The notes under the pieces are model-generated. The model was not told the origin of the DNA and did not search any database. It saw only the letters and a program-made list of their open reading frames with translations. Below, piece by piece: positions 1-64,000 of a stretch of 64,000 nucleotides of DNA; the first letter of the stretch is position 1, and every line of letters starts with the position of its first letter. Location: assembly GCA_003604995.1 (NCBI GenBank), contig QZJD01000054.1, positions 9,692 to 73,691 of the forward strand. The letters run 5' to 3'. This DNA is from Desulfobulbus sp. GTDB lineage: Bacteria; Desulfobacterota; Desulfobulbia; Desulfobulbales; Desulfobulbaceae. A program made the position numbers and the translations under genes.

Positions 1-520
1 GTAAACCGGGGGTGTCCATAGCCTCCCAGAGGAAACCGTCATATGTTCTCTTATCTTTCTCCGTGCTGATCCTGGCCTGGTATTTCACCGCCTTGATCCC
101 GCCGACGGTCTCCTCTCCGATCCTGGTCTTGTCGATCCTGGTCTCGGTCCGAAAAAAATGGGGGACGCCCCTGCCCATCGCCGCGAGGGGCAGTTCCTGG
201 TACTGCTGGGCCGCCGGAGCGAGGAGCCAGAGCAGGTCCTTGTCGTAGCGGGCGATCATCGTGGAAAAGACCCGGCCGCCGATGACCTGCATCCGCATTT
301 TTTCACCCTGGAGGTGCATCCGGGCAACCGAGGTATGGCCCTGGATGGTGGTGACCATTTTGGCGCTGAATCCTTTCTTTGCGTCCGGGGATTCCGAGGC
401 GCCGGCGGGATGCAGGGCAAGGAAAAGAACAAAAAGGACAAGCAATGGGCTGGCAAAGGGTTTTCTGCCTTTGGTTGGTCTGGTGCGGTCTGTCTTCATG
501 GGGAATCCTGCGGGATTCAT
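1..520 (-). CDS. hypothetical secreted protein, truncated by the left window edge
   Basis: Open minus-strand frame running off the left edge, so it is absent from the ORF track (no stop in window). ATG at 520 or 499. N-terminus MNPAGFPMKTDRTRPTKGRKPFASPLLVLFVLFLALHPAGA resembles a signal peptide. Lies 107 nt downstream of the 627..2270 gene on the same strand. Confidence 0.45.
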   Translation of the reverse strand, partial: MNPAGFPMKTDRTRPTKGRKPFASPLLVLFVLFLALHPAGASESPDAKKGFSAKMVTTIQGHTSVARMHLQGEKMRMQVIGGRVFSTMIARYDKDLLWLLAPAAQQYQELPLAAMGRGVPHFFRTETRIDKTRIGEETVGGIKAVKYQARISTEKDKRTYDGFLWEAMDTPGL

Positions 521-626
521 CGTATTCGATCGCCCTTTTCAGAGGGATGAAAAGGAGAGCCTGCGGCAGCCCGCCGAATACGGGCCGCCGCAGGAGGTAT
601 TGGTTGGGGGAGAAAATCCGCCCCGG

Positions 627-2270
627 TTAATCCAGTTCCACGTTCACGGTTACTGTTCCGCCCAGTTCGGAGACGATGTCCACAGTGGGGTAATAGGTGG
701 AGGTCGGGAAGTTTCCGTAAAAAATGTTCCGATACGAACTGTAGTTCAGGGTGTAGATATTTCCGCCGTAAACGGCAACCAGGTTGGCCGCTTCGCCGGC
801 ATCGCTCCGGGCCCTGATCGAGAGGATATTCTTGTCGTCCTTGTATTCCGCGTCAATTACGGTGATGACGTCCGGATCATCGACCGCAGGTGGCTCTTCG
901 TCGGGCAGGTCGGCATTGCCATCCTCCCATTCAATGGTGAGCTGGGCGTCCATGATCTCGGTGCCGCTGTACTCGCCCTTGACGAACAGGATCAGGTCGA
1001 AGTCCGGGGTGAGCGGTGAGCCCTCGGCCCAAGACAGGCCGTCCGGCGTGGTATCCGCCGGGTCAAAGGGATTCAGATCCAGGTAGTTGTTCCAGTTGGC
1101 CGAATCGGTCAGCGGCGAGGGGACCGGCGGATCCATGGGCGCCTGGGTGACCGGATCCTTTTCGTTCCAGGCCAGCAGGTTGATGGTGGTGGTGGTCAGG
1201 GACCCCTTGGTGTACCAGGGGATCTCGACTCCGGGGATATCCTGGCCGAATTTGCTCGATTTCAGACGGTAGCGGGGATTGTCGCCGCCAAAGGGATCGC
1301 GGTCCAGGGAGGTGTACCAGGCGTTGGTATAGCCCAGCCACTGGTCCACCGACCGGCCGTTCTCCAGATCGATCAGGGCCGGGTCGCGCAGGACCGTGCC
1401 CGCCGGGATGAAGTCGCCGTCCCCCTCAAAGGCGTCCTTATCGGAAAGCCAGCGGCCCAGGGAATCCACCGTGTAGCCCGGCTTGATGCCGCTGGCCCAC
1501 TCGTTTTCAAAGTCCTCGGGCCGGATCTGGTCGTTGGGGCTGGTGGTGATCCGGTGGGTGATGGTCAGGCTGGCCTTGGTCACCTTGTAGTTGGCGCCCG
1601 GCGCCTTCCATTCCTCAGGGAGCGGAATCCGCTTGTAGAGGCGCAACGTGGTGGGCCTCTTCTTGTAATTGCCCCACTGGTACAGGATTTTGCCATCGTC
1701 CTTCATGCGGGTGGTATAGTCGCCCAGGTTCAGCGGTTCACCGGTGGTCGGATCAGAAAATACCTCGACCAGCGGCGGCATCCAGGGGGCGTTGCACACA
1801 TGGTCCATGACGACATAGTGCTCGGAACCGGCCTTCACGTCGAGGCCGCCGAGACCGGCCATGACCTCGCCCTTCAGCATCCCGGTCAGGTAACCCGGGG
1901 TTTCGTCGTTCTTGCAGTCGATGCCGATGACATTGCCGGAGCCGTCAAGGATATTGGCCACGTAGCCCTCTTCGAAGACGCCGTCGCGCGGCCGCGGATT
2001 GGCGGCCACGGTGGGGTCGAAGTCCCGGACATTGAACCCGTAGGCGGAGTCGATTCCGTAGTGGGTATAGGTATCCTTGAAAAAGTCCGAGTCGAGCAGC
2101 GGGCTGCCCGTATCGAGGCAGGCACTGCCGAACAGGTCGGTATCGCACTGGACGTCATCCAGGGAAAAGACATATTTCTGACTGGTGTAGACGCGGGTGG
2201 CGGCATCGGCGGCCCCGGCGGCGAGCACCAGGGCGGCGCAGGCCAGGGCGGTGGAATACAGTTTCTTCAT
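627..2270 (-). CDS. orphan secreted protein (547 aa), no family recognised
   Basis: ORF 627..2288 trimmed to ATG 2270. Signal peptide MKKLYSTALACAALVLAAGAADA with a GAGGGG Shine-Dalgarno upstream. Acidic, Cys-containing mature part with a beta-rich C-terminal ~90 aa. Confidence 0.75.
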   Translation of the reverse strand: MKKLYSTALACAALVLAAGAADAATRVYTSQKYVFSLDDVQCDTDLFGSACLDTGSPLLDSDFFKDTYTHYGIDSAYGFNVRDFDPTVAANPRPRDGVFEEGYVANILDGSGNVIGIDCKNDETPGYLTGMLKGEVMAGLGGLDVKAGSEHYVVMDHVCNAPWMPPLVEVFSDPTTGEPLNLGDYTTRMKDDGKILYQWGNYKKRPTTLRLYKRIPLPEEWKAPGANYKVTKASLTITHRITTSPNDQIRPEDFENEWASGIKPGYTVDSLGRWLSDKDAFEGDGDFIPAGTVLRDPALIDLENGRSVDQWLGYTNAWYTSLDRDPFGGDNPRYRLKSSKFGQDIPGVEIPWYTKGSLTTTTINLLAWNEKDPVTQAPMDPPVPSPLTDSANWNNYLDLNPFDPADTTPDGLSWAEGSPLTPDFDLILFVKGEYSGTEIMDAQLTIEWEDGNADLPDEEPPAVDDPDVITVIDAEYKDDKNILSIRARSDAGEAANLVAVYGGNIYTLNYSSYRNIFYGNFPTSTYYPTVDIVSELGGTVTVNVELD

Positions 2271-2544
2271 TGGTGGTTCCCCTCTCATTGTGATCGTTCT
2301 AATCGGTTTGTCGGGTCCCGGTCAGCTGCGGCAACAGAACGGCATTGTCCCGCCGATTCGGGTGGTGATGACCCGGGGGCGGGAAAAGGTCGGCTGTCGG
2401 TGCAACAACCGGTCGCAGAGACAACGCTGATCAGTGGCATGTGCGCTGCCCCGGTCGTGAACCCTGTGATGGTTTCTTCCGTATTTGTTCTCTTTCCCTG
2501 CAGGATGGCGGGCAACAAATAAATCGCCATTCACTTTCCGTAGG

Positions 2545-2559
2545 GCAAGACCTGTGCCA
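2545..2559 (-). promoter_or_regulatory. sigma-54 (-24/-12) promoter candidate
   Basis: Minus strand reads TGGCAC-AGGTC-TTGC, an exact match to the TGGCAC-N5-TTGC core. Lies about 275 nt upstream of ATG 2270. Confidence 0.55.
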
Positions 2560-2682
2560 TTTTGTCGCAGGCCCGGAAAAAGGACGGGGGATTCAGGCAA
2601 CTTACTGAAATAACTTTTTTTCTAAAAGAAAGAGAGGGGCGGGCACAGGGGGCGTACGGGTTTGTCTGAGGATAGGGGTGGG

Positions 2683-2713
2683 CAGTTTCTGGCGAGCGGC
2701 TCGCCAGAAACTG
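2683..2713. promoter_or_regulatory. 31-bp perfect palindrome, candidate enhancer (UAS) for the sigma-54 promoter
   Basis: CAGTTTCTGGCGAGC-G-GCTCGCCAGAAACTG. Its centre lies ~140 bp upstream of the -24 element at 2554-2559. Confidence 0.35.
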
Positions 2714-2812
2714 GCGGCCTGCCATTCGTCGATGGGGCGACTGAACGAATCCCGCGGGACCGGGGGTGGAATCTTTCCGGCCGGGCGCGGTGAGGATGCT
2801 GGTGCCGGGCCG

Positions 2813-2959
2813 CTATTTTTTCAGGACCTTGATGGCATCCTTCGCCCTGACCCTGCCGCCGGCGATGACCCGGCTGAAAATTCCTTCCCTGGGCATGATG
2901 CGGTCGCCGGTGGCCTTCTTGATGGCTAAGTCGCTGCTGCGTTCCTTGTCGCTCAGTTT
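2813..2959 (-). pseudogene. C-terminal remnant of a MOSC-domain gene (48 codons, no start)
   Basis: Minus-strand frame between TAA (2960-2962) and TAG (2813-2815) reads KLSDKERSSDLAIKKATGDRIMPREGIFSRVIAGGRVRAKDAIKVLKK. The intact MOSC C-terminus at 6287.. reads AIKKATGDCIMPREGIFSRVITGGRVRANDTIQLMNK. No ATG, GTG or TTG start is present. Confidence 0.6.
2841..2926 (+). repeat. direct repeat copy 1 (86 bp, 82/86 identical to 6315..6400)
   Basis: ttcgccctgaccctgccgccggCgatgacccggctgaaaattccTtccctgggcatgatgcGgtcgccggtggcctTCttgatggc, aligned by eye to the second copy in the same orientation. Confidence 0.85.
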
Positions 2960-2974
2960 TTAAAAACGCTGCAG

Positions 2975-3032
2975 GCAAAAATCAATCAATAACCGGGCAC
3001 TTTTGTGCGCCCGGTTATTGATTGATTTTTGC
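2975..3032. terminator. bidirectional intrinsic-terminator-like hairpin
   Basis: gcaaaaatcaatcaataaccgggcac-tttt-gtgcgcccggttattgattgatttttgc. About 26-bp inverted repeat with one bulge. GC-rich core stem flanked by T-rich tails on both strands. Confidence 0.5.
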
Positions 3033-3283
3033 TTGACAAGGGTGTTCCGTTGGCGGAGACTTTCTCTTAAGTGAGACTCATTTATAGTGACGGCGCAGCG
3101 AGAGAAAAATATTTTGGAAAAGGATGAGTTGCGAAATCGTCCGGAAGCGGAGCAACCCGCCGTTGGGGACGATTTCCCAACCCAAGTGTTTTTTGCCGAT
3201 GGGAGCAGATGTTCATTTTGCAAGGGGCTCAATTTATCCTGATAATGCAAACGGGTGAACTAACAAACAGGGAGGTGTTTTCT

Positions 3284-4108
3284 ATGAAAAAGGCATGCAT
3301 GGTTATTATTTCAGGCTTGTTTCTTCTGTCAGGAATGACGGCGGCTGCTGAAGGATTGTCCTACAGCGGTTCTTCGACTATCGGGATGTCGATCCTGGAT
3401 GCAGGCGCAGTAAAGGCATTTGAAAAGGAAACAGGCATCAAATTCAAGTCCATCGAACAACCCGGGTCAGGGAAGGGCATCCAGGCGCTGCTTGACGGCA
3501 AGGTGACGCTGGCCGGAGCATCGCGCGCTCTGAAGTCAGAGGAAAAGGCCAAGAAGCTGCTCGGCACCGCCATCGGGTACGACGCCATAGCCGTCTTCGT
3601 GCACAAAAACAACCCGGTGCAGAATCTGAGCAAGGAGCAGATCAAGGGGATTTTCACCGGCGCGATAAAGAACTGGAAGGAAGTGGGCGGCAAGGATGCT
3701 CCCATCCAGCCGAACACCGAGATCGCCGGTGAAAAGCGTGCGACTATGCTGGCTTTTCAGGAGATGGCCATGGACAACGCTCCATACGGCACCGGGTTCA
3801 AGGAGATCGATTTTCCCCGCGACCAGATCGTGGATGTCGCCAAGAATGAGAACGCCATCTGCAGTGTAAGCTACGGCCTGCTGGCAGCGGTGAGTAGCGA
3901 TTTGCGCGACAATGTGAAGGCAGTCACGGTCAACGGCACCGAGCCTACGACGCCAAATATTCAATCGGGGGCCTACCTGATTTCGCGGCCGCTGCTTCTG
4001 GTTACCCTGGGACTGCCCAAGGACGACGCCAAGGCGTTCATAAATTTCATGCTGTCACCTCAGGGACAGAAGATCGTAGCCGTCAATTTCGTCCCGGTAA
4101 GAAAATAA
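3284..4108 (+). CDS. PstS-family (phosphate-type oxyanion) periplasmic binding protein
   Basis: ORF 3209..4108 trimmed to ATG 3284 (GGAGG at 3271). Signal peptide MKKACMVIISGLFLLSGMTAAA. PBP-like blocks GSSTIG..GSGKGIQALLDGKV..ASRALKSEE..IGYDAIAVFVHKNNPVQNLSKEQIKGIFTG.IKNWKEVGG. Confidence 0.8.
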   Translation: MKKACMVIISGLFLLSGMTAAAEGLSYSGSSTIGMSILDAGAVKAFEKETGIKFKSIEQPGSGKGIQALLDGKVTLAGASRALKSEEKAKKLLGTAIGYDAIAVFVHKNNPVQNLSKEQIKGIFTGAIKNWKEVGGKDAPIQPNTEIAGEKRATMLAFQEMAMDNAPYGTGFKEIDFPRDQIVDVAKNENAICSVSYGLLAAVSSDLRDNVKAVTVNGTEPTTPNIQSGAYLISRPLLLVTLGLPKDDAKAFINFMLSPQGQKIVAVNFVPVRK

Positions 4109-4122
4109 TCAAATAAGAAAAT

Positions 4123-4153
4123 AATCCCGCCTCGGCAATACCGGGGCGGGATT
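4123..4153 (+). terminator. intercistronic stem-loop (possible partial terminator or mRNA stabiliser)
   Basis: aatcccgcctcgg-caata-ccggggcgggatt. 13-bp stem with one G-U pair and no U-tract. The MCP Shine-Dalgarno follows immediately. Confidence 0.3.
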
Positions 4154-4163
4154 GTGAGGCGGT

Positions 4164-6011
4164 ATGAAACTCGCATCCTGGTTCTCAACGTTTTTACAGA
4201 CCCTTGCAAGGCCTTTTAGGAACCTGAAATTGCGATACAAGCTCTGGCTTCTGGTCCTGATTGTGCTTGCTGGACTCGCGGCATCCTCTCTTTCCAGTGT
4301 TTTTCTCCTTTCCCAGGTGCGGATCGGTAGTGATCTCTATGGGCAGATCAAGGGAAACCGGGATCTGCTTGAACAGATCGCCCGCCTGGAGTCCAAACTG
4401 AACCAGTACCGTGCAGAGATGGCCATTGTCATCGATGAGACGGATTCGGATAAGGCTGCTCAGATCCGGGGCAGTATGAACGAGTTGAAGAGCGCCATTG
4501 AAGATGACTTTTCCGGGCTGTTGACAGCGGTTTTGAGCGAGGAAAAGACGGTGACGGTGCAGGATGCACAGAGCACCTGGAACGAATTCTCGGTAACGAA
4601 CGAGAATGAATTCCTTCCCTCTGTAGCGGCCGGGAACCGATCCGAAGCCCGCGAAATGGCCACGGGTATTCAAGAACAGCGATACAAGCGGTTCATAGAG
4701 CAGATCGACAATCTGGTCATGGTGACCGGGCTGGAGAACGAGGAAATCGAGGCGTTGGCGCAGACGACAAGGAATAAAATGCTGGGCCTGCTGCTTGTCG
4801 TGAACGGAGCCGTTTTTGCGGCCGTCGTTCTAGTCGTTCTGCTGATAGGCCGGTCGATCATCATTCCCATTTCAGGCGTCATGCACATCGTCGGGGAGAT
4901 GGCCTGCGGCCATCTGGACGAGAGGCTGAACCTCAAACGCAGTGACGAGATAGGCAGGATGGCCGACAGCATCGATTCTCTGGGCAACACCCTGGAGCAT
5001 GAGGTGCTCGGCACGTTAAGCAAGCTTGCCGACGGTGACGTGAGCTTCAAGGTGACTCCGAAGGACGAAAAAGACGCCGTGGGCAACGCCCTGGTGAAGA
5101 TGACGAAGAACCTGAACGCGACGATCAAACACATCCAGCAGAACTCTTCAACCCTGGCCAGTTCGTCGGAAGAACTGTCCAACATTTCTTCGCAACTGGC
5201 GGCCAGCTCTGAGCAGACGACGGCACAGGCGGCCAATGTGGCGGCCTCCACCGAGGAAATCAATGTCAGTTCCCATGATATCAAGTTAATCGCCGAGAAG
5301 ATGTCGGGGAATATGCAGCTCCTGGCGGACGTAACCAAAAAAATCTCCGATGAGGTCGAGGAGATCGGCAACAAGGCCAAGGAAGGATCACGGATCAGTG
5401 AAACGGCGCTGGACATGGTGAACAACGCGAACGCCTCCATCCTCTCCTTGCAGGAGGCGGCTGGTCAGATCGGGATCACCACCGCGACCATTGAGGAGAT
5501 CACCGATCAGACCAAGCTTCTCGCCTTGAATGCCACCATTGAAGCGGCCCGGGCCGGAGATGCCGGCAAGGGTTTTGCGGTTGTTGCCGGGGAGGTCAAG
5601 GAACTGGCCAAGCAGAGCGCCGAGGCCGCGGAAAACATCTCCAAGCTGATCAAGGATGTCCAGAAAAAGACAGAAAACGCGGCCAAAGCCATACTTGAGG
5701 TTTCCGGGATCATCAGGCAGCTGAACGAGTCCTCCCAGGTAATCACCTCGGCGGTCAGCAGCCACTCCCAGGAAACCGAAGGCATGCTGACCATCGTCAA
5801 CGACTCCAGGGAAGCCACCAACGAGGTTACCGAAAGCATTGTTTCCCTTGCCGCCGGCGCCAATGAGGTTGCCGCCAATATCCAGGGGGTAAGCCAGGGT
5901 ATGGAGGACAGCAGCAGGGGGGTTCGGCAGATTAGCGCCTCTTCTGAGGAATTGGCCAAGCTGGCCGTTCAACTCCAGCAGCTGGTTGATCGTTTCAGGC
6001 TGGAATCCTGA
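4164..6011 (+). CDS. methyl-accepting chemotaxis protein
   Basis: N-terminal TM, ~190-aa periplasmic helical region, second TM, HAMP, then the MCP signalling domain ([34 protein letters not shown]). Confidence 0.9.
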
Positions 6012-6286
6012 TTTTTTTTTCCGGATGTAGGAACCGGCAGGGACTCATTAGTGTCCGGCTGGGGTTTGCATAAAAAAGAGCGCGCTGATGTTCATAAATC
6101 CGGTGGTGCGGGCGATTGGCTGACCCGGGAGGCCAATATCGCGAACAACCCCCACCCCATCCCCTGCGGGGAGAGTGATTTTGCATCAAGCTTCTCCTTG
6201 GCAATAATCCCAGCCTGCAAAATAAATGGCCGCAGGAAAGGGCGGGGGAAGGTATTTTCCAAACAACCTGGCAGAACAGTGCCGGA

Positions 6287-6727
6287 TCATTTATTCATTA
6301 GCTGGATGGTATCGTTCGCCCTGACCCTGCCGCCGGTGATGACCCGGCTGAAAATTCCCTCCCTGGGCATGATGCAGTCGCCGGTGGCCTTTTTGATGGC
6401 GCAGCCGTCGTTGTGGCATTCCTTGCCGATCTGGGTAATCTCCAGGACCACCTCTTCGCCGACCCGGAGGCGGTCGCCGATTTTAAGTGCGGTTAGATCG
6501 ATGCCCCGGGTAATGATGTTTTCGGCAAAGGCGCCGTTCTTCAGAGTGGGCAGCACCTCCTTGACATTGTCGATGGATTCCCCGGCGAGCAGTGACACCT
6601 GCCGGTGCCAGGCGCCGGCGTGGGCGTCGTTTTCAATGCCCCATTCCGCCTTGAGGGCGACCTCCGCCTGTTCCCGCTTGACGATCCCTTTCTTCTCGCT
6701 GATGCAAACCGCTTCCACATGTGCCAT
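6287..6727 (-). CDS. MOSC-domain protein
   Basis: ORF 6287..6817 trimmed to ATG 6727 (MAHVEAVCISEKKG.., GAGGA upstream). The upstream part of the ORF is only the translated heptamer repeat. Last gene of the Moco operon. Confidence 0.8.
   Translation of the reverse strand: MAHVEAVCISEKKGIVKREQAEVALKAEWGIENDAHAGAWHRQVSLLAGESIDNVKEVLPTLKNGAFAENIITRGIDLTALKIGDRLRVGEEVVLEITQIGKECHNDGCAIKKATGDCIMPREGIFSRVITGGRVRANDTIQLMNK
6315..6400 (+). repeat. direct repeat copy 2 (inside the 3' end of the intact MOSC gene)
   Basis: See 2841..2926. Same orientation, 3474 bp apart. Confidence 0.85.
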
Positions 6728-6753
6728 ATTTTTTTCCTCTGTCTTCAAACGTA

Positions 6754-6837
6754 ACCCGCAACCTGAAACCCGCAACCCGCAACCCGCAACCCGCAACCCG
6801 CAACCTGAAACCCGCAACCCGCAACCTGAAACCCGTT
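6754..6837. repeat. tandem heptanucleotide repeat, 12 units (ACCCGCA / ACCTGAA variants)
   Basis: Counted unit by unit: ACCCGCA ACCTGAA (ACCCGCA)x5 ACCTGAA (ACCCGCA)x2 ACCTGAA ACCCGTT. It starts at the moeA stop codon and ends 27 nt before the MOSC ATG. Confidence 0.95.
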
Positions 6838-8053
6838 ACACCGGTTCTCTTCGAAAATCGTACCGGTAGACATCGCTGCGTTCACCCTCCTTCAGCGTCT
6901 GGCCCGGTCCCAGGATGATATAACCGTCCGCCTCGGAGAGCGAGGTCAGCATGTGGGAGCCCTGCCTGGCCGCATGGGTGATGCAGTAGCCGCCGTGGGG
7001 CCGCCAGGTCAGCTGGACCCTGATCAGGTTGGTCCGCTTCTCCCGATTTGTGATCTCGGCGGCCACCTCGCCGGAAACGGTCGGCCAGCCGAAGGGCAGG
7101 CCGTTCAGGGCGGTGATCACCGGCCGGACGTAATGAGCGAAGCACATGAAGGCGGATACCGGGTTGCCGGGCAGGCCGAACAGGAGGGTGTCCCCTTTTC
7201 TGGCAAAATAGAGGGGTTTGCCGGGTTTCTGTTTGATCTTCCAGAAGAGGGGGGCGAAGCCGTTGGCTTCGGCCGCTTCTTTGACGTGATCGTGCCGGCC
7301 CACCGAAACCCCGCCCGTACAGAGGATAATGTCCGCCTCCGTGCCGGCGATGGCCTCCCGGGTGGCCTGGGCATCGTCGGGGACGCGGATTCCCTTGGCA
7401 ACGATCCCGCCGGTTTCCTGGACGGCGGCCTGGAGCATGATCATGTTGGAATCCCTGATCTGGTGAGCGGCAATCTGTTCGCCGACGGCCGCCAGTTCGG
7501 AGCCGGTTACCAGGAGGGCGACGGTGCAGCGTTTGTACACCCGGATCGCCGTAATGCCGACGGCTGCCAGCAGGGCTGCCTGGGGGGCCGCAATCCTGGA
7601 GCCCTTCTGGAGGAGCAGGTCGCCTGTCCTGAATTCTTCGCCCTGCCGGCGGACGTCCTGCCCTTGTTTTTTGACGGCCCGGATGGCCACCGTGTCGCCG
7701 CGCTCTTCGGTGTCCTCGACCCGTACCACCGTATCGCACCCTTCGGCGAGCATTGCGCCGGTGCTGATCCGGATGGCCTCTCCCCTGCCCACCGTGCCCG
7801 CAAAGGCAGTCCCGGCCTGGCTCTCACCCACGATGGCAAGGCGGACGGGTGCTTCCGGACTTGCGGCGGCCACGTCTTCCCAGCGCACTCCGTAGCCGTC
7901 CATGGCCGAGTTGGTGTAGCGGGGCGACTGCTCAGGGGCCAGGATATCCTCGGCCAGGTAGCGCCCGACGGCCTCGACCAGGGGAAGGGGCTGCGCCACC
8001 GGCGGGGGGATATTGTTCTTGATGATCCGCAGGGCTTCTTCAACGGAAATCAT
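6836..8053 (-). CDS. moeA: molybdopterin molybdenumtransferase MoeA
   Basis: MISVEEALRII..., SPRYTNSAMDGYGVR and C-terminal MoeA domains. Sits in Moco operon context. Confidence 0.9.
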   Translation of the reverse strand: MISVEEALRIIKNNIPPPVAQPLPLVEAVGRYLAEDILAPEQSPRYTNSAMDGYGVRWEDVAAASPEAPVRLAIVGESQAGTAFAGTVGRGEAIRISTGAMLAEGCDTVVRVEDTEERGDTVAIRAVKKQGQDVRRQGEEFRTGDLLLQKGSRIAAPQAALLAAVGITAIRVYKRCTVALLVTGSELAAVGEQIAAHQIRDSNMIMLQAAVQETGGIVAKGIRVPDDAQATREAIAGTEADIILCTGGVSVGRHDHVKEAAEANGFAPLFWKIKQKPGKPLYFARKGDTLLFGLPGNPVSAFMCFAHYVRPVITALNGLPFGWPTVSGEVAAEITNREKRTNLIRVQLTWRPHGGYCITHAARQGSHMLTSLSEADGYIILGPGQTLKEGERSDVYRYDFRREPV

Positions 8054-8124
8054 GGCAACCTCGCAAAAGCGGAAATACTGAGCATCCGCCGATGAGATTT
8101 CAACACGTTATACGACCTGCCGGC

Positions 8125-8153
8125 GTCGTCATCGCATTTTTTGCGATGACGAC
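8125..8153. other. perfect 12-bp-stem hairpin between moaC/mog and moeA
   Basis: gtcgtcatcgca-ttttt-tgcgatgacgac. No U-tract follows on the transcribed (minus) strand. Confidence 0.6.
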
Positions 8154-8176
8154 AAATCATGGCCTTCCCCTTACCG

Positions 8177-9088
8177 TTATTCATGCCCCTTGCCCGCCAT
8201 CATCGGATAGATGTGCAGCAGGCCGGGGAACAGGGCCTGCAAACTTTCCAGTGCCCCTTTTGAACTGCCGGGCAGGTTGACGATCAGGCATCGGCCGCGT
8301 ACCCCGGCTTCCCCCCGGGAGAGCATGGCGTAAGGGGTCCGGTCCTTGCCGTGCCGGCGGGTCGCTTCGACGATGCCGGGAACCGTCCGCTCCAAAACGG
8401 TAAGCGTCGCCTCCGGGGTCACGTCGCGGGGTCCGAGTCCGGTGCCGCCGGTGGTGAAGACCAGCTGGCAGCCCTCCTCGTCCGCCAGTTTTTTCAGGCG
8501 GGCGGCGATGGTATCCCGGTCGTCCGGCAGCACCTCGTACCAGTCCACCGATACCGGAAAATCCGCGAGAAATTCCTTGATGAGCAGGCCGGCCTTGTCC
8601 TTGCGGGTGCCGGCATGGGTGGAGTCGGACATCACCAGGACCGCGGTCCTGATCGGGTCGGCTGCACGGTCGCTGAAACTGGTCTTGCCGCCCTTTTTCT
8701 TGACCACTCGCACCCCGCCGAAGGAGAGTTCCTGGTCCAGGGGCTTGAGCATGTCGTAGGCGTTGAGCAGGGCGCCGGTGACCGCAGTGACCGCTTCCAC
8801 CTCCACGCCGGTTTTCCAGACCGAGCGGACCTCGGCGCTCACCCGGATTCCGTCGGCGTGCGGTTCAAGACGAACCTCGACCCAGTCCAGGGGGATGGGG
8901 TGGCAGAAGACGATCAGGTCGCTGCAGCGCTTGGCCGCGGCAATTCCCGCGGCTCTCGCCACTTCGGCCACGTCGCCCTTGGGTACGGTTTTCGCAAAGA
9001 CCCGCGCCAGCACCTCCGGCTTTCCGTAAAGAAACCCTTCGGCCAGGGCGTAGCGCAACGTATGGAATTTGGGACTGACATCGATCAT
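8177..9088 (-). CDS. moaC: bifunctional MoaC (cyclic pyranopterin monophosphate synthase) / MoaB-Mog-type domain fusion
   Basis: N-terminal half carries MoaC blocks (KGDV..AGI.AAKR..LI.FCHP, KTGVEVEAVTAV..ALLNAYDMLK). C-terminal half carries MoaB/Mog blocks (VLVMSDS..TTGGTGLGPRDVTPEAT..NLPGSSKGA). Confidence 0.85.
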   Translation of the reverse strand: MIDVSPKFHTLRYALAEGFLYGKPEVLARVFAKTVPKGDVAEVARAAGIAAAKRCSDLIVFCHPIPLDWVEVRLEPHADGIRVSAEVRSVWKTGVEVEAVTAVTGALLNAYDMLKPLDQELSFGGVRVVKKKGGKTSFSDRAADPIRTAVLVMSDSTHAGTRKDKAGLLIKEFLADFPVSVDWYEVLPDDRDTIAARLKKLADEEGCQLVFTTGGTGLGPRDVTPEATLTVLERTVPGIVEATRRHGKDRTPYAMLSRGEAGVRGRCLIVNLPGSSKGALESLQALFPGLLHIYPMMAGKGHE

Positions 9089-9141
9089 GAAGCAACTCCT
9101 CGTTGGTGTTGGTCATCATTTGACCGGCACGGCCACGGTTG

Positions 9142-10266
9142 TCAATGGCACGCCGACCGGTCGTGGCGAATAGTATTCTCCGGCCTGAACACAATGATGT
9201 CCTCCGCCCGCAGGCAGGTCGTGACCTCCTGCCCCGGGGCGATGGCGTATCCGCGGACGGCATGATCGGACAGCCGCATGCGGAGGCGCGATGCAGGGTC
9301 CGCATGCGGGCGCAGCAGGGCGATGGCCTCGCTCCCCAGGCCGATCAATTCTTCCACGGTCGCGGGGATCCGGTTGGCCGACTCCCCATCCATCTCCTTG
9401 TCCGGGCGCAGCAGCAGGACATTGTGCGGCAGAACGGCGAATTTTACCTTGCCGCCGGCCGCGACCGTCGGCGGGGCATGAACCTGCAGGAGGTGCGAGC
9501 CCCAGCGCAGGCACGACCGTTCTCCGCTCGGCGCCGATTCGATCCGCGCTTCAAAGATATTGTCGATATCCAGCAGGCGGGCGGCTTCTTCGTTTGCGGG
9601 ACGGGTCAGGACCTTGTCCATGGACCCGTCCTGCACGCAGCGGCCATGGTGGAGCAGGATCAGATGCGCGGCCAGTTGCGCGGCCTCGTCCAGATCGTGG
9701 GTGACCAGAAGCACCGTCATGTTGAGCTGGGCATGGATCCTGCGCAATTCCACATAGAGGCGTTTTCTGGTGCTGCGGTCCACCGCGGAAAACGGTTCGT
9801 CCAGGAGCAGTACCTGCGGCCGGCGGGCCAGCGCCCTCGCCAGGGCCACCCGCTGTTTCTGGCCGCCGGAGAGCTGATGCGGGTAGCGGCCTTCGAGGCC
9901 GTCGATATGGGTGAGCCTCAGAAAGTGCAGGGCCTGGGCCGTGCGTTCCGGGCGCGGCAGGTGGGTCAGGGCCGTTTCGACATTGCCCAGCACGGTCTGA
10001 TGTGGGAAAAGGGCGTACTGCTGGGTGGTGTGGCCGATGGGCCGCCGATGGGTAGGCAGGTGGAAGGGGCGTCCGCTGTCGGCCCACACTGTTCCCGCGA
10101 AGGAGATTCGTTCGCTGCACGGACGGAGCAGGCCGGCGATGGCTCGCAGAATGGAAGTTTTGCCGCTGCCGGAAGGGCCGACCAGGGCAGTGATGACCCC
10201 TTGGGGGATCTCTACCCTTATGTCCAGCACCGGGGCGTCATGGCGCAGTTCCAGATGGAGGCTCAT
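9142..10266 (-). CDS. modC: molybdate ABC transporter ATP-binding protein with C-terminal TOBE/Mop domain
   Basis: Walker A GPSGSGKTS, signature [15 protein letters not shown], Walker B LLLDEPFSAVD, and a ~130-aa C-terminal extension. Adjacent to modB and modA. Confidence 0.85.
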   Translation of the reverse strand: MSLHLELRHDAPVLDIRVEIPQGVITALVGPSGSGKTSILRAIAGLLRPCSERISFAGTVWADSGRPFHLPTHRRPIGHTTQQYALFPHQTVLGNVETALTHLPRPERTAQALHFLRLTHIDGLEGRYPHQLSGGQKQRVALARALARRPQVLLLDEPFSAVDRSTRKRLYVELRRIHAQLNMTVLLVTHDLDEAAQLAAHLILLHHGRCVQDGSMDKVLTRPANEEAARLLDIDNIFEARIESAPSGERSCLRWGSHLLQVHAPPTVAAGGKVKFAVLPHNVLLLRPDKEMDGESANRIPATVEELIGLGSEAIALLRPHADPASRLRMRLSDHAVRGYAIAPGQEVTTCLRAEDIIVFRPENTIRHDRSACH

Positions 10267-10940
10267 GGCAGGGAGTTCCTCCGCATCAGGCGACCGACCA
10301 GGCCATGGCTGATCACGATGGTAAGCAGCGAAACCAGCACCAGGAGCAGGGCCATTCTGCCGGCGCCTTGCAGATCAAAGGCCTGCACGCTGTCGTAGAT
10401 GGAGATCGCTACGGTTTTGGTCGCGCCCGGGATATTGCCCCCGACCATCAATACCACGCCGAACTCTCCCAGAGTGTGGGCAAAGGTCATCACGGCGGCG
10501 GAGAGAAGACCGGGCCAGGCCAGGGGGAGTTCGATGCGCCAGAAGGTCTGCCAGAAGGTCAGTCCGCAGCACTGGCCGGCCTCGCGAATTTCCGGGGCGA
10601 TCGCCTCAAAGGCCCGTTGCACGGGTTGCACGGCAAAGGGGATATTGAAGATGAGCGAGGCGGCCACCAAGCCGGAAAAGCTGAAGGCCAGCGTACTTCC
10701 TGAAAGAGCGTGGTAGGTCCTGCCCAGCAGGGTCTGATTGCCCATTACCACCAGCAGGTAATAGCCGATCACCGTGGGCGGCAGCACCAGCGGAAGGGCC
10801 AGGAGCCCTTCGATCCAGGGCTTGCCGGGCCAGGTGGTCGCCGCCAGCCAGCGGGCGGTGAGCACGGCCGGCGGAAGCAGAATAACCAGGGTGGCCAGAG
10901 CCAACTTGACGGAAAGGAAAACGGCCGTCCAGTCCATCAT
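10263..10940 (-). CDS. modB: molybdate ABC transporter permease
   Basis: ORF 10263..11252 trimmed to ATG 10940, which forms an ATGA overlap with the modA stop. Multi-TM protein with an EAA-type loop (EAGQCCGLTFWQTFWRIELPLA). Confidence 0.85.
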   Translation of the reverse strand: MMDWTAVFLSVKLALATLVILLPPAVLTARWLAATTWPGKPWIEGLLALPLVLPPTVIGYYLLVVMGNQTLLGRTYHALSGSTLAFSFSGLVAASLIFNIPFAVQPVQRAFEAIAPEIREAGQCCGLTFWQTFWRIELPLAWPGLLSAAVMTFAHTLGEFGVVLMVGGNIPGATKTVAISIYDSVQAFDLQGAGRMALLLVLVSLLTIVISHGLVGRLMRRNSLP

Positions 10941-11821
10941 CGCGAAGCGTCCTCCTCCGGCAGCACAAACCCGTATCGGCTGAAGACCTCGCGGGCGTGG
11001 GGCGCTTGCAGATACTGATAAAAGGCGCGGGCCGTTTCGCCGGCGGTATTGAGCAGCACCATCCGTTGCCGGAGGGGCTCGCCGGCGTGCCGGTCGGTCG
11101 GGATCAATGCGAAAATGCCGAGTTTTGCCACTTCCGGCGCCTTGGAAAGAGAGAGGGGGATAATCCCGCCCTGGCAGGAGCCGGAGGTCGCGAATTGAGT
11201 GGCCTGCGAGGCGTTCTCCCCGAGGACGAGCCGCGTCTCCATGGATGACCACAGACCCATGGCCTGGAGCGCCGCTCGCGCCGCCCGCCCGTACGGTGCG
11301 TGTTCCGGGTTGGCGATGGCAAAGCGTTTGATCCGCCCGTCCCCCACCGCGGCCTTCAGATCGGCCATGGCCTCATCCACCCGGAGGGGCGAGCCGTGCG
11401 GGGCAAAGAGCACGATGCGGCCGATGGCGTAGAGTGTCCCCTGATCCTGGGTAAGGTTTTTGGCCGCGAGCCTGAAGATGTACTGTTCGTCAGCGGAGAG
11501 GAAGATCTGGAACGGCGCGCCGTTTTCGATCTGGGTGGTGAAATTTCCCGAGGAGCCGAAGGAAAGCCGGATCTCCCGGCCGGTATCCCTGGTGAAGTGT
11601 TCGGCCAGTTCGGTGAGGGCGAATTTGAGATCGGCGGCGGCCGCGACGGGCGGGGCGTCGGCCGCAAGGCTGGAGCAGGGCGCCGCAAGAACGAGGGCGA
11701 GAAGCAGGACCGCCGCGGCCAGGGACTTGCCACGGAAAAAGGGCGAAAATCGGAGAGGAACGGCCTGCGGAACGCAGCGGCCGGAATGTTGAGGCCGCTT
11801 CATGGACGTGGGATGGCGCAT
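10937..11821 (-). CDS. modA: molybdate-binding periplasmic protein
   Basis: ORF trimmed to ATG 11821, just after the moaA stop (alternative ATG 11803). Signal peptide, and blocks SFGSSGNFTTQIENGAPFQIFLSAD typical of ModA. Confidence 0.8.
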   Translation of the reverse strand: MRHPTSMKRPQHSGRCVPQAVPLRFSPFFRGKSLAAAVLLLALVLAAPCSSLAADAPPVAAAADLKFALTELAEHFTRDTGREIRLSFGSSGNFTTQIENGAPFQIFLSADEQYIFRLAAKNLTQDQGTLYAIGRIVLFAPHGSPLRVDEAMADLKAAVGDGRIKRFAIANPEHAPYGRAARAALQAMGLWSSMETRLVLGENASQATQFATSGSCQGGIIPLSLSKAPEVAKLGIFALIPTDRHAGEPLRQRMVLLNTAGETARAFYQYLQAPHAREVFSRYGFVLPEEDASR

Positions 11822-11823
11822 GG

Positions 11824-12855
11824 TCAGCCCCCGATCTTGGCCATGGACGGCTCGGCGGTACGGCTGGCGGAGCGCTCGGCCTCGTGACCGTTGGCGAACC
11901 GGTGGCGCGCGCAATTGAGCACCGCCTCACTGATCTCCCGGTCTGAAGTGCCGCCGCGCAGAAGTTTTTTCAGATCCAGGGTGCCGTTGTCGTACAAACA
12001 GGTCTTGAGGATTCCGGCTGGCGTGATCCGCAGTTTGTTGCAGGTGGCGCAGAACAGCCGGGAATATCCCTGAATGATTCCCAGGGAGCCCGCATAGCCG
12101 GGCAGGGCGAAGAGGCGGGCGGTGGTCGGCTGGTCGGTGGCGCACTCGGTCAGCTCGGGGAATATCCTGAGCAAACGGGCGGCAAGATCACTTTTTTCAA
12201 GGGTTGCGGCGTGGTCACGGCCGGAAAAGGGCATCCGTTCGATAAAGCGCAGGGAAATCGGATGCTGCTTGGCCAGGGCGGCTAGCCCTCGGATTTCCTG
12301 GTCGGTGGTGTCGTCGAGGACGACGCTGTTGATCTTGAGGGGAAGCGCCCGCGCGATGATCCCGTCCAGGGCCTCCAGGACGGAGTCCAGGTAGTTTCGC
12401 CGACTGATCGACTTGAACCGCTCGGGATCCAGGGTGTCGAGACTCAGGTTGATGCCGTCGATGGCGATTTCGGCCAGCTCGTCAAGGAACTGGGCGGTCT
12501 TGACGCCGTTGGTGGTGATGTGCAGCCGCTCCACGCCCGGTATCCGCCGCAGCCGTTCAAGAAACGGCATGCAGCCGCGCCGGGAAAAGGGCTCGCCGCC
12601 GGTGACCCGGATCTTGCTGATCCCCAGGCCGGCGAAAATGGTCACCAGCCGCTCCAGTTCCTCAAAAGAGAGGATTTCATCATGATGGATGAAGGGTACG
12701 CCCTGTTCGGGCCGGCAGTAGCGGCAACGCAGGTTGCAGCGGTCGGTGATCGAGAGGCGCAGATAGGTGATCCGGCGGCCGTGATTGTCAACGAGGCTTG
12801 TACGATGATGAACGGGCTGCGGGGACAGGGATTCCCCGCCGGCGATGCGTGTCAT
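11824..12855 (-). CDS. moaA: GTP 3',8-cyclase MoaA (radical SAM)
   Basis: CNLRCRYC radical-SAM motif and a C-terminal CATCNKLR cluster. The listed ORF start (12870) is a TTG inside the Shine-Dalgarno, and ATG 12855 is preceded by GGAAAGGAG. Confidence 0.9.
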   Translation of the reverse strand: MTRIAGGESLSPQPVHHRTSLVDNHGRRITYLRLSITDRCNLRCRYCRPEQGVPFIHHDEILSFEELERLVTIFAGLGISKIRVTGGEPFSRRGCMPFLERLRRIPGVERLHITTNGVKTAQFLDELAEIAIDGINLSLDTLDPERFKSISRRNYLDSVLEALDGIIARALPLKINSVVLDDTTDQEIRGLAALAKQHPISLRFIERMPFSGRDHAATLEKSDLAARLLRIFPELTECATDQPTTARLFALPGYAGSLGIIQGYSRLFCATCNKLRITPAGILKTCLYDNGTLDLKKLLRGGTSDREISEAVLNCARHRFANGHEAERSASRTAEPSMAKIGG

Positions 12856-12857
12856 GG

Positions 12858-12958
12858 TTCTCCTTTCCAAGTACGGGAGGCTTGGCCGTTTCCAGCCAGA
12901 CCCTGGCGGCCGGGGACCCTATCAGCGACGTAGGCCCTTTGGCTCGGAGGATATATTG
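12858..12958 (-). ncRNA. Moco (molybdenum cofactor) riboswitch-like leader
   Basis: Minus-strand RNA: AUCCUCCGAGCCAAAGGGCCUACGUCGCUGAUAGGGUCCCCGGCCGCCAGGGUCUGGCUGGAAACGGCCAAGCCUCCCGUACUUGGAAAGGAG. Elements CCUCCGAGCC, GGAAAC, GCCUCCC and a terminal AAAGGAG that includes the Shine-Dalgarno match my recollection of the Moco motif. Nested stems are visible (GGGCCUA/UAGGGUCCC, GGCCG..CGGCC, GCCAG/CUGGC). Sits directly upstream of moaA. Confidence 0.55.
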
Positions 12959-12966
12959 GTTATTCT

Positions 12967-13140
12967 TTATGAAATAATTTTTCGCTCCGCTTTGTCAAGC
13001 TCATTCAGCCCCTTTTTAAAGGAAGCGATACCTTTTCCCAGACCTGCGCCCAGTTCCGGCAGTTTTTTTCCGCCGAAGACCAGGAAGGCGATCACGAAAA
13101 TGATGATGAGTTCCGGGGTGCCGAGTCCAAACAGACTGAT
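12967..13140 (-). CDS. tatA: twin-arginine translocase subunit TatA/E (57 aa or less, non-ATG start)
   Basis: Not in the ORF track because it is under 60 aa. Minus strand encodes (I S) L F G L G T P E L I I I F V I A F L V F G G K K L P E L G A G L G K G I A S F K K G L N E L D K A E R K I I S. AAGGAGG lies immediately upstream. The likely start is CTG 13134 (giving MFGLGTPELIII) or ATC 13140. Confidence 0.7.
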   Translation of the reverse strand: MSLFGLGTPELIIIFVIAFLVFGGKKLPELGAGLGKGIASFKKGLNELDKAERKIIS

Positions 13141-13146
13141 CCTCCT

Positions 13147-14142
13147 TCAGGCGATGATTCCGATCGGGGTGGGGCGATCAGCAGCCCCCCTCCGCAGGGT
13201 TAACGCATTTTTGTTGCAAAAGGCCGTGCAGAGACCGCAGCCGCTGCATTTTGCGCTGGTGAAGGAGAGCTGTTGTTCTCCTTTGTCGTTACGCACCCGT
13301 TTCAATGCGCCCGTCGGGCACATGCCGGTGCAGCGAGGACACAGATTGCAATCGCCGCTGGCGGTCAGAGTATGAAAATACGCATGGAGCAGCGACCTGG
13401 CCGCATCGTCGTCCGGCGGCAGCATGGTCAGCGCCTCCCGCAGCAGAAGGGGGATCGCGGTGGCGTCCTTGTCGAGGGGCATCCCATTCGTTAACCCGCC
13501 TTCAAGCGGGCCGACCGGCCCGGAAAATTCCGTCAGATGGTCTTTGACCATTCCGAAAAAGGAGCGCCGTCCCTGCCGGTACGAAATCGGTCCGCTCTCC
13601 GCCTCCGTGAGATAGCGCAGGCGCAGCTCGGCTTTGCGGTCGTTTTTGCGAAGAATTCCCGACATCCTTGTCTGGAGCAGCCCGAGGGTATGCCCGTTGT
13701 CGCAGTCGGCACATCCGCGGATGTCCAGATAGAACAGGCTGCCGGCGACAACATTCATGGCCGCCAGCACCGGTTCGGAAAAGTAGCCGATGCAGGGGAC
13801 AATGAAACGGTTGGGCGCGGCAGAGGGGGTCCTGCCGCAGGACAGGACAACCGGTTGCCCGCCCCTGTTTTCGTGCAGCACACGCAGGAGAAGCGCCACG
13901 GCAAAGGGGGCGATCAGGGCATCGTTGGGGCAGACCGAAATACAGACCATGCATTCCGTGCAGCGATCAGCATGGAAGGCTATTTTACCGCCGTCGAGGG
14001 TCAGGGCCTTGTTCGGGCAGGAGTACAGACACCGCGAACAGGGCGCGTTCCCCAGCCGGGGACGCAGGCAGCGGCCGGCGTTCAGGGAGACGGCCGGCAG
14101 CAGTTGTTTTTCCAGGGTATTAAACAGCAGCCCCGCAAGCAT
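13147..14142 (-). CDS. poly-ferredoxin-like protein with four Cys-cluster motifs
   Basis: Cluster motifs: CSRCLYSCP, CTECMVCISVCP, CNLCPRCTGMCP and CSGCGLCTAFC. The two ferredoxin-like ends are separated by a ~190-aa middle region. No signal peptide. Start set at ATG 14142 (GAGGA upstream); ATG 14169 is the alternative. Confidence 0.75.
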   Translation of the reverse strand: MLAGLLFNTLEKQLLPAVSLNAGRCLRPRLGNAPCSRCLYSCPNKALTLDGGKIAFHADRCTECMVCISVCPNDALIAPFAVALLLRVLHENRGGQPVVLSCGRTPSAAPNRFIVPCIGYFSEPVLAAMNVVAGSLFYLDIRGCADCDNGHTLGLLQTRMSGILRKNDRKAELRLRYLTEAESGPISYRQGRRSFFGMVKDHLTEFSGPVGPLEGGLTNGMPLDKDATAIPLLLREALTMLPPDDDAARSLLHAYFHTLTASGDCNLCPRCTGMCPTGALKRVRNDKGEQQLSFTSAKCSGCGLCTAFCNKNALTLRRGAADRPTPIGIIA

Positions 14143-14794
14143 GGGGATCCTCGGTCTTGCTCGTTGCATCGGTCATCCGATGCCGGTGGGCCAGCGGCGC
14201 GATGAATTTTTCCAGGCAGTCTGCCAGAGAACTGTAAAATCCGCCGGCCGTGCCGTTTCGGATGGCGTTGCAAAATTGCGGAACCCACGGGGCAAGATAA
14301 TTGAGCAGGAAGTGCGCCTGGGTCGCGGCATAGGCGACGGCTTCGTCCCGGTCACCCTTTGCCGCTGCTTCGGCCTCCCCCATGTACAGAAAATGCATGA
14401 ATTCGAGTTCCAGGGCGATATGGTCCGGTGCCTCCGCCACATCCGGAGCCAGACCCGCGGCCCGGTACAATTTCCGGACGGCCATGGTGGAGTCGCCCAT
14501 GAGCATTCGCTTGCCTTCAAGATAAACAGATCCGTAGGGAGGTGCGGCGAGCTCAAAAGGACCGATGAACAGGCCGGCATGCTCAACCAGCAACGTTTCT
14601 TCGTCCGTCGCGAGGAGATGGGAGCGCATGGTCAAGGCGGCCCGGGCGGCGCCGGGGTTCCTGTTTTCGGTCAGCAGGTCGGCCAGATTATCACAGAGCC
14701 GTTCCTGAATAAACAGGTCCTTTTCCGGCTCATAAAAGCAGGCGGCCAGAAGCTTGCAGCAGTCACCTTGGCGTATAATCGTATCCGTGGGCAT
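14120..14794 (-). CDS. TorD/DmsD-family redox-enzyme maturation chaperone
   Basis: LLAACFYEPEKDLF.., EHAGLFIGPFELAAPPYGSVYLE, and PDHIALELEFM typical of TorD-like REMPs. Lies next to the Tat-exported Mo enzyme. Confidence 0.8.
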   Translation of the reverse strand: MPTDTIIRQGDCCKLLAACFYEPEKDLFIQERLCDNLADLLTENRNPGAARAALTMRSHLLATDEETLLVEHAGLFIGPFELAAPPYGSVYLEGKRMLMGDSTMAVRKLYRAAGLAPDVAEAPDHIALELEFMHFLYMGEAEAAAKGDRDEAVAYAATQAHFLLNYLAPWVPQFCNAIRNGTAGGFYSSLADCLEKFIAPLAHRHRMTDATSKTEDPHACGAAV

Positions 14795-14825
14795 GGTATC
14801 GTTTCATTTTGAGCGAGAAAGGAGT

Positions 14826-14854
14826 GAGGGGGCCGCCTTCATGGCCGCCCCCTC
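14826..14854. other. intercistronic GC-rich hairpin between the FeS-subunit gene and the chaperone gene
   Basis: gagggggccgcc-ttcat-ggccgccccctc. 11 of 12 bp paired. Confidence 0.4.
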
Positions 14855-14879
14855 GCTTCAACCGGGAGACCATGCCCGT

Positions 14880-15653
14880 TTATTTCCGGACGCTGTATTC
14901 CCGAATGTAAAAGACGTTAGGCTCGGTCCCGGCCTCCGGCTTGAGCACGGAGGGCTTGTGCTTGGCGAGCAGTTTGGCCACCTCGCTGTTCGGGTCGCTT
15001 CGATCGCCGAAAATGCGGGCGCCGGCCGGGCAGGATACCACGCAGTACGGGAGTTCGCCCTTGACCACCCGGTGCGCGCAGAAGATGCATTTTTCGACGA
15101 TATTGGCCCGTCGTACATCCTCGTAGTCCGGGTGATTGTACCGGGTGCGGTGCGGCGGGTCGGCACCCGCCCTGGCCGCTATTTCCGCGCCGGAGGTGGT
15201 GCCGTCCTTGATCAGTTCCGTTTTGTCGGCATAGAAGGTTTCATACGGCTCGCCCTCGGCATTGTAGCTGATGACGCTGTATTCGCCATAGGCGCCGTCC
15301 CGCTTCACTTCCTCCATGCTGTAGGGGCAGGCTTCCTGGCAGGCGCGGCAGCCGATACAGCGTTCGTCGTTGTGCATGGTGATGCCGTCCGGCGTCTTGT
15401 ACATGGCCTTGGGCTCCACCGGGCAGGCCTCGACGCAGGGCGCGTTCGAGCAGTGGTTGCACAGGACGGGCCGTGTTCGGTAGCCGGTATTGGGAAATTT
15501 GCCGGTGGTTTCGTGAAGAAAGTCCGCCCAGTTATGGGTCTGGCCGTTGCGCCGCAGGGCCGTGTTGTTCTCCGTTTTGCAGGCCAGGGCGCAGGCCCCG
15601 CAGCCCACGCATTTCTGGAGATCTATTACCATCGCGTATTGCGTCATTGTCAT
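14880..15653 (-). CDS. 4Fe-4S electron-transfer subunit of the molybdopterin oxidoreductase (ArrB/PsrB/DmsB type)
   Basis: MVIDLQKCVGCGACALACKTENN, CNHCSNAPCVEACP, CIGCRACQEACP, CIFCAHR...CVVSCP. C-terminal LKPEAGTEPNVFYIR. Confidence 0.9.
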   Translation of the reverse strand: MTMTQYAMVIDLQKCVGCGACALACKTENNTALRRNGQTHNWADFLHETTGKFPNTGYRTRPVLCNHCSNAPCVEACPVEPKAMYKTPDGITMHNDERCIGCRACQEACPYSMEEVKRDGAYGEYSVISYNAEGEPYETFYADKTELIKDGTTSGAEIAARAGADPPHRTRYNHPDYEDVRRANIVEKCIFCAHRVVKGELPYCVVSCPAGARIFGDRSDPNSEVAKLLAKHKPSVLKPEAGTEPNVFYIREYSVRK

Positions 15654-15666
15654 ATCCTCCTCTTGT

Positions 15667-18240
15667 TCAGATCCGTTCGATTTTGACGCCGGTGAAGCCG
15701 CCGTTGCGCACGTTCGCGCCGCTCAGCCGTTCGATGTCAAAGGGCATCAGGGTGTTGTTGTTGCCGCCGCGCGGCACACCCTTGGCGTAATCCTTGGCGG
15801 CGGTTCGACCATACGCCCAGTGGCCCTGGCCGAAGGCCTTGGCAACCGTGCCGGGCCGCACCCCTTCCCAGAGACGGGCAACACATTCGATGCTGGCCAC
15901 CACCGAGGTAACCCGGATCGGGTCGCCGTCCTTGATGCCCAGTTTGTCGGCATCAACGGGATTGATCTGCAGCGAGTCCTGATGGCCCACGTCGCCGGGA
16001 TCGCAGTGCTTGAATTCATAATACCAGGGCGCATTCTGGCTGCGCCCCTCGCGGTTGAGTCGCGATTTGTAGTCGATGAAGGTGAAGGGGTATTCCTTCG
16101 CGTCGCCATGGCGGAAGGGCGGCTCGTAGTGCGGGACAAAGGCCAGTTCGCCTCGGGCGGTGTAGTTGCAGGCCTCCAGGATTTCGTCCACCGTGGCCTT
16201 GTGCTTTTCGGCGTGACCGGCAAGCGCCTTCTTCAGGGTCTCGCTGTAAAACTCGAACTTGTGGGAGACCGTACCGGTGGTGGTTACCTTCCCGTCCTTT
16301 TCTTCGTCCTTGCCGAATTTGCCGCCCCAGCGTTTCTTGTAGGGCTGGGGGTCGGAGTTCCACATGCCGCGCTTTCGGAATTCCGCCCAGCCGTTGATCT
16401 TGTCGCCGCCCACATCTTTGCCGTTCCACATCTCCTGGGTGTAGAACTTCACAGCATACTCGGTGAATTCCTTCGAGTTGGTCGCCTCCTTGCCGGTTTC
16501 CGGATCCTTGAACTCCTTTTTCAGGTAATCGATCAGGTTGGGGAAGCCGCGTTCCGCCAGCTTTTCGCCGAGCATCCACGGGAATTCGGTTTCATCGTTG
16601 ATCGCGTCCCACATGGGCTTGACCACCGGCTGCAGCAGGGTGCACTGGGCGTAGCGGTTCTGTTTCTGCTTCACCCAGGCGAGCTTTTCGTACTTGGATA
16701 TGGCGCCGGGCAGGACGATGTCCGCATAGTGGGTCATTTCCGCGGCATTGGTGGTGATATGGACGAAGAAGGGGATTTTTTCCATGGCCTTTTCCCACCT
16801 TTCAGCGCCTGAACAGGAGAAGGCGAAGTTGTTCATATAGCCCACCGCCACCTTGATCTCGTAAGGATCGGCGTTCAGGATGCCGGTGGGTACGTTGTTG
16901 GTGACCACGCCGCCGCCCGATTTGCCGGCATTGAGGGCCGGGATGGCCTTGGTGCCGCGCTGGTCGATTTTTTTCATCTTGGCCTGTTTCTTGGCCAGCT
17001 CATCCTGATAGGCATCCACCTTCGGCATCTTGCTGGTTGGCACCTTGTTGGAGGGCAGGGTGCCGCCGACATTGTCAACGCCGCCGACCAGGCCGTTCAG
17101 GGCATTGACCGCCATGGCCGCGTAGCCGCCGCGAACCTGCATGGCCGCGCCCGGCCCCATCCAAACCGCGACGTTGGGCGCGGCCTTGGCCATGCCGCGG
17201 GCTACCCGCTCGATCTGCTCGGCCGGTACTTTGGTGATCTCTGCGGCCTTGGCCGGGGTCATGTCCTTGACCGCGATGTTCCACCACCTGACCACCCCGT
17301 GCGTTTCCTTTTCCTCGAAGGCGGCCTCGTCTACGGTTTCGCCGACCTTGAACAGGTTTTTGCCGTCCTTGAAGTCGCCGACGAATTCCTTGAACCAGAG
17401 CCCCTCGGCCAGGATGACGTGGGCGATGGCCAGGGCCAGGGCGCCGTCGGTGCCGGGCAGTAGCGGCATCCATTCCTGGGCCTTGGCCGCAGTGTTGTTC
17501 AGCTTGGGATCGGCAACCGCCACGGTGGCGTTGTCGAGCACATCGCCCAGGCGCTTGATGGTCGCCGGGATCATCCGGTTGGAGCTGACCGGGTCGCAGC
17601 CCCAGACCAGAAGGTATTTTGAGTTGCTGATATCATAGTCGCGGTAGCCCCACATACCCTCGGTATAATAAGCCCCGAAGTTCTCGGCCTCGGCGCAGAT
17701 GGCGCTGTGGGAGATATTGTTGGGAGAGCCGATGATCTTGGTGGTGGCATCGTAGAGAAGATCCCGCATATACGTATAGCGGCCGCGCAGGAGCAGGTAC
17801 TTTTCGGGTTCGCCGGCCTTCCTGAGCTCCATCACCTTGTCGGCGATGGTATTGAAGGCCTCGTCCCAGGAGATGGGCACGAATTTCGGATCAACGCCGC
17901 GTCCTTTTTTCGGATTGGTACGTTTCATCGGGGTCTTGATCCGATCCGGGTCGTAGAGTTGCTGGAGGGAGAGATGGCCGCGCGGACAGACAAAGCCGTC
18001 GTTCTGCTTGGAATGCCGGTTGCCGCGCACCTTGACCGCCCGTCCGTCCTGGACAAAGACTTCCACCGGGCACCAGGTGGTGCAGCCCTGGCAGGTGGAG
18101 GGCTTCCATTCGCCGGGCAGCTCGCCGACCTCAGCCTTTTTCGCTTCCTCGGCAAAGGCATGCAGTGCCGGTTTTCCCACTGTTGCGGCCGCGCCGGCGG
18201 CGACCGACAGTTTCAAGAAGTCCCTGCGCTTGATTTTCAT
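15667..18240 (-). CDS. Tat-exported molybdopterin oxidoreductase catalytic subunit (DMSO reductase family), ArrA/ArxA-like by motif (tentative)
   Basis: ORF trimmed to ATG 18240 (AGGAGG upstream). Twin-arginine signal MKIKRRDFLKLSVAAGAAATVGKPALHAFA. FS0 motif C-X2-C-X3-C-X27-C (CQGCTTWC...C). Probable Mo-ligand Cys in SHSAICAEAE. The block EGLWFKEFVGDFKDGKNLFKVG...WWN...MTPAKAAEIT resembles the ArrA marker region as I remember it. Confidence 0.85.
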   Translation of the reverse strand: MKIKRRDFLKLSVAAGAAATVGKPALHAFAEEAKKAEVGELPGEWKPSTCQGCTTWCPVEVFVQDGRAVKVRGNRHSKQNDGFVCPRGHLSLQQLYDPDRIKTPMKRTNPKKGRGVDPKFVPISWDEAFNTIADKVMELRKAGEPEKYLLLRGRYTYMRDLLYDATTKIIGSPNNISHSAICAEAENFGAYYTEGMWGYRDYDISNSKYLLVWGCDPVSSNRMIPATIKRLGDVLDNATVAVADPKLNNTAAKAQEWMPLLPGTDGALALAIAHVILAEGLWFKEFVGDFKDGKNLFKVGETVDEAAFEEKETHGVVRWWNIAVKDMTPAKAAEITKVPAEQIERVARGMAKAAPNVAVWMGPGAAMQVRGGYAAMAVNALNGLVGGVDNVGGTLPSNKVPTSKMPKVDAYQDELAKKQAKMKKIDQRGTKAIPALNAGKSGGGVVTNNVPTGILNADPYEIKVAVGYMNNFAFSCSGAERWEKAMEKIPFFVHITTNAAEMTHYADIVLPGAISKYEKLAWVKQKQNRYAQCTLLQPVVKPMWDAINDETEFPWMLGEKLAERGFPNLIDYLKKEFKDPETGKEATNSKEFTEYAVKFYTQEMWNGKDVGGDKINGWAEFRKRGMWNSDPQPYKKRWGGKFGKDEEKDGKVTTTGTVSHKFEFYSETLKKALAGHAEKHKATVDEILEACNYTARGELAFVPHYEPPFRHGDAKEYPFTFIDYKSRLNREGRSQNAPWYYEFKHCDPGDVGHQDSLQINPVDADKLGIKDGDPIRVTSVVASIECVARLWEGVRPGTVAKAFGQGHWAYGRTAAKDYAKGVPRGGNNNTLMPFDIERLSGANVRNGGFTGVKIERI

Positions 18241-18328
18241 GAGCTTCCTCCTGTGCTGAGAGTGGTACGAAGTGGTTATCCAACGATGCACTTCAAGGGT
18301 CAGTTGCAAGACAATCCGTTATCTTCAA

Positions 18329-18343
18329 GCACTATCCGTGCCA
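18329..18343 (-). promoter_or_regulatory. sigma-54 promoter candidate for the Mo-oxidoreductase operon
   Basis: Minus strand reads TGGCAC-GGATA-GTGC(T), one mismatch to TGGCAC-N5-TTGCW. Lies ~90 nt upstream of ATG 18240 and directly downstream of an NtrC-type regulator gene. Confidence 0.5.
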
Positions 18344-18474
18344 GTTCGCGAGATCGGCTTGCAACGGGGTGGCGGAATACATTTTCTATACGTAAAGCCA
18401 ACGAGATGGATGGGTTTGCGGTGCCGGTTGCCCATGCGGTTTTTCCATAAATGTGAAGAGCGTTCGGCGCCGAC

Positions 18475-18492
18475 TGTTACGAAAAAGTAGCA
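18475..18492. promoter_or_regulatory. TGTTAC-N6-GTAGCA inverted repeat, candidate activator site A
   Basis: TGTTACGAAAAAGTAGCA, ~145 bp upstream of the sigma-54 promoter at 18329-18343. Confidence 0.4.
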
Positions 18493-18647
18493 CCGTGGTG
18501 CGGCTTAGGTAGAAAAAAAATCATTAAATCAAGATAATTTAAATACGGATCGGCCTGGTCGAAAAAAGCGTGTCCGCCGTGGCGCAGGATCGTTGCACGT
18601 GGGGAGAGACCAGTCTCCGTCAGGGCGGAGGCCCCGGCACGGAGGAG

Positions 18648-18665
18648 TGTTACATGCATGTAACA
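18648..18665. promoter_or_regulatory. TGTTAC-N6-GTAACA perfect palindrome, candidate activator site B
   Basis: TGTTACATGCATGTAACA, 20 bp perfect with flanks (18647-18666). A weaker half-site, TGTTACCCGACAGGCAAG, lies at 18676. Confidence 0.45.
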
Positions 18666-18726
18666 CTGTTGAGTCTGTTACCCGACAGGCAAGTGGATCA
18701 TTGTGGTATTGTAGACAGGGAAAAAA

Positions 18727-20073
18727 TTATATGTCAAGGCGGTAGTTGTTCATTTTCTCCCACAGGGTCTTGCGGCTGATGCCAAGGATTTCCGCGGCCT
18801 GGGTCCGGTTGCCCTGGGTGACCCTGAGGATGCGCAGAATGTGGGATTTTTCCGCCTCGGCCGCGACCTCGGCCAAGGGGAGGAGACGGGTCCGGGCGGC
18901 CTTGTCCTTAAGGACATGGGGCGGCAGGTCCTTTTGATCAACCACGCCGCCGTCGGCCAGGGTAACGCACCGCTCGACGATATTGATCAGTTCCCGGACA
19001 TTGCCCGGAAAGGAATAGCGGCAGAGTTCGGTCACCGCCCCCCGGGAAAACCTGACCGCCAATCCGTACTGGTCATTGAATTTCCGGACAAACCGGTCGA
19101 TGAGGAGCGGGATGTCATCGTGCCGGTCGCGCAGGGGCGGCAGCTCGATGGGGATGACGTTCAGGCGGTAGTAGAGGTCCTCTCGAAATGCCCCCTTTTT
19201 GATCTCCTTGCCCAGGTCCTTGTTGGTGGCGGCGATGACCCGGACATCGACTTTAAGGGTTTCTGTTCCGCCAAGCCGCTCGAATGCTCGTTCCTCCAGC
19301 ACCCGGAGCAGCTTGGTCTGAGTGAGCGGGGGCAGATCGCCGATTTCGTCGAGAAAGATGGTGCCGGTGTCCGCCATCTCGAAACGGCCCGGCTTGCGGG
19401 CGGCAGCCCCGGTGAAGGCCCCCTTTTCGTAGCCGAACAGCTCGGATTCCAGGAGATTGTCGGGCAGGGCGGCGCAGTTGACCCTGATCAGGGGCTTGTC
19501 CCGGCGGCCGCTTTGGTAGTGGATGGTGGAGGCGATCAGTTCCTTGCCGGTGCCGGACTCCCCGAGAAGGAGCACGGTGGAGTCGGTCCGGCTTACCTTG
19601 TCGAGCAGGGTCAGGACCTGCCACATGGCCCGGCTTTCTCCCACGATGCTCGGAAAGTTGAGGGCCTCCGACAGCTCCTTCTTGAGGCGGATGTTTTCTT
19701 CGGCGAGCCGCCGGGACGCCAGCGCACGCCGGACGACGATGAGCAGCTCGTCCTGGGCGAAGGGCTTGGTGATATAGTCGAAGGCGCCGAGGCGCATGGC
19801 CTCCACCGCGTCGTCGATGGTGCCGTAGGCGGTCATGACGATCACCGGCAGGGAGGGGTTGTCCTGCAAGGCCTTTTTCAGCACGCCGATGCCAGTGACG
19901 TCGGGCAGGCGGACGTCGGTGACCACCAGGGAGAAATCACCCTGGCCCAGGGTCAGGATGCCCGATGCGCCGTCTTCGGCGGTCAGAACCGTGTAGCCTT
20001 CCGCCCGGAGCATGTCGGCAAGGCTGACCCGCATTATTTTTTCGTCTTCGATGATCAGGATGCTGTCATGCAT
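18727..20073 (-). CDS. sigma-54-dependent response regulator (NtrC family)
   Basis: ORF trimmed to ATG 20073 ([12 protein letters not shown]..). Receiver domain, AAA+ domain ([14 protein letters not shown]) and C-terminal Fis-type HTH. Confidence 0.9.
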
Positions 20074-21527
20074 GATGCCTCCGGAAAGACTATCGTAAAG
20101 GTGGCGCCCTCGTTGGCCCGGCTTTCGACGCGGATGTCGCCCTTGTTGCGCTGGACAAGTTCGTAGGTCATCCACAACCCGAGCCCGGTTCCTTCCTCGG
20201 CTTTTTTGCTGGTGTAGAACAGGTCGAACACCTTGCTGATCTCGGACTCGGGAATCCCGACCCCGGTGTCGGCAACGGTGATCACCACATCGTATTTGTC
20301 ACCGCGGGCGGCGACCGTCAGCCGGCCGCCGTCAGGCATGGCCTGGATGGCGTTGATCAGCAGGTTCACCAGGATCTGATTCAGGTCATGGCGGCTCACA
20401 GCCACGAACAGCCCGGCCGGGACGTCGGAGTTGAACACAATTTCCGTTTTTTTGAGACGATAGTCGATGAAGCGGAGAACCGCGGTCAGCACCTCCGCGA
20501 CGTTGGCGCGCGCCTCTTCCCCCCTTCTTTTGCCGGCGGTCCACAGGAGCTGGGAGACGGTCTGTTCGATGCTGGTCACGCCTTCCTGCATGAGATCAAG
20601 GTAACTGGCGCGGAAGACGGGATCGTCACCGCTGCGCCGGAGGATGGCGATACAGTTCTGCAGGCCGCCCAGGGGATTGTTGATCCGGTGCGCCACGCTG
20701 GAGGAAAGGATCCCCAGGGTGGCGAGCTTTTCCGACTGGAGCAGTTTTTCATGGGCCTTTTTCATATCGTCATTGGCCCGGCTGAGGCGGTGGACCATGG
20801 CATTGAAATCTCTGGCCAGCTGGGCCAGCTCGTCATTGCCGGTCACCGGTGCCAGGTGCTGGGGGGTGGCGGAATCGACCCCCCGCATGACCGCCGCCAG
20901 GTCGGTGATCGGGCGGATAAATCGCCTGCTCAACAGAAAGATCAGGACAAAGCCGCAAAAGAGAGCAAGCAGGGCCACCGACCATATTTCGATGAGCATC
21001 CGCCGGACCTCCTGGTTCACATGGCGCAGGCTGACCGCAAAGAGAAAGACCCCCCAGTTTTTGCCGCCGATGGAAAGCGGCGCGGCGAATTCCAGGGCGC
21101 TCTCGCCGGTCTCGCTCGGTTCTATCGGGCGGACAACCACCTCCGAGCCTTCGGCGAACGTAAAGACCTTGTCGCCGTACACCTTGCCGTATTCCTGAAA
21201 ATCGCTGTGGGAAATGACCCGGTGGTTTTCATCGAGCACCGCCAGGTAGAGATAGTCAAGCTCCCTGCGCTTGAACAGCTCTTGCAGGTAGTTGTCGATC
21301 AGGCCCCCTTCCTCCACCAGGCCAAGTTTTTCATAGATCAGCTCGTTGATGATCAGGGCCGCCACGGTCTGGGCCAGGACCTTTCCCTGTTTTTCCGTGG
21401 CGTCATGGAGGACGGTGCGGTTGCGGGAGGCGGCGAGAAAGCCGAAAATGGTCGTGAACAGCAGGATCGCCACCGAGGCGATGGTGATGAATTTCCACTG
21501 CAAGGGCAGATAACCGGGCACGTTCAT
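20055..21527 (-). CDS. membrane sensor histidine kinase (periplasmic domain, HAMP, HisKA, HATPase)
   Basis: Two TM segments, a HAMP domain, H-box SSVAHRINNPLGG, and G-boxes DTGVGIP / GTGLGLW. Confidence 0.9.
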   Translation of the reverse strand: MNVPGYLPLQWKFITIASVAILLFTTIFGFLAASRNRTVLHDATEKQGKVLAQTVAALIINELIYEKLGLVEEGGLIDNYLQELFKRRELDYLYLAVLDENHRVISHSDFQEYGKVYGDKVFTFAEGSEVVVRPIEPSETGESALEFAAPLSIGGKNWGVFLFAVSLRHVNQEVRRMLIEIWSVALLALFCGFVLIFLLSRRFIRPITDLAAVMRGVDSATPQHLAPVTGNDELAQLARDFNAMVHRLSRANDDMKKAHEKLLQSEKLATLGILSSSVAHRINNPLGGLQNCIAILRRSGDDPVFRASYLDLMQEGVTSIEQTVSQLLWTAGKRRGEEARANVAEVLTAVLRFIDYRLKKTEIVFNSDVPAGLFVAVSRHDLNQILVNLLINAIQAMPDGGRLTVAARGDKYDVVITVADTGVGIPESEISKVFDLFYTSKKAEEGTGLGLWMTYELVQRNKGDIRVESRANEGATFTIVFPEASCMTAS

Positions 21528-21528
21528 G

Positions 21529-23271
21529 TCAAAACGAGGTCTTTGGATGACAACCCATGCCGCAGCTGACCGGCACGTCGTTGATCATTTTGCGGATGCC
21601 CCGGTAATCGGCGTCCGAGGCGGGGATGAAGCCGCCCTGCATGTCCGGGTCGAGCTGGCGCAGGACCTCATTGCCCTTTTCGTCGGACTCCATGGCAAGA
21701 AGGGCGTCCTGGACTTTTTTGACCACGGCATAGGGGGTGTGCGGCGAGACAACAATCGGCCCGGTGGGTATGGGGTCCGAGGCGGCGATGATCCGCAGGC
21801 CGAAGGGCAGGTAGCGCTGGGCGACGGACTGGCGGATGCCTCCGGCATCGTATTCGCCGCTGAGCACCTTCTTGACCACGGTTTCGTGATAGCTGTAGTT
21901 GGTGTAGCGTTCAAGTTTGTCCAGATGAATTCCGCTCCAGGCCAGCATGGAACGGGGGATCAGGTTGCCGGAGGTTGACCAGACGGAGGCGAAGGCCATT
22001 TTTTTGCCGTGGAGTTCGGCGACCTTTTGAAAGGGCTTATCCGGGGCGGTTACGATGACGCTGTAATAGAAGGGTTCGCCCTCCGCGGTCTTGCTTTTCA
22101 CGATGGGCGGGGTGCCGAAGCGGTTGAAGGCATCAAGATAGGTGAGTGGTCCCAGCAGGGCGAAATCCGTTTCGCCGGAGCCAAGCCCGGAGACCGTCTG
22201 CTCGTAGGTGTTATTCAGCAGGAGTTCCAGGCGTAGACCGGTTTCGGTGGCCAGGTAATCCAGGAGCGGTTGATATTTTTCATAGGCGATTCGCGGATTG
22301 TCCCGGGGAATGACCCCAAAGTGGAAAATGCTTTCCTGCTCCGCGGTCGGGGTCGCTATGCTCCCCTCCCGGACGACGCCCTGTTGCGCGAGAAAATCGC
22401 GCATCTCCCGGACCAGGTCGTAGTTGCTGTCCGGCACCACGACAAACTGGTCGATGCGCATGGCGGAGAGAATCTTTTTTCCCTCCGGATCAAGGTGCAT
22501 GGCAAGGAGAATTTCTCTGATTTTGTTCTTGAGAAAAACCGGCAGGCCGGGCGGCACGACCACCGGCGGAATCCCGAACTCGGGGGAACGGTGGATGATC
22601 TTGACCTGCTTGGCATAGGGTGAGTCCTCGGCCAACATGTACGCGTAGACCGCGGAATCGACGGCCGCGGCGTCGGCTTTTTTCTTGGCCACCATCTCCA
22701 CCGACTTGTTGTGGCTGTAGCTGAAGAAATAGCGTTCGAAAAAGCGGTCAGGCTCCCAGCCGTTCCGGGCGAGCAGGTAGAGGGGATATTGTCGTCCGGT
22801 ATTGGACTTCGGATCGACAAAGGCAAAGGTTTTGCCGGCAAGATCCTCGATGGCGGCGATACTGCCGTCCTGGTGGACGATGATGTACGACTGATAGGTC
22901 GTTTTGCCGTCCACCACCGGGGCTACGAGCAATTCCACGCCGAAGGCGTCCTTATCCTCCACGTAGGGGGCGGTGCAGATGAAGGCAAGGTCGACCTGCT
23001 GCTGGGCAAGCATCCGGTCGATCTCGTCATAGGTGGTGCGATGGACCATCTCCGCCGGGGTCTCCAGCTTGGCCGCCAGATAGTCGACGATCTGCTGATA
23101 GTAGCGGACCGCGCTGACCGGGGTCACCATGCTGGCCACGCCGACGCGGAGAGGTTTAACCTGGGAGGCGCCCGTCGCCGGGGGCCAAGGGATGAGGAAG
23201 GCCAGGAGCATGAAGATGAGGAAGCCGGCCTTCCCGCCGGCGAATGATGGGAGCTTTTTGGGTATCTGCAT
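21529..23271 (-). CDS. periplasmic protein with two tandem PhnD-like (phosphonate-type) substrate-binding domains
   Basis: ORF trimmed to ATG 23271 (signal peptide MQIPKKLPSFAGGKAGFLIFMLLAFLIPWPPATGA). Two repeats of the PhnD-like pattern (LRVGVASMVTP..YYQQIVDYLAAKL..VDLAFI and FHFGVIPRDNP..YQPLLDYLATETG..TDFALL). The C-terminus ends VSCGMGCHPKTSF. Confidence 0.8.
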   Translation of the reverse strand: MQIPKKLPSFAGGKAGFLIFMLLAFLIPWPPATGASQVKPLRVGVASMVTPVSAVRYYQQIVDYLAAKLETPAEMVHRTTYDEIDRMLAQQQVDLAFICTAPYVEDKDAFGVELLVAPVVDGKTTYQSYIIVHQDGSIAAIEDLAGKTFAFVDPKSNTGRQYPLYLLARNGWEPDRFFERYFFSYSHNKSVEMVAKKKADAAAVDSAVYAYMLAEDSPYAKQVKIIHRSPEFGIPPVVVPPGLPVFLKNKIREILLAMHLDPEGKKILSAMRIDQFVVVPDSNYDLVREMRDFLAQQGVVREGSIATPTAEQESIFHFGVIPRDNPRIAYEKYQPLLDYLATETGLRLELLLNNTYEQTVSGLGSGETDFALLGPLTYLDAFNRFGTPPIVKSKTAEGEPFYYSVIVTAPDKPFQKVAELHGKKMAFASVWSTSGNLIPRSMLAWSGIHLDKLERYTNYSYHETVVKKVLSGEYDAGGIRQSVAQRYLPFGLRIIAASDPIPTGPIVVSPHTPYAVVKKVQDALLAMESDEKGNEVLRQLDPDMQGGFIPASDADYRGIRKMINDVPVSCGMGCHPKTSF

Positions 23272-23364
23272 AATACCGAGTAGTGTTGCAAATTGCAGGC
23301 CACAGTTCAATTCCCCCTGAATACGGGAGGATGGCCTGGTAAGGGGCGATCCCGGTCGGCAAAG

Positions 23365-23382
23365 TGTTACAAAAAGGTAACG
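23365..23382. promoter_or_regulatory. TGTTAC-N6-GTAACG inverted repeat, candidate activator site D
   Basis: TGTTACAAAAAGGTAACG, ~100 bp upstream of the PhnD-like gene start. Same motif as sites A and B. Confidence 0.4.
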
Positions 23383-23649
23383 CATTGCCGGCCGCGGCGC
23401 AAGGGGAAAACCTCCACCGTGGTACTTCGGAATACTATTATGGCGGCGGTGACATTTTCGTTATCCCTTGTCAATCCCGCTCCCAGCCGGTAGCATAATG
23501 GCCATGCAGGAGATTTTAAGGAACGGGCAAGGCGGCGTGCCGGCGCGGACAGCCTGTCGGCCGCGGCATTTCCCTTTCTAAAGAAGGAGCACCCGCGGAG
23601 AGGCGTTCCAAGGGATGGTTTGAATTCAGACGGTTGGAAAGGAAGCGGC

Positions 23650-24756
23650 ATGCCGATCACTGACCCTTTGTTGCTGGCATCGGTCGTTCTGTTACTCGGG
23701 GTTATCCTCGGCATTGCGCTCTTTCGCGGCGATTACTGCATGGTGGCCATGCTGCGGGATTTCTTTCTGATCCGCGACACGACCCTGCTGCGTTCCTACG
23801 CGATCTATTTCGTCATGGCTTCGGCCCTTTTTCATCTTGGCGGCCTGGCCGGGCTGATCCCGTTTTTGCCGCCGCCGACCCTGCAACCGCCCTCGCTGCC
23901 GACCCTGGCCGGCGGTTTCCTTTTCGGCGTCGGAATGGTCCTGGCCGGCGGTTGCGTGGTCGGCACCCTCTACAAGATGGCCGCCGGCAACCTGACCAAC
24001 TGGATCGGCTTCGGCGGTATCCTCGCCGGCAGTCTGCTCTACGCAGAGGTGCATCCCTGGATACGCCGCATCGCCGAGAAGACAACCTTTATCGAGGCGC
24101 TCACCGTGGGCCAGGGACATCCCCTTTCCCAGACCCTCCTCCTTGCAATCCTTCTGGCCGGCGGGGGGATGATGATCGGCCGATGGCTCCGGCGCGGCGA
24201 ACTTACGGTCACCGCCTATGCCAGGGGCTATCTTCAGCCCTGGCGGGTCGCGGTCATCCTGGCCCTGGTTAATTTCTGCTACTATGCCCTGACCGGTTCA
24301 CCCATGGGGGTGACCACCGCCTTTGCCAAGATTGCCGCCTACCTCGAACAGCTCGTCCTGCCCGGTCATGTCGCCGCTCTTTCCTATTTTCAGGAAGATT
24401 CCGTCGTCTTCCGGGTTGGAGGGAGCTTGCTCAGCGGAGGCGCCGGGCCGCGGCTCGATTATATCAGCGTCACCGAGCTGGCCCTGGTGGCAGGGATATT
24501 TCTGGGTGCGCTGGCTGGCGCGCTCTATTACCGAGAATTCAGGATATACGGCCTGCCTCCCTGGCGACAAGGGAGCGCCGCCTTGTTGGGCGGCATGTTG
24601 CTGGCCTTCGGGGCGAGGTTGGCCTCGGGCTGCAACGTCAAGTTTTTCCTCGGGGCGCTGCCGCTGCTGTCCTGGCAGGGTATATTTTTTACCGGATCCA
24701 CGCTGGTTGGGGTTGCCTTGGGGACAAAGATACTGATACGCTATATTGTGAGGTGA
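23650..24756 (+). CDS. YeeE/YedE-family sulfur-compound (thiosulfate-type) transporter
   Basis: ORF trimmed to ATG 23650 (AAGGAAG upstream). Polytopic membrane protein with duplicated sulfur-transport halves, each carrying a conserved Cys loop (LAGGCVVGTLYK and ASGCNVKFF). Confidence 0.85.
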   Translation: MPITDPLLLASVVLLLGVILGIALFRGDYCMVAMLRDFFLIRDTTLLRSYAIYFVMASALFHLGGLAGLIPFLPPPTLQPPSLPTLAGGFLFGVGMVLAGGCVVGTLYKMAAGNLTNWIGFGGILAGSLLYAEVHPWIRRIAEKTTFIEALTVGQGHPLSQTLLLAILLAGGGMMIGRWLRRGELTVTAYARGYLQPWRVAVILALVNFCYYALTGSPMGVTTAFAKIAAYLEQLVLPGHVAALSYFQEDSVVFRVGGSLLSGGAGPRLDYISVTELALVAGIFLGALAGALYYREFRIYGLPPWRQGSAALLGGMLLAFGARLASGCNVKFFLGALPLLSWQGIFFTGSTLVGVALGTKILIRYIVR

Positions 24757-24759
24757 GGC

Positions 24760-25005
24760 ATGGTGGATGTGCAAAAAATCGAACTGGATATTCTCGGACA
24801 GGTCTGCCCGGCCTGCCTGCTGGTGGTGCTGCGGGAAATGAACACCCATCGCAAACGGCTCAAGAGCGGCGAGGCGCAACTGGTCATCAAGACCGATCAC
24901 CGGGATACCACCCGCACCATTCCGGAATCGGCGCGCAAAATGGGGTATGATGTCGAGGTGAGGAATCTGGAAGGCTATTATGAAATCACCATCGGGCAAA
25001 GGTGA
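24760..25005 (+). CDS. TusA/YeeD-like sulfur-carrier protein with an atypical CPAC motif
   Basis: 81 aa. LDILGQVCPACLLVVLREM occupies the position of the TusA CPxP motif. Lies 4 nt downstream of the YeeE-like gene. Confidence 0.75.
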   Translation: MVDVQKIELDILGQVCPACLLVVLREMNTHRKRLKSGEAQLVIKTDHRDTTRTIPESARKMGYDVEVRNLEGYYEITIGQR

Positions 25006-26722
25006 CCGGGCAGGACGCGGCGCCCCCGCCGCCCGGAAAAAAGTTGGCGAACCCGCGGCGCGCGGCCGTCGCGGTACGGAGAGCGCCCGCTATGCGCACT
25101 ACATCCGGGAAAAGACCAACCAACTGCTCCAGGTCATGGGGACCGAACCCCTCAGGCCGGAGGAATTCGACGACCGCGAGTTGCTGAACCTCGATCCCAT
25201 CGGGATCATCGCCGGCTCCCTGGAGCAGGTGTTCGAATATCTGAACGAGACCATCGCGAACCTCAGCGAAGCCAGGGATGAGATGCAGGCCATCTTCGAC
25301 GCCACCGGCGTCGGCATCTCCATCATCGACCAGGACTTTTCCATCGTGAAGTGCAATGAAAAACAGCGGGAGCTCCTGGTGGACAAGCAGCTTGCCGATG
25401 TCAGCGGCCGCTTCTGCTACGAAGTCTATTGTTTGAAGAACGGCCCCGGCCTCGACTGCCCGGCTGTGGACACCTTTGCCACCGGTCGGCCGGTGGTGGT
25501 CAACGAGGTGCGAAAAAAAGGCAAGTATTTTCAGCTGGTCACCACCCCCTTTGCCCGGGATGCAGCCGGCCGGGTGACCCGGGTCATCGAGGTCGCCCTG
25601 GATATCACCGCCCGGAAGAAGGCCGAGGAGGAAGAGCGGCGGCAGCGAGGCTATTATCTGGCGGAAAAGTCGAAGCTCGCCTCGGTTCTGCAGAGCCTCT
25701 CCGAGGGACTCCTGGTCACTGATTCCCGGAACCGGATCATTTCCGTCAACGGCGCGGCCTTGCAGATCCTCGACCTGTCGCAGAAACAGGTGCGGGAACA
25801 GAGAATCGAAGAGCTTTTTCTCGACTGTCCGGCCGAGGCCAAAATCATGTTCGACGGGACCGCCCCTCATGCGTTTCAGAATGTCGAGATCCCGTTTCGC
25901 GGCGAAAACAGGGACCTGCTGCTCACGGTCAATTCCACCCCACTCACCGATGTCCGGGGCACGGTCACCGGCCGGGTGTTCACCTTCCGCGACATCACCG
26001 AGGAGAAGCGCCGGCAGGAGGTCTACCACCGTACCGAGAAGCTGGCGGCGGTGGGGCAGCTCTCGGCCGGCATCGCCCATGAACTCAATACCCCGCTGGG
26101 CAGCATCCTCGGCTATGCCCGGCTCCTGCTGAAGGGGGACAATTTGCTGGCCGAACAGAAGGAACGGCTGGCGATCATTGCCGAGCAGGCGAAAAAGAGC
26201 GGGGGCATCATCCGGGAGCTGCTCGATTTTTCGCGGCTTTCGACCCAGGCGCCGAGCCGGGGCGCAAGCTGCGACCTGAACCAGGTGGTGACCGAGGCAA
26301 TCAGGATTCTCCGGGCGGAATTCGACAAGCAGGAGATTGCGGTCACCTTTGCTTTATCCCCCTTGTCACCCGTTGCCGCGGACCCCAAACGGCTGGAGCA
26401 GGTCGTGGTCAATATGCTCCTGAACAGCGCCCAGGCCATCGGCAGTGGCGGTGAGGTCGAGATCGCCACCCTCCTGCAGAGCGATGAGGTGCAGGTGCGC
26501 ATCAGTGACAGCGGCCCGGGCATACCCGTCGAAAACCTGTCGCGGATTTTTGATCCGTTTTTCACCACGAAACCGGCCGGCAAGGGGACGGGGCTCGGTT
26601 TGTCTATTTGCGCCGGCATCATCAGCGACTACGGTGGGGCCATCGACGCACGCAACTCGCCGGGAGGCGGCGCCGTATTTACGATAACCCTTCCTCTCCC
26701 CGGAGAAGCCCATGCCGGATAG
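24980..26722 (+). CDS. cytoplasmic PAS-domain sensor histidine kinase
   Basis: No TM segments. Two PAS-like regions, H-box [15 protein letters not shown], and G-boxes DSGPGIP / GTGLGLS. The start is uncertain: 24980 overlaps the TusA-like gene by 26 nt. Confidence 0.85.
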
Positions 26723-28061
26723 CAACATCCGTATCCTGGTGGTTGACGATGATTTGCGTATGCGGGAGCTGATCCGCGACACCCTGGCTGAACTGGGAGT
26801 GCAAACAAAACTGTGCGGCGACGGTCGGGAAGCCCTCCGCCTGCTGTCGAGCGACTCTTATGATCTGGTCCTCACCGATCTGAAGATGCCCCATGTGGGC
26901 GGCATTGAGGTCCTGGAGCGGGTTAAGTCGCTGAATCCGGAAATCCTGGTTATTCTGATCACCGGCTACGGAACCATTGAGTCGGCCATCGAGGCCATGC
27001 GCAAGGATGCTTATGACTACATCCAAAAACCCTTTGAGCCAGATGATTTTCTTCTGATCGTTCGCCGTGCGCTGGGTCATATCCGGTTGCTCCGGGAAAA
27101 CCAGAGGCTCAGGGAGCAGGTGGCCGGCCTTGGATTTGATGAGCTGGTGGGCGACAGCAAGCCCATGACAGAGTTGCGGGCGATGATCGCCCGGATCGCT
27201 CCCCTGGACACCACGGTACTCCTGCAGGGCGAGACCGGCACCGGCAAAGAGCTGGTGGCCAGGCTGCTGCATCGGGGGAGCAAGCGCGCCAGGGCTTCCT
27301 TTCTGCCGGTCAACTGCGGGGCCATTGCCGAGACCCTTCTGGAATCGGAACTGTTCGGGCATGAGGCCGGGGCCTTTACCGGCGCAGACCGGAGAAAGCA
27401 GGGGTTGTTCGAGGCGGTGGCCGGCGGCACCCTGTTCCTGGACGAAATCAACGCCACCTCCCTCCAGTTCCAGGTGAAACTCCTCCGGGTCCTCCAGGAA
27501 GGAGAGGTCCTGCGGGTAGGGGCGACCGCACCGGTCAAGGTCGATGTCCGGATCATCGCCGCGGCGGGCGCATCCCTGGAAAGCGAGGTGGAACAGGGCC
27601 GCTTCCGGCGGGATCTGCTCTACCGGCTGAACGTCATTACCGTTGATATTCCGCCCCTCAGGAAGCGCCAGACCGATATTCCCCTGCTGGCCCACCATTT
27701 CTGCAACAAATACAGCCAGCGCTACCAGAAACCGATCAAGAGCCTCACCGGCGAGGCCTTGGAAAGGCTGCTGCAATACTCCTGGCCGGGCAATGTCCGG
27801 GAACTGGAAAATGTTGTGGAGCGGGCGGTGATCATGGCCGACGGCGACCGGATCAGAAGCGTTCATCTGCCCAACCGCCCGGAGTCCCGATCCTTGCCGG
27901 ACGATTTCTGCAACCGGCTGGTCTCACTGGCGGACATGGAAAAAATGCTGATCGAGCGTACCCTGCAGAGCCTCAATGGCCATAAAGGCCGGACCGCTGA
28001 AATTCTCGGCATCAGCCCAACCTCCCTTTGGCGCAAGATGAATCGCTACCACCTGCGCTGA
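26712..28061 (+). CDS. sigma-54-dependent response regulator (NtrC family)
   Basis: Receiver domain (VVDDDLRMREL..DLVLTDLKMP), AAA+ domain (GETGTGKE, GAFTGA) and C-terminal HTH. Confidence 0.9.
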   Translation: MPDSNIRILVVDDDLRMRELIRDTLAELGVQTKLCGDGREALRLLSSDSYDLVLTDLKMPHVGGIEVLERVKSLNPEILVILITGYGTIESAIEAMRKDAYDYIQKPFEPDDFLLIVRRALGHIRLLRENQRLREQVAGLGFDELVGDSKPMTELRAMIARIAPLDTTVLLQGETGTGKELVARLLHRGSKRARASFLPVNCGAIAETLLESELFGHEAGAFTGADRRKQGLFEAVAGGTLFLDEINATSLQFQVKLLRVLQEGEVLRVGATAPVKVDVRIIAAAGASLESEVEQGRFRRDLLYRLNVITVDIPPLRKRQTDIPLLAHHFCNKYSQRYQKPIKSLTGEALERLLQYSWPGNVRELENVVERAVIMADGDRIRSVHLPNRPESRSLPDDFCNRLVSLADMEKMLIERTLQSLNGHKGRTAEILGISPTSLWRKMNRYHLR

Positions 28062-28074
28062 TCCACCCTCTTTT

Positions 28075-28109
28075 CGTTCATTTTGAACGATCTTTCATTG
28101 TGAAAGATC
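28075..28109. promoter_or_regulatory. two abutting palindromes, candidate enhancer for the rhodanese sigma-54 promoter (could also act as the RR-gene terminator)
   Basis: CGTTCATTTTGAACG (28075-28089) and GATCTTTCATTGTGAAAGATC (28089-28109). Both contain TTCA-N3/4-TGAA. They lie 45-75 bp upstream of the -24 element. Confidence 0.35.
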
Positions 28110-28151
28110 CCTTCGTCATCCTATCTTGTTGATAATATTAATTTTTAATTA

Positions 28152-28167
28152 TGGCACGCTCCTTGCT
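28152..28167 (+). promoter_or_regulatory. sigma-54 promoter
   Basis: TGGCAC-GCTCC-TTGCT, a full consensus match, ~85 nt upstream of ATG 28250. It lies inside the spurious 5' extension of ORF 28151..28783. Confidence 0.65.
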
Positions 28168-28249
28168 TACTAAGGGTAACGAATGGCGTTCAGGGCCTGA
28201 TGTACAAGCCGGACAGGCCATCGATAACCTTGCAAGACAGGAGGATGAA

Positions 28250-28783
28250 ATGAGAACCAGGATTTCAGCAGTAGTGGCGGCGGCATTGTTTGTTATGAGC
28301 GGAACGGCCTTTGCTCTCACCGATGAGGAATACAAAACCGTGCAGAAGGTTGCGCAGGAGTTTTTGAGCAATGTCCCTGACAACGGCTATCACATCATGG
28401 CCGAGGATGTATTGAAGAGGATTCAGGAGAAGGACCCGAATCTGGTTATCGTGGACGTGCGCATGCCCAAGGAGAAAAAATACGATCAGGGGCACCTCCC
28501 CGGGGCGATTTACATCGGCTTTAAAGAACTCGCGAACCCGGAAAATCTGGCTAAGCTGCCGAAGGACAAGGATATCATCGTCCATTGCGACACCGGCCAC
28601 GAGCAGAACAAGGCCCTCACCGCCCTGCGGATGCTGGGCTACAACGCCTACGACATGAAATGGGGCTTCATGTCCTGGAAGTCTCTGCCGCCGACCGGCA
28701 TGACCCTCAAGGCCATCGAGGGCTCGATCCTCAACAACAACCCGGTTGAAAAGGCTGACACCCCCTCGGTCAGCATGCGGTAG
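28250..28783 (+). CDS. periplasmic rhodanese-domain protein
   Basis: ORF trimmed to ATG 28250 (AGGAGG upstream). Signal peptide MRTRISAVVAAALFVMSGTAFA. Rhodanese fold with active-site loop IIVHCDTGHEQN. Confidence 0.8.
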   Translation: MRTRISAVVAAALFVMSGTAFALTDEEYKTVQKVAQEFLSNVPDNGYHIMAEDVLKRIQEKDPNLVIVDVRMPKEKKYDQGHLPGAIYIGFKELANPENLAKLPKDKDIIVHCDTGHEQNKALTALRMLGYNAYDMKWGFMSWKSLPPTGMTLKAIEGSILNNNPVEKADTPSVSMR

Positions 28784-28971
28784 GCCAACCAATTCTTCTC
28801 CGCCTTTCTCCGGCGGTCAGGGACGAATCATTGATACGGCCCCCTGGCCGCCGTCCTTTTTCCAGCAGGCGAAATCCTGCCGTGCGCCGGATCTTCGCTC
28901 CCGGTCCGGATCGGGCAGCATCGCCGGTCAGATTGGCGAATGCGGGAATCCGGTCTGCCGGCAGATTTTCC

Positions 28972-30186
28972 TTACCCGCCGCAGACGGCTATGATTTCAA
29001 ATTCCTCGCCGGTAAGGGATTTTCCGCCCTCCGGGGTGACCTCAAAGGTGTTTTCGACCCCCACCATGCCGAATCCGGGAACGCCGATCTTCGGCTCGAC
29101 CGCCAGGGCCATTCCTTCTGCCAGGGGGGAATCGAAGCCCTGCGCCAGCACGGGATATTCATCCACGGCAAGGCCGATGCCGTGGCCGACGAAAAAGACC
29201 TTGTTTTTGCCCAGGCCCATAAAGCCGTCGCGCCACGGCGAACCTTCAACCCGGGCCAGGCAATGGTTCCAGATGGCGCTCGGCAGGGTACCCGGCCTGA
29301 GAAGTCCGGCAATCTGCTCCTGCAGGCCGATGCAGAACTCATGCGCCTCCCGCGCCTTGTCCGGCAGCGTTTCCTTTTCGCCAAGCCAGTACACCTGCGT
29401 CTTGTCGGTCATGTAGCCGGCCAGGGTGAACCCGTTGTCGATGATCAGGGGCTTGCCCGCGGTCCATCGCACTTTTGCCGATCCCATGTGCGGCGTCGCC
29501 GGATGCACGCCGCGAAGCCCGACCGGACCGTTGAAGACGCTGGGATAATTGGCGCTCTCGCCCACCGAGACATGGCCGAGAAAGACCTCTTCGCCGTAGT
29601 TTTCCATGCGCAGGATACCGAGATGCCCTTCCGCAAAGAAGATCTCTGAAAGTTTATGGCATATCGCCAGCTCGCTCATTCCCTCATGCAGAAAAGGAGG
29701 CAGAAGCTCGGTCAGGCATCGGGCATGCCTGCGCCCTGCTTCCCGCAGAAAGGTGAGCTCCCGCTCCGATTTATGGGCGCGGCACATGGCGAGTATTTTG
29801 TCGGCCGGAACGAACCGGCGGTCAGGGAGATGTTTGCTGAGGCTGTTGGCGAGGGTCCAGGACAGGCCGTTCATTTCCGCTCCGACCAGCTTCGGTAACG
29901 GACTGCCGGCATCGGCAAGGAGTGCCGCAAGGTCGCGATAGGATGCAAACGGGTAGATATGGGCCATGGGCGATTCGATCTTCGCCCGATCCTCGCCGCG
30001 CCGGCACAGCAGGACCGGGTCGCCGCTGGTGGGCAGCCAGAAAACGCCGTTGGCGAACGAGCCGCTGAAATAATAGATATTCAGGCGGGAAAAAATCAGA
30101 ACCCCCTGGGCCTGCGGGCTGAATTGCCGCAGGAGCTTTCGGCACCGGTCCCACCGGGCGGCCAGCTCCTGGAGAGGAATATTCAT
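28972..30186 (-). CDS. M24-family metallopeptidase (Xaa-Pro aminopeptidase / creatinase-like)
   Basis: N-terminal creatinase-like domain plus a pita-bread domain (IIDNGFTLAGYMTDKT.., GHGIGLAVDEYP, VEPKIG..G.VGVENTF). Confidence 0.8.
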   Translation of the reverse strand: MNIPLQELAARWDRCRKLLRQFSPQAQGVLIFSRLNIYYFSGSFANGVFWLPTSGDPVLLCRRGEDRAKIESPMAHIYPFASYRDLAALLADAGSPLPKLVGAEMNGLSWTLANSLSKHLPDRRFVPADKILAMCRAHKSERELTFLREAGRRHARCLTELLPPFLHEGMSELAICHKLSEIFFAEGHLGILRMENYGEEVFLGHVSVGESANYPSVFNGPVGLRGVHPATPHMGSAKVRWTAGKPLIIDNGFTLAGYMTDKTQVYWLGEKETLPDKAREAHEFCIGLQEQIAGLLRPGTLPSAIWNHCLARVEGSPWRDGFMGLGKNKVFFVGHGIGLAVDEYPVLAQGFDSPLAEGMALAVEPKIGVPGFGMVGVENTFEVTPEGGKSLTGEEFEIIAVCGG

Positions 30187-30599
30187 TGTTTACCTTAGAC
30201 TTTTTTTATTTGATTACCACTGAGCCTCTTGCAAAATGAATTGTAATCGTTTTGTAACAGACACCCGCGTTCAGTCTTTATGCGGCCATGAGGGGACTGA
30301 TTTTATTTTTTCCAGATATTCGGGGACAGAATGATTTTCGCTTCTCTGGCGCGCAAAAAATTATGTCTCCCGGATAGAAATTGCCGTCATTTTGCACGAG
30401 GCTCACTCATCCTCAGTTTTTTCGATCCTCGACCCCGACCCCGATTGCTGCTCTTTTTTTTTCAGTATTCGCATGGGATGCCAAGTTTGATAGACATTTT
30501 TCCGGGTTTTCTCAAGGTGGCGCTGCAGCTTGATCAACTCCGCCTGGAAAGGCTGAAGTTCCTCGCCTGGAGAAACTTCAGGCGAAAGGCCCGGAGACC

Positions 30600-31727
30600 T
30601 CAGTCCCCCAGGCAGGTGCCGATCATCCGGGCACTGGCGACCCAGGGGTGGTCAAGGGGAACGGTCCTGCGCAGCTCGACAACCTGCGCCAGCGGCACGA
30701 GTTCCGTACTCTCCCCCCGCGCCGCGACCATTACCCCGAACTGTTTCGCCTCTATGGCTCGAATGCAGGCCGTGCCGAGCCGGGTGGCCAGAACCCGGTC
30801 AGCCGCCGAGGGCGTTCCGCCCCGCTGCAGATGCCCGAGGATGGTGATCCGCGATTCAAGCCCGGTCAATTCCTCGAGCTGGCTGGACAGGCGGAGGGTA
30901 TTGATATTGCCATGGACCGAGTACTGGGCAAGGGAATTGCAAATTTTTTTCAGTTTTTCCTTCTTCTTCCCTTCCTTTGCAGCAGTCTTTGCCGCGGATT
31001 TCTCACTGCCCGCTGCATCCTCATCAGACAAGGCCCCCTCGGCCACGACTACGATGCTGAAATTTTTGCCCCGGTGCATGCGTTGCTGGATGGCCGACGC
31101 GACTTTGGCAACGGAGAAGGGGATCTCGGGAATGAGGATGACATCCGCGCCGCTGGCAATGCCCGCGCCCAAGGCCAGCCAGCCGGCGTTATGACCCATC
31201 ACCTCGACGACAATGATCCGGTGGTGACTGTGGGCGGTGGAGTGCAGCCGGTCGATAGCGGTGGTCGCGATCTCCATGGCCGTGTCAAAACCAATGGTCA
31301 CATCGGTCATGGCTACATCATTGTCGATGGTTTTGGGCAGGGTGATGATATTCATTCCCTTCTGCGACAGACGCAGGGCGTTTTTATGCGTCCCCCCGCC
31401 GCCGATGCAGACCAGAGCGTCGAGGTGGTGCCGACGGTAATTGTCGAGAAGGACATCGGTCATGTCCATCACCTTGCCGCCCACCGGCATCTTGTGCGGC
31501 TTGTCGCGGCTGGTCCCGAGAATGGTGCCGCCCAGGGTCAGGATATTGGCCAGGGTCTCCCCTTGCAGGCGGATGAACCTGTTTTCCATGAAACCGCGAA
31601 AGCCGTCGCGAAAGCCGATTATCTGGATATTCCCGGCCAGGGTCGCGCCCTTGCCGAGGCCGCGAATAGCCGCGTTCAGGCCGGGACTGTCACCGCCTGC
31701 CGTCAGGATTCCTATATGCTTGACCAT
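30600..31727 (-). CDS. pfkA: ATP-dependent 6-phosphofructokinase
   Basis: [43 protein letters not shown]. Contains a ~35-aa Lys-rich insertion between VVAEG and the LGHLQRGG block. Confidence 0.9.
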
Positions 31728-31991
31728 GTTGCGATTCTCTCTTGAAAGGAAATGTTTCGGAAAATTATCAATCTATGCAAAGAGATAAGACGTGAACAAT
31801 AAATACTTATTTTATCCTGTTTAAGGATCAGATGGCAGCGAAACTCATTGTAACATAGTGCTGAGGGAAAACGCTCTGATCACGAACCGAAATAGGAATA
31901 ACATCGATTTGTGAACCATTGGTTGCGAATACTTGTCACCGAGCCATCTTGCTGATTTGTAACTTGATCAAGTCGTTTTGCGCATCCTGCG

Positions 31992-33290
31992 CTAGAAAAA
32001 CCAGCGCAGCCGCAGTTCCGCCCTGCTTCCGTTCAGCTTTTCGCCGTATTCCGTCTCCGCACCGCCGTGCAGCCAGGTGAAGCGGGCGCGCAGTTCGAAA
32101 TTGGTGAAGCCGGTATAGACGAGTTCCGGGGTGAGGGAGAAGCTCCCGTCGTCCAGCTGGACGATGGCCGTGACCGCCGGGGTGAAGTAGAGGATGTCCC
32201 ACGGCTCCTTGGCGGTGAGTCGGGTATAGAGATAGTTGCGGCCGACCTGCGGCCGGCCGTAGCCGCTCTGGCTGATGTTTGCCGCCCGCGCAAGCAGTGT
32301 GTCCCCGCCGCCGGCAAGGTACAGATCGTAGCCGTCGGCAACCGCCCGGTAGAAGCGGGCCAGCTCCTCCTCGGAGTAGCCGTCGCCGTTGTGATAGTAT
32401 TCGACAATAGCGGTGACCTCCCGCTCGGTGAGATAGCGCAATCCGATCAGAGCGCTGGTGTCGCTGATCTCCCGGGCCGTGGGGGCGCCGGTTTCATCGA
32501 GATAGGTCTGCTGCTGTGATGGGGTGTGGGCCAGCTCGCCGTGGATCTCGAAGTTCGGGGCCAGGTTCCTGGAGAAATCCAGGCCGAAGCGGGTGGAGCG
32601 GCTGTTGCCGGTGTAGACGAGAAAATCGATGTCGGTATCGAGGAAAAGGAGATAGAGCTTGGCCCCCAGGTTCAGGTTGTCCGCGGCGCCGAAATCCTCG
32701 TTGACCCCCTGCCAGACCGGCAGGGCCACCCCGGTCAGGGTCAGGGTCCGCAGGGGACCGGCCATGCTCCGCACCAGGTCCGCGCCCGCGCCGATGTAGC
32801 CTTCCAGGGCCTCTTCCGGGTCATCGGGATTCTTGGGCCGGTCGATGAAGGCCACCGGGTTCCAGGCATAGCCCTTGCCCCATTTGAAGGTCTTCTTGCC
32901 GAGATCCAGGGTGAAGCGCGGCGAGGCCTTGATGGTGGCGTAGCCGGTGTAGAGGTCGAGATCGTCGCCCCAGGCTGCTTCGTCCTGGGCCGCCCAGCTC
33001 TTGACCAGCCAGTTCAGGGAGGCGATGCCCTGCTGAAAGCGGCCATCCAGCTGCACGGCGCCGGTGAAACGGTTCAGCTCGGCGCGCGGCTCACGGTACT
33101 GATTGAGGATGGCCAGGGCACCGTCCCCGTTGAGGTCGAAATGCTCCCCCCTCGCCTCCAGGTAGCCGCCCCAGGTGAAGCGTTTTTTTTCAAATTCGGC
33201 CGGGTCGAAGCTGTAGTCTGCGGCCCGGCCGGTGCCGGCCGCCAGGCAGAGCACGAGGCAGAACAGGGCCGCGGGCCGGGTGCTGGTCAT
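31992..33290 (-). CDS. putative outer-membrane beta-barrel protein
   Basis: ORF trimmed to ATG 33290 (ATGA overlap with the upstream gene). Signal peptide MTSTRPAALFCLVLCLAAGTGRA. Alternating beta-strand-like sequence with a C-terminal ...RLRWFF. Confidence 0.6.
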   Translation of the reverse strand: MTSTRPAALFCLVLCLAAGTGRAADYSFDPAEFEKKRFTWGGYLEARGEHFDLNGDGALAILNQYREPRAELNRFTGAVQLDGRFQQGIASLNWLVKSWAAQDEAAWGDDLDLYTGYATIKASPRFTLDLGKKTFKWGKGYAWNPVAFIDRPKNPDDPEEALEGYIGAGADLVRSMAGPLRTLTLTGVALPVWQGVNEDFGAADNLNLGAKLYLLFLDTDIDFLVYTGNSRSTRFGLDFSRNLAPNFEIHGELAHTPSQQQTYLDETGAPTAREISDTSALIGLRYLTEREVTAIVEYYHNGDGYSEEELARFYRAVADGYDLYLAGGGDTLLARAANISQSGYGRPQVGRNYLYTRLTAKEPWDILYFTPAVTAIVQLDDGSFSLTPELVYTGFTNFELRARFTWLHGGAETEYGEKLNGSRAELRLRWFF

Positions 33291-34030
33291 CGCAGCTCTT
33301 CCACCGTGGCCAGGGCGTTGAGGGTGAAGATCTCGTCGGCCAGTTCCCGTTGCTCGATTTTGGCGTAGATCATCGCCGATTTGTAGCCCTGGTAGAGGGG
33401 GCTGTCCGTCTCCAGGACCGAGGGTCGGAGCTGCCCGTCGCCGAAGTCCTTCAGCTCGCTGTAGCGAAGCGTCTTGATCAGCATGCCGCCGGCAGCGTAG
33501 CATTCGATGGTCGTGGGCACCAGAGCCTCCTTGGCCACGGTCATTTTCAGGCGGTCATAGGCCACGCTGGCGGTCCTCGCCTTGAGGTCGAGGAGATAGG
33601 CGCTCTCCGTTTCTTCCATGCCGGTGGGCTCGTATTCGGTGGCATAGTCCAGGCGGAGGATGTCGGAGTTGTTAAATACTCCGCCCACCACCGACTGCAA
33701 ACTGGTGATCCGGATGGGCTTGCCCACGTTCGGAATGTAGAGCCACATGTTGTCTTCCAGGCGCAGGGTGGCGCGGCCCTTTTCGCTGGCCGGGGAAAGA
33801 AAGAGGACGACCATCTTGTCCCTCCCCTTGCGCAGGGTATAGAGGATGAATTCCTTTTTTGAGCCGTCCGGTTCGATGTTGATGAGCTTGCGGTACATCT
33901 CGGCGGACTCGGGCTGGAGGTTGCGGTCCACCCGGGTGAGGATCTCCCCGGCCTCCATGGCCGCCGCCGGCAAGGCGGTCAGCAGAACGAACAAGGTGAT
34001 CAGACAGCGCAGCATGGTTTTCTCCTTCAT
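33287..34030 (-). CDS. LolA-like outer-membrane lipoprotein-sorting family protein
   Basis: Signal peptide MLRCLITLFVLLTALPAAA. Its size and the ABC/FtsX context match the 'outer membrane lipoprotein-sorting protein' family as I remember it. Confidence 0.65.
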   Translation of the reverse strand: MKEKTMLRCLITLFVLLTALPAAAMEAGEILTRVDRNLQPESAEMYRKLINIEPDGSKKEFILYTLRKGRDKMVVLFLSPASEKGRATLRLEDNMWLYIPNVGKPIRITSLQSVVGGVFNNSDILRLDYATEYEPTGMEETESAYLLDLKARTASVAYDRLKMTVAKEALVPTTIECYAAGGMLIKTLRYSELKDFGDGQLRPSVLETDSPLYQGYKSAMIYAKIEQRELADEIFTLNALATVEELR

Positions 34031-34092
34031 GTGCTGGGCAATAGATATTGAGGCTGGGCAAGGCCAACCACTGTGGGTAATACTACCAACAA

Positions 34093-34219
34093 TCGGGGTC
34101 GGGGTCGGTATCGGTATCGATTTGCATTATAGCACTTGTCTCAACTCGAGATCATATCGAATCGGGCGCAGGTGAACATCCTGATTCGACCCCGATACCG
34201 ATTCCGACCCCGACCCCGA
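34093..34219. repeat. 127-bp MITE-like element with ~27-bp terminal inverted repeats built from GGGGTC/GGTATC hexamers
   Basis: Left arm tcggggtcggggtcggtatcggtatcga. Right arm tcgaccccgataccgattccgaccccgaccccga, whose reverse complement matches the left arm with 1 mismatch plus one extra hexamer. A solo half-copy, tcgaccccgaccccga, lies at 30429-30444. Confidence 0.5.
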
Positions 34220-34286
34220 GAGGATGGAAAAATTCTCCAACGTTTTCCTCGGTCTATGCATGGTGACGTTCGTTCCGCGCGGAGAA

Positions 34287-34357
34287 GGGCAGGCACGGGG
34301 GCCTGCCCCTACGAGTCGGGTGCAATTTCAGGTAGGGGCAGGTCCCCGTGCCTGCCC
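34287..34357. repeat. REP-like double palindrome
   Basis: gggcaggcacgggggcctgcccctac (34287-34312) and gtaggggcaggtccccgtgcctgccc (34332-34357) are reverse complements with 1 mismatch. Each arm is itself a hairpin (GGGCAGG..CCTGCCC). Confidence 0.6.
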
Positions 34358-34375
34358 ATGTGGTTACGTAAAACG

Positions 34376-34768
34376 TTATTTATTTATAGCGGACCGGACC
34401 GCATCCGCCGCGCTGCCGGTGGCGGTCCGGTGGTCGATGCCGTGGCGCTTCAGGGCATCGGCCATCTTGCCTCCGACCTCGCCGGCGATCACCGTTTGGA
34501 TCCCCTTGCCGGCCAGGAAGTCGGCGGCCTGTGGTCCGGCCCCGCCGGGAGTCCGCTGGTGGGGATTGGCCACCGCCTCGATCAGGTTGCCCTGGCCATC
34601 AAAGAAGAGGAACCAGAGACAACGGGCCGCCTGGACGCTGACCCGGGCATCGGCGTTTTCTCCTTCCGCGGCCACGGCATAGACCGGCCCGTCCCCGGCC
34701 ATGAGCGCAGGGGGTATGCCCGGAATGCCGAAAAGCATCATTGCCAGGATGACGTACAGTCTGTTCAT
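34376..34768 (-). CDS. NifX/NifB-C-terminal-like (dinitrogenase FeMo-cofactor-binding family) domain protein with a predicted signal peptide
   Basis: ORF trimmed to ATG 34768 (GGGAGGA upstream). N-terminus MNRLYVILAMMLFGIPGIPPALMA. Domain blocks AVAAEGENADARVS...FLFFD..G.LIEAVANP...GGAG.QAADFLAGKGIQTVIAGEVGGKMADAL. Confidence 0.7.
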   Translation of the reverse strand: MNRLYVILAMMLFGIPGIPPALMAGDGPVYAVAAEGENADARVSVQAARCLWFLFFDGQGNLIEAVANPHQRTPGGAGPQAADFLAGKGIQTVIAGEVGGKMADALKRHGIDHRTATGSAADAVRSAINK

Positions 34769-34835
34769 GCTTGGTTCCTCCCGTTGCTTTCGTTTTTTCA
34801 GGAGAAAGGGAGGGGCAAAAAGCCCCGACCGCTTA

Positions 34836-36074
34836 TTATACATGCCGCAACGCCTTGATCGGGTCCAGCTGCGACGCCTTGAAGGCCGGCTGCAGGCTGG
34901 CCAGGACCGAGCCGATCACCACGATGATCGAGATGACGGCGAGTTCCGGCCAGTTGATCCCGGCCTGGAGGAGGAGACCCTGCTGGCGGCCGAAGTCGTA
35001 GGTGATCTGCGACAGGTTGAGGATCCAGATGATCACGATCCCGACAATATTGCCGGCCACCGCCCCGGCCAGGCCCATGCAGAATCCTTCCAGCATGAAC
35101 AGGGACAGGATCTTGCCCGGCATGGTGCCGATGGCCGCCATGGTGCCGATCTCGTTGATCCGTTCATAGACCGCCATGACCATCACGTTCATGATGCTGA
35201 TCAGGACGATGGCGATGAGCATCAGCTTGATGAACAGGGTCATCACATCGATCATCCGGGCGATATTGAAGAAGGGCGAGAGTTTTTCCCAGGTATGGAG
35301 CTCGAAGATCGGCTTGCCCTGCTGGTTCAACTCCCCGGCGAGCGTTGCCGCCAGACGGTCGCTGACTGATGCCAGCCGGTCGAAGTCCTTGAGGCGCACC
35401 GCGAATTCGCTGATCTCCTTGGACTCCAGCCGCAGGATCTCCGCGGCGTCCTCGATGTGCAGATAGCCGTCGCGGCCGCCCGGGCCGGTGACGCTCTCCA
35501 GAATGCCCGCGACCAGGAGCTGCTTGCCGTTCACCGAACCGTCCTGGTTGGTGGCCACGATGACCACGCTGTCGCCGACCTTGACCTTCATCCCTTTGGC
35601 GAGCAGTTCGGGGAGCCAGAGTTCGCCCCGGGCCAGGGTGTTTTTCCCCTCCAGGATCCGGGCGGCAAGCAGGGGCGCGGTGGCAAACTCGCGCTCCGGA
35701 TCGATGCCGTTCAAGCGGATATTGGTGGTCTCCACATAGGTGGAGAACATGGCCCCGAACTTGATGCGCGGGGAATACGCGGCGATTTCCTTTTCCTCGT
35801 CCAGGATTTTTTCCAGGCGGTCGATGGCTCCGCCCTTGAGGTTCAGGTTGAGGGGCAGGTTGTCGATGGAGGCGACATAGCCCTTGCGGTGCACCTGCAG
35901 GTGGCCGAGCATGGCGTCGGTGTTCTGGGCGATCATCATCGCCTTGAAGGATCCGGTCACCGAGACGAAGACCAGGACAAAGACCACACCGAGGATGATC
36001 AGCGACGAGGTGAGCAGGGTGCGGCGCTTGTAGCGCAGCAGGTTGCGCAGGGCGATCTTGAGCAGGTTAGGCAT
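34836..36074 (-). CDS. ABC transporter permease, FtsX/MacB-LolCE type
   Basis: N-terminal TM, large periplasmic domain, and a C-terminal 3-TM FtsX-like domain. Confidence 0.85.
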   Translation of the reverse strand: MPNLLKIALRNLLRYKRRTLLTSSLIILGVVFVLVFVSVTGSFKAMMIAQNTDAMLGHLQVHRKGYVASIDNLPLNLNLKGGAIDRLEKILDEEKEIAAYSPRIKFGAMFSTYVETTNIRLNGIDPEREFATAPLLAARILEGKNTLARGELWLPELLAKGMKVKVGDSVVIVATNQDGSVNGKQLLVAGILESVTGPGGRDGYLHIEDAAEILRLESKEISEFAVRLKDFDRLASVSDRLAATLAGELNQQGKPIFELHTWEKLSPFFNIARMIDVMTLFIKLMLIAIVLISIMNVMVMAVYERINEIGTMAAIGTMPGKILSLFMLEGFCMGLAGAVAGNIVGIVIIWILNLSQITYDFGRQQGLLLQAGINWPELAVISIIVVIGSVLASLQPAFKASQLDPIKALRHV

Positions 36075-36771
36075 GGTATGCCCCTCCGTGCGGCGCGGTA
36101 TCCTTCAGCCGGCCGTCTTCCAGGGTATGGATGATTTCGGCCACGCCGACGATCTTCGGGTCATGGGTCGAGAAGACAAAGGTGGTGGCGAACCGGTCCC
36201 GCATTTCCTTCATCAACTCGATGACCCGGTAGGCGGTCTGGTGATCCAGGTTGGCGGTGGGCTCGTCGGCCAGGACCAGGCGGGGATTGGTGACCAGTGC
36301 CCGGGCCACCGCCACCCGCTGTTTCTGGCCGCCGGAGATCTGGGAGGGGTATTTGTCGCGCTGCTCGGTCATGCCCACGGCGGCGAGCAGGGCCATGACC
36401 CGTTCCCTGCGCTCATCCGCCGGGACATTCTGCACCATGAGCAGGGGGTACTCGATGTTCTCGTACACGGTGAGCACCGGCAGCAGGTTGAAATCCTGGA
36501 AGATGAAGCCGATGTTCTGCCCGCGGAAGGCCGCGGACTGCTTGCGGTTAAGCGTTGCCACCTCCTGGTCCATGACCCTGAGGGTACCGCCGCTCGGCCG
36601 GTCCAGGCAGCCGATCATGTTGAGCAGGGTGGACTTGCCGCTGCCCGAGGGGCCGACAAAGGAGACAAAGGTCTCGGGACTGATGGTGAAATCCACCCCG
36701 CGGATGGCCTCCACCTCGATATCGCCCACGGTATATGTTTTCTTCAGCCCTTGGGCCTCGACCAAGACCAT
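36067..36771 (-). CDS. ABC transporter ATP-binding protein (LolD/MacB-like)
   Basis: [36 protein letters not shown]. Confidence 0.9.
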
Positions 36772-37062
36772 CCCCTACCTCCTTTTCGTAGAAATACGTT
36801 CATCGGGAACAGCTGTACCTCCATGGCAGTATACAAATATTGTACCAGAAAAAGGTTGTGTTGGCATCTGATTGTTTTTGGAGGATTTGTGTGCCGCGAT
36901 GGCGTATCATGCAGGGAGACGGGCCAGCGGACCGGGTCGTGATTGATCAGTAACTGTACATTGTGGGGACGATGGTGTACAGAATTTAGACGCTTGGGCG
37001 GACTCCCCACGGTTGTCCGTGTTTCCATTCCGGGGTGGGCGCCGGCACGCTGTTTTCGCTCG

Positions 37063-37773
37063 TTACGACGGCAACCAGGGGCGCACGATAAAATATATTC
37101 CCAGGCCGCCGATCAGGATACCCGCACCCTTCCTGAACCAGGTGCCGCTTTGCTGAAATGACGTATTTCCCAGCAGCCTTTTGACCACCGCCGCCGAACT
37201 GCCGGCGATCACGATGGGCAGGCAATGGCCCAGGGCAAAAAGGAGCAGGAGCAGGATTCCGGTGACGAGCTGTTCCTGAACGGTGATGATCGCCAGGATC
37301 GGGGCAATGAATCCGAAGGTGCAGGAACCGGACAGGACGCCGTAGGCCAGGCCCAGGACAAAGGCGCCGGGGAGCCCCTTGAGCTGCAATCTGCCCAGCG
37401 CGTTGCCGGGCAGGCCGCACTTGGCGATCCCCAGCATGTCAACGGCCACCCAGAGGAGAATGACGCCGACAAAGATGGTCCAGTAGGGGCCGATATCGCC
37501 CAGCATCCTCCCCAGAGCGATGCAGATCAGCCCGACCAGGGCGATGGTGAGGAAGAGGCCGGTGGTGAAGAGCACCGCAAAGGGCACGGCCTGCCGGCCG
37601 CTGATAATGGTTTGCTGCCCGCCTACATAGCCGATGATCAGCGGGATGGAGGCCATGTGGCAGGGACTGAACAGGACGCTGACCATGCCCCAGGCGAAAC
37701 ACCCGAAGGCGGCCAGGAGAAGGCCGCCGGACATCCACTGGTTGATCGCCAGAAAGAGAGCGTCCATGCTCAT
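37063..37773 (-). CDS. cytochrome c biogenesis CcdA/DsbD-transmembrane-domain protein
   Basis: Six or more TM segments, with the conserved PC motif (LFSPCHMASIPL) and a second Cys (SGSCTFGFI). Confidence 0.85.
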   Translation of the reverse strand: MSMDALFLAINQWMSGGLLLAAFGCFAWGMVSVLFSPCHMASIPLIIGYVGGQQTIISGRQAVPFAVLFTTGLFLTIALVGLICIALGRMLGDIGPYWTIFVGVILLWVAVDMLGIAKCGLPGNALGRLQLKGLPGAFVLGLAYGVLSGSCTFGFIAPILAIITVQEQLVTGILLLLLFALGHCLPIVIAGSSAAVVKRLLGNTSFQQSGTWFRKGAGILIGGLGIYFIVRPWLPS

Positions 37774-38150
37774 TTTCTCTCCAGGAGCATATCAAGCCAT
37801 TTTTTGATCTTTTCCTTGTCCATGAAGCCGACGTGCCGGTACGCTTCCTTGCCGTGCCGGTCATAAAAGATCTGAGTGGGGATGGACTGGATGCCGAAAC
37901 GCGGGCCCTGGCTCCGATCCTCCCAGACATCGATGAAGATCACCGCGGCCCTTCCCTGGTACTCCACCTTCAGTTCTTCGAGGATGGGCGCCATCATCTT
38001 GCAGGGGATGCAGGATTTCGCGCCGATATCCACCATGGTGACGGTATCCTTGACCGGGACGACCGGCTCCTCGGCGGCCCGGAGGGTTGCGGGATGCACT
38101 AGGACCAGCAGGGCAAGAAGCAGCAGAAGATAACGGATGGTGAATTTCAT
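37770..38150 (-). CDS. periplasmic thioredoxin-like protein (CIPC)
   Basis: ORF trimmed to ATG 38150. Signal peptide MKFTIRYLLLLLALLVLVHPATLRA. Thioredoxin fold with the CIPC active site. Confidence 0.8.
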   Translation of the reverse strand: MKFTIRYLLLLLALLVLVHPATLRAAEEPVVPVKDTVTMVDIGAKSCIPCKMMAPILEELKVEYQGRAAVIFIDVWEDRSQGPRFGIQSIPTQIFYDRHGKEAYRHVGFMDKEKIKKWLDMLLERK

Positions 38151-38402
38151 GGGTTCTCCTTGATTCATTCAAGCAATAATCTTGATGACCCGGCAAAAAA
38201 AATGATCTCCTGCGTTGTGGTGGGTTCGGCCAATGCCCGACGTACCTTGGGTGCGCCTGCGCGTGGCCGACACCACCACGCCTCGGAGTCTCACTTCGTT
38301 CGCTTTACCTGTATATAGAACTTTTGTGCTGAGCCATCGGCAGCGTATTGTTAAGTTTGCGAGTTTAGCAATATTGGGGAAAAAGGCACATCACATTTTG
38401 AA

Positions 38403-38846
38403 TTATCGAGCCGTCGCTTTGATCAAATCCCTTGCCGCATCGCCGCGCAGCGCATCGGCCAGGCCGAGCAGCCCGTCGGTCAGATATTTGGCCTTGTATC
38501 CCTTGGTGGTCAGATAGATCCTGGCCAGGTTGGCCCGGTCGTTGTGGGGACAGGCGGTGACGATCAGCTTGTTTTTGTCCAGTTCCTGGAGACGGCCGGG
38601 CAATTCGTTCAGGGGGATGTTGATCGCCGCGCCCATTCGCCAAGCCTGGAATTCCTCAGGAAAACGGATGTCGATCAACTGGACTTCCCCTTTTTTCAAC
38701 AGTTCGACCAGTTCCTTGCTGGTAATCTTCATTTCCTTGCGTTCCTGAAGGTCGAACCTGGCCAGATATTCGTCCAGGGTTTCCGCGCCCGCGTGGAGCG
38801 GTAGCAGGCAAAAAACAGCGAGCAGAATGATGATGCGGGATTTCAT
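38403..38846 (-). CDS. periplasmic rhodanese-domain protein
   Basis: Signal peptide MKSRIIILLAVFCLLPLHAGA. Active-site loop VTACPHNDRA. Its start overlaps the CDF stop (ATGA). Confidence 0.75.
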   Translation of the reverse strand: MKSRIIILLAVFCLLPLHAGAETLDEYLARFDLQERKEMKITSKELVELLKKGEVQLIDIRFPEEFQAWRMGAAINIPLNELPGRLQELDKNKLIVTACPHNDRANLARIYLTTKGYKAKYLTDGLLGLADALRGDAARDLIKATAR

Positions 38847-39838
38847 GAAGTTCCTCTGTGGTTATGGTTGAGTGTGGTGGGCGTTGGGTTCCTGCCGGGC
38901 CAGCAGGCCCCCGGCCCGGTTGTGTCGTTGACGTGGCAGATTTTGCCCATATCTTCGGTCTCAATCTGGATGGTGGCGTGGTGGATGGCGAAGTCATGGC
39001 GCAGCTCCTCGGCAATGCGGTGCAGGAGTGCGTCATCGCTGCCCCCCGGCATGACCAGGTGGGCGGTGAGGACATTTTCCGTGGTGCTGGCGGCCCAGAT
39101 ATGCAGGTCATGAACACAGGACACCCCGGGCAGGCCGGTCAGATAGTCCAGCACGGCCTGGGCGTTGATCCCGGACGGGACCCCGGCCATGGTGAGATGG
39201 AGGGAATCCTTGAGCAACCCCCAGCCCGCCAGCAGAACAAGCACCGCGATAGCGATGGAGATCAGCGGATCGTGCAGGTGCCAGCCGGTGGCGGCGATGA
39301 CCAGCCCGGCGACCACCACCCCGGCCGAAACCGCGGCGTCGGCCGCCATGTGCAGGAAGGCCCCCTTGATGTTGAGGTCATCCTTGCGGCCGGAGAGAAA
39401 GAGCAGGGCGGTGGCGGTATTGATCACCACGCCGATGGCGGCGACCACGGTGATGGTCATTCCCTGGACCGGCGCGGGCGAGCCCAGGCGGCCAACCGCT
39501 TCCCAGATGATGACGCCGATGGCCGCATACAGAAACAGGGCGCTGCCCAGCGAAACCAGGATGGTGCCCTTTTTGAATCCGAAGGTGTGCCGGGGGGTAG
39601 CGACCCGCCTGGCCATGATCATGGCCCCCCAGGCCAGGACAAGGGTCATGACGTCGCTCAGGTTGTGGCCGGCGTCGGCCACCAGGGCCAGCGAATTCGA
39701 GGCGAAGCCGTAGCCTGCCTCGACCAGGACAAAGGCCAGGTTCAGGATCGTGCCCAGGGCAAAGGCACGGTTGAAATTAGCCGGGGCGTGGCCGTGACCA
39801 TGGCAACCGGAATGGTCGTGCTGGTGATCGTGTCCCAT
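38843..39838 (-). CDS. cation diffusion facilitator (CzcD-type) metal efflux transporter
   Basis: His-rich N-terminus MGHDHQHDHSGCHGHGH. CDF signature ..SLALVADAGHNLSDV.. and a C-terminal cytoplasmic domain. Confidence 0.9.
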   Translation of the reverse strand: MGHDHQHDHSGCHGHGHAPANFNRAFALGTILNLAFVLVEAGYGFASNSLALVADAGHNLSDVMTLVLAWGAMIMARRVATPRHTFGFKKGTILVSLGSALFLYAAIGVIIWEAVGRLGSPAPVQGMTITVVAAIGVVINTATALLFLSGRKDDLNIKGAFLHMAADAAVSAGVVVAGLVIAATGWHLHDPLISIAIAVLVLLAGWGLLKDSLHLTMAGVPSGINAQAVLDYLTGLPGVSCVHDLHIWAASTTENVLTAHLVMPGGSDDALLHRIAEELRHDFAIHHATIQIETEDMGKICHVNDTTGPGACWPGRNPTPTTLNHNHRGTS

Positions 39839-39968
39839 CGTACCTTGTTACGCTGTTTCCAGGTGCGGTTATTGCCGTCGTTGGAATGGACGTTTTTTCG
39901 ATACCCGTGTCACCGGCAAACACAGATCATGGTAAATCGCTTCATCGGTCACACTCCTGTTTCATCCC

Positions 39969-40190
39969 TCAGCCACTCTTTGATCCGGGCGCGCTGGGCA
40001 GACGGTCCGCGCATTTCACCTCGCCATTGATCACCAGGGCCGGGGTGTGCATGACTCCGAAGCGGGTAATTTCGTCGGGGTCGTGGACCTGCGCGACATC
40101 ACCGGCAACCCGCAGTTCGGCCATGATTTCGATCAGCAGCTTCTGCAGGTTATTGCAGGCGACCCTGCCGGTGTCAAGAATGCGGATCAC
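39969..40190 (-). CDS. thioredoxin-fold protein related to 43194..43427 but lacking the CXXC site
   Basis: MIRILDTGRVACNNLQ... aligns with MEIKVLGPGCAKCAEVE... Shared blocks are FGVMHTPALVINGEVKC and FGVFATPAVVIDGQVKC. GTG start in a GTGA overlap with the upstream ORF. Confidence 0.55.
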   Translation of the reverse strand: MIRILDTGRVACNNLQKLLIEIMAELRVAGDVAQVHDPDEITRFGVMHTPALVINGEVKCADRLPSAPGSKSG

Positions 40191-40363
40191 TGAATCACGA
40201 CCGTTGTTCTGTTCTTCGCCGCGATTTCCCCGTACACCTGGGAAACGGCATCTACGAGATCCAGATCAGGGTGTTGCAGTATCCGGTTCAGGGCGACAGC
40301 CAGTCCGATCAGGCCGACCGCGGCGCGGCCGATACGCAGCATTTGCTGCAAAGGGGCATCCAT
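40187..40363 (-). CDS. small hypothetical protein (58 aa), start uncertain
   Basis: 3' part of ORF 40187..40600. The 5' part of that ORF overlaps the USP gene out of frame. The first ATG after the USP stop gives MDAPLQQMLRIGRAAVGLIGLAVALNRIL... Weak Shine-Dalgarno. Confidence 0.3.
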   Translation of the reverse strand: MDAPLQQMLRIGRAAVGLIGLAVALNRILQHPDLDLVDAVSQVYGEIAAKNRTTVVIQ

Positions 40364-40473
40364 GGGAGTTATTATTCCTGCACAGACAGCCTCTTTTCGG
40401 GGCTGAATTTTGATGGCGTCGCAGAAAGTAAAAACATGTTTCTGTTTTTCATAATCATAGCGGTAGAATCCCC

Positions 40474-41361
40474 TTACGGCAGCATCGGGATGAACAGTAC
40501 CGGTTGCTCGGCCCGGCGGGCGACCTGGTGCGCCACGCTGCCCAGCAATAATTCCCTGGTGATCCCCTTGCCCTGGGTTCCCATCAGGATCAGGGAACAT
40601 CCCTGGTCCCGAGCAGTGTTGACGATGATCTCGCCGGCCGACCCACCCGGAACGAGTTCCGTTTTGACCTCAGAGGCACCTGTCTGTTCCAGCCACAGCT
40701 TCAGCCGGTTCAACCTGGCCTGGTTGATTTTCTGCTGAGAAAGGGCATCACGCCGGGCGGCAAACATTGGCCGGGGCTGTTCCTCCTGAACATGGAGCAG
40801 GGTGACCGGGCAATGAACGGCACGGACCAGGGTTTCGAGGTAGGCCAGAGCGACTTCCGACGCATCGGAAAAATCCAGGGGGAACAGGATGCGGGTAAAG
40901 AGCTTGCAGGGGATCAATGTCTCATTTTCCGTTGCCTTGGCGTTTCGGACGAGCAGCACCGGACGGCTTGTCTTCTGCAGGAGTTTGGCCGATACGTTGC
41001 CCAGCGGGCTGCCGACGAGGGTCATGGATTCAAAGAGTCCCCGGCCGTGCGTGCCGATGACGATAGCCGATACGTCATGCTTTTCCGCCAGGTCGAGCAG
41101 TGCCTGGGGCGGGTGGCCCGCCACTATTTCCATGGATACGGTAAAGCCGGCGGTTTCCAGGATTTTTTTCTGGCGCGCCAATTCCGGTTCGGCCTGGGCG
41201 CGCAGCATTTTTTCGACGCCGGGGGTATCGGTCAGGATGGCATGCGCCAGAATCACCTGTTCCGCACCCAGTGATTTCAGGGACGCAACACAGGCAAGAA
41301 GCTGGTGATTCGATGGGTACGGATCAACGCAGACCAGAATTTTCGTAAACATAGCATTCAT
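40474..41361 (-). CDS. tandem universal stress protein (UspA) domain protein
   Basis: Two Usp domains, each ending in a G-x2-G-x9-G(S/T)-like ATP motif (IGTHGRGLFESMTLVGSPLGNVS and MGTQGKGITRELLLGSVAHQV). Confidence 0.85.
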   Translation of the reverse strand: MNAMFTKILVCVDPYPSNHQLLACVASLKSLGAEQVILAHAILTDTPGVEKMLRAQAEPELARQKKILETAGFTVSMEIVAGHPPQALLDLAEKHDVSAIVIGTHGRGLFESMTLVGSPLGNVSAKLLQKTSRPVLLVRNAKATENETLIPCKLFTRILFPLDFSDASEVALAYLETLVRAVHCPVTLLHVQEEQPRPMFAARRDALSQQKINQARLNRLKLWLEQTGASEVKTELVPGGSAGEIIVNTARDQGCSLILMGTQGKGITRELLLGSVAHQVARRAEQPVLFIPMLP

Positions 41362-41422
41362 CCTTTCATGATGATTGTCGGCAGGGGCGCCAATTTCCTG
41401 GTAACGTCCCGTTTTTTCTTCT

Positions 41423-42721
41423 CTACGCGAACAGGGCGCCGTACAGATAGCCGCAGCCGGTGGCCAGGATGACGACCAGGGTGACGAAGACCGCTGTTTT
41501 CTTGTTGCCCATGACGCTGCGGATCACCAGCATGTTGGGCAGGCTCAGCGCCGGGCCGGCCAGGAGCAGGGCCAGGGCGGGTCCCTTGCCCATGCCGGCG
41601 CCCATCAGGCCCTGGAGAATCGGCACCTCGGTTAGGGTGGCGAAATACATGAAGGCCCCGGCAAAGGAGGCGACAAAGTTGGCGGCCAGCGAGTTGCCCC
41701 CCACAGCCCGTTCCACCCAGGCCGAGGGGATAAGTCCTTCCATGCCGGGCCGCCCCAGGAGGAGTCCGGCAACCAGCACCCCGAAGAGGAGCAGCGGCAG
41801 GATCAGTTTGGCGAAATCCCAGGAAGAGCGGAACCACTGGCCGGCCTGATCCTCCCTGGTGCTGGTCAGGAGGGAAAGGGCAACCACCCCGATTACGAAG
41901 GCGGCCAGGGGCGTTTCCGGAAAGGCAAGGGCAACGCCGAGAACCGCCAGGCCGGAGATACCGAGCTGCCATGCCGAAAGGGAGAACCAGGCCGCGAGCT
42001 GGACGGCCAGCAGGATCGCCAGGCCGCCGGTTATCCACCACTTGGCGGCAAAGATCGTATGCCACAGCCCGGATTCCTCCATGGGCCGGCCCCAGTTGGC
42101 AAAGACCAGGATCCCGACCATGGTGGCGAAATAGACCGCCGTTTGCCACAGCGGCCGGCCGCCCTCATCCTCGGGAACATAAATCCGGCTGTCGGCGTCG
42201 GCCTTTTTTTCCGGGAAAAAGAGTTCCATCAACAACCCGATGATCACGCTGAAGATGATTGCGCCGAGCGCCCGGGCGATGCCCATTTCCGGGCCCAGGA
42301 TCCGGGCGGTCAGGATGATGGCCAGGACATTGATGGCCGGGCCGGAATAGAGGAAGGCGCAGGCCGGCCCGAGACCGGCCCCCATCCGGTAGATCCCGGC
42401 GAAGAGCGGCAGGATCGTGCAGGAGCAGACCGCGAGGATGGTGCCGGACACCGAGGCGACGCCATAGGCCAGGACTTTATTCGCCGCCGGGCCCAGGTAT
42501 TTCATCACCGCGCCCTGGCTGACAAAGACGGCGATGGCGCCGGCAATGAAAAAGGCGGGGATCAGGCAGAGCAGGACATGTTCCCGGGCATACCACTTGA
42601 CGAGATGGAACGCCTCCATCAGGGCGTTGTCGAACCGCTCCCAGCCCACCGGCAGATAATAGCAGCCCAGAAAAATGAGCACCATGGCCGCGAAGGCCTT
42701 CCATTCATTTTTCCATTCCAC
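41423..42721 (-). CDS. COG0701/DUF318-type permease (ArsP-like), copy 1
   Basis: Polytopic membrane protein with conserved SGTILAVCSCTILPLFAGI (CxC motif) and a duplicated half. Confidence 0.85.
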   Translation of the reverse strand: MEWKNEWKAFAAMVLIFLGCYYLPVGWERFDNALMEAFHLVKWYAREHVLLCLIPAFFIAGAIAVFVSQGAVMKYLGPAANKVLAYGVASVSGTILAVCSCTILPLFAGIYRMGAGLGPACAFLYSGPAINVLAIILTARILGPEMGIARALGAIIFSVIIGLLMELFFPEKKADADSRIYVPEDEGGRPLWQTAVYFATMVGILVFANWGRPMEESGLWHTIFAAKWWITGGLAILLAVQLAAWFSLSAWQLGISGLAVLGVALAFPETPLAAFVIGVVALSLLTSTREDQAGQWFRSSWDFAKLILPLLLFGVLVAGLLLGRPGMEGLIPSAWVERAVGGNSLAANFVASFAGAFMYFATLTEVPILQGLMGAGMGKGPALALLLAGPALSLPNMLVIRSVMGNKKTAVFVTLVVILATGCGYLYGALFA

Positions 42722-42793
42722 GGGGAACCTCCTTCATGGCGCGGGTCACCGGTTAGCCCTGCTCGGCCCCTGCCTGTTGTCTTGGCGGATGAC

Positions 42794-43177
42794 TCAGCAG
42801 CAGCCGGCGACCTTGCACACCGCCTGCCGGACCAGGTCCTGGGGGATCGTTTCGTATGTCCGGCCCAGGTGCACCAGGGTCCGGCACTGTTCGTTCCCGC
42901 CGGTCAGATCGCCGCAGGAGGGGCAGCAGCTGGTCGATGCACCCGCATGCGGCAGGATATCCTCCAGGAGGACATCATTGATCAGGATGGTGTTGGACTT
43001 GGCGATCTGTTCGGGGGGGAGCAGGGTTTCCCTGAACAGGATCTCCACGCCCCGGGGCGCGCACTCCCTGCGCAGCCGTTCGATTGCCTGGCGCAGTTCC
43101 AGGCCGGTATCGCCGCAGCGCTGGCAGGTTTCGCCGCCAACCGCCAGATAAAGCCAATCAATGGTAATTGTTTTCAT
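42794..43177 (-). CDS. Cys-rich DUF2703-like protein (thioredoxin/ArsD-like fold family by recollection)
   Basis: MKTITIDWLYLAVGGETCQRCGDTG..., STSCCPSCGD, and a C-terminal KVAGCC. Confidence 0.6.
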   Translation of the reverse strand: MKTITIDWLYLAVGGETCQRCGDTGLELRQAIERLRRECAPRGVEILFRETLLPPEQIAKSNTILINDVLLEDILPHAGASTSCCPSCGDLTGGNEQCRTLVHLGRTYETIPQDLVRQAVCKVAGCC

Positions 43178-43193
43178 GGCAGTTCCCGCACAG

Positions 43194-43427
43194 TTATTTT
43201 TTCAGCCAGGCGAGGGCCTCGGCCTTTGAGGGCACCTTGCCCACGCATTTGACCTGGCCGTCGATCACCACCGCCGGCGTGGCGAACACGCCGAAACCGG
43301 CGATCTTCTGAAAATCGCTGACTTTTTCAATGGTGGCCGAAACTCCTGCCTCGTCGACCGCCGCCCGCATGATTTTTTCAACTTCGGCGCATTTGGCGCA
43401 ACCAGGTCCTAATACCTTGATTTCCAT
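43194..43427 (-). CDS. small thioredoxin-family protein ('redox-active disulfide protein 2' type)
   Basis: 77 aa. MEIKVLGPGCAKCAEVEK with CXXC. Typical partner of DUF318 permeases. Confidence 0.8.
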   Translation of the reverse strand: MEIKVLGPGCAKCAEVEKIMRAAVDEAGVSATIEKVSDFQKIAGFGVFATPAVVIDGQVKCVGKVPSKAEALAWLKK

Positions 43428-43463
43428 TATTTTTCTCCTTGTTCTCTGAATGTGGAGGCCAGT

Positions 43464-43889
43464 TCATTCCCCGGCCGGTTTAGTCCTGTCGCCGAGGGAT
43501 TTGATGTCCACGATCGGCGTCCCGTCGATCACGTCCACTCCGGTCACCTCGATACGGTTGCCGTCCACCCTGAGGACCTTGTACTCCGAGAGGGCGATGG
43601 GGTTCGGCCGGATGGGGCTGCGGGTGGAAAACACGCCGCGCAGGCCTCGGCTGCGGTCGCCCCGCGGGTAGACCTTCATCTGGTCGCGGCGGGCCTGGTG
43701 CAGCCAGAAGAGAACGATGATGGTCTGGCCGACCTCGATGCCCTCCATGGCCGGAAGAAAGGGCGGAAAGATCTCCAGGGTGCCGGGGATGTTCGATACC
43801 GTGTAGTATCTGGGCGCCTCCTCGGGTGTCCGCAGTTCGCAGTGCATGACCCCGATGGGGGTGAGGGTGATTCCCGCTGATTCGTCCAT
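43464..43889 (-). CDS. TrmO/TsaA (YaeB)-like SAM-binding beta-barrel domain protein, short form
   Basis: PIGVMHCEL.., GIEVGQTIIVLFWLH, RGVFSTRSPIRPNPIALS, VDVIDGTPIVDIK. Confidence 0.75.
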   Translation of the reverse strand: MDESAGITLTPIGVMHCELRTPEEAPRYYTVSNIPGTLEIFPPFLPAMEGIEVGQTIIVLFWLHQARRDQMKVYPRGDRSRGLRGVFSTRSPIRPNPIALSEYKVLRVDGNRIEVTGVDVIDGTPIVDIKSLGDRTKPAGE

Positions 43890-43901
43890 ATTCGCCTCCG
43901 C

Positions 43902-44993
43902 TCAGATGATAAGGTTGAAGAGGTAGCCCACCAGCAGGATGCCGGCGGCCACCACTCCGACAAAGACACCGATCAGGCGCGGCATGAGGACCTTGCGCAG
44001 GATAACCACCTCCGGCAGGGACAGGGCGATGACGCTCATCATGAAGGCCAGGACCGTGCCCAGGGCCGCCCCTTTTTCCAACAGGGCGTGGATCACCGGC
44101 ACGATGCCGGCGGCATTGGCATACATCGGCACGCCGAGCAGCACCGCGGCGGGCACGCTCCACCAGGCGCCCTTGCCCATGATCGCGGCCAGCGCCCCTT
44201 CGGGCACATAGCCGTGGATGCCGGCGCCCACCGCGATTCCCGCCACCACATAGATCCAGACCTTGCCGACGATCTCCCGGACCGCGTCCCGGCCCCGGGC
44301 AAGCCGGTCGGTCCAGGAGAGGAGCTCAATCGGTACCTGATCACCGTTCGCCCGCAGCTGACGGACCCATTCCTCGATATGTTCCTCCATGTTGAGCCTG
44401 CCGATAATCCAGCCGGAGGCGATGGCCACGAAGAGCCCGGTGGCGAGATAGAGGCCGGCCACCTTCCAGCCCAGCAGGCCGTAGAGCAGAATCAGGGCGA
44501 TTTCGTTGACCATGGGCGCGGAGATGAGAAAGGAAAAGGTAACGCCCAGCGGGACGCCGGCGCTGACAAAGCCGATGAACAGCGGCACCGCCGAGCAGGA
44601 GCAGAAGGGGGTGACGATGCCGAGCAGGGCGGCCAGCACGTTGCCGGCGAACAGGCTGCGGCCGGCCAGGATCTTGCGGGTTTTTTCCGGGGTGAAAAAG
44701 GTCCGGATGACGCCCACGCCATAGACCACCAGGACCAGCAGCATCAGGACCTTGGGCGTGTCGTAGAAGAAGAATTCCAGCGATGCGCCCAGGTGGCTGC
44801 CCGCGGTCAGGCCGATAAGGTCATACGCGAGGAAGCGGGAAAAGGGGCGCAGCTGGCTGTAGAGCAGGAACCAGGCGGCCAGCGTGAGCAAGCCCAGGCC
44901 GATGTCGCGCCATGGGGATGCAGACCGCGCGGGCACCGATTCCGTGGTTACGCAGGCGCAGGGGGAAGAGGGGACGGTTTTCAAAGGTTTCAT
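43902..44993 (-). CDS. COG0701/DUF318-type permease (ArsP-like), copy 2
   Basis: ORF trimmed to ATG 44993 (GAGGGAGA upstream). Conserved GIVTPFCSCSAVPLFIGF (CxC motif). Confidence 0.85.
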   Translation of the reverse strand: MKPLKTVPSSPCACVTTESVPARSASPWRDIGLGLLTLAAWFLLYSQLRPFSRFLAYDLIGLTAGSHLGASLEFFFYDTPKVLMLLVLVVYGVGVIRTFFTPEKTRKILAGRSLFAGNVLAALLGIVTPFCSCSAVPLFIGFVSAGVPLGVTFSFLISAPMVNEIALILLYGLLGWKVAGLYLATGLFVAIASGWIIGRLNMEEHIEEWVRQLRANGDQVPIELLSWTDRLARGRDAVREIVGKVWIYVVAGIAVGAGIHGYVPEGALAAIMGKGAWWSVPAAVLLGVPMYANAAGIVPVIHALLEKGAALGTVLAFMMSVIALSLPEVVILRKVLMPRLIGVFVGVVAAGILLVGYLFNLII

Positions 44994-45004
44994 TCGATTC
45001 TCCC

Positions 45005-45358
45005 TCAGGGGCAGCGGCCGGAGATGTCGCACCGGTCGATGGTCGCGGCCTGGCGCATGAGATGGGCGATTTCCTCGTCGTCATTGAGCCACTGGCGGAC
45101 CATCACCTGCAACTGGCCGGCATAGATGGAGTCAGTCGCATCCGGCAGGCGATAGTTTACCCAGGGGCCGTCCTTGCGGCCCTCCACCAGGCCGGCCTCC
45201 TCCAGGATCCGCAGATGCTTGGATACCGACGGCTGGGCCAGGTTGAGTGCGGCCCGCAGTTCGCAGACGCACAGTTCCCTGACCTGGAGCATTTTGATGA
45301 TCTTGACCCGGTTGCCGTCGGCAAGGGCCTTCATGACCTTGAGATAATTTTTCAGCAT
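45005..45358 (-). CDS. arsR: ArsR/SmtB-family metalloregulator with an ELCVCEL metalloid-type site
   Basis: LADGNRVKIIKMLQVRELCVCELRAALNLAQPSVSKHLRILEEAGLV. The ELCVC(D/E)L motif matches the As(III) site of classical ArsR. Confidence 0.9.
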   Translation of the reverse strand: MLKNYLKVMKALADGNRVKIIKMLQVRELCVCELRAALNLAQPSVSKHLRILEEAGLVEGRKDGPWVNYRLPDATDSIYAGQLQVMVRQWLNDDEEIAHLMRQAATIDRCDISGRCP

Positions 45359-45382
45359 GGCTTGCTCCTGAATTTCCCTATA

Positions 45383-45410
45383 ACCATATTCCTATTTGGC
45401 TATATGTCAA
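45383..45410 (-). promoter_or_regulatory. sigma-70-type promoter candidate with an overlapping inverted repeat (possible ArsR operator)
   Basis: Minus strand reads TTGACA-16 nt-TATGGT. The inverted repeat ACATAT-N12-ATATGG spans the spacer. About 25 nt upstream of the arsR ATG. Confidence 0.4.
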
Positions 45411-45472
45411 CAGCAAAAAAAGGGGGCTACAGAAATTCGTCGGTGCCTGAATGCAGTGTACGCCGACCCAGA

Positions 45473-45964
45473 TTATTTTTTGCCCGGCCAGTTGACGGCC
45501 AGGAGCAGGTCCAGTACTGCGTCGTAGATGCCGGGCTGGTTGCTGGCCCTGGGGCCGGCGACATTGAGGGTGCGGATTTTGTAGCGCCGGAGCCACTGTT
45601 CCACCGCGGCCGCGGCTTCGGCCCGGGGGACTTCCGCCAGGTCGATGATCAGGCAGGGCCGGTCATGGCGGAGGGCCAGGCTTTCGGTCAGGGCCGAACC
45701 GCCGGTCAGAGGGCCGAAGGAGAGGATGAGGGTGGCGTCGCTGTCGACGATGTTTTTCTCGGTGCGCTCACGATAGCGGGCGGTTTCCGTTTCCCGCAGC
45801 CGGTAGTGGGCGGGCAGAGGCCCGTCCTCGGCCTTGCGGCCCCGGGGCAGCCAGCCGCCATGGGGTATGCCCAAGCGGATCGCCGCGTCCAGGGCGGCAC
45901 GATCCGCTCCGCTCTGGCCGCCGGAGATGATCCGCACCATGCCTTTTTTCGTGCGCGCAATCAC
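45473..45964 (-). CDS. SLOG-fold 'putative molybdenum carrier' / circularly permuted YpsA-like protein
   Basis: RIISGGQSGADRAALDAAIRLGIPHGGWLPRGRKAEDGPLP..YRLRET...NIVDSDATLIL. Confidence 0.7.
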   Translation of the reverse strand: MIARTKKGMVRIISGGQSGADRAALDAAIRLGIPHGGWLPRGRKAEDGPLPAHYRLRETETARYRERTEKNIVDSDATLILSFGPLTGGSALTESLALRHDRPCLIIDLAEVPRAEAAAAVEQWLRRYKIRTLNVAGPRASNQPGIYDAVLDLLLAVNWPGKK

Positions 45965-45972
45965 GGCCCAAT

Positions 45973-46872
45973 TTATTCCCCTGCCGGCCGGGCGGCGGCT
46001 ATCCGACGGGCCATGGCCTTCAGGTTGTCCAGGTAGTCATAGGCCAGGGGATCGAGGGCCACCACGCTGCCGCCGATGGCCTCGGCAATGGTCGCGGCGG
46101 TTTTTTCGGAAAACTGGGGCTGGACAAAGATGACCCGCACTCCCTCCCTTTGCGCCTCCTCGATGAGGCGGGCCAGGTGCCGGGCGCCGGTTTCCTTGCC
46201 CTGGACGTTGATGGCCTTTTGCTTGAGGCCGTAGGCACGGCAGAAATAGCCGTAGGCCGGGTGGAAGACGTAAATGGTTTGGCCGGCCAGGGGAGCGAGG
46301 ATGGTCCGCAGGGTCCGGTCAATCTCCTGGAGGTCTTTGCGCAGCTCGGCGAGGTTGCGGTCATATGCCTGTCTGCCGGGCGGGTCCAGGGCCACCAGGC
46401 CGGCGTGGATCCGTTCCGCCTGCAAGCGGGCCAGGTTCGGGTCGAGCCAGGAGTGTGGGTCCAGGTCGTCGCGGTGGTCGTGATGCTCTTCGTCCGATTC
46501 CTCCGCGGGCAGCAGTTCGATTCCTTCCTGCAGGTCGATGATGGTGAGATCAGGGACCGTCCGCCGCAGCTTGGTGATGAGCGCGGCCTCGAAGGGGACG
46601 CCGATGCGGAAGAAGATCCGGGCATTCGCCAGCCGGGCCATTTGCAGGGGCGTCGGAACATAGGTGTGCGGGTTGTGGCCCGGCTGAACCAGAGTCTCCA
46701 CCCGGACCCGTTCGCCGCCGACCCGTTCGGCCAGGTAGGCGGCCGGCAGGATGGAAACGACAACCTGCATGGGGTGTGCCGGCGCGCCGGCGTCCGCGGC
46801 AAGCGCCGGACCGGGCAGACCCGGCAGGCAGAGGCAAAAAAACAACACGAGACGGACAAGACGGCTATTCAT
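45973..46872 (-). CDS. ZnuA/TroA-type metal ABC substrate-binding protein (no cognate permease or ATPase nearby)
   Basis: ORF trimmed to ATG 46872. Signal peptide MNSRLVRLVLFFCLCLPGLPGPALA. Acidic and His-rich loop EESDEEHHDHRDDLDPHSWLDP. Confidence 0.8.
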   Translation of the reverse strand: MNSRLVRLVLFFCLCLPGLPGPALAADAGAPAHPMQVVVSILPAAYLAERVGGERVRVETLVQPGHNPHTYVPTPLQMARLANARIFFRIGVPFEAALITKLRRTVPDLTIIDLQEGIELLPAEESDEEHHDHRDDLDPHSWLDPNLARLQAERIHAGLVALDPPGRQAYDRNLAELRKDLQEIDRTLRTILAPLAGQTIYVFHPAYGYFCRAYGLKQKAINVQGKETGARHLARLIEEAQREGVRVIFVQPQFSEKTAATIAEAIGGSVVALDPLAYDYLDNLKAMARRIAAARPAGE

Positions 46873-46984
46873 GGCGTGAGTTGAAAGCAAACAGTTGGGT
46901 GTCCAGGGACTCTTAGGGTTTGTGCTGACCAATGCTTACCATAGTTCCCGGCCGTCGTCCAGACCCATGCCTGGGCGGGAGTTG

Positions 46985-48112
46985 TCAACGGTCGGGCGCC
47001 GCGAGCAGGATGCCGGCGTTGATGCCGCCGAAGCCGGAATTGCAGGAAAGGACCGTCGGACAGGTGAGCGGCAGGACCGCGGTGCCGGAGATGGGCGCAT
47101 CGGGAAATTCACCCCCGGCATGGCCGATCGTGGGCGGAAGATGACCACTCTGCAAACTGCGCAGGGCAATCGCCGCCTCGATCACCCCGGCCGCGCCCAG
47201 GCAATGGCCCAGCGCACCTTTCACCGAGTGGATCGGCGGCGGTTTAGGCCATTGGCCCAGAAAGGCGGTCATCTCCATGGCGTCGTTGTAGCGGGTGCCG
47301 GTGCCGTGCGCATTGATCCCGCCCACCGCTACGGTTCCGTTCCCAGTCGCCAGACGCAGCACTTCCCTGAGCCCGCGCGCCTCCCTGCTTGGTGCAGTGA
47401 TGTGGGTGGCGTCACTTGCCGCGCCCCAGCCCGCGACTCTGGCCAGGACCGGCAGGGAATGCGCTGCGGCGAAGGCCGCGCTGGTCAGAACGAGCAGGCC
47501 CGCGCTTTCGCCCAGGGACAAGCCCTGGCGATCGGCGGCAAAGGGGCGGCAGGGTTCCGGGTCCAGGGCCTGCAGGCAGGCAAAGCCGGCCAGGACAAAG
47601 CGGCTGGCGATATCCACGCCGATGACCGTCGCGACCTCGCAGTCGCCGCGCCGAATCTTGAGCGCGGCCTGAATCAGGGCCAGGGTTCCCGAGGCGCAGG
47701 CCGCGCTGACCGTCTGTACCGCGCCTCGGCACCCGAGAATCCCGGCGGTCAGCGTTCCGGCCTGCCAGGCCTGGCCCCGCCATGGCTTTGCTCCCGGCGG
47801 CAACAGCTCGTCAGCGGCACCTTTGGTGGTGGCGACCAGCAACTCGCCCGGACCGATGATCCCGGCCATGGCCGCCAGGGGTCGGCTGACCTCCCTGAGC
47901 GCAAACTCCAGGCGGGCCGGCGAGCCGATCTCGCCCGATCCTTTGAGCAGCCCCAGCGGATAGGTCGATCCCAGGTCAGGCGCGGCAAAGGGCCGCAGGC
48001 CGCACTTTCCTGCGAGCAGGCCTTGCCAGGTATCGTCCAGTCGCCCCAGGGCGGTCAGAACCTCGGCGGCGACGACCACCGGGGTGTTTGCTGCGGATGC
48101 TGGCGACGGCAT
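46985..48112 (-). CDS. beta-ketoacyl-ACP synthase (active-site Cys present)
   Basis: SAACASGTLALIQAA, INAHGTGTRYND, KGALGHCLGAAG. Start set at ATG 48112, after the dehydratase stop. Confidence 0.85.
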   Translation of the reverse strand: MPSPASAANTPVVVAAEVLTALGRLDDTWQGLLAGKCGLRPFAAPDLGSTYPLGLLKGSGEIGSPARLEFALREVSRPLAAMAGIIGPGELLVATTKGAADELLPPGAKPWRGQAWQAGTLTAGILGCRGAVQTVSAACASGTLALIQAALKIRRGDCEVATVIGVDIASRFVLAGFACLQALDPEPCRPFAADRQGLSLGESAGLLVLTSAAFAAAHSLPVLARVAGWGAASDATHITAPSREARGLREVLRLATGNGTVAVGGINAHGTGTRYNDAMEMTAFLGQWPKPPPIHSVKGALGHCLGAAGVIEAAIALRSLQSGHLPPTIGHAGGEFPDAPISGTAVLPLTCPTVLSCNSGFGGINAGILLAAPDR

Positions 48113-48120
48113 GGCGATTG

Positions 48121-48990
48121 TCACCCGTTGCGCAGGAGGAGGGCCGTACCGCTGCTGCAACGGCCTCCTGGTCCGGCCAGCGTAAAGGTGACCGCCGGCA
48201 GGTCGTCCTGCCCGGCAAGGACGGCCTCAATGACAACGGTTTCATCCGGCAGGATCGGCCGCTGCCATTTCAGCCCCGCCATTTCGGAGGGCAGCAGCTC
48301 GCCGCCGAGAACCTGTTCGAGCAGGACCCGCACCGCCGCGCACTGGACAATGGCCGGCAGGATCGGTCGCCCCGGAAAATGGCCTTGGAAGCCTGCGAAA
48401 TCAGCGGAAAAATGAAAGGTGCCGCTCACGATTTCTCCGTTGTCCTGTTGCCTGATCCCCCGCAGAGCCTTGGTTCTCAGGTAATCGAGCAGGGAGGAGG
48501 CGGCGTCCGCCGGAAAGAGTGCTTGCGGTGCGGCGGGGGCAGGGAGCATATCATTCCCGTGCCGGATTTTCAGGCGGCCCTCGGCCAGCAGGTCATCGCC
48601 CTGGCTGATGCTGCCGGTCAGGACCAGCACCGGTCCGAAGGTCAGCTCGGTTTGTGCCCGGACCCGCAGTATATCCCCCGGTTCGACGCGGCGGTGCCAG
48701 GAAAAGCGGTCCAGGGCGGCCAGCATGCCGCCCCCCTCTTCGCGCTGTTCAAGACGGGCCAGAAAGCCCTGGCCCGCGGCCGCCGACTGGGCGAGCAGCT
48801 CAATGCAGAATTCCGGCATGAGCCGCTCCCGGTCGACAAAGGGGCCGTTTATCGGCGCGGCGGCCAGCGCCTCGCAGATCAGCCCCCGGTCGCTGCCGGA
48901 CTCCGAGCGCAGCAGAGTTCCTTCGATGCGCAGGGGCGGAGCATGGGGCACGAGGCCTGCGAAAGGGCACGGCAAAAGAATACTGCTCAT
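48121..48990 (-). CDS. double hot-dog-fold dehydratase (FabA/FabZ-like)
   Basis: ORF trimmed to ATG 48990 (ATGA overlap with the upstream gene). The second half carries FAGFQGHFPGRPILPAIVQ, the FabZ-type HxxxxPxxPG motif. Confidence 0.75.
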   Translation of the reverse strand: MSSILLPCPFAGLVPHAPPLRIEGTLLRSESGSDRGLICEALAAAPINGPFVDRERLMPEFCIELLAQSAAAGQGFLARLEQREEGGGMLAALDRFSWHRRVEPGDILRVRAQTELTFGPVLVLTGSISQGDDLLAEGRLKIRHGNDMLPAPAAPQALFPADAASSLLDYLRTKALRGIRQQDNGEIVSGTFHFSADFAGFQGHFPGRPILPAIVQCAAVRVLLEQVLGGELLPSEMAGLKWQRPILPDETVVIEAVLAGQDDLPAVTFTLAGPGGRCSSGTALLLRNG

Positions 48991-49814
48991 GGGCTGGTGC
49001 GGCCGGAAGAGGAAAGGCTCGGCGGACAGGGGGCGGACCACAGGCAGACGCTGGCCTTGCCGAAGCGGGCGGTGACGGTGATTTGTTTTTCGCCCTCCCA
49101 GCAGGTCTTGCCGGCCAGGTCGGTGAGCAGCAGCGGCAGGGCCATGGGATGCAGGTCCAGGGGTGCCTCCGGATCGCCTGCCAGTAGTTCCTCCCGGTCC
49201 AGCGCGGTCTCCGGCGGTGCCGCTCCCTCCGAAAAGCTCACCTCGCGCAGGCTGAGCGCCCGCGGATTGATCGCCTCCCGGTCCAGGACCCAGGCCACGG
49301 CGCAGGGCGGCCATTCTTCCACGGCCTGCGGGATCATGCGCCTGCGCGTGTCATGGAGGAGCGGGGCATAGGTTTCGACCTGCAGGATCAGGGCACGGTC
49401 CAGCCTGCCGGTGGCGAGCATGAAATCGGCGTTTGCCAGGCCCTGCAGAAAGGGCCAGGTAAAGGAGGTGAAGGTCCAGGCCCCGCCGAAGATGCCGAAC
49501 AGGCGGCTGGCGTAGCCGGCGGCCGCATTGAATACCGAGTGGGAGAAAAGGGTGGGCGAGACCGGTTCCTGGTCGATGAGCGCATCGAGCACATTGAAAT
49601 TGGATTGCATGGGGCCGAAACAGGTGCCGAGAAAAAGGCCGCAGCGCTCGCCGGGCCGTTCAACAGCGACGACCTGGACCAAGGCCTGGTGGGCGGCCGC
49701 GGCGGTCAGCTGAATGAACTGGTCGCCCCGGCGCAACGGCTTACGCAGGTATTCCGGCAGTTCGGGGACCGTGCCGGTGACCGACGCGCAAGCGATGATG
49801 AACGGTCCCGTCAA
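48987..49814 (-). CDS. KS-like protein without catalytic Cys (chain-length-factor-like)
   Basis: TTG start at 49814 in a TTGA overlap with the KS stop, with GGAGG upstream. KS N-terminal-like sequence (RRGDQFIQLTAAAAHQAL..GLFLGTCFGP) but no C-H-H triad. Confidence 0.6.
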   Translation of the reverse strand: MTGPFIIACASVTGTVPELPEYLRKPLRRGDQFIQLTAAAAHQALVQVVAVERPGERCGLFLGTCFGPMQSNFNVLDALIDQEPVSPTLFSHSVFNAAAGYASRLFGIFGGAWTFTSFTWPFLQGLANADFMLATGRLDRALILQVETYAPLLHDTRRRMIPQAVEEWPPCAVAWVLDREAINPRALSLREVSFSEGAAPPETALDREELLAGDPEAPLDLHPMALPLLLTDLAGKTCWEGEKQITVTARFGKASVCLWSAPCPPSLSSSGRTSP

Positions 49815-51052
49815 CCGAGCGCCTCCAGGACGACTGCCCCGTTGAAGCCGCCGAAGGCCAGGGACTGGCTGATCCCCTTTCTGCCGAAGAGGGGGGCCGT
49901 GCTCCCCGCCGGCAGGACGGAGACGGGCAGGGTGGAATCCGTCTCCCCGCAGCCGGGGGTTCCGCCGGTGACACCCGCACTCAGGGCGAGCAGGGTGATG
50001 ATCGCCTCGACGGCCCCGGCCGCGCCCAGGGTGTGACCGGTGCCGCCCTTGGAGGAAACCATCCGGCATTCCTCCCTGAAAGGGAAGCGGGCCAGGGCGG
50101 TTGCCTCAGCGGCATCGTTGACCAGGGTGCCGGTGCCGTGGGTATTGATATAGGAGATTTCCGCCGGGTCCGTGGAGGCATCGGCCAAGGCAGATCGGAG
50201 GGCGGCCTGCAGGCCCCGGCCTTCCGGATGCGGGGCGGTGGGGTGATAGCCGTCGGTGGCCGCGCCGTAGCCCAGGAGGATGCCCCGCGGGCGCGCCTCC
50301 CGCCGCGGCCGGTCTTCCCGTTCAAGGACGAGGATGCCCGCGCCTTCACCCAGATTGAGGCCGGCCCGGTCAGGGGCAAAGGGCCGGCAGGGTGTCCTGC
50401 TCATCAGCATGAGGGCCGAGAAGCCGTGATAGGCGATCCGCGACAGCTCATCCGCGCCGCCGGCGATGACGATGTCGCAGCGGTCCTGTTCCAGCCAGAT
50501 TTTGGCCAGGCCCAGGGCGTCCGTGCCCGAGGCGCAGGCATTGGTCACCACGGTCGCCGGCCCGGTCGCGCCGAGAACGGTACGAATCAGCGCGCCGAGA
50601 TTGCTGCCCAGGTAGTTGCGCACCGGGGTGAGATCAGGCGCGGCGCCGCCGCGCCATGAAGCATAGTACTCTTCGTTGTTGAAGGTGCAGCCCACGGTGG
50701 TGCCGATAATCACCCCGACCCGTGCCTCACGAAAGCTTTCCTCGCAGAGGCCGGCGTCGGCCACCGCCTCGGCCACCGCCTCCAGAGCCAGCAGAGCCGT
50801 GCGGTTAAGGCCGTGGGGCAGGGAGGCTGCCGTCGATGTTGCCCCCAGCAGCCTGGCCGCCGAAGGCGAGGGCAGGGCGCGTTCGACGAGAAAGGCCGGA
50901 AAGGGGAGCTGGTCGTGAAAGAACTCCGGGGGCACGGGGCCGCAGCGGACCGGCAGATCGGTCAGTCGGGCGTTGAGTTCCGTTATCCCGAAAGCGGCGG
51001 CGCAGCAGCAGCCCATGCCGGTGATCAGGATTCTTGGGGGGGCGGAGGGCAT
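49811..51052 (-). CDS. beta-ketoacyl-ACP synthase II-like (FabF-type)
   Basis: RILITGMG, TNACASGTDALGLA, INTHGTGT, SSKGGTGHTLGAAG. Confidence 0.9.
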   Translation of the reverse strand: MPSAPPRILITGMGCCCAAAFGITELNARLTDLPVRCGPVPPEFFHDQLPFPAFLVERALPSPSAARLLGATSTAASLPHGLNRTALLALEAVAEAVADAGLCEESFREARVGVIIGTTVGCTFNNEEYYASWRGGAAPDLTPVRNYLGSNLGALIRTVLGATGPATVVTNACASGTDALGLAKIWLEQDRCDIVIAGGADELSRIAYHGFSALMLMSRTPCRPFAPDRAGLNLGEGAGILVLEREDRPRREARPRGILLGYGAATDGYHPTAPHPEGRGLQAALRSALADASTDPAEISYINTHGTGTLVNDAAEATALARFPFREECRMVSSKGGTGHTLGAAGAVEAIITLLALSAGVTGGTPGCGETDSTLPVSVLPAGSTAPLFGRKGISQSLAFGGFNGAVVLEALG

Positions 51053-51064
51053 GACGGGAGACGG

Positions 51065-51322
51065 TCAGGTGGAGCGCCGGGCAAGGATAAAGTCTGCCAG
51101 GGCGTTGATGGAGGCAAGGGCGGCCCGCCCCTCTTCCATATCCTTGATCTGGACGCCGTAGCGTTTTTTGATCAGGACCACCATTTCCACCGCGTCCAGG
51201 GAGTCGAGGCCGAGTCCCTCCCCGAACAGCGGTTCGCTGTCGCGGATATCGTTCGGGTCCAGGTCCTCCAGTTTCAGGTCCGTGACCAGCATTTCCTTGA
51301 GTTCGCGCTTGAGCTGCTCCAT
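51065..51322 (-). CDS. acyl carrier protein
   Basis: ORF trimmed to ATG 51322. 85 aa. Phosphopantetheine site GLGLDSLDAVEMV. Confidence 0.85.
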   Translation of the reverse strand: MEQLKRELKEMLVTDLKLEDLDPNDIRDSEPLFGEGLGLDSLDAVEMVVLIKKRYGVQIKDMEEGRAALASINALADFILARRST

Positions 51323-51607
51323 GCCTCTGTTTTCTGGCTGCGTTGAGGGGTGATTGATGACGGTTTCCAGATAAACATTATCACATAATGGCGGGGCTGT
51401 CGGCTTATTCTTTGTTGGGCGCGGGAAAAAATGATGGCGTCGCGAATGGCGAAACACTGCGCAGCCGCTGCTGAGATTTCGGCAAATTGCAGGAAATGCC
51501 GGGGTCAGTCCCGCGCCTTGCGCAAGACTGACAAGAAAAGATGAGGTTGTCCACCGGGGCTTGCGAAAAGAGTCGCAGGGAAATCAGGCCGGAAGAAACG
51601 CGGCGAC

Positions 51608-52135
51608 TCAGCCCCGGGCCGGCCAGATTACCCTGAATTCCGTGATGATTTCCGGGTCGTCGTCGCCGGGCAGGACGTCCGTTTCCCCGGCGAGCAGGCA
51701 GTCGAGGTCGCCGCCGGCGGCGAGCCAGAGCCGGGCCGTGGCCTCGGCCTCCGCCATGGGTTCGGCCGAAAGCAGGGCATAGACCGGGCCGGTCAGCCGG
51801 TAGTGGATGGCCGCCTCGGCCAGGGCGATATTGGGCAGGGTATAGCTGAACAGCGCCGGACTGGCGCCGTCAAGCCCCGCCGCCAGGGTCTTGGCATAGG
51901 CGAGATCCGTGGCCAGTGAACCCCAGCGGCTGCCGGCGATCAGGCCGATCCGGCCCCGCGCTCGCCGTGCTCCGGAATGCTCCTCGAGCAGTCCCGCGGC
52001 GAGCAGGGTCCTGCCCACGGCGAGCAGGGTGGCCTGGCTGAGCAGGTCCATGCGGCCCCAGCGTTCCGGCAGCCTGCCGAGGATTGCCCGGTTTTCCGCG
52101 GTCAGGCGGCAGGCGTCGGCGCGAACGGGAGGCAT
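51608..52135 (-). CDS. small beta-ketoacyl synthase N-terminal-like domain protein (no active-site Cys)
   Basis: 175 aa. MDLLSQATLLAVGRTL..IGLIAGSRWGSLATD..FSYTLPNIALAEAAI. Resembles the small KS-like partners seen in aryl-polyene-type clusters. Confidence 0.55.
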   Translation of the reverse strand: MPPVRADACRLTAENRAILGRLPERWGRMDLLSQATLLAVGRTLLAAGLLEEHSGARRARGRIGLIAGSRWGSLATDLAYAKTLAAGLDGASPALFSYTLPNIALAEAAIHYRLTGPVYALLSAEPMAEAEATARLWLAAGGDLDCLLAGETDVLPGDDDPEIITEFRVIWPARG

Positions 52136-52139
52136 GGAC

Positions 52140-53189
52140 CTATCTGCCGTTGCGCGGCTTGAGCCAGCAGGAAGGGTCTTCGGCCAGATGGTCGCCGGTG
52201 GTCTGGTAGGCGTGGCCGCGGCAGCCGTAGCAGAGCGCGTTGAACTCGCAGTCCGCGCAGCGGCCCTTGATGGTCTGCCTGATATTGCGCAGGTCCCGGA
52301 TCACCGGGCTGGTTTGCAGAATGTCCCGCAGGGAGGCGAACCGGATATTGCCCACCGGGATGTTCACCCCGGGGCAGGGGTTGACCTCGCCCAGGGCGGT
52401 GACCGTGCAGGAATATTCGTGCCGGGCGCAGTGCGAGGCCGCCAGCGGTGGATGGGGCGTCCAGTGGTTGCCGTATTCCCGGGCATCGATTTCAGCGAGC
52501 GCGTCGAACAATTGTTTGAGTCCCTCGCGGCTCACCTCCAGGTTCTGGTGCTCCAGGGCCCGGCCCTGCATGGTCATCACCTCGATGTAGGGGACGATGC
52601 GGCGGTCGCGCGCCCAGCGCCACAGCGCGGGAATTTCGTCGTAATTCTGTCGGCAGATGATGCTTTCGATGCCCAGGACACGCTCGTCATCGGGATAGCC
52701 GGCGGCCAGGAGATGATCGAGGCCCCGCATGATCGCCGCGTGCGTTCCCGCCCGGCCGGCAAGCTCGTCCTGGACCGCGGGATCCAGGCTGTTCATCTTC
52801 ATGGAGACGGAGACCCGCAGGGCATGCAATCGCTCTGCCTTTGCCCGGTCCAGGAGGGTGGCGTTGGTGAACAGGTCGGCGTCCAGACCGAGGCCGCGGA
52901 TAAATTCGAGGACCGGGAAGAGGTGCGGCGAGAGCAGGGGTTCGCCGCCGCCGATGACGATGATCTTGCGGGCGCCGAGGGTCGCTGCCTGGTCGATGAC
53001 CGAGAAGAGTTCGTCGCGGCTCAGTTCGTCCTGGAGGGCCTGGCCCGAGTCGGCGTAGCAGTAAAGGCAGCGAAGGTTGCAGGCCCGGGACAGTTCAAGC
53101 TCCATGGAGAGCAGGCCGCCCTGGGTGCGGCACTGGGCAATTTGCGCGGGGCTGAATTCCAGGCCCCAGAATTCGTGCAGACAGCTCAT
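52140..53189 (-). CDS. radical SAM enzyme with a C-terminal SPASM-type auxiliary-cluster domain
   Basis: CNLRCLYCY (CX3CX2C). C-terminal CPG..., CADCEFNALCYGCRGHA and ..DPSCW. Confidence 0.85.
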   Translation of the reverse strand: MSCLHEFWGLEFSPAQIAQCRTQGGLLSMELELSRACNLRCLYCYADSGQALQDELSRDELFSVIDQAATLGARKIIVIGGGEPLLSPHLFPVLEFIRGLGLDADLFTNATLLDRAKAERLHALRVSVSMKMNSLDPAVQDELAGRAGTHAAIMRGLDHLLAAGYPDDERVLGIESIICRQNYDEIPALWRWARDRRIVPYIEVMTMQGRALEHQNLEVSREGLKQLFDALAEIDAREYGNHWTPHPPLAASHCARHEYSCTVTALGEVNPCPGVNIPVGNIRFASLRDILQTSPVIRDLRNIRQTIKGRCADCEFNALCYGCRGHAYQTTGDHLAEDPSCWLKPRNGR

Positions 53190-54490
53190 TTTTTGCGGAA
53201 ATCGAAAAATCGTTTCATTTTGCGCTCGCCCTCGCCGGTCATGGCGGCCATGACCTGGTCGATATCCCGCACCACCACCTCGGGCTTGACCCGCAGGCGT
53301 GCCTGGAGCAGGGTTTCAATCTCCCGCCCGTCGAGGTCGTCAACGCCGCCCACCACCACCCGGACCAGGTCCGAAAGGTCGTAGTCGGAGCGGACTTCCA
53401 GGTACGAGGCCCGGACGCCGGGCACTTCCTGGAGGAGCTGGAAGACGGTCTCCGGATAGAGGGTGGTGCCCTTCATCTTCAGGCGCTGGGCGACCCGGCC
53501 CTCGATGGGGCCGATCCGCTCGCTGTGCCAGCCGCAGGCGCACGGCTCGCTGTATTTTCTGGCGATGTCACCGGTCCGGAAGCGGATCAGCGGGAACCCC
53601 TCAACGCCCAGGGGGGTGAGGACCAGTTCGCCGGGCCGGCCGTCTCCGAGGGGATGCCCCTGCTCATCGATGATCTCGGCCAGGCACAGTTCCGGATGGA
53701 GATGGCCGCCGCATCCGAGGGGACATTCGCAGATGCCGGTTTCCAATTCGGTGGCCCCGTAGGACGCGCAGGCCGGGCAGTTCCACGACCTGGTCAGCTC
53801 CTCGCCCAGGGGGGTGAGGCGCAGGTCCGGCCGGCGCACCGGTTCGCCGATGATTACCAGTCTTTTGATGCCGGCCTCTTCCGGTCGGAAATGGTGCGCC
53901 CTGGCCCACTGGGCGATCTGGAGAAGGAAGGTGGGCACCCCGACCAGGACCGTGGGCCGCAGGAGGCTGATCAGCTCCCACTGCCGGGCGGGCTGGCCCG
54001 AGCCGCTGCGGATCGCCGTGGCCCCGAGGCCGACGATACCCTGGTAGTAGGCGAGGCCGGCGATGAAGCAGCGGTCCAGGGTGACGCAGACCAGGCAGCG
54101 GTCGCCGCCCCTGGTGCCGGTACCGTAAAAGGACATGGTTTCGTTGTAGGCCAGCCGCGCCAGGTCGCCCGCGGTATAGGGCACCTGCACCGGTGGGCCG
54201 GTGGTGCCGGAGGTCAGGGCCAGATCGGCCACCGCCTCGGGCGGCACCGCCCAGAGCGAGGGACCGTGGTGGTCCAGATCCTCCCTGGCGGTCAGAGGCA
54301 GACGGGGCAGGTCGGCAAGGCTTCTGATATTCTCCGGCGCAATGTTGGCCGCGGCCAGCCGGTCGCGGTAGAACGGAGCCTTCAGGGCATGGGTGACATG
54401 CTCCCGCAGCAGGCGGGCCTGGAGATGTTCCCGGTCACCGCTCGCCATTTCCCGCAGGCGGATTCCGGCAGCTATGGAATATTCGGTCAT
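53186..54490 (-). CDS. PaaK-like adenylate-forming ligase (phenylacetate-CoA ligase / F390-synthetase family)
   Basis: LTSGTTGPP (A3-like), YGATE, FRTGDI, and the C-terminal small domain. Start at ATG 54490 (alternative 54523). Confidence 0.8.
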   Translation of the reverse strand: MTEYSIAAGIRLREMASGDREHLQARLLREHVTHALKAPFYRDRLAAANIAPENIRSLADLPRLPLTAREDLDHHGPSLWAVPPEAVADLALTSGTTGPPVQVPYTAGDLARLAYNETMSFYGTGTRGGDRCLVCVTLDRCFIAGLAYYQGIVGLGATAIRSGSGQPARQWELISLLRPTVLVGVPTFLLQIAQWARAHHFRPEEAGIKRLVIIGEPVRRPDLRLTPLGEELTRSWNCPACASYGATELETGICECPLGCGGHLHPELCLAEIIDEQGHPLGDGRPGELVLTPLGVEGFPLIRFRTGDIARKYSEPCACGWHSERIGPIEGRVAQRLKMKGTTLYPETVFQLLQEVPGVRASYLEVRSDYDLSDLVRVVVGGVDDLDGREIETLLQARLRVKPEVVVRDIDQVMAAMTGEGERKMKRFFDFRKK

Positions 54491-54535
54491 GGCTGGATGT
54501 CGGTTTTTCGGACGGCCGGGCAACAGGACGGGTCG

Positions 54536-54940
54536 CTAATATCTTTCGCTGGCTATTTGCGCGTTGATGGCCTTTTCCAAGTTCTGGATCCAGCCGTTGT
54601 AGTTGTTGTGAATGTTCTTCCCGTCATAATCAAGGTCGGTGCTGTCCTTGTAGGTGATGCTGTAGGCGGACGGCGTATAATCGATGTCGACCACCGCGGC
54701 ATGAGATCTGAGGAGCAGAGTGCCCAGGATGTGCCCATCGCGGTCCGGGATCATTTTCCAGCCCAGGCCGTTGCCGGCCCTGATGATCGCTCCCTTGATT
54801 TCTTCGGAGGTCAGGGGTTTTTCCTGCGGCGCGGTGATGGATGCACCGTGTACATTGTAGATTGCCACGGTTCTGCATCCGGCAAAAAGGGTCACAGCCA
54901 GCGTCAGGATGGCGAGTACAAACAATTTGTTGGGACGCAT
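54536..54940 (-). CDS. small lipoprotein, unknown function
   Basis: ORF trimmed to ATG 54940 (GGAGAA upstream). Lipobox MRPNKLFVLAILTLAVTLFAGC. Confidence 0.65.
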   Translation of the reverse strand: MRPNKLFVLAILTLAVTLFAGCRTVAIYNVHGASITAPQEKPLTSEEIKGAIIRAGNGLGWKMIPDRDGHILGTLLLRSHAAVVDIDYTPSAYSITYKDSTDLDYDGKNIHNNYNGWIQNLEKAINAQIASERY

Positions 54941-55058
54941 GTTGTGTTTCTCCATTGAGTAAGAAATGAGAAGCAACCCGGTATGGACCGTGTCATAGCA
55001 AAAAAGAAAATGGCCGTAAAGCGGTTTTGTCTCGTCGCCGGGTCCGTTCGGGAATTCC

Positions 55059-55087
55059 TTGACAGGCCCCCGTGGCCAATGTATTGA
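55059..55087 (+). promoter_or_regulatory. sigma-70-type promoter candidate for the plus-strand half of the lipid cluster
   Basis: TTGACA-17 nt-TATTGA in the divergent intergenic region. Confidence 0.3.
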
Positions 55088-55168
55088 ATTTTAAAAGGTA
55101 AATTCACTTTCCCAAGATTGGAGCCCTGCCCGGCCGACAAAGACGGCTGTGTCGAACAGGAACCGGAC

Positions 55169-56065
55169 ATGACCATGGCCCGTCGCTGGTACGAGCAGAC
55201 TGAACGGGGGACCCCCTTTGCCCTGCGGCTGATCCGGGCCATTGCCCTGCATGTCGGGAGGCCGGCGGCAAGAACGCTGCTCTGGCCCATCGCCTGCTAT
55301 TTTTTTGTGCGGGCCGGTGAGCAGCGGCGGGCCTCGCGCAATTATCTCGCCCGCCTCCGTGGGAAACGGCCGGCCTGGTCCGAGGTGATCCGGCATATCC
55401 ACTGCTTTGCCGCCACCATCCTCGACCGGGTCTTTTTCCTCACCGACCGCTTCACCCTGTTTGACCTCCGCATCCATAACGCCGAGGCGCTGCTCAATCA
55501 TGCCGCGGCCGGCCGGGGCTGTATTCTCCTGGGTGGCCACGCGGGCAGCTTCGAAGTCCTGCGCGCCCTGGCTGCGGAGAGAAGTATTCCCCTCAAAATT
55601 CTGATGTATCCGGAGCACAACCGCACCCTGACCGGAGTGCTCCTGGAGCTGAACCCGGCGGTGCGCGATTCGATTATTCCCCTGGGCGATCCCTACGCCC
55701 TCATCGAGGTCAAAGAATATTTGTCCAAAGGCGGGATGATTGGTATGCTGGGCGACAGGGCAGGTCGGGGCGACAAGGCGGTCCGGTGCCGTTTTTTCGG
55801 GGCGCCGGCATCCTTCCCGCCGGGGCCGGCCCTGCTGGCGGCGGCCACCGGCGCACCGGTCATTTTTTTTGCCGGCCTCTACCGGGGCGGCAAGCGCTAC
55901 GATGTCTATTTTGAAGAACTCAATCCCGGGGTGACCGTGGCGCGGGGTGAGCGCGAGGCGGTCACCGAGCGCTTGACCCGGCGCTTTTCCGAGCGCCTGG
56001 AACACCATGTCCGCCTGGCGCCCTATAACTGGTTCAATTTTTATGAGTTCTGGGATGAGATGTGA
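55169..56065 (+). CDS. LpxL/HtrB-like lysophospholipid (lipid A-type) acyltransferase
   Basis: ORF trimmed to ATG 55169. N-terminal TM. GCILLGGHAGSFEVL (HX4E/D-type motif). Family resemblance to aryl-polyene-cluster acyltransferases. Confidence 0.75.
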   Translation: MTMARRWYEQTERGTPFALRLIRAIALHVGRPAARTLLWPIACYFFVRAGEQRRASRNYLARLRGKRPAWSEVIRHIHCFAATILDRVFFLTDRFTLFDLRIHNAEALLNHAAAGRGCILLGGHAGSFEVLRALAAERSIPLKILMYPEHNRTLTGVLLELNPAVRDSIIPLGDPYALIEVKEYLSKGGMIGMLGDRAGRGDKAVRCRFFGAPASFPPGPALLAAATGAPVIFFAGLYRGGKRYDVYFEELNPGVTVARGEREAVTERLTRRFSERLEHHVRLAPYNWFNFYEFWDEM

Positions 56066-56660
56066 TTGGAAGCGACTGCTCCTGCTGGCGCTTTTTCTGA
56101 CCTGCCTGCCGCTGCCTGCGTTCGGCAATCAGGAAGAACCCGGCCCGGCGCTGGCGCGGCTGATGGCCGATCTGCGGGCCGAAGCGGCCAAGGGGCGGAC
56201 GATCGCCTACCGCGAGGAAAAGCACTATGCTTTTCTTGAGCAGGACCTCAAAAGCAGCGGCTTCCTCTCCTTCCGGCCGCCGGACACCCTGATCCGCCAG
56301 GTGCTGACCCCGGAACCAGCCCGCTACATCATCAAAGGGCCGCGGCTGATCATGGAGGAAGAGGGCAGACCGCGCCGGGAAATCAATCTCGGGGACTACC
56401 CGCAGGCCGCCGCCTTCATCGAGGCCCTGCGCGCGGTGCTGGCAGGTGATCTGCTTGCTCTCGAGCGCCATTTCCAGGTGACCTTGCGCAGCGGCCACAT
56501 CCGTTGGACCCTCCAGCTTATTCCCCGCGATCCGCAAATGGGCAAGGTCGTGGAAGCCATTTCCCTGACCGGCCGGGGCGGGCTGGTGGGCGAGGTGCGG
56601 ACCAGCGAGGCCGGCGGCGATTATACCCTGATGGTTCTTTCCCGTGAGGCGGACCAATAG
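56055..56660 (+). CDS. LolA-like outer-membrane lipoprotein carrier family protein
   Basis: ORF trimmed to ATG 56055. Signal peptide MRCDWKRLLLLALFLTCLPLPAFG. LolA-like length and beta-rich sequence. Positioned between the acyltransferase and the exporter. Confidence 0.65.
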   Translation: MRCDWKRLLLLALFLTCLPLPAFGNQEEPGPALARLMADLRAEAAKGRTIAYREEKHYAFLEQDLKSSGFLSFRPPDTLIRQVLTPEPARYIIKGPRLIMEEEGRPRREINLGDYPQAAAFIEALRAVLAGDLLALERHFQVTLRSGHIRWTLQLIPRDPQMGKVVEAISLTGRGGLVGEVRTSEAGGDYTLMVLSREADQ

Positions 56661-58973
56661 ATGGCGCGGCTGCTCATCTGGCTCGTCCTTTTTCTCGGGT
56701 GCTGCCTGCTCATTTTCACCAGAGCGCGGGTGCAGTCGGATATCAGCCTTTTTCTGCCCGCGGCCGCGACTCCCAAAGAGGAGCTGCTGGTCAACGAATT
56801 GCGGGAAGGACCCGCCTCCCGGTTGATCCTCCTGGCCATCGAGGGGGGCGATGAGGCGAAGCGGGCGGAGAGCAGCCGCCGGCTGGCCGAGACTCTGCGT
56901 ACCTCCGACTTTTTTGTCCGGGTGGTCAACGGCCAAGAGACTGTCAGCCCGGAGGAGCAGGCCCTGCTGTTCCGCTACCGCTATCTCATCGGCCCGGAAC
57001 CGGCGGCGAACGATTTCCAGCCGGATACTCTCCGGCAGGCTTTGAACGAGCGGCTGCGCGATCTGCGCTCCCCGGTTTCCCCCCTGCACAGGCAACTGGT
57101 GGCGCGGGACCCCACCGGGGTGATGCTGGCCATGGTCGGCGAGGCGCAGGGCCAGTCCCAGCCGGCGAAGCGGTACGGGGTGTGGTTCAACGAAAGCGGG
57201 CGGCGGGCCCTCCTTCTTGCGGAAACCAGGGCCGGCGGCTTTGCCCTGGACCGGCAGGAAGAAGCGGTGCGCACCATCGAGGCCGCGTTTGCGCCCCTGG
57301 CCGCTGATCTGGGCACGGAGCTCACCCTGAGCGGTCCCGGCGTGTACGGCGTGCTGTCCCGGGACCTGATCCGGGGCGAGAGCAGCAGGCTCAGCGTGAC
57401 CGCGACTCTGCTCGTCTGTTTGCTTCTGCTGGCTGCCTATCGTTCGCTGCCGTTCGTGCTCCTCGGTGCTCTGCCGGTCCTGAGCGCGGTGGTCGCGGGC
57501 GTTGCCGCGGTGACCGTCGGCTACGGCGCCATCCACGGCATCACCCTGGCCTTCGGCATCACCCTCATCGGGGTGACCATTGATTATCCCCTGCACCTGT
57601 TCAGCCACCTGCGCGCGGATGAGCCGCCCCCGGCCACCCTTGCAAGGATATGGCCGACCATGTTCCTGGGGGCGCTGACCACCTGTTTCGGTTTCCTGGC
57701 CATGTTCCATACCGATTTTTCCGGCCTGGCCCAGCTGGCCGTTTTTGCGGTGACCGGCCTGCTGGCCGCCCTGTTCACGACCCGCTGGCTGATGCCGACG
57801 CTGGTCGCGGCGACCGGATCAGTCGACCGGGAACCGGCCCGGAAGGTCCGGTGGTTCGGCCATCCACCGTCCCTAAGCCGGGGGTCGCGCATGGCGGTTG
57901 TGGGGCTCGCTCTCCTGGCCCTGCTTTCCCTCATTTTCCTCAACCGCTCTCCTTGGGAGGATGACCTCGCCGCCCTGAGCCCGGTTGCTCCGGAGCTGAT
58001 CGCCCTGGACCGCGAACTGCGGGCCGAGCTGGGCGCTCCGGAAATAAGCCGGATGATCGCCCTGCGGGGGGAGAGCGCCGAGGAGGTCCTGCGGGCGTGT
58101 GAGACGCTGACGCCTGCCCTGGAGCGGCTGCGCGCGCGGGAGGCCCTGACTGGCTATCTGCCGCCCAGCCGGTTTCTGCCCAGTCCGCAGGCCCAGTCGG
58201 CCAGACAGGCGGCGCTGCCGGCGCAACCGGTCCTGGCGGCCGCCCTGGCCGAGGCCCTGGCCGACCTGCCCTTCAAGCCCGGTTTTTTTGCCCCCTTTGT
58301 TGAGGAGGTCGAACAGTCCCGAACCATACCCCCTCTTTCCCTCCGGGACCTGGAGGGAACGACCCTGGGCCTGCGGCTGGCCTCCCAGCTCATCGATACC
58401 GGCCGGGGCTGGCTGGCGATCATTCCGCTTGCCGGGGTGCGGGATCAGGAGGCGGTGGTCCGGGCGGTCGCGCAAGCGGGCGTGTCCGGTTTCGCCCTGA
58501 ACCTGCGCGAGGAAATGAGCCGGCTGGTCAGCGGCTTCCGGGATGATGCCCTGGTCAGTCTCGGTCTCGGGCTTGCCTGTATCGTGGCGGCCCTTGCCGT
58601 CGGTCTTCGCTCGACTGCCGGCGTCGTTCGCATTCTGGCGCCGGTCCTGCTCGCCCTGGGGCTCGATCTTGCCCTGCTTCTCTGGAGCGGGCAGCGCCTT
58701 TCCCTCTTTCACCTGGTCTCCCTGCTGCTGGTCCTGGGGATTACCCTGGACTACAGCCTGTTTTTCAATCGGTGCGGCGACGGCCCGGAATTTCGTTGCC
58801 GCACCCTATACGCCATCTCTATCTGCGCCCTGTCCACCCTTCTGGTGTTCGGGATGCTGGCCCTGTCGAAGGTGCCGGTGCTGGCCGCCATCGGCAGGAC
58901 GGTCGCCTTCGGCGTGCTGGCCGGTTTCGTCATGAGCATGGTGCTGGCGAAGCCGACGGAGGGGCCGGCATGA
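56661..58973 (+). CDS. MMPL/RND-superfamily putative lipid exporter
   Basis: 770 aa. Two bundles of ~6 TM segments, each preceded by a large soluble loop. Confidence 0.8.
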   Translation: MARLLIWLVLFLGCCLLIFTRARVQSDISLFLPAAATPKEELLVNELREGPASRLILLAIEGGDEAKRAESSRRLAETLRTSDFFVRVVNGQETVSPEEQALLFRYRYLIGPEPAANDFQPDTLRQALNERLRDLRSPVSPLHRQLVARDPTGVMLAMVGEAQGQSQPAKRYGVWFNESGRRALLLAETRAGGFALDRQEEAVRTIEAAFAPLAADLGTELTLSGPGVYGVLSRDLIRGESSRLSVTATLLVCLLLLAAYRSLPFVLLGALPVLSAVVAGVAAVTVGYGAIHGITLAFGITLIGVTIDYPLHLFSHLRADEPPPATLARIWPTMFLGALTTCFGFLAMFHTDFSGLAQLAVFAVTGLLAALFTTRWLMPTLVAATGSVDREPARKVRWFGHPPSLSRGSRMAVVGLALLALLSLIFLNRSPWEDDLAALSPVAPELIALDRELRAELGAPEISRMIALRGESAEEVLRACETLTPALERLRAREALTGYLPPSRFLPSPQAQSARQAALPAQPVLAAALAEALADLPFKPGFFAPFVEEVEQSRTIPPLSLRDLEGTTLGLRLASQLIDTGRGWLAIIPLAGVRDQEAVVRAVAQAGVSGFALNLREEMSRLVSGFRDDALVSLGLGLACIVAALAVGLRSTAGVVRILAPVLLALGLDLALLLWSGQRLSLFHLVSLLLVLGITLDYSLFFNRCGDGPEFRCRTLYAISICALSTLLVFGMLALSKVPVLAAIGRTVAFGVLAGFVMSMVLAKPTEGPA

Positions 58974-60403
58974 GGGTTCTTTTCGTCTACTCCAACCAGA
59001 TTGCCGATGTCCAGCCCGCGCCGCCGGTGGGGCTCAGTTATGTGGCCACCGCCGCCGAGGCGGCAGGCCACCAGGTCCGCCTGGTCGATCTCTTCCTGGG
59101 CGGCAACCGTTCAGGCCGGCTGAGGCGGGCGTTGCGCTCCTTCCGGCCGGAGGTGGTGGCGGTGTCCGTGCGCAATATCGACAACGTCATTGCCCAGCGC
59201 CTGGTCGGCCACCTGGCGCGGTTGCGGGAGCAGGTGGCGCTGATCCGTGAGGAAAGCACGGCGCTGATCGTCCTGGGCGGTTCGGCCATCTCCATCCTGG
59301 GCGGGCGGGTCCTCGACCATATTGATGCCGACCTGGCGGTGACCGGCGAAGGGGAGGAGGTCTTTCCCGAGCTGCTGGCGCGGATCGCAACGCAGGACGA
59401 CCCCGGCCGGCTGCCCGGCGTGTACGGCCGGGGCGGAGCGGACGGAGCGCCGTCGCTCCCCCGGCGCTGCGCCGCCTTTGGTCCATCCGGAATGGAACGC
59501 TGGATCAGTTGGCCCGGCTACGAGCGGCGGGGCGCAACCTGGCCGATCCAGTGCCGCCGAGGCTGCCCCCAGCACTGCACCTACTGCTGCTATCCGGCCA
59601 TCGAAGGCAGCAGCCTGCGCCTGCGGCCGGTGGAGGAGGTGGTGGCCGAGATCAGGCGGGTGGCGCAGGTGGCGCGGCCGCGTTGCTTCGAGTTCATCGA
59701 TTCGGTGTTCAATGTGCCGGAGGAGTATGCGTTCCGGCTCTGCGAGGAGATCATCCGTGCCGGGCTCCGCGCCCGCTTCACCGCCATGGGCATGAATCCG
59801 CGGGCGATGTCCGCCGGGCTCCTTGAATTGATGCGGCGGGCGGGCTTCAATTCCCTGATGGTGACCCCGGAAAGCGCCAGCGACACCGTACTCTCCCGGA
59901 TGCGCAAGGGCTTCGGCCGGGCGGAGGTCATCCGCGCCGCGGAGCTGATCCGCGCCGCCCGGATCCCTTCCCTCTGGTTTTTTATGCTGGGCGCGCCCGG
60001 AGAGACGAAAGAAACGGCGGAGGAAACCGTTTCCTTTGTCGAGGAGCACCTCGCCTTTGCCGATTGCCTGCCGGTGTTCACCACCGGGGTGCGGATCCTG
60101 CCGGGCACGCGGCTGGCCGAGGAGGCGATCTGCGAGGGGTATCTCCGGCCGGATCAGGACCTGACCGCATCGGTGTTCTATGTTTCGCCGCTGGTTTCGG
60201 AGGAGTATCTGCTGGCGCGGGTGAACCGGGCGATCGCCAGGTGTCCGGCCGTGGTCCATGCCGCCGAGGACCCGGCCTCCTCCCTGCCCGGCAGGCTTTC
60301 CAGCAGGCTGCTGCATCTGTTCGGCGCGGCGCCGCCCTACTGGCGCTTCTATCCGCGTTTTCTCTCCCTGCCATTTGTCCACAAATCCAGGAGCAGACAA
60401 TGA
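58970..60403 (+). CDS. B12-binding-domain radical SAM enzyme 1
   Basis: ORF trimmed to ATG 58970 (ATGA overlap). N-terminal Rossmann-like B12 domain MRVLFVYSNQ..PPVGLSYVATAAEAAGHQVRLVDL. CX3CX2C motif CPQHCTYC. Confidence 0.85.
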   Translation: MRVLFVYSNQIADVQPAPPVGLSYVATAAEAAGHQVRLVDLFLGGNRSGRLRRALRSFRPEVVAVSVRNIDNVIAQRLVGHLARLREQVALIREESTALIVLGGSAISILGGRVLDHIDADLAVTGEGEEVFPELLARIATQDDPGRLPGVYGRGGADGAPSLPRRCAAFGPSGMERWISWPGYERRGATWPIQCRRGCPQHCTYCCYPAIEGSSLRLRPVEEVVAEIRRVAQVARPRCFEFIDSVFNVPEEYAFRLCEEIIRAGLRARFTAMGMNPRAMSAGLLELMRRAGFNSLMVTPESASDTVLSRMRKGFGRAEVIRAAELIRAARIPSLWFFMLGAPGETKETAEETVSFVEEHLAFADCLPVFTTGVRILPGTRLAEEAICEGYLRPDQDLTASVFYVSPLVSEEYLLARVNRAIARCPAVVHAAEDPASSLPGRLSSRLLHLFGAAPPYWRFYPRFLSLPFVHKSRSRQ

Positions 60404-61728
60404 GCGCCGGCCGGATCCTCTTTATATTTCCCAAGTGGCCGCCCTTGGCCCTGTGGGGACATTTTCAGTACAAGTTTCCGCCCTTGGGGCTCCTCGCCCT
60501 GGCCGCGCTTACCCCGGAAGAATTCACGGTCAGCTTCATCGATGAGAACGTCACTCCCATCGATTTCGCCGCTGAGGTCGATCTGGTGGCGATCAGCGTG
60601 ATGACCCCCCTGGCCCCCCGGGCCTATGAAATCGGCGATGCGTTCCGGGCCGCGGGCCGTACCGTGGTTATGGGCGGGATCCACGTGAGCTGCTGCCCGG
60701 AAGAGGCGGCGGCGCATGCGGATGCGGTGGTGGTCGGCGAGGCCGAGGAGGTCTGGCCCCGGCTGCTGCGGGAGTGGCGGGAAGGACGGCTGGCGCAACG
60801 CTACACCGTCGGCGATCTGGTCAATCTGGACCAGGCCTTTCCACCGCCGCGCCGCGACCTGCTGGCGCCGCGCAGCTACCTGATCCGCAGCACAATCCAG
60901 ATGACCCGGGGCTGCCCCCATGACTGCGAGTACTGCTCGGTCACCGCCTTTTCCGGCCGCCGCTTCCGCCACCGGCCCCTGGACCGGTTTGTCGAAGAAT
61001 TTCGCTCCCTGCCCGACCGCTTCGTCTTTATCGTGGACGACAACATCCTTTCCAACCGGTCCATGGCCGAGGACCTTTTCGACCGGCTGCGGGGCACGGG
61101 CAAGTGGTGGGGCAGCCAGGTGACCATCAGCGTGGGCGACGACGAGGCCCTGCTGCGCAAGATGGCCCTTTCCGGCTGCAAGTCCCTGTTCATCGGCTTC
61201 GAATCCCTGGACCAGGAGAACCTGCGCCTGGTGGGCAAGAAGTTCGTCCAGGCCTCCAAGAACATGGAGCGGATCAAGCGGATCCAGGATCAGGGCATCG
61301 GCATCCTCGGTTCGTTCATCGTCGGCCTGGACCATGACCGGGAAGACGCCTTTGAAAACCTCTATGAGTTCATCACCCGGGCCAGGCTGGAGGCCTTTCT
61401 TCTTTCGGTGCCCACCCCCTTTCCCGGCACCAGGATGACCCGGCGACTGGAAGAGGAGGGGAGGGTGTTGAGCAGGGACTGGGCCAAATACGACATGAGC
61501 ACCGTGGTCTTCCAGCCCAGACATTTCCGTCCCGAGGAACTGCAGGCGCGCTACAACGAACTGAACCATGCCCTGTACGGCTGGTCGTCGATTCTGCGGC
61601 GGACCGTCAATTTTAAAAAGAACATGATCATCTTCGTTCCGCAGAATATCGGCTTCCGGAACGCCTGGCGGAGCCTGGCCGCCGAACAGGAGCGCCACCG
61701 GCGCCGGGAGGCGGGCAATGGCCGCTGA
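60400..61728 (+). CDS. B12-binding-domain radical SAM enzyme 2
   Basis: ORF trimmed to ATG 60400 (ATGA overlap). ILFIFPKW..PPLGLLALAALTPEEFTVSFIDEN. CX3CX2C motif CPHDCEYC. Confidence 0.85.
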   Translation: MSAGRILFIFPKWPPLALWGHFQYKFPPLGLLALAALTPEEFTVSFIDENVTPIDFAAEVDLVAISVMTPLAPRAYEIGDAFRAAGRTVVMGGIHVSCCPEEAAAHADAVVVGEAEEVWPRLLREWREGRLAQRYTVGDLVNLDQAFPPPRRDLLAPRSYLIRSTIQMTRGCPHDCEYCSVTAFSGRRFRHRPLDRFVEEFRSLPDRFVFIVDDNILSNRSMAEDLFDRLRGTGKWWGSQVTISVGDDEALLRKMALSGCKSLFIGFESLDQENLRLVGKKFVQASKNMERIKRIQDQGIGILGSFIVGLDHDREDAFENLYEFITRARLEAFLLSVPTPFPGTRMTRRLEEEGRVLSRDWAKYDMSTVVFQPRHFRPEELQARYNELNHALYGWSSILRRTVNFKKNMIIFVPQNIGFRNAWRSLAAEQERHRRREAGNGR

Positions 61729-62500
61729 CCCCATGGTCGTTGCCGTTATTCCCGCCTACAACGAGGCACGGCGGATCAGGGCGCTGGCGGAGCAGGTGCG
61801 GGAGCGGCTGGCACGGGTGATCGTGGTGGACGACGGCTCCACGGACGGGACCGCGGCCTGTTTGGAGGGGTTGCCGATCACCCTCCTGCGCAACCCGGTG
61901 AACCTGGGCAAGGGGGCCGGCCTGCAGCGGGGGTTTGTCGCCGCGCTGGAAATGGGCGCGAGCGCAGTGGTCACCCTGGACGGTGACGGCCAGCACCGGC
62001 CGGAAGATATTCCCCGGCTGCTGGCCGCGGCGGAAGCTTGGCCGCGTCGGATCATCATCGCCGCCCGCACGGGCAACAGGGCATGCGCGCCGCCGCTCCG
62101 CCGTTTTGCCAACCGTTTTGCCGATTTCTGGATATCCTGGGCCTCGGGCTGCCCGATGATCCGGGATTCGCAGTCCGGCTTTCGTCTCTATCCGTCGGAG
62201 TTGCTGCGCCTGCTTCCCCTGCGGCCCGAGGAGAGAAACACCTTTGTTTTTGAGAGCGAGGTTCTGATCATCGCCGCCCACCTGGGCTGGTACACCGAGG
62301 CGGTGGCCATCGATGCCATCTATCGGCCGGACAACACCAGCAATTACCAAGCCTGGGCCGATACCTGGCGGATCACCCGCCGGGTCGCCGGCCACCTGTT
62401 CCGCCGCGGAATGTATCCGGCCGGCCTGCTGCGGGTGCTGCGGGTGCTGCCGGACCCCCGGAAAAAAAACGGGCCGGCCGCGCGCGCCCCGCTTTCTTGA
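61718..62500 (+). CDS. family 2 glycosyltransferase
   Basis: VVAVIPAYNEA..VIVVDDGSTDGT..NLGKGAGL..LDGDGQH. Confidence 0.85.
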   Translation: MAADPMVVAVIPAYNEARRIRALAEQVRERLARVIVVDDGSTDGTAACLEGLPITLLRNPVNLGKGAGLQRGFVAALEMGASAVVTLDGDGQHRPEDIPRLLAAAEAWPRRIIIAARTGNRACAPPLRRFANRFADFWISWASGCPMIRDSQSGFRLYPSELLRLLPLRPEERNTFVFESEVLIIAAHLGWYTEAVAIDAIYRPDNTSNYQAWADTWRITRRVAGHLFRRGMYPAGLLRVLRVLPDPRKKNGPAARAPLS

Positions 62501-63206
62501 CTCCTGGCTGGCCGATCATTCCGGCCGGTCCCGGCATCACCCCCCCCTCCCGCCCTGCCACCTTCTATTCCTGCTTCGCCGCCGGTATTGCGGAGGCGCC
62601 GGCAAGAACGTGCGCTCCTTTACCTCTCGCATAACGGTCGTTTGATTTTATTTATTCATTACAAGATGATATGGGGTGGCGCCGTCGTGGCGGGGCGGTG
62701 TTAATGAGAATGACAAAAAGGAATTATATCATTTTTCAAAATCCCCTGTCAAAGAGAGGGGACAATATCGCCTTAAGCGCAAGGACAAAATTGGCTGTTT
62801 TTGCTGAAGAAGAGCAACCTTCGGCTTTGGAACAGGTTATCGGGGTTGTGCCGGATCAGGCTCATGCCAAGTACATCCCTGAGCTAATCAGCCGGATTTC
62901 AGAAAAAAGATTGTTGCAGGGGAGGAAGAGGGGGAGGGGTGGTTCCGGGTTTTGGATAAAATTATTTTGAGGGGTGCGGCTGAGGAATTTCCAGCAATCG
63001 TCAGTGGACGGGGGAAGGGAGATCGGGCCGAACCTGATTCGGGAGGAAAAAGGGATTGCAATTTCGTATCGACAAAGTACAATGAATGAAGCTTCATTTT
63101 TTTCAAAATTTCTCAGTAACCAATGGTAACTGAGAAGATATTTTGATACAAATAATGAGGGGGGAGGAAGTAGACGGCACTTAACAGTAAAAGGAAAGGA
63201 GGAATT

Positions 63207-64000
63207 ATGCGAAAAATTTGGAGGTATGGTTTGCCGTTGCTTGCCACAACGGCACTGTGGACCACAACGGCATACTGCGAAGGCGGGCCGAAGCCGCCGG
63301 AGCAGCCAAAGGCGAAGACCATCAAGGAACTGGTCGACCGCTACGATTCAAGCAGCTGCCTTGAGTGTCACGAGGAAGCGCACGATCAATGGGCTAACTC
63401 GCTGCACTCTCGTTCGATCCTCGGTACGGGAAGAACGGCGCCGACCTTTATCACCGCCCTGGAGGTTGGAATCAAGAACTTCCCCTATTCCGGGGTGAAG
63501 GAGGACAAGGATATCACTGTTGAGCATCTGAAGATTTGCACCAAGTGTCATCTTCCCCAGCTTGATGAGGCCACGGACGATGTGGCCCGTGAGATCATTG
63601 CCACGATCAAGGGCTGGCAGAAGGCGATGAAGGCCGAGAACGATGCGGAGGTTGAGAAGCTGGAGGCCACCATCGCCAGTCTGAATATCAACTGCCGGGT
63701 CTGTCATAACAAGATGGCCATCATCCATAAGTGGTCCGACGGCTATCCGCAGCCGGATACCGTGTACGGCTCCCAGGACGGCGCCCACGAAGATCCGGAT
63801 TTCCCGAAAATGGCGGTTGCGCCGGCCCTCGGCGAATCGATCTTCTGCGGTCAGTGCCATGGTTCCGGACCGAACTTTGAACTTGCCCATCCTTCCCAGT
63901 GCGCCACCCTGTACGGCAGCTATCTCTTTGCCTATACGGCGGAAGGCGGCAGCGAGAGCTGTCAGGAATGCCACATGGTCAAGTCCGGCCTGGGCCACGA
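63207..64000 (+). CDS. multihaem c-type cytochrome, 3'-truncated by the window edge
   Basis: Not in the ORF track (no stop in window). ATG 63207 is preceded by AAGGAAAGGAGG. Signal peptide MRKIWRYGLPLLATTALWTTTA. Five CXXCH motifs in 264 codons (CLECH, CTKCH, CRVCH, CGQCH, CQECH). No in-frame stops. Confidence 0.85.
   Translation, partial: MRKIWRYGLPLLATTALWTTTAYCEGGPKPPEQPKAKTIKELVDRYDSSSCLECHEEAHDQWANSLHSRSILGTGRTAPTFITALEVGIKNFPYSGVKEDKDITVEHLKICTKCHLPQLDEATDDVAREIIATIKGWQKAMKAENDAEVEKLEATIASLNINCRVCHNKMAIIHKWSDGYPQPDTVYGSQDGAHEDPDFPKMAVAPALGESIFCGQCHGSGPNFELAHPSQCATLYGSYLFAYTAEGGSESCQECHMVKSGLGH

Follow-up and report, generated by a model that had tools for sequence, protein, structure and literature searches.

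Gene content and layout of the locus

The window, by which we mean the whole 64,000-nucleotide stretch of DNA analysed here, comes from the metagenome-assembled genome of a Desulfobulbaceae bacterium of the sulfate-reducer type and carries on its minus strand the gene order arrX-arrS-arrR / arrA-arrB-arrD-arxB2-like-tatA / Moco riboswitch-moaA-modABC-moaCB-moeA. An earlier note, made from the letters alone, had placed a double PhnD-like binding protein, a membrane histidine kinase, a sigma-54 activator, a molybdopterin subunit, an FeS subunit, a TorD chaperone, a polyferredoxin and tatA on one strand within 13147..23385. Each of these components was located on the minus strand, and all fall within that interval except tatA, which lies just outside it (12967-13134; 55 aa, PF02416) and has a CTG start 6 nt past AGGAGG.

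The kinase gene arrS (20055..21527, minus) encodes a transmembrane segment, a periplasmic domain with a weak sCache_3_2 match, a second transmembrane segment, and HAMP, HisKA and HATPase domains. The NtrC-type sigma-54 activator encoded by arrR (18727..20073, minus) comprises REC, Sigma54_activat (AAA+) and HTH_8 domains. Judged by alignment, ArrS and ArrR are homologous to ArxS and ArxR along their whole length; ArrS is 26% identical end to end to ArxS of Sulfuricella (E 4e-40), and ArrR is 42% identical to ArxR of Sulfuricella. Downstream of arrA, arrB (14880..15653, minus) encodes a four-cluster FeS subunit with several Fer4 domains that matches NF041715 at 249.7 bits, below the cut-off of 450, and arrD (14120..14794, minus) encodes a TorD/DmsD-family chaperone (PF02613, E 6e-33). 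The polyferredoxin gene (13147..14169, minus; start at 14169 or 14142) yields a product for which the ArxB2 proteins of Cereibacter (29%, E 3e-15) and Sulfuricella (25%, E 5e-12) give alignments that span most of the chain. It also has a weak NapF-type match, and no signal peptide was apparent on inspection by eye. ArxB2 has so far been tied to arx clusters (PMC6549141).

The block for molybdate uptake and cofactor synthesis (6836..12855, minus) consists of moaA (11824-12855), modA (~10937-11800), modB (~10263-10940), modC (9142-10266), a moaC-moaB/mog fusion (8177-9088) and moeA (6836-8053). A Moco riboswitch (12844..12961, minus; RF01055, 68.5 bits with a gathering threshold of 36, E 6.2e-15) overlaps the start of moaA and is found at the same position in the relative locus L004. 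The arr cluster itself lacks arrC and any cytochrome gene or other gene for electron input. A search of the host genome, which is 74% complete, recovered a NapC/NirT-type cytochrome encoded elsewhere, an ACR3 arsenite pump scoring above its cut-off and an rpoN fragment at a contig end. Genes for sulfur handling (YeeE, rhodaneses) flank the arr locus.

The catalytic subunit

The product of arrA (15667..18240, minus) is a Tat-exported molybdopterin subunit of 857 aa with a Tat signal and Fe4S4, Molybdopterin and Molydop_binding domains. The features on which the earlier note had based an Arr/Arx affinity were all recovered: the FS0 motif C-X2-C-X3-C-X27-C (C50, C53, C57 and C85, invariant in the alignment of homologues), the block EGLWFKEFVGDF...WWN...TPAKAAEIT, and the Cys Mo ligand, which is accompanied by RGRY, His, Ser and Tyr210. 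The RGRY motif (residues 152-155, 17776-17787) stands where ArxA has GRGWG; the meaning of this and the other active-site motifs follows the available part of PMC13685797. The protein matches the NCBIfam ArrA model NF041714 end to end at 1123.8 bits, which is below the equivalog cut-off of 1600, and the solved Shewanella ArrA at 981.6 bits over residues 43-856.

The query was nested within the RGRY clade both by FastTree (134 rows) and by IQ-TREE (51 rows), where the supporting clades are one of 36 rows at 100 and one of 39 rows at 99. The named ArxA proteins (Cereibacter ORIO and Sulfuricella skB26, with GRGWG) form a separate clade at 100, and an AU test rejected a tree that unites ArxA with the query clade (delta lnL 325.5, p 0.0001). 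Because of this test and of RGRY in place of GRGWG, the catalytic subunit is assigned to the ArrA type rather than the ArxA type. Among the reference clades, the query branches inside the Arr clade and not with the Psr/Phs/Ttr-like outgroups, so the placement that the earlier note had named as contrary to its reading was not the one obtained.

One active-site position departs from the solved enzyme. Asn187 (17680-17682) occupies the position of Lys198 in Shewanella ArrA, and Asn is shared by the query, its four closest relatives and four Nitrospirota sequences, whereas almost every other RGRY row carries Lys; in the RGRY subset, the residue is Lys in 28/37, Asn in 8/37 and Tyr in 1/37. ArrAB of Shewanella sp. 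ANA-3 (PDB 6CZ7) otherwise resembles the system described here in full-length homology, Tat signal, FS0 cysteines, RGRY, His189, Ser190, Cys193, Tyr210, an ArrB partner and the lack of arrC. In addition to the Asn, the present operon differs by adding arrD, the ArxB2-like protein, tatA and XSR/sigma-54 control. To our knowledge, Shewanella has no arrXSR. The same is stated for Gammaproteobacteria in the part of PMC5908839 available.

A tandem sensor

The gene arrX (21529..23271, minus) encodes a periplasmic tandem binding protein of 580 aa with an N-terminal signal/anchor helix; the 618-aa maximal open reading frame was rejected in favor of the ATG at 23271. PF12974 matched it twice (E 5e-131), in agreement with the double PhnD protein of the earlier note, which had called a two-domain sensor unusual, and the second PhnD-like domain is distinct from the first. 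Domain 1 (residues ~41-296; 22384..23151, minus) has as its best solved relative ArrX of Chrysiogenes arsenatis (E 3.1e-45), followed by AioX, with scores of 158 and 123 bits, respectively. Foldseek gave TMt values of 0.89-0.94 for this domain, and its pocket, Y-C-Y-S-T-H-D, keeps the full ArrX/AioX set. By sequence, domain 1 belongs to the ArrX/AioX type of oxyanion-binding domain. According to the accessible portion of PMC5908839, ArrX binds arsenate and AioX and ArxX bind arsenite, although their pocket residues are the same; consequently, the sequence of domain 1 does not assign it to arsenate rather than arsenite.

Domain 2 (residues ~315-565; 21577..22329, minus) is a PhnD/PtxB-like domain that, among solved structures, matches PtxB, PhnD and HtxB best. 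It shares 28% identity with domain 1 and has the pocket Y-G-Y-S-S-H-R. It is followed by a C-terminal tail, VPVSCGMGCHPKTSF (21532..21576, minus), with an invariant CX3CH motif (C570-H575). This tail is present in 118/120 database homologues and in all 32 distinct tandem-X sequences from loci, and was absent from the nine single-domain X proteins inspected. As a guess, domain 2 could sense a second oxyanion, and the tail might respond to a redox, heme or As(III)-thiol signal.

Chrysiogenes arsenatis ArrXSR follows the same logic of binding protein, kinase and regulator, and its ArrX (6X6B, 6XL2 and others) shares 34-35% identity with domain 1 (TMt ~0.9). However, that ArrX consists of one domain of roughly 300 aa, whereas here a second PhnD-like domain (YGYSSHR) and the CX3CH tail have been added by fusion. 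Two type-II binding-protein lobes per chain also occur in BvgS (4Q0C), GlnPQ SBD1-SBD2 (6H30) and transferrins, all three among the Foldseek matches. In BvgS the lobes lie within the kinase itself and in GlnPQ they feed a transporter, in contrast to the ArrX tandem, which, whether free or anchored, would partner a kinase that is a protein of its own.

Promoters and inverted repeats

The sigma-54 promoter candidate of the earlier note, TGGCACGGATAGTGC (18329..18343, minus), lies about 100 nt 5' of the arrA ATG with one mismatch to TGGCAC-N5-TTGC. Across the whole window, sigma-54-like matches do not exceed the number expected by chance (67 against 73.8), so the case for this site is made by where it lies and by the presence of comparable sites in relatives. 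Comparable sites, defined as at least 9/12 consensus positions, were found at -50 to -103 of arrA in 12 of the 77 arr loci scanned. Upstream of arrX, a sigma-54-like -24/-12 element, TGGCCTGCAATTTGCA (23287..23302, minus), is uncertain because it lies just 17 nt before the ATG; a GG-N10-GC ...TTGCA element occurs 5' of tandem X in 9/13 relatives.

Copies of TGTTAC-N6-GTAACA, to which no strand is assigned, occur twice between arrR and arrA and once upstream of arrX. The perfect repeat TGTTACATGCATGTAACA (18648..18665) and TGTTACGAAAAAGTAGCA (one mismatch; 18475..18492) are the candidate distal and proximal ArrR upstream activating sites, and TGTTAC-N6-GTAACG (one mismatch; 23365..23382) is a candidate ArrR site for autoregulation. 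With up to two mismatches, the window holds four copies against 0.98 expected, three of them in arr regulatory DNA. The repeat lies within 450 bp upstream of arrA in 13/14 tandem-X loci and at the equivalent place 5' of tandem X in L004, L005, L010, L017, L025, L027, L034 and L038. TGTTAC-N6-GTAACA is likely the ArrR binding site.

Distribution among relatives

We found arrA in 61 of the 301 sampled genomes of the order. Of the 25 genomes of the order with a full-length tandem X, 20 have arrA after it on the same strand. The tandem XSR module also precedes TtrB/TtrA-like genes in four genomes and a cytochrome-FeS-NrfD module in one; thus, it is not tied exclusively to ArrA.

Interpretation of the locus

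Taken as a whole, this is probably a respiratory arsenate reductase (arr) locus under XSR/sigma-54 control. The end-to-end ArrA match, the match to Shewanella ArrA and the tree position uphold the earlier proposal of an Arr/Arx-clade enzyme with aioXSR/arxXSR-like control, which had assigned no substrate.

It is unlikely that the physiological substrate of this ArrA-clade reductase is instead antimonate, a thioarsenate or selenate, with the second domain, the CX3CH tail and the Lys198-to-Asn change reflecting the shift. The change requires two events on the tree, in the query subclade and in one Nitrospirota subclade, and the tandem sensor is also found ahead of TtrA-like enzymes, a lineage that includes tetrathionate, selenate and archaeal arsenate reductases (PMC7331816). 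Furthermore, a Desulfurivibrio that carries arrA reportedly links the oxidation of sulfur to Sb(V) reduction (cited in the part of PMC11283718 available), and the YeeE and rhodanese genes lie beside the locus. However, the remaining active-site markers are all of Arr type, domain 1 retains its whole pocket, and the nearest sister clade, Desulfocapsaceae, has Lys. Most tandem-X loci encode an ArrA with Lys198, so the Asn change does not track the tandem sensor. An anaerobic arsenite oxidase working in the Arx-like direction, with XSR sensing arsenite, is very improbable. Arr and Arx are described as reversible in vitro in the available portion of PMC13685797, an ArxB2 homologue is present, and arsenite and arsenate binders have like pockets, but RGRY, the AU test, the closer match of domain 1 to ArrX than to AioX and the lack of arxC all speak against this direction. 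There is only a slight chance that XSR is merely adjacent and that arrA is read from a sigma-70-like promoter (18708-18737) or through other regulators. A TTGACA-18-TACAAT match (11/12) does lie at the arrR stop, and of the 59 arr loci whose upstream sequence reaches 5 kb or more, 25 lack a neighbouring X gene, so control of arr by other means is possible. Against this reading, conservation of the sigma-54 site and of the paired inverted repeats is specific to tandem-XSR loci, and the region holds about as many sigma-70-like matches as chance would give (5 against 3.7 expected).

In the arsenate-respiration reading, periplasmic arsenate would bind domain 1 of ArrX, and the ligand-bound protein would dock onto the periplasmic domain of ArrS, which would phosphorylate ArrR. 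Bound to the inverted repeats, ArrR would activate the sigma-54 form of RNA polymerase at the promoter of arrA and, probably, at that of arrX. ArrA would be matured by ArrD and the cytoplasmic ArxB2-like FeS protein before Tat export of ArrAB, which would turn As(V) into As(III) in the periplasm, with cofactor supply by the riboswitch-controlled moa/mod genes. Since no arrC lies at the locus, the electrons would come from a quinol dehydrogenase encoded elsewhere.

The arr gene set appears complete and of a known kind, since arrXSR-arrAB modules have been described before (Badilla 2018); ArrXSR and an arsenate-binding ArrX are likewise published, as given in the part of PMC5908839 available. 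The sensor would be the unusual part. Apparently undescribed are a sensor in which an ArrX-like domain is joined to another, different PhnD-like domain and a CX3CH tail, the inverted repeat upstream of arrA and arrX, an ArxB2-homologous polyferredoxin in an arr locus, Asn in place of active-site Lys198, and the tandem sensor module upstream of TtrA-like enzymes in some relatives.

Among known systems, arxXSR-arxB2ABCD (Alkalilimnicola ehrlichii type) shares X, S, R, an ArxB2-type ferredoxin, A, B and a TorD-like D with the present locus. In the arx loci compared (Sulfuricella skB26 pSCD and Cereibacter azotoformans ORIO pORIO3), that of Sulfuricella also has moaA downstream. ArxA differs by GRGWG and has merely 36-41% local identity to this ArrA, and arx clusters differ by having arxC, a single-domain ArxX and arxB2 ahead of arxA. 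AioXSR (Rhizobium sp. NT-26, Agrobacterium) likewise pairs a kinase with a PhnD-like sensor whose pocket residues are the same, and likewise activates through sigma-54, but controls the unrelated AioBA arsenite oxidase, its AioX binding arsenite (PMC5908839, in part). Arsenate respiration is known in Desulfobulbales from strain MLMS-1 (PMC5607362 and PMC11283718, in the parts available). The sulfide-oxidising arsenate respirers (strain MLMS-1, Desulfurivibrionaceae) belong to the same order as the query; among these, the physiology is known for MLMS-1 only, and the query lineage is uncultured. A tandem X homologue is also named from a Desulfurivibrio sp.

The arr locus

Judged by its sequence, this is a genuine arr locus under control of the arrXSR type, a kind of control that is already known, and the basic picture of Arr enzymes is unaltered by it. 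What appears to be undescribed in the literature searched is the fused ArrX sensor, with its additional domain and CX3CH tail, together with the predicted ArrR operator, the presence of ArxB2 in arr clusters, Asn198 in ArrA and the adjoining cofactor genes under riboswitch control. In the window, ORF listing and family scans placed all genes of the cluster in one direction on the minus strand. The sensor gene arrX (21529-23271; 580 aa, a start supported by a 580-aa database twin) matches PF12974 twice and is followed by arrS (20055-21527), which begins with an ATG one base past the arrX stop and encodes a membrane kinase with HAMP, HisKA and HATPase domains, and by arrR (18727-20073), with REC, sigma-54 interaction and HTH_8 domains. 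After an intergenic region of 486 nt come arrA (15667-18240; 857 aa, with a Tat signal and Fe4S4, molybdopterin and dinucleotide-binding domains), arrB (14880-15653), the TorD-family gene arrD (14120-14794), an ArxB2-like polyferredoxin gene (13147-14169; 331-340 aa) and tatA (12967-13134; CTG start, six bases after AGGAGG). Scans of the region for terminators and for sigma-70 promoters both gave matches at chance level, so the ends of the operon are not set by them. The earlier note had named a double PhnD-like protein, a kinase, a sigma-54 activator and its promoter, molybdopterin and FeS subunits, a TorD chaperone, a polyferredoxin and tatA; all were recovered in the ORF listing and family scans, with the one correction that tatA lies just outside the range 13147..23385 assigned to the module.

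The catalytic subunit belongs to the Arr clade

ArrA has a DMSO-reductase-family fold (Pfam PF04879, PF00384, PF01568 and PF10518) and the FS0 [4Fe-4S] motif C-X2-C-X3-C-X27-C, in which C50, C53, C57 and C85 are invariant in our alignment. The NCBIfam ArrA model NF041714 matched it end to end (model positions 2-847 of 848) at 1123.8 bits, a score below the equivalog cut-off of 1600 bits, and the runner-up family was PhsA at 281.7 bits. Among solved structures, the best match was ArrA of Shewanella ANA-3 (981.6 bits, residues 43-856), followed by the Thermus polysulfide/thiosulfate reductase at 141.6 bits. Local identity to the two named ArxA proteins, from the plasmid arx clusters of Cereibacter azotoformans ORIO and Sulfuricella denitrificans skB26, was only 36-41%. 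An excerpt of PMC13685797 gives RGRY at Shewanella residues 163-166 as the bacterial ArrA motif, (R/K)GRY in its general form, and GRGWG as that of ArxA; RGRY stands at residues 152-155 of the window protein, in which no XGRGWG motif was found.

The trees place the protein likewise. An alignment of 134 sequences was assembled from the window ArrA, 76 ArrA-like ORFs from genome records, the two named ArxA and 55 representatives of 50%-identity clusters. In the FastTree analysis of all 134 rows, the window ArrA fell inside a clade of 90 rows, all but three of them carrying RGRY, with the GRGWG sequences across a split of support 100. IQ-TREE (LG+C20 PMSF, quick search, 51-row subset) agreed, with the protein in a 5-row clade (support 100) nested in clades of 36 rows (100) and 39 rows (99) that are of the RGRY type apart from one KGRS pair, and with ArxA forming its own clade at 100. 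Forcing the clade of the window ArrA and ArxA together costs 325.5 log-likelihood units (p-AU 0.0001). Thus, the Arr/Arx-clade identity proposed in the earlier note can be narrowed to its Arr side, apart from Arx and from Psr/Phs/Ttr. The trees hold no Shewanella, Chrysiogenes or Alkalilimnicola sequences, and no row is a biochemically characterized ArrA; the clade is consequently linked to function through the motif and through similarity to the solved enzyme.

Further ArrA active-site positions named in the same excerpt are 189, 193, 198 and 210 (PMC13685797). Three of the four residues His189, Cys193, Lys198 and Tyr210 are kept in the window protein, as is the active-site Ser, and position 198 is Asn (residue 187 in its own numbering). 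This Asn is shared with the four closest relatives and recurs separately in four Nitrospirota sequences, so that the 37 RGRY rows of the subset comprise 28 with Lys, 8 with Asn and 1 with Tyr, a pattern requiring at least two changes on the tree. A text search of the literature for ArrA Lys198 or K198 returned nothing relevant.

A fused two-domain ArrX with a CX3CH tail

Members of the AioX/ArxX/ArrX subfamily are normally a single bilobed domain of about 300 aa, whereas the window ArrX consists of two such modules and a tail. In the numbering of its maximal ORF (618 aa), residues 79-329 match best ArrX of Chrysiogenes arsenatis (E 3.1e-45) and then AioX (E 1.5e-34), and residues 353-600 instead match the phosphite/phosphonate binders PtxB (E 6.9e-22), PhnD and HtxB. 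The AlphaFold model (mean pLDDT 82.3, pTM 0.57, 26 homologues) contains two complete alpha/beta modules, at residues 41-296 and 315-565, with a linker of low confidence between them. Its top Foldseek matches are ArrX (TMt 0.89-0.93) and AioX (TMt 0.91-0.94), in a list that also includes the bilobal transferrins, GlnPQ SBD1-2 and BvgS. The unusual two-domain sensor that had been proposed from the sequence is therefore seen both in the matches to solved structures and in the model. We considered whether domain 2 could be a recent duplicate of domain 1 and rejected this, since the two halves share only 28% identity and differ in their best solved relatives.

The part of PMC5908839 that deals with these sensors lists Tyr88, Cys106, Tyr131, Ser161, Ser163, His192 and Asp210 as the AioX pocket. 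According to the same paper, ArrX has a Kd of 1 uM for arsenate and of 150 uM for phosphate, arsenite is the ligand of AioX and ArxX, and the pocket residues do not fix specificity on their own (PMC5908839). The corresponding residues of domain 1 are Y-C-Y-S-T-H-D, as expected of an AioX/ArxX/ArrX pocket; Thr at position 163 is shared with Sulfuricella ArxX and with many ArrX-like proteins of the single form, and all 33 distinct tandem proteins examined conform to YCYS[ST]H[DE]. Domain 2 has Y-G-Y-S-S-H-R, without the Cys and the Asp, and YG[YF]SSHR was found in 26 of the 33, the other seven showing five other patterns. The domain-2 pocket does not track the downstream enzyme, an idea discarded because YGFSSNS occurs in one arr-linked and two Ttr-like-linked loci.

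The tandem proteins end in (V/I)P-x-x-C-G-x-x-C-H-P, that is, in a CX3CH motif. All 32 distinct locus sequences have it, as do 118 of 120 database homologues (the C-termini of the remaining two are aberrant), and in one genome with a split X it lies on the domain-2 half. The tail was not found in nine single-domain X proteins inspected. Excerpts of several multiheme-cytochrome papers describe CX3CH as a non-standard c-heme attachment motif. Among the matches listed in a literature search on ArrX, none dealt with a tandem form in its title or abstract.

A speculative reading, which we hold to be rather improbable, is that fused ArrX is a multi-input periplasmic sensor and a portable module. Domain 1 would read arsenate, and the positively charged variant pocket YG(Y/F)SSHR of domain 2 would read a second anion, for example phosphate, arsenite or thio-arsenate. 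The CX3CH tail would carry a covalent heme, bind As(III) or form a redox-active dithiol. Were this so, arsenate respiration would be switched on only when substrate, competitor and redox state came together in the right way, and the XSR module would govern oxyanion respiration in the periplasm generally across the Desulfobulbales and Nitrospirota.

Relatives of the separate domains were also seen elsewhere. The genome of the window encodes on another contig (L120, 9242-12788) a second ArrX-like protein, which has a single domain and shares 49% identity with domain 1. The gene after it is for a hybrid HAMP-PAS kinase that includes a receiver domain, and there is no molybdoenzyme nearby. A stand-alone domain-2-like protein with the pocket YGYSQHQ and without the CX3CH tail is encoded 5 kb downstream of the arr cluster in a Nitrospirae record (L007, 17969-21812), with its own kinase and sigma-54 regulator.

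Regulatory DNA

ArrR has the composition of a sigma-54-dependent NtrC-type activator (REC, AAA+ and HTH_8), and the DNA beside its gene offers a GG-N10-GC promoter and upstream repeats, from which binding and activation are predicted. The predicted sigma-54 promoter, TGGCACGGATAGTGC, lies about 100 nt ahead of the arrA ATG, in a window in which matches to the consensus are no commoner than chance. Counted at no fewer than 9 of 12 consensus positions, a site at -50 to -103 was present in 12 of the 77 arr loci scanned (L004, L005, L013, L014, L017, L018, L025, L027, L029, L034, L038 and L050).

The inverted-repeat search led to TGTTAC-N6-GTAACA, of which the window holds four copies with up to two mismatches, against 0.98 expected (50 shuffles, maximum 5). 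A perfect copy at 18648 and one with a single mismatch at 18475 lie between arrR and arrA, and another with one mismatch (23365) is just upstream of arrX. In a scan of 82 loci, 13 of the 14 with a tandem X had the repeat, at up to one mismatch, in the 450 bp ahead of arrA, usually as two copies about 170 bp apart and often with a further copy upstream of X. Outside the tandem-X loci it was seen only in L009 and L030, whose upstream DNA is truncated, and at one distant downstream position in L045. This distribution is an operator signature for the neighboring HTH_8 activator, and we propose the repeat as the predicted ArrR binding site. The predicted operator and promoter are possible parts for arsenate biosensors.

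A sigma-54-like element also precedes arrX (23287-23302), very near the start codon in the window, and similar elements stand before X in 9 of 13 relatives. Separately, a near-consensus sigma-70-type promoter, TTGACA-18-TACAAT (18708-18737, minus strand; 11/12), overlies the arrR stop codon and is a possible basal arrA promoter, in a region where such matches occur at chance level.

An ArxB2-like protein and attached cofactor genes

The polyferredoxin is homologous to ArxB2 of both named arx clusters over most of its length, including the non-ferredoxin middle part (25-29% identity, about 286 aa, E 3e-15 and 5e-12), and ArxB2 homologues occur in many arr clusters. This contradicts the 2019 statement that arxB2 appears to be arx-specific, with an unclear role (PMC6549141). 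A weak NapF-type match and the lack of an export signal by eye suggest a cytoplasmic maturation role.

Absent from the earlier description are a Moco riboswitch and the genes behind it. The riboswitch (12844-12961, minus strand; RF01055, full model, 68.5 bits against a gathering threshold of 36, E 6e-15) fills the gap between tatA and moaA and overlaps the moaA start; behind it lie moaA, modABC, a moaC-moaB fusion and moeA (6836-12855). Genes for cofactor synthesis and molybdate uptake are thus appended to the arr operon under their own predicted feedback control. A riboswitch-moaA pair near arr was also present in three of the seven loci scanned (L004, L034 and L014). Adjoining the cofactor genes on the plus strand (3209-6011) are genes for a PstS-like binding protein (PBP_like_2) and a methyl-accepting chemotaxis protein, a pair that may serve phosphate or arsenate taxis.

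Distribution of the design

Eighty arr loci from genome records were surveyed. Among the 59 with at least 5 kb of upstream sequence, a tandem X lay within 7 kb in 12, a single X was present in 22, and 25 had no X. The 62 with at least 3 kb downstream had arrD without exception, arrB in 60 cases and the polyferredoxin in 29. In a sample of 301 genomes from the order of the window, ArrA (E < 1e-150) was detected in 61 and a full-length tandem X in 25, of which 20 have arrA downstream on the same strand (in one case only a fragment, where the contig ends). Tandem X was also present in Nitrospirota records (L007, L010, L011 and L051).

Arsenate respiration, for which arrA serves as the standard marker, mobilizes arsenic into groundwater. 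In this context, a large, mostly uncultured Desulfobulbales/Nitrospirota branch of ArrA appears to carry its own regulatory design, which combines a fused sensor with a Cys-His tail, a predicted operator, a presumed maturation protein of the ArxB2 type and a self-contained cofactor supply. The design leads to testable hypotheses on when environmental arsenate reducers respire arsenic.

The XSR module is also linked to other enzymes. In the sampled genomes G287, G109, G012 and G265 it precedes TtrB-like and TtrA-like (about 1,100 aa) genes (L113 9359-13580, L114 8903-13064, L116 997-5199 and L119 3907-7846), with X split into two ORFs in G265 (L119). These TtrA-like enzymes score 465-480 bits against NF011567, whose cut-off is 1750. 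An archaeal arsenate reductase belongs to the TtrA/SrdA lineage (PMC7331816), so these enzymes may represent a second arsenic- or selenium-related reductase governed by a sensor of this kind. In another genome (G010), XSR is followed by genes for a multiheme cytochrome, an FeS protein, NrfD and a further multiheme cytochrome (L117 166-5039, minus strand), and arrA is on another contig; the set is possibly a quinol-oxidizing module feeding an ArrC-less ArrAB. Nothing obvious lies downstream of the tandem X in G105. Separately, enterobacterial plasmids (Raoultella planticola and Citrobacter freundii) encode a fragment that shares 59.9% identity with ArrA residues 701-842 and whose sole annotation is that of a molybdopterin dinucleotide-binding domain protein.

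Genomic context

The genome (2.64 Mb, 108 contigs, 74% complete) has its closest protein matches in the Desulfobulbaceae and encodes one ArrA, an ACR3 arsenite pump that exceeds its cut-off (360 bits) and a cytochrome of the NapC/NirT family (56 bits); a fragment of rpoN lies where a contig ends. No arrC (NrfD-type anchor) was found in the arr cluster, and electron input would therefore come from elsewhere. The NapC/NirT-family cytochrome is a candidate source for ArrAB, with CymA of Shewanella presumably as its analogue. Excerpts of PMC5607362 and PMC11283718 describe strain MLMS-1, a member of the Desulfobulbales that respires arsenate with sulfide, and list the order among putative sulfur-oxidizing arsenate reducers.

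DNA near-identical to 14800-18800 (at least half of the sampled words) was present in nine public runs from eight studies, mostly sediment, groundwater, biofilm and activated-sludge metagenomes, two of them without an organism label, and one run may stem from the sample behind this genome; no RNA run was among those listed. Divergent from arrX, the plus strand (23620-28783) encodes a YeeE/YedE sulfur-transport protein, a PAS histidine kinase and a second sigma-54 activator, and an exact TGGCACGCTCCTTGC stands at 28152-28166 ahead of a rhodanese gene; this is a separate sulfur module under predicted sigma-54 control. Further along, the minus strand (37063-45032) encodes a CcdA/DsbD-type membrane protein, a thioredoxin, a rhodanese, a universal stress protein and two ArsP_1-family permeases, and a similar set (permease, thioredoxin, rhodanese, thioredoxin and CcdA) lies beside the arx cluster of the Cereibacter plasmid (L001, 14675-17526).

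Follow-up and report, generated by a model that had tools for sequence, protein, structure and literature searches.

A 15.5-kb lipid gene cluster (positions 46985-62500) in a metagenome-assembled genome of Desulfobulbus, a sulfate-reducer-type bacterium, is a new mosaic version of an uncharacterised "ladderane-like" type, recognised since 2009 by comparative genomics. Judged from its sequence relationships, the cluster joins a Desulfobulbales 'ladderane-like' chain-building arm to an export, anchor and cobalamin radical SAM arm of the gammaproteobacterial aryl-polyene (APE) type. Its predicted product is most likely an APE-type outer-membrane lipid that is tailored, probably by C-methylation, by radical SAM (rSAM) enzymes.

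JGI gene calls for an identical contig were mapped onto the window, by which we mean the whole 64-kb stretch of DNA analysed. A gene-by-gene check of 46985-62500 revealed two divergent arms with 15 intact genes in all, most of them overlapping, in the order and on the strands given by an earlier sequence-only reading. Eight of the 13 same-strand junctions overlap (four by ATGA, one each by TTGA and GTGA, and two by 11 bp). The arms are separated by a 162-bp divergent intergenic region (54956..55117), in which the minus strand carries a single weak promoter-like site (55115-55088). A 285-bp gap reported previously in the minus-strand arm proved exact (51323-51607). This spacer marks the seam between a ligase-SPASM-sKS unit and an ACP-KS unit; its equivalents in relatives measure 169-522 bp, with a single short conserved block. 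The flanking genes are likewise those proposed earlier, with ZnuA (233.9 bits) on one side and a multihaem cytochrome with five CXXCH motifs on the other. Using APE_Ec proteins and Desulfobulbales and Sedimenticolaceae homologues as tblastn queries, we found no ketoreductase (KR), TE, class-I methyltransferase, phytoene-desaturase-like or PlsC-type genes in the whole 64-kb window, which extends the previously noted absence of KR, TE and methyltransferase well beyond the cluster.

The chain-building genes lie on the minus strand. The main ketosynthase (KS; 49811..51052, 413 aa) is of the ApeO type (36%, E=3.5e-49), scoring 159 bits to PDB 6qsp_A and 269 bits to PRK09185, for which the cutoff is 407. 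A second beta-ketoacyl synthase (KS2; 46985..48124, 379 aa, GTG start) is closer to ApeO (37% identity) than to ApeR (32%), with a divergent N-terminal third and a dN/dS of 0.28. Both synthases carry PF00109 and PF02801 and retain intact Cys-His-His motifs. Next to KS is a CLF-like protein of the ApeC type (48987..49814, 275 aa, TTG start; PF13723, 41.6 bits; ApeC E=5.6e-7 by phmmer) with a weak match to PDB 6qsp_B. A further small protein resembling a KS N-terminus (sKS; 51608..52135, 175 aa; PF00109, 21.4 bits) aligns with FabF residues 65-190 and has its catalytic Cys replaced. It is kept beside the SPASM gene in Desulfobulbales at 46-76% identity (dN/dS 0.22-0.29). We infer that sKS is a CLF-type partner of KS2; every cluster type encodes as many CLF-like proteins as non-ApeR ketosynthases. 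The dedicated acyl carrier protein (ACP; 51065..51322, 85 aa), with a DSL serine motif, is of the ApeE type (44%, E=9e-23; PRK09184, 81.7 bits, cutoff 70). The double hot-dog dehydratase (48121..48990, 289 aa) is a fusion of an ApeP-like N-half (FabZ NF000582 E=2e-9; ApeP E=0.007) and an ApeI-like C-half (ApeI E=6e-6; PDB 3esi E=1e-5). Precomputed JGI matches also label it ApeP-like and ApeI-like, all of this support being sub-threshold, with every Pfam score under its gathering cutoff.

Upstream in the same arm lie an adenylating ligase of the PaaK/FlxY type (53186..54490, minus strand, 434 aa; PF00501) and a radical SAM enzyme with a full SPASM domain (52140..53189, minus strand, 349 aa; PF04055 + PF13186). 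The ligase scores 389.5 bits on the FlxY model NF053551 (cutoff 520), and direct protein comparison with APE_Ec showed no similarity to ApeH. The two genes share a 4-bp overlap, and 4 bp separate the SPASM gene from sKS. The SPASM enzyme is AhbD/NirJ-like (AhbD 150 bits, below cutoff), keeps CxxxCxxC and has eight C-terminal (auxiliary) cysteines. Its AF2 model (pLDDT 86) gives generic SPASM fold matches that do not discriminate function. An identical SPASM protein at NCBI carries the name Desulfobulbus sp. Relatives at 59% identity or above fall into more than 120 clusters; wherever a source is named, and in each of the five genomic contexts examined, they belong to Desulfobulbales or type W. 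Every Desulfobulbales and type-W locus examined retains the ligase-SPASM(-sKS) unit.

The remaining minus-strand gene encodes an ApeA-like lipoprotein (54536..54955, 139 aa) with a signal peptide and an FAGC lipobox. It is related to ApeA (31%, E=1e-18) and to Sedimenticolaceae cluster genes (47-49%), and is absent from other type-W loci. The plus-strand arm opens with an LpxL-type acyltransferase (55118..56065, 315 aa; PF03279, 50.8 bits), followed by an ApeL-type LolA-like periplasmic carrier (56055..56660, 201 aa; PF19574 [LolA_3], 64.4 bits; ApeL E=1e-14 by phmmer) and an ApeM-type MMPL/RND exporter (56661..58973, 770 aa; PF03176; ApeM E=6e-42 by phmmer). It ends with a GT2 glycosyltransferase (61718..62500, 260 aa; PF00535, 80.4 bits) that resembles polyprenyl-phosphate-sugar synthases (PpgS 93 bits, below cutoff). 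The GT2 matches the N-terminal half of ApeJ (residues 1-236, 31%, E=3e-25) and the acyltransferase its C-terminal half (residues 233-549, 29%, E=6e-38), so that a single E. coli protein is here split in two. In total, direct comparison with the characterised APE cluster of E. coli CFT073 (APE_Ec) shows homologues here of ApeA, C, E, I, P, J, L, M and O (ApeO twice), ten gene families, which upholds the APE-like reading proposed earlier. Homologues of ApeB, D, G, H, K, N, Q and R are lacking, and the SPASM enzyme, the small CLF-like protein and two cobalamin rSAM enzymes are additions.

These two enzymes, B12a (58970..60403, plus strand, 477 aa; PF02310 + PF04055) and B12b (60400..61728, plus strand, 442 aa; PF02310, PF04055, PF13282), carry CxxxCxxC at residues 199 and 172. 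Thus, the three rSAM enzymes claimed for the locus, one SPASM and two B12-binding, are all present with the motif kept. B12a is the sister group of TIGR04072 'rSAM_ladder_B12', on which it scores a sub-threshold 310.9 bits (cutoff 360); the families that score next are BzaD, PhpK and the TsrM-type Trp methylase. The top match to its AF2 model (pLDDT 92) is the three-domain fold of TsrM (TM 0.82), followed by the methylases MgmA/QCMT, CysS and TokK. The positions of TsrM Glu273 and Glu236 are Val and Tyr in B12a, which fits canonical radical chemistry. B12a evolves at a dN/dS of 0.17-0.19. The proteins nearest to it come from Gammaproteobacteria, and some of these are encoded singly, away from lipid clusters; because such lone homologues (47-62% identity; tubeworm endosymbionts, Betaproteobacteria, Polyangiaceae) exist, the B12a substrate may not be APE-specific. 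B12b is distantly HpnR/BchE-like with a DUF4070 tail, is the most constrained gene of the cluster (dN/dS 0.09-0.17) and is invariably paired with a B12a-type gene. The pair occurs inside APE-type clusters of Sedimenticolaceae, Desulfobulbales and one Bacteroidota MAG, and none of the B12-pair clusters examined, which comprise only three cluster types, contains ApeB.

The two arms have different relatives. The ligase-SPASM-sKS-ACP-KS-CLF arm is 46-73% identical to a cluster of cultured Desulfobulbales (Desulfurivibrio alkaliphilus, Desulforhopalus) and represents the "ladderane-like" cluster of the Desulfotalea/Kuenenia type (Rattray 2009); the export and anchor arm with both B12 enzymes is 35-71% identical to APE clusters of gammaproteobacterial Sedimenticolaceae. 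The same layout is found in four independent assemblies, and every gene compared is under purifying selection (dN/dS 0.09-0.33), so the arrangement is not a product of chance. Conservation of the rSAM genes goes together with that of the KS and ACP genes, and no characterised pathway is orthologous. The sequence-only reading overstates the novelty: this kind of cluster was published in 2009, an NCBIfam model exists, and surveys of Desulfobacterota MAGs routinely flag it as 'ladderane' BGCs. The literature assigns no product to any member of the kind.

We somewhat favour a type II PKS/FAS-like pathway of the APE kind, in which an ACP-bound unsaturated acyl chain would be tailored by rSAM enzymes, anchored as a glycolipid and exported to the outer membrane. 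As its family membership suggests, the ligase would adenylate a carboxylic-acid starter, probably aromatic, and load it onto the ApeE-type ACP; the window shows no starter-forming gene of the UbiC or TAL type, which leaves the 'aryl' part putative. The two ApeO-type ketosynthases would elongate the chain with malonyl units, each presumably pairing with a CLF-type protein that has no catalytic activity (KS with CLF, KS2 with sKS). Since the dehydratase is retained, beta-keto reduction should still occur; with no KR in the cluster or the 64-kb window, this step would depend on an unseen gene acting in trans, most simply housekeeping FabG, before the ApeP-ApeI fusion dehydrates the product to a conjugated or polyunsaturated chain. 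The enzyme with the SPASM domain, whose gene is translationally coupled to that of the ligase, may act by radical C-H abstraction, either on the starter or on an ACP-bound intermediate early in the pathway, its family resemblance suggesting AhbD/NirJ-like oxidative decarboxylation or desaturation. The cobalamin enzymes most likely add C-methyl groups and may substitute for the class-I methyltransferase ApeB, an anticorrelation limited to the three cluster types that carry the pair. Finally, the split ApeJ pair (GT2 and acyltransferase) would make and acylate the anchor. Delivery to the outer membrane would fall to the MMPL exporter, LolA-like carrier and ApeA-like lipoprotein, on the model of APE_Ec and APE_Xd, for which these steps and the localisation have been described (PMC8253772; PMC8358021; bioRxiv 10.1101/2020.12.19.423268).

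The three rSAM enzymes might not belong to one pathway, the SPASM enzyme being a peptide (RiPP) maturase that merely adjoins the lipid cluster. Its nearest solved structures are indeed the RiPP maturases SkfB, SuiB and CteB, but it has no RRE domain or candidate precursor gene, the families closest to it in sequence are the non-peptide AhbD/NirJ enzymes, and its constraint (dN/dS 0.18-0.23), tight spacing and linkage to the ligase in every Desulfobulbales and type-W locus examined make this reading highly improbable. Less remote, but still quite unlikely, is a ladderane-like or otherwise cyclised lipid, in which the rSAM enzymes would form C-C bonds on a polyunsaturated ACP-bound chain, yielding rings (cyclobutane or other) or cross-links in a non-anammox version of the chemistry proposed for anammox bacteria. 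The ladderane link made in the sequence-only reading holds up: B12a is a near-member of TIGR04072, the protein encoded at the same position in D. alkaliphilus is a full member (607 bits), and Kuenenia clusters are syntenic with those of Desulfobulbales (Rattray 2009). Ladderane rSAM chemistry is still unassigned in the literature (a 2026 review enters the 'ladderane' B12-rSAM as an unknown transformation), and class B enzymes also perform non-methylation chemistry, some cyclising or rearranging their substrates, as do BchE and OxsB (2026 review). However, D. psychrophila, with a fuller cluster, contains no ladderanes (Rattray 2009), the dehydratase here is of the ApeI/ApeP type, and the nearest B12a structures are methylases. 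The anammox-conserved 'Cluster I' (phytoene-desaturase-like oxidase, the extra KS pair FabF2/FabFmut, amxFabZ) has no counterpart in the window, and its further B12 rSAM is also absent, which weakens the cyclobutane-type reading. Moreover, antiSMASH makes 'ladderane' calls widely in bacteria other than anammox, and none has ever been tied to ladderane lipids.

An anaerobic route to polyunsaturated fatty acids or hydrocarbons, proposed by Rattray 2009 for the shared Desulfotalea/Kuenenia clusters, is unlikely, if less so. Here the KS/CLF/DH set and rSAM enzymes would supply membrane lipids or hydrocarbons with non-aromatic polyunsaturated chains in place of an aryl polyene of the pigment type. 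The C31:8 and C31:9 hydrocarbons present in D. psychrophila have been tied to these clusters (Rattray 2009), polyenes are made by KS/CLF/DH systems (PMC8358021), and the lack of a visible aromatic starter gene agrees with such chains. Yet the ligase is of the PaaK/FlxY type, not a fatty-acyl ligase, and the entire export and anchor set is APE-type, which argues for an outer-membrane lipid conjugate over a free hydrocarbon. In other bacteria, OleABCD makes C31:9 hydrocarbons from Pfa-type PUFA products, which also counts against a hydrocarbon. The phytoene-desaturase-like oxidases that Rattray invoked are absent from the window. We give a similarly low probability to remodelling of lipid A/LPS, whereby the LpxL-type acyltransferase would transfer the rSAM-tailored chain straight to lipid A or a related lipid built on glucosamine, so that the cluster would serve chiefly to diversify outer-membrane lipid A and not to make a separate APE-lipid. 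In favour of this, PF03279, to which the acyltransferase is assigned, is the family of late acyltransferases of lipid A, genes for the lipid A deacylase PagL lie within or adjoining the cluster in four loci (L084, L085, L086, L087), and lipid A has been considered a possible APE anchor (Johnston 2021, PMC8253772). Against this, PagL is absent from the 64-kb window, the acyltransferase is the homologue of the ApeJ C-terminus, and the sole solved APE-lipid carries a galactosamine-phosphate-glycerol anchor in place of lipid A (bioRxiv 10.1101/2020.12.19.423268). Lipid A remodelling is the favoured APE-type pathway with a different anchor, not a true alternative to it.

The cluster at 46985-62500 comprises 15 genes in two divergent arms separated by a 162-bp spacer (gene coordinates are JGI calls for contig Ga0104761_1000062, transferred onto the window). 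Reading outward from that spacer, the minus arm encodes a lipoprotein (54536-54955), a ligase (53186-54490), a radical SAM (rSAM) enzyme with a SPASM domain (52140-53189), a small protein that resembles a ketosynthase N-terminus without the catalytic cysteine (sKS, 51608-52135) and, after 285 bp (51323-51607), an ACP (51065-51322), a ketosynthase (KS, 49811-51052), a chain-length-factor-like protein (CLF, 48987-49814), a double hot-dog dehydratase (DH, 48121-48990) and a second ketosynthase (KS2, 46985-48124). The plus arm encodes an acyltransferase (55118-56065), a LolA-like carrier (56055-56660), an MMPL exporter (56661-58973), two cobalamin-binding rSAMs, B12a (58970-60403) and B12b (60400-61728), and a GT2 (61718-62500). 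Overlaps account for eight of the 13 same-strand junctions (ATGA four times, TTGA and GTGA once each, 11 bp twice), and the edges are marked by ZnuA on one side and a multihaem cytochrome on the other. These gene assignments and this layout were proposed in a sequence-only reading, and both hold; Pfam and NCBIfam bear out all of the assignments, of which DH and sKS are the least secure (sub-threshold or borderline matches).

We compared the cluster protein by protein with the aryl polyene (APE) cluster of E. coli CFT073 (NC_004431, 1143727-1158748). The homologous window proteins share 26-44% identity with the ApeA-ApeR set, as represented in E. coli CFT073 and Xenorhabdus doucetiae. The ACP, a single one rather than two, is 44% identical to ApeE (PRK09184 81.7 bits, cutoff 70). 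Both ketosynthases are nearest ApeO (36-37%; KS-ApeO 36%, E=3.5e-49), which rules out KS2 as an ApeR orthologue. CLF exceeds the PF13723 cutoff (41.6 bits) and matches ApeC by phmmer (E=5.6e-7), while the carrier matches ApeL (E=1e-14), the exporter ApeM (E=6e-42) and the lipoprotein ApeA (31%, E=1e-18). The dehydratase matches ApeI in its C-terminal half (E=6e-6) and ApeP (E=0.007) and FabZ (E=2e-9) in its N-terminal half, with both halves below Pfam cutoffs; JGI precomputed matches likewise cover an ApeP-like and an ApeI-like half fused in one protein. The GT2 aligns with ApeJ 1-236 (E=3e-25) and the LpxL-type acyltransferase with ApeJ 233-549 (E=6e-38), so that ApeJ is split here into two genes.

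The cluster shares the APE logic, in which a ligase primes a type II PKS and the finished chain is anchored and sent to the outer membrane (PMC8358021, PMC8253772, bioRxiv 10.1101/2020.12.19.423268). Unlike the E. coli and X. doucetiae clusters, it has a probable fusion of ApeI to ApeP, the ApeJ halves at opposite ends of one arm, and a PaaK/FlxY-type ligase in place of ApeH; it adds a second ApeO-like ketosynthase, a small CLF-like protein and three rSAMs. Also unlike them, it lacks several components: E. coli APE queries found no counterparts of ApeB (methyltransferase), ApeD, ApeG, ApeH, ApeK (thioesterase, TE), ApeN, ApeQ (ketoreductase, KR) or ApeR in the 64-kb window. The scaffold is truly APE-like, yet it is without several defining APE features.

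Flexirubin, the pigment of Bacteroidota, is likewise an aryl-polyene of the outer membrane. FlxY is the top family of the window ligase, at 389.5 bits and below its curated cutoff of 520, and the LolA-like protein matches LolA2_flexi weakly (56.5 bits, cutoff 125). Unlike flexirubin clusters, the window carries no tyrosine ammonia-lyase or dialkylresorcinol genes. No rSAM enzymes are known from flexirubin clusters.

The absence of a KR, TE or methyltransferase had been claimed for the interval between the flanking genes, and it held when tblastn was extended to the whole 64-kb window with the KRs of three related clusters, 18 E. coli APE proteins and Desulfobulbales accessory proteins as queries. 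No SDR or KR was found in the window with ApeQ or the KRs of Desulfurivibrio alkaliphilus (L085) and a Sedimenticolaceae locus (L002), nor any thioesterase, class-I methyltransferase, phytoene-desaturase-like oxidase, PlsC-type acyltransferase or PagL. Past ZnuA, the next 5 kb carry solely ArsR/ArsP-type and unrelated genes in the JGI annotation, and a KR was likewise not found in the visible parts of the three closest loci (L083, L084, L087).

Those three loci, from three independent assemblies, repeat the window layout, which we call type W (B12a identity 82% in L083, 69% in L084 and 68% in L087). A larger cluster, type D, occurs in two cultured Desulfobulbales, D. alkaliphilus (L085) and Desulforhopalus singaporensis (L086), and in a MAG (L088). 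It runs from one or more extra B12 rSAMs through KS, a phytoene-desaturase-like oxidase, KS, ACP, a PlsC-type acyltransferase and the ligase to SPASM, sometimes PagL, sKS, a B12 rSAM, a TIGR04072 rSAM, GT2 and LpxL, and ends with ACP, KS, CLF, KR, ApeP, LolA and MMPL. Type D and the window have in common orthologous ligase-SPASM-sKS and ACP-KS-CLF units (46-73% identity), a cobalamin rSAM pair adjoining a GT2 and an LpxL-type acyltransferase, a LolA-like carrier and an MMPL exporter, and probably an ApeP-type dehydratase. Relative to type D, the window lacks the oxidase, the PlsC-type acyltransferase, the ApeR-like ketosynthase with its second ACP, the extra B12 rSAMs, PagL and the KR (usual but not universal in type D), and its order is rearranged into two divergent arms. 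In the Desulfobulbaceae MAG L088, an extra B12 rSAM (19070-20518; 482 aa, 64% identical to the D. alkaliphilus enzyme at L085 2037-3464) lies between CLF and ApeP, in the slot of the D. alkaliphilus KR; KR presence therefore varies across clusters of this kind.

A third arrangement, the gamma type, is found in APE clusters of Sedimenticolaceae (Gammaproteobacteria) MAGs that carry a B12a/B12b pair (L001, L002, L009, L010, L015). It has homologues of ApeA, C, E, G, H, I, J, M, O and Q and neither SPASM nor sKS. It shares with the window the order acyltransferase-LolA-MMPL-B12a-B12b and the lack of ApeB; unlike the window, it places KS, CLF, DH and KR genes between B12b and GT2 and has ApeQ, an ApeH-type ligase, ApeG and a single KS-CLF pair. 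Two of these loci also hold a third B12 rSAM, 34% identical to B12b (L001 19933-21012 (-), L002 19916-21241 (-)), a few kb past the ApeA-like gene and after a YiiX-type C92 peptidase and Lgt.

Gene by gene, the affinities of the window cluster divide between these two types. ACP, KS, CLF, sKS, SPASM and the ligase are nearest type D (38-73%) and share 31-41% or undetectable identity with the gamma type. Conversely, the acyltransferase, LolA, MMPL, B12a, B12b, GT2 and the ApeA-like lipoprotein are, outside type W, nearest the gamma type (35-71%), whereas their type D counterparts are 23-36% identical or undetectable. The window cluster is therefore a mosaic. An assembly chimera is ruled out as the cause, because four independent assemblies agree in layout and in their ZnuA and cytochrome flanks. 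Relative to L083 and L087, dN/dS is 0.09-0.33 in all genes, with the three rSAM genes among the most constrained. Local differences among relatives include a Y1 (IS200-type) transposase gene between the arms of L083 (4034-5017), which the window lacks, and a PagL lipid A deacylase gene that follows GT2 in L084 (10184-10795) and L087 (331-942), lies within the cluster in D. alkaliphilus (L085 11212-11814) and is missing from the window.

All three rSAMs keep the CxxxCxxC motif (at residue 199 in B12a and 172 in B12b). B12a and B12b each combine an N-terminal B12-binding Rossmann domain with a radical SAM core (PF02310 and PF04055). B12a scores 310.9 bits on TIGR04072 (rSAM_ladder_B12, 'lipid biosynthesis B12-binding/radical SAM protein'), under the equivalog cutoff of 360, which places it in a sister clade outside the equivalog; its Sedimenticolaceae homologue scores 327 and the D. 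alkaliphilus positional equivalent 607.4, and B12a is 31-33% identical to true members. Its setting matches the TIGR04072 context: a FAS/PKS-like lipid cluster in which it adjoins another B12-type rSAM and is accompanied by a GT2 and an LpxL-type acyltransferase. B12b is distantly HpnR/BchE-like and always has a B12a-type gene beside it.

In the AlphaFold model of B12a (pLDDT 92), a Rossmann B12 domain at the N-terminus is followed by a radical SAM barrel and a C-terminal domain. Its nearest fold is TsrM (Foldseek TM 0.82, E=1e-27), followed by MgmA/QCMT, CysS, AprD4, TokK and OxsB; the class B methylases MgmA (QCMT), CysS and TokK align at TM 0.65-0.67, and sequence identity to these three and to TsrM is merely 18-21%. 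In a phmmer alignment, Glu273 and Glu236 of TsrM correspond to Val246 and Tyr208 of B12a, the tyrosine being invariant. In TsrM, Glu273 is the ligand of the unique cluster iron and the basis of the non-radical mechanism; given these replacements, B12a probably does not use that mechanism and would instead be a conventional radical enzyme.

Homologues of B12a (47-62% identity) are also found solitary, with no lipid cluster around them, in tubeworm endosymbionts, Betaproteobacteria, Verrucomicrobiota and Polyangiaceae, in contexts that are uninformative except for a PlsC-type acyltransferase neighbour. In endosymbionts of the tubeworms Escarpia and Lamellibrachia (L003-L008, L013), a 62%-identical homologue (match at 10001-11431) has no cluster KS, CLF, ACP, export or GT2 gene within 10 kb; it is convergent with the PlsC-type acyltransferase gene (L008 11531-12280), and NosL, DsbD and ABC-transporter genes adjoin.

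The SPASM enzyme (PF04055 73.6 bits, PF13186 33.9 bits) has eight C-terminal cysteines besides its CxxxCxxC and is AhbD/NirJ-like at sub-cutoff scores; a fold search returned generic SPASM/twitch matches alone (TM 0.62-0.71), which do not discriminate function. It is 100% identical to an NCBI protein labelled 'MAG: Desulfobulbus sp.', nearly all of its close homologues carry Desulfobulbales source names, and the gene directly follows the ligase gene in every Desulfobulbales and type-W locus examined.

The reading we adopt is a pathway of APE type, in which the ligase would prime the ACP with a starter and the two ApeO-like ketosynthases, each with a CLF-like partner, would elongate it. The number of CLF-like proteins equals that of non-ApeR ketosynthases in each of the three cluster types, which suggests that sKS pairs with KS2. 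Reduction of the beta-keto group would fall to a KR supplied in trans and dehydration to the ApeP-ApeI fusion; the rSAM enzymes would then tailor the chain by radical chemistry, the split ApeJ pair would anchor it, and the exporter, LolA-like carrier and ApeA-like lipoprotein would export it. Because none of the three cluster types with the B12 pair has ApeB and the nearest relatives are methylases, we favour C-methylation, with B12a and B12b as putative enzymes of methyl transfer to carbon. What the comparison shows directly is homology, synteny, co-conservation, selection, fold and mosaic origin; the substrates, the pairing of ketosynthases with partners, the trans KR, the methylation and the anchor identity are inferred.

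The rival that the relatives of this cluster bring to mind is a ladderane-like cyclisation. Rattray 2009 described a Desulfotalea psychrophila cluster, syntenic with the ladderane candidates kuste3335-3352 of Kuenenia, that contains radical SAM enzymes, a 'phenylacetyl-CoA ligase', a GT, a phytoene-dehydrogenase-like gene and an Mmp-like membrane protein; by its description type D is that cluster type, D. psychrophila and Kuenenia being likened to it solely via the published account. Ladderane-like cyclisation is nevertheless disfavoured, as D. psychrophila is without ladderanes, the relatives of B12a are methylase-like, and the genes of anammox Cluster I are absent from the window. That cluster (KustE3603-3608; the Kuenenia set is known here by published description) brings together amxACP, amxFabZ, a FabF2/FabFmut pair, a phytoene-dehydrogenase-like oxidase and a B12 rSAM; the window contains no amine-oxidase/phytoene-desaturase-like gene, and its dehydratase appears to be of ApeI/ApeP type. 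We also weighed an anaerobic PUFA or hydrocarbon pathway, remodelling of lipid A, and a SPASM enzyme that is an unrelated RiPP maturase; the last was rejected for the lack of an RRE domain and a precursor and for the tight coupling to the ligase gene.

A broader reading, which we consider improbable, takes the mosaic for a natural minimal set of ligase, SPASM, two ketosynthases with CLF-like partners, DH, ACP, B12 pair and anchor/export genes. The rSAMs would then go beyond methylation and act on the ACP-bound polyketide by redox chemistry or C-C bond formation, for instance in KR-independent unsaturation or in ring or cross-link formation akin to ladderane chemistry, and non-anammox anaerobes would make an outer-membrane lipid of a structurally new class. 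C-methylation by the B12 pair is the reading we retain.

Clusters of this kind are already known from the comparative description of 2009 and an NCBIfam model, and 'ladderane' BGCs have been reported in Desulfobacterota and other phyla with no function attached. According to a 2026 review, jawsamycin and ladderanes are the only two cases in which rSAM tailoring of a ketoacyl (non-isoprenoid) lipid is known or has been proposed; for ladderanes the enzymes have lacked assignment for ~20 years, and rSAM chemistry of this kind is listed as unknown as of 2026. Our full-text literature searches found no dedicated study of TIGR04072 or of rSAM-containing APE clusters. New here are the mosaic, reduced architecture, the recognition that the lipoprotein is ApeA and that GT2 plus acyltransferase make up a split ApeJ, the modularity of both rSAM units, and the anticorrelation of ApeB with the B12 pair. 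In this cluster the SPASM-ligase-sKS unit and the ladderane-associated B12-rSAM pair prove to be modules that can be separated and exchanged horizontally; each fits an ordinary APE outer-membrane-lipid scaffold, and both are under strong purifying selection. It also raises the hypotheses that the B12 pair replaces ApeB, that sKS is the CLF-type partner of the second ketosynthase, and that a KR acts in trans, for which D. alkaliphilus, D. singaporensis and D. psychrophila offer cultured test systems. Assigning these enzymes would explain many non-anammox 'ladderane' BGC calls and narrow the candidates for true ladderane formation.

Regulatory signals within the cluster are sparse: Rfam yielded zero RNA elements there, and a scan for promoters and terminators found nothing exceeding shuffled expectation. 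The sKS-ACP spacer varies from 169 to 522 bp (window 51323-51607, L083 617-1138, L087 11597-11765) and is almost unconserved when aligned across relatives, save for a single short common block approximating AAGAAnAAGCCGAC. In the window this block lies ~80 nt upstream of the ACP start codon and may be a promoter or operator at the module seam. Beyond GT2, a perfect sigma-70 consensus (62723-62752 (-); TTGACA, 18 nt, TATAAT, and a TG upstream) occupies part of the AT-richer spacer before the cytochrome gene, oriented antisense toward the 3' end of GT2; it could be an antisense or small-RNA promoter, or chance.

The multihaem c-type cytochrome itself (~63100-64000 (+)) has a signal peptide and five CXXCH motifs and is truncated by the window end; cytochrome genes also flank the plus arm in L084 and L087. 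On the other side, ZnuA shares the strand of the minus arm and lies 112 bp past KS2. The region beyond it contains a cpYpsA-family gene together with an ArsR-ArsP-TrmO-thioredoxin-DUF2703-ArsP group (window 45473-45964 (-) and downstream; L081 17226-21050), probably an organoarsenical or metal-resistance island. Elsewhere in the window, a molybdenum-cofactor riboswitch (RF01055, 12844-12961 (-), 68.5 bits) stands directly upstream of a MoaA-type radical SAM gene (ORF 11824-12870 (-)), with a molybdopterin oxidoreductase gene nearby (15667-18309 (-)).
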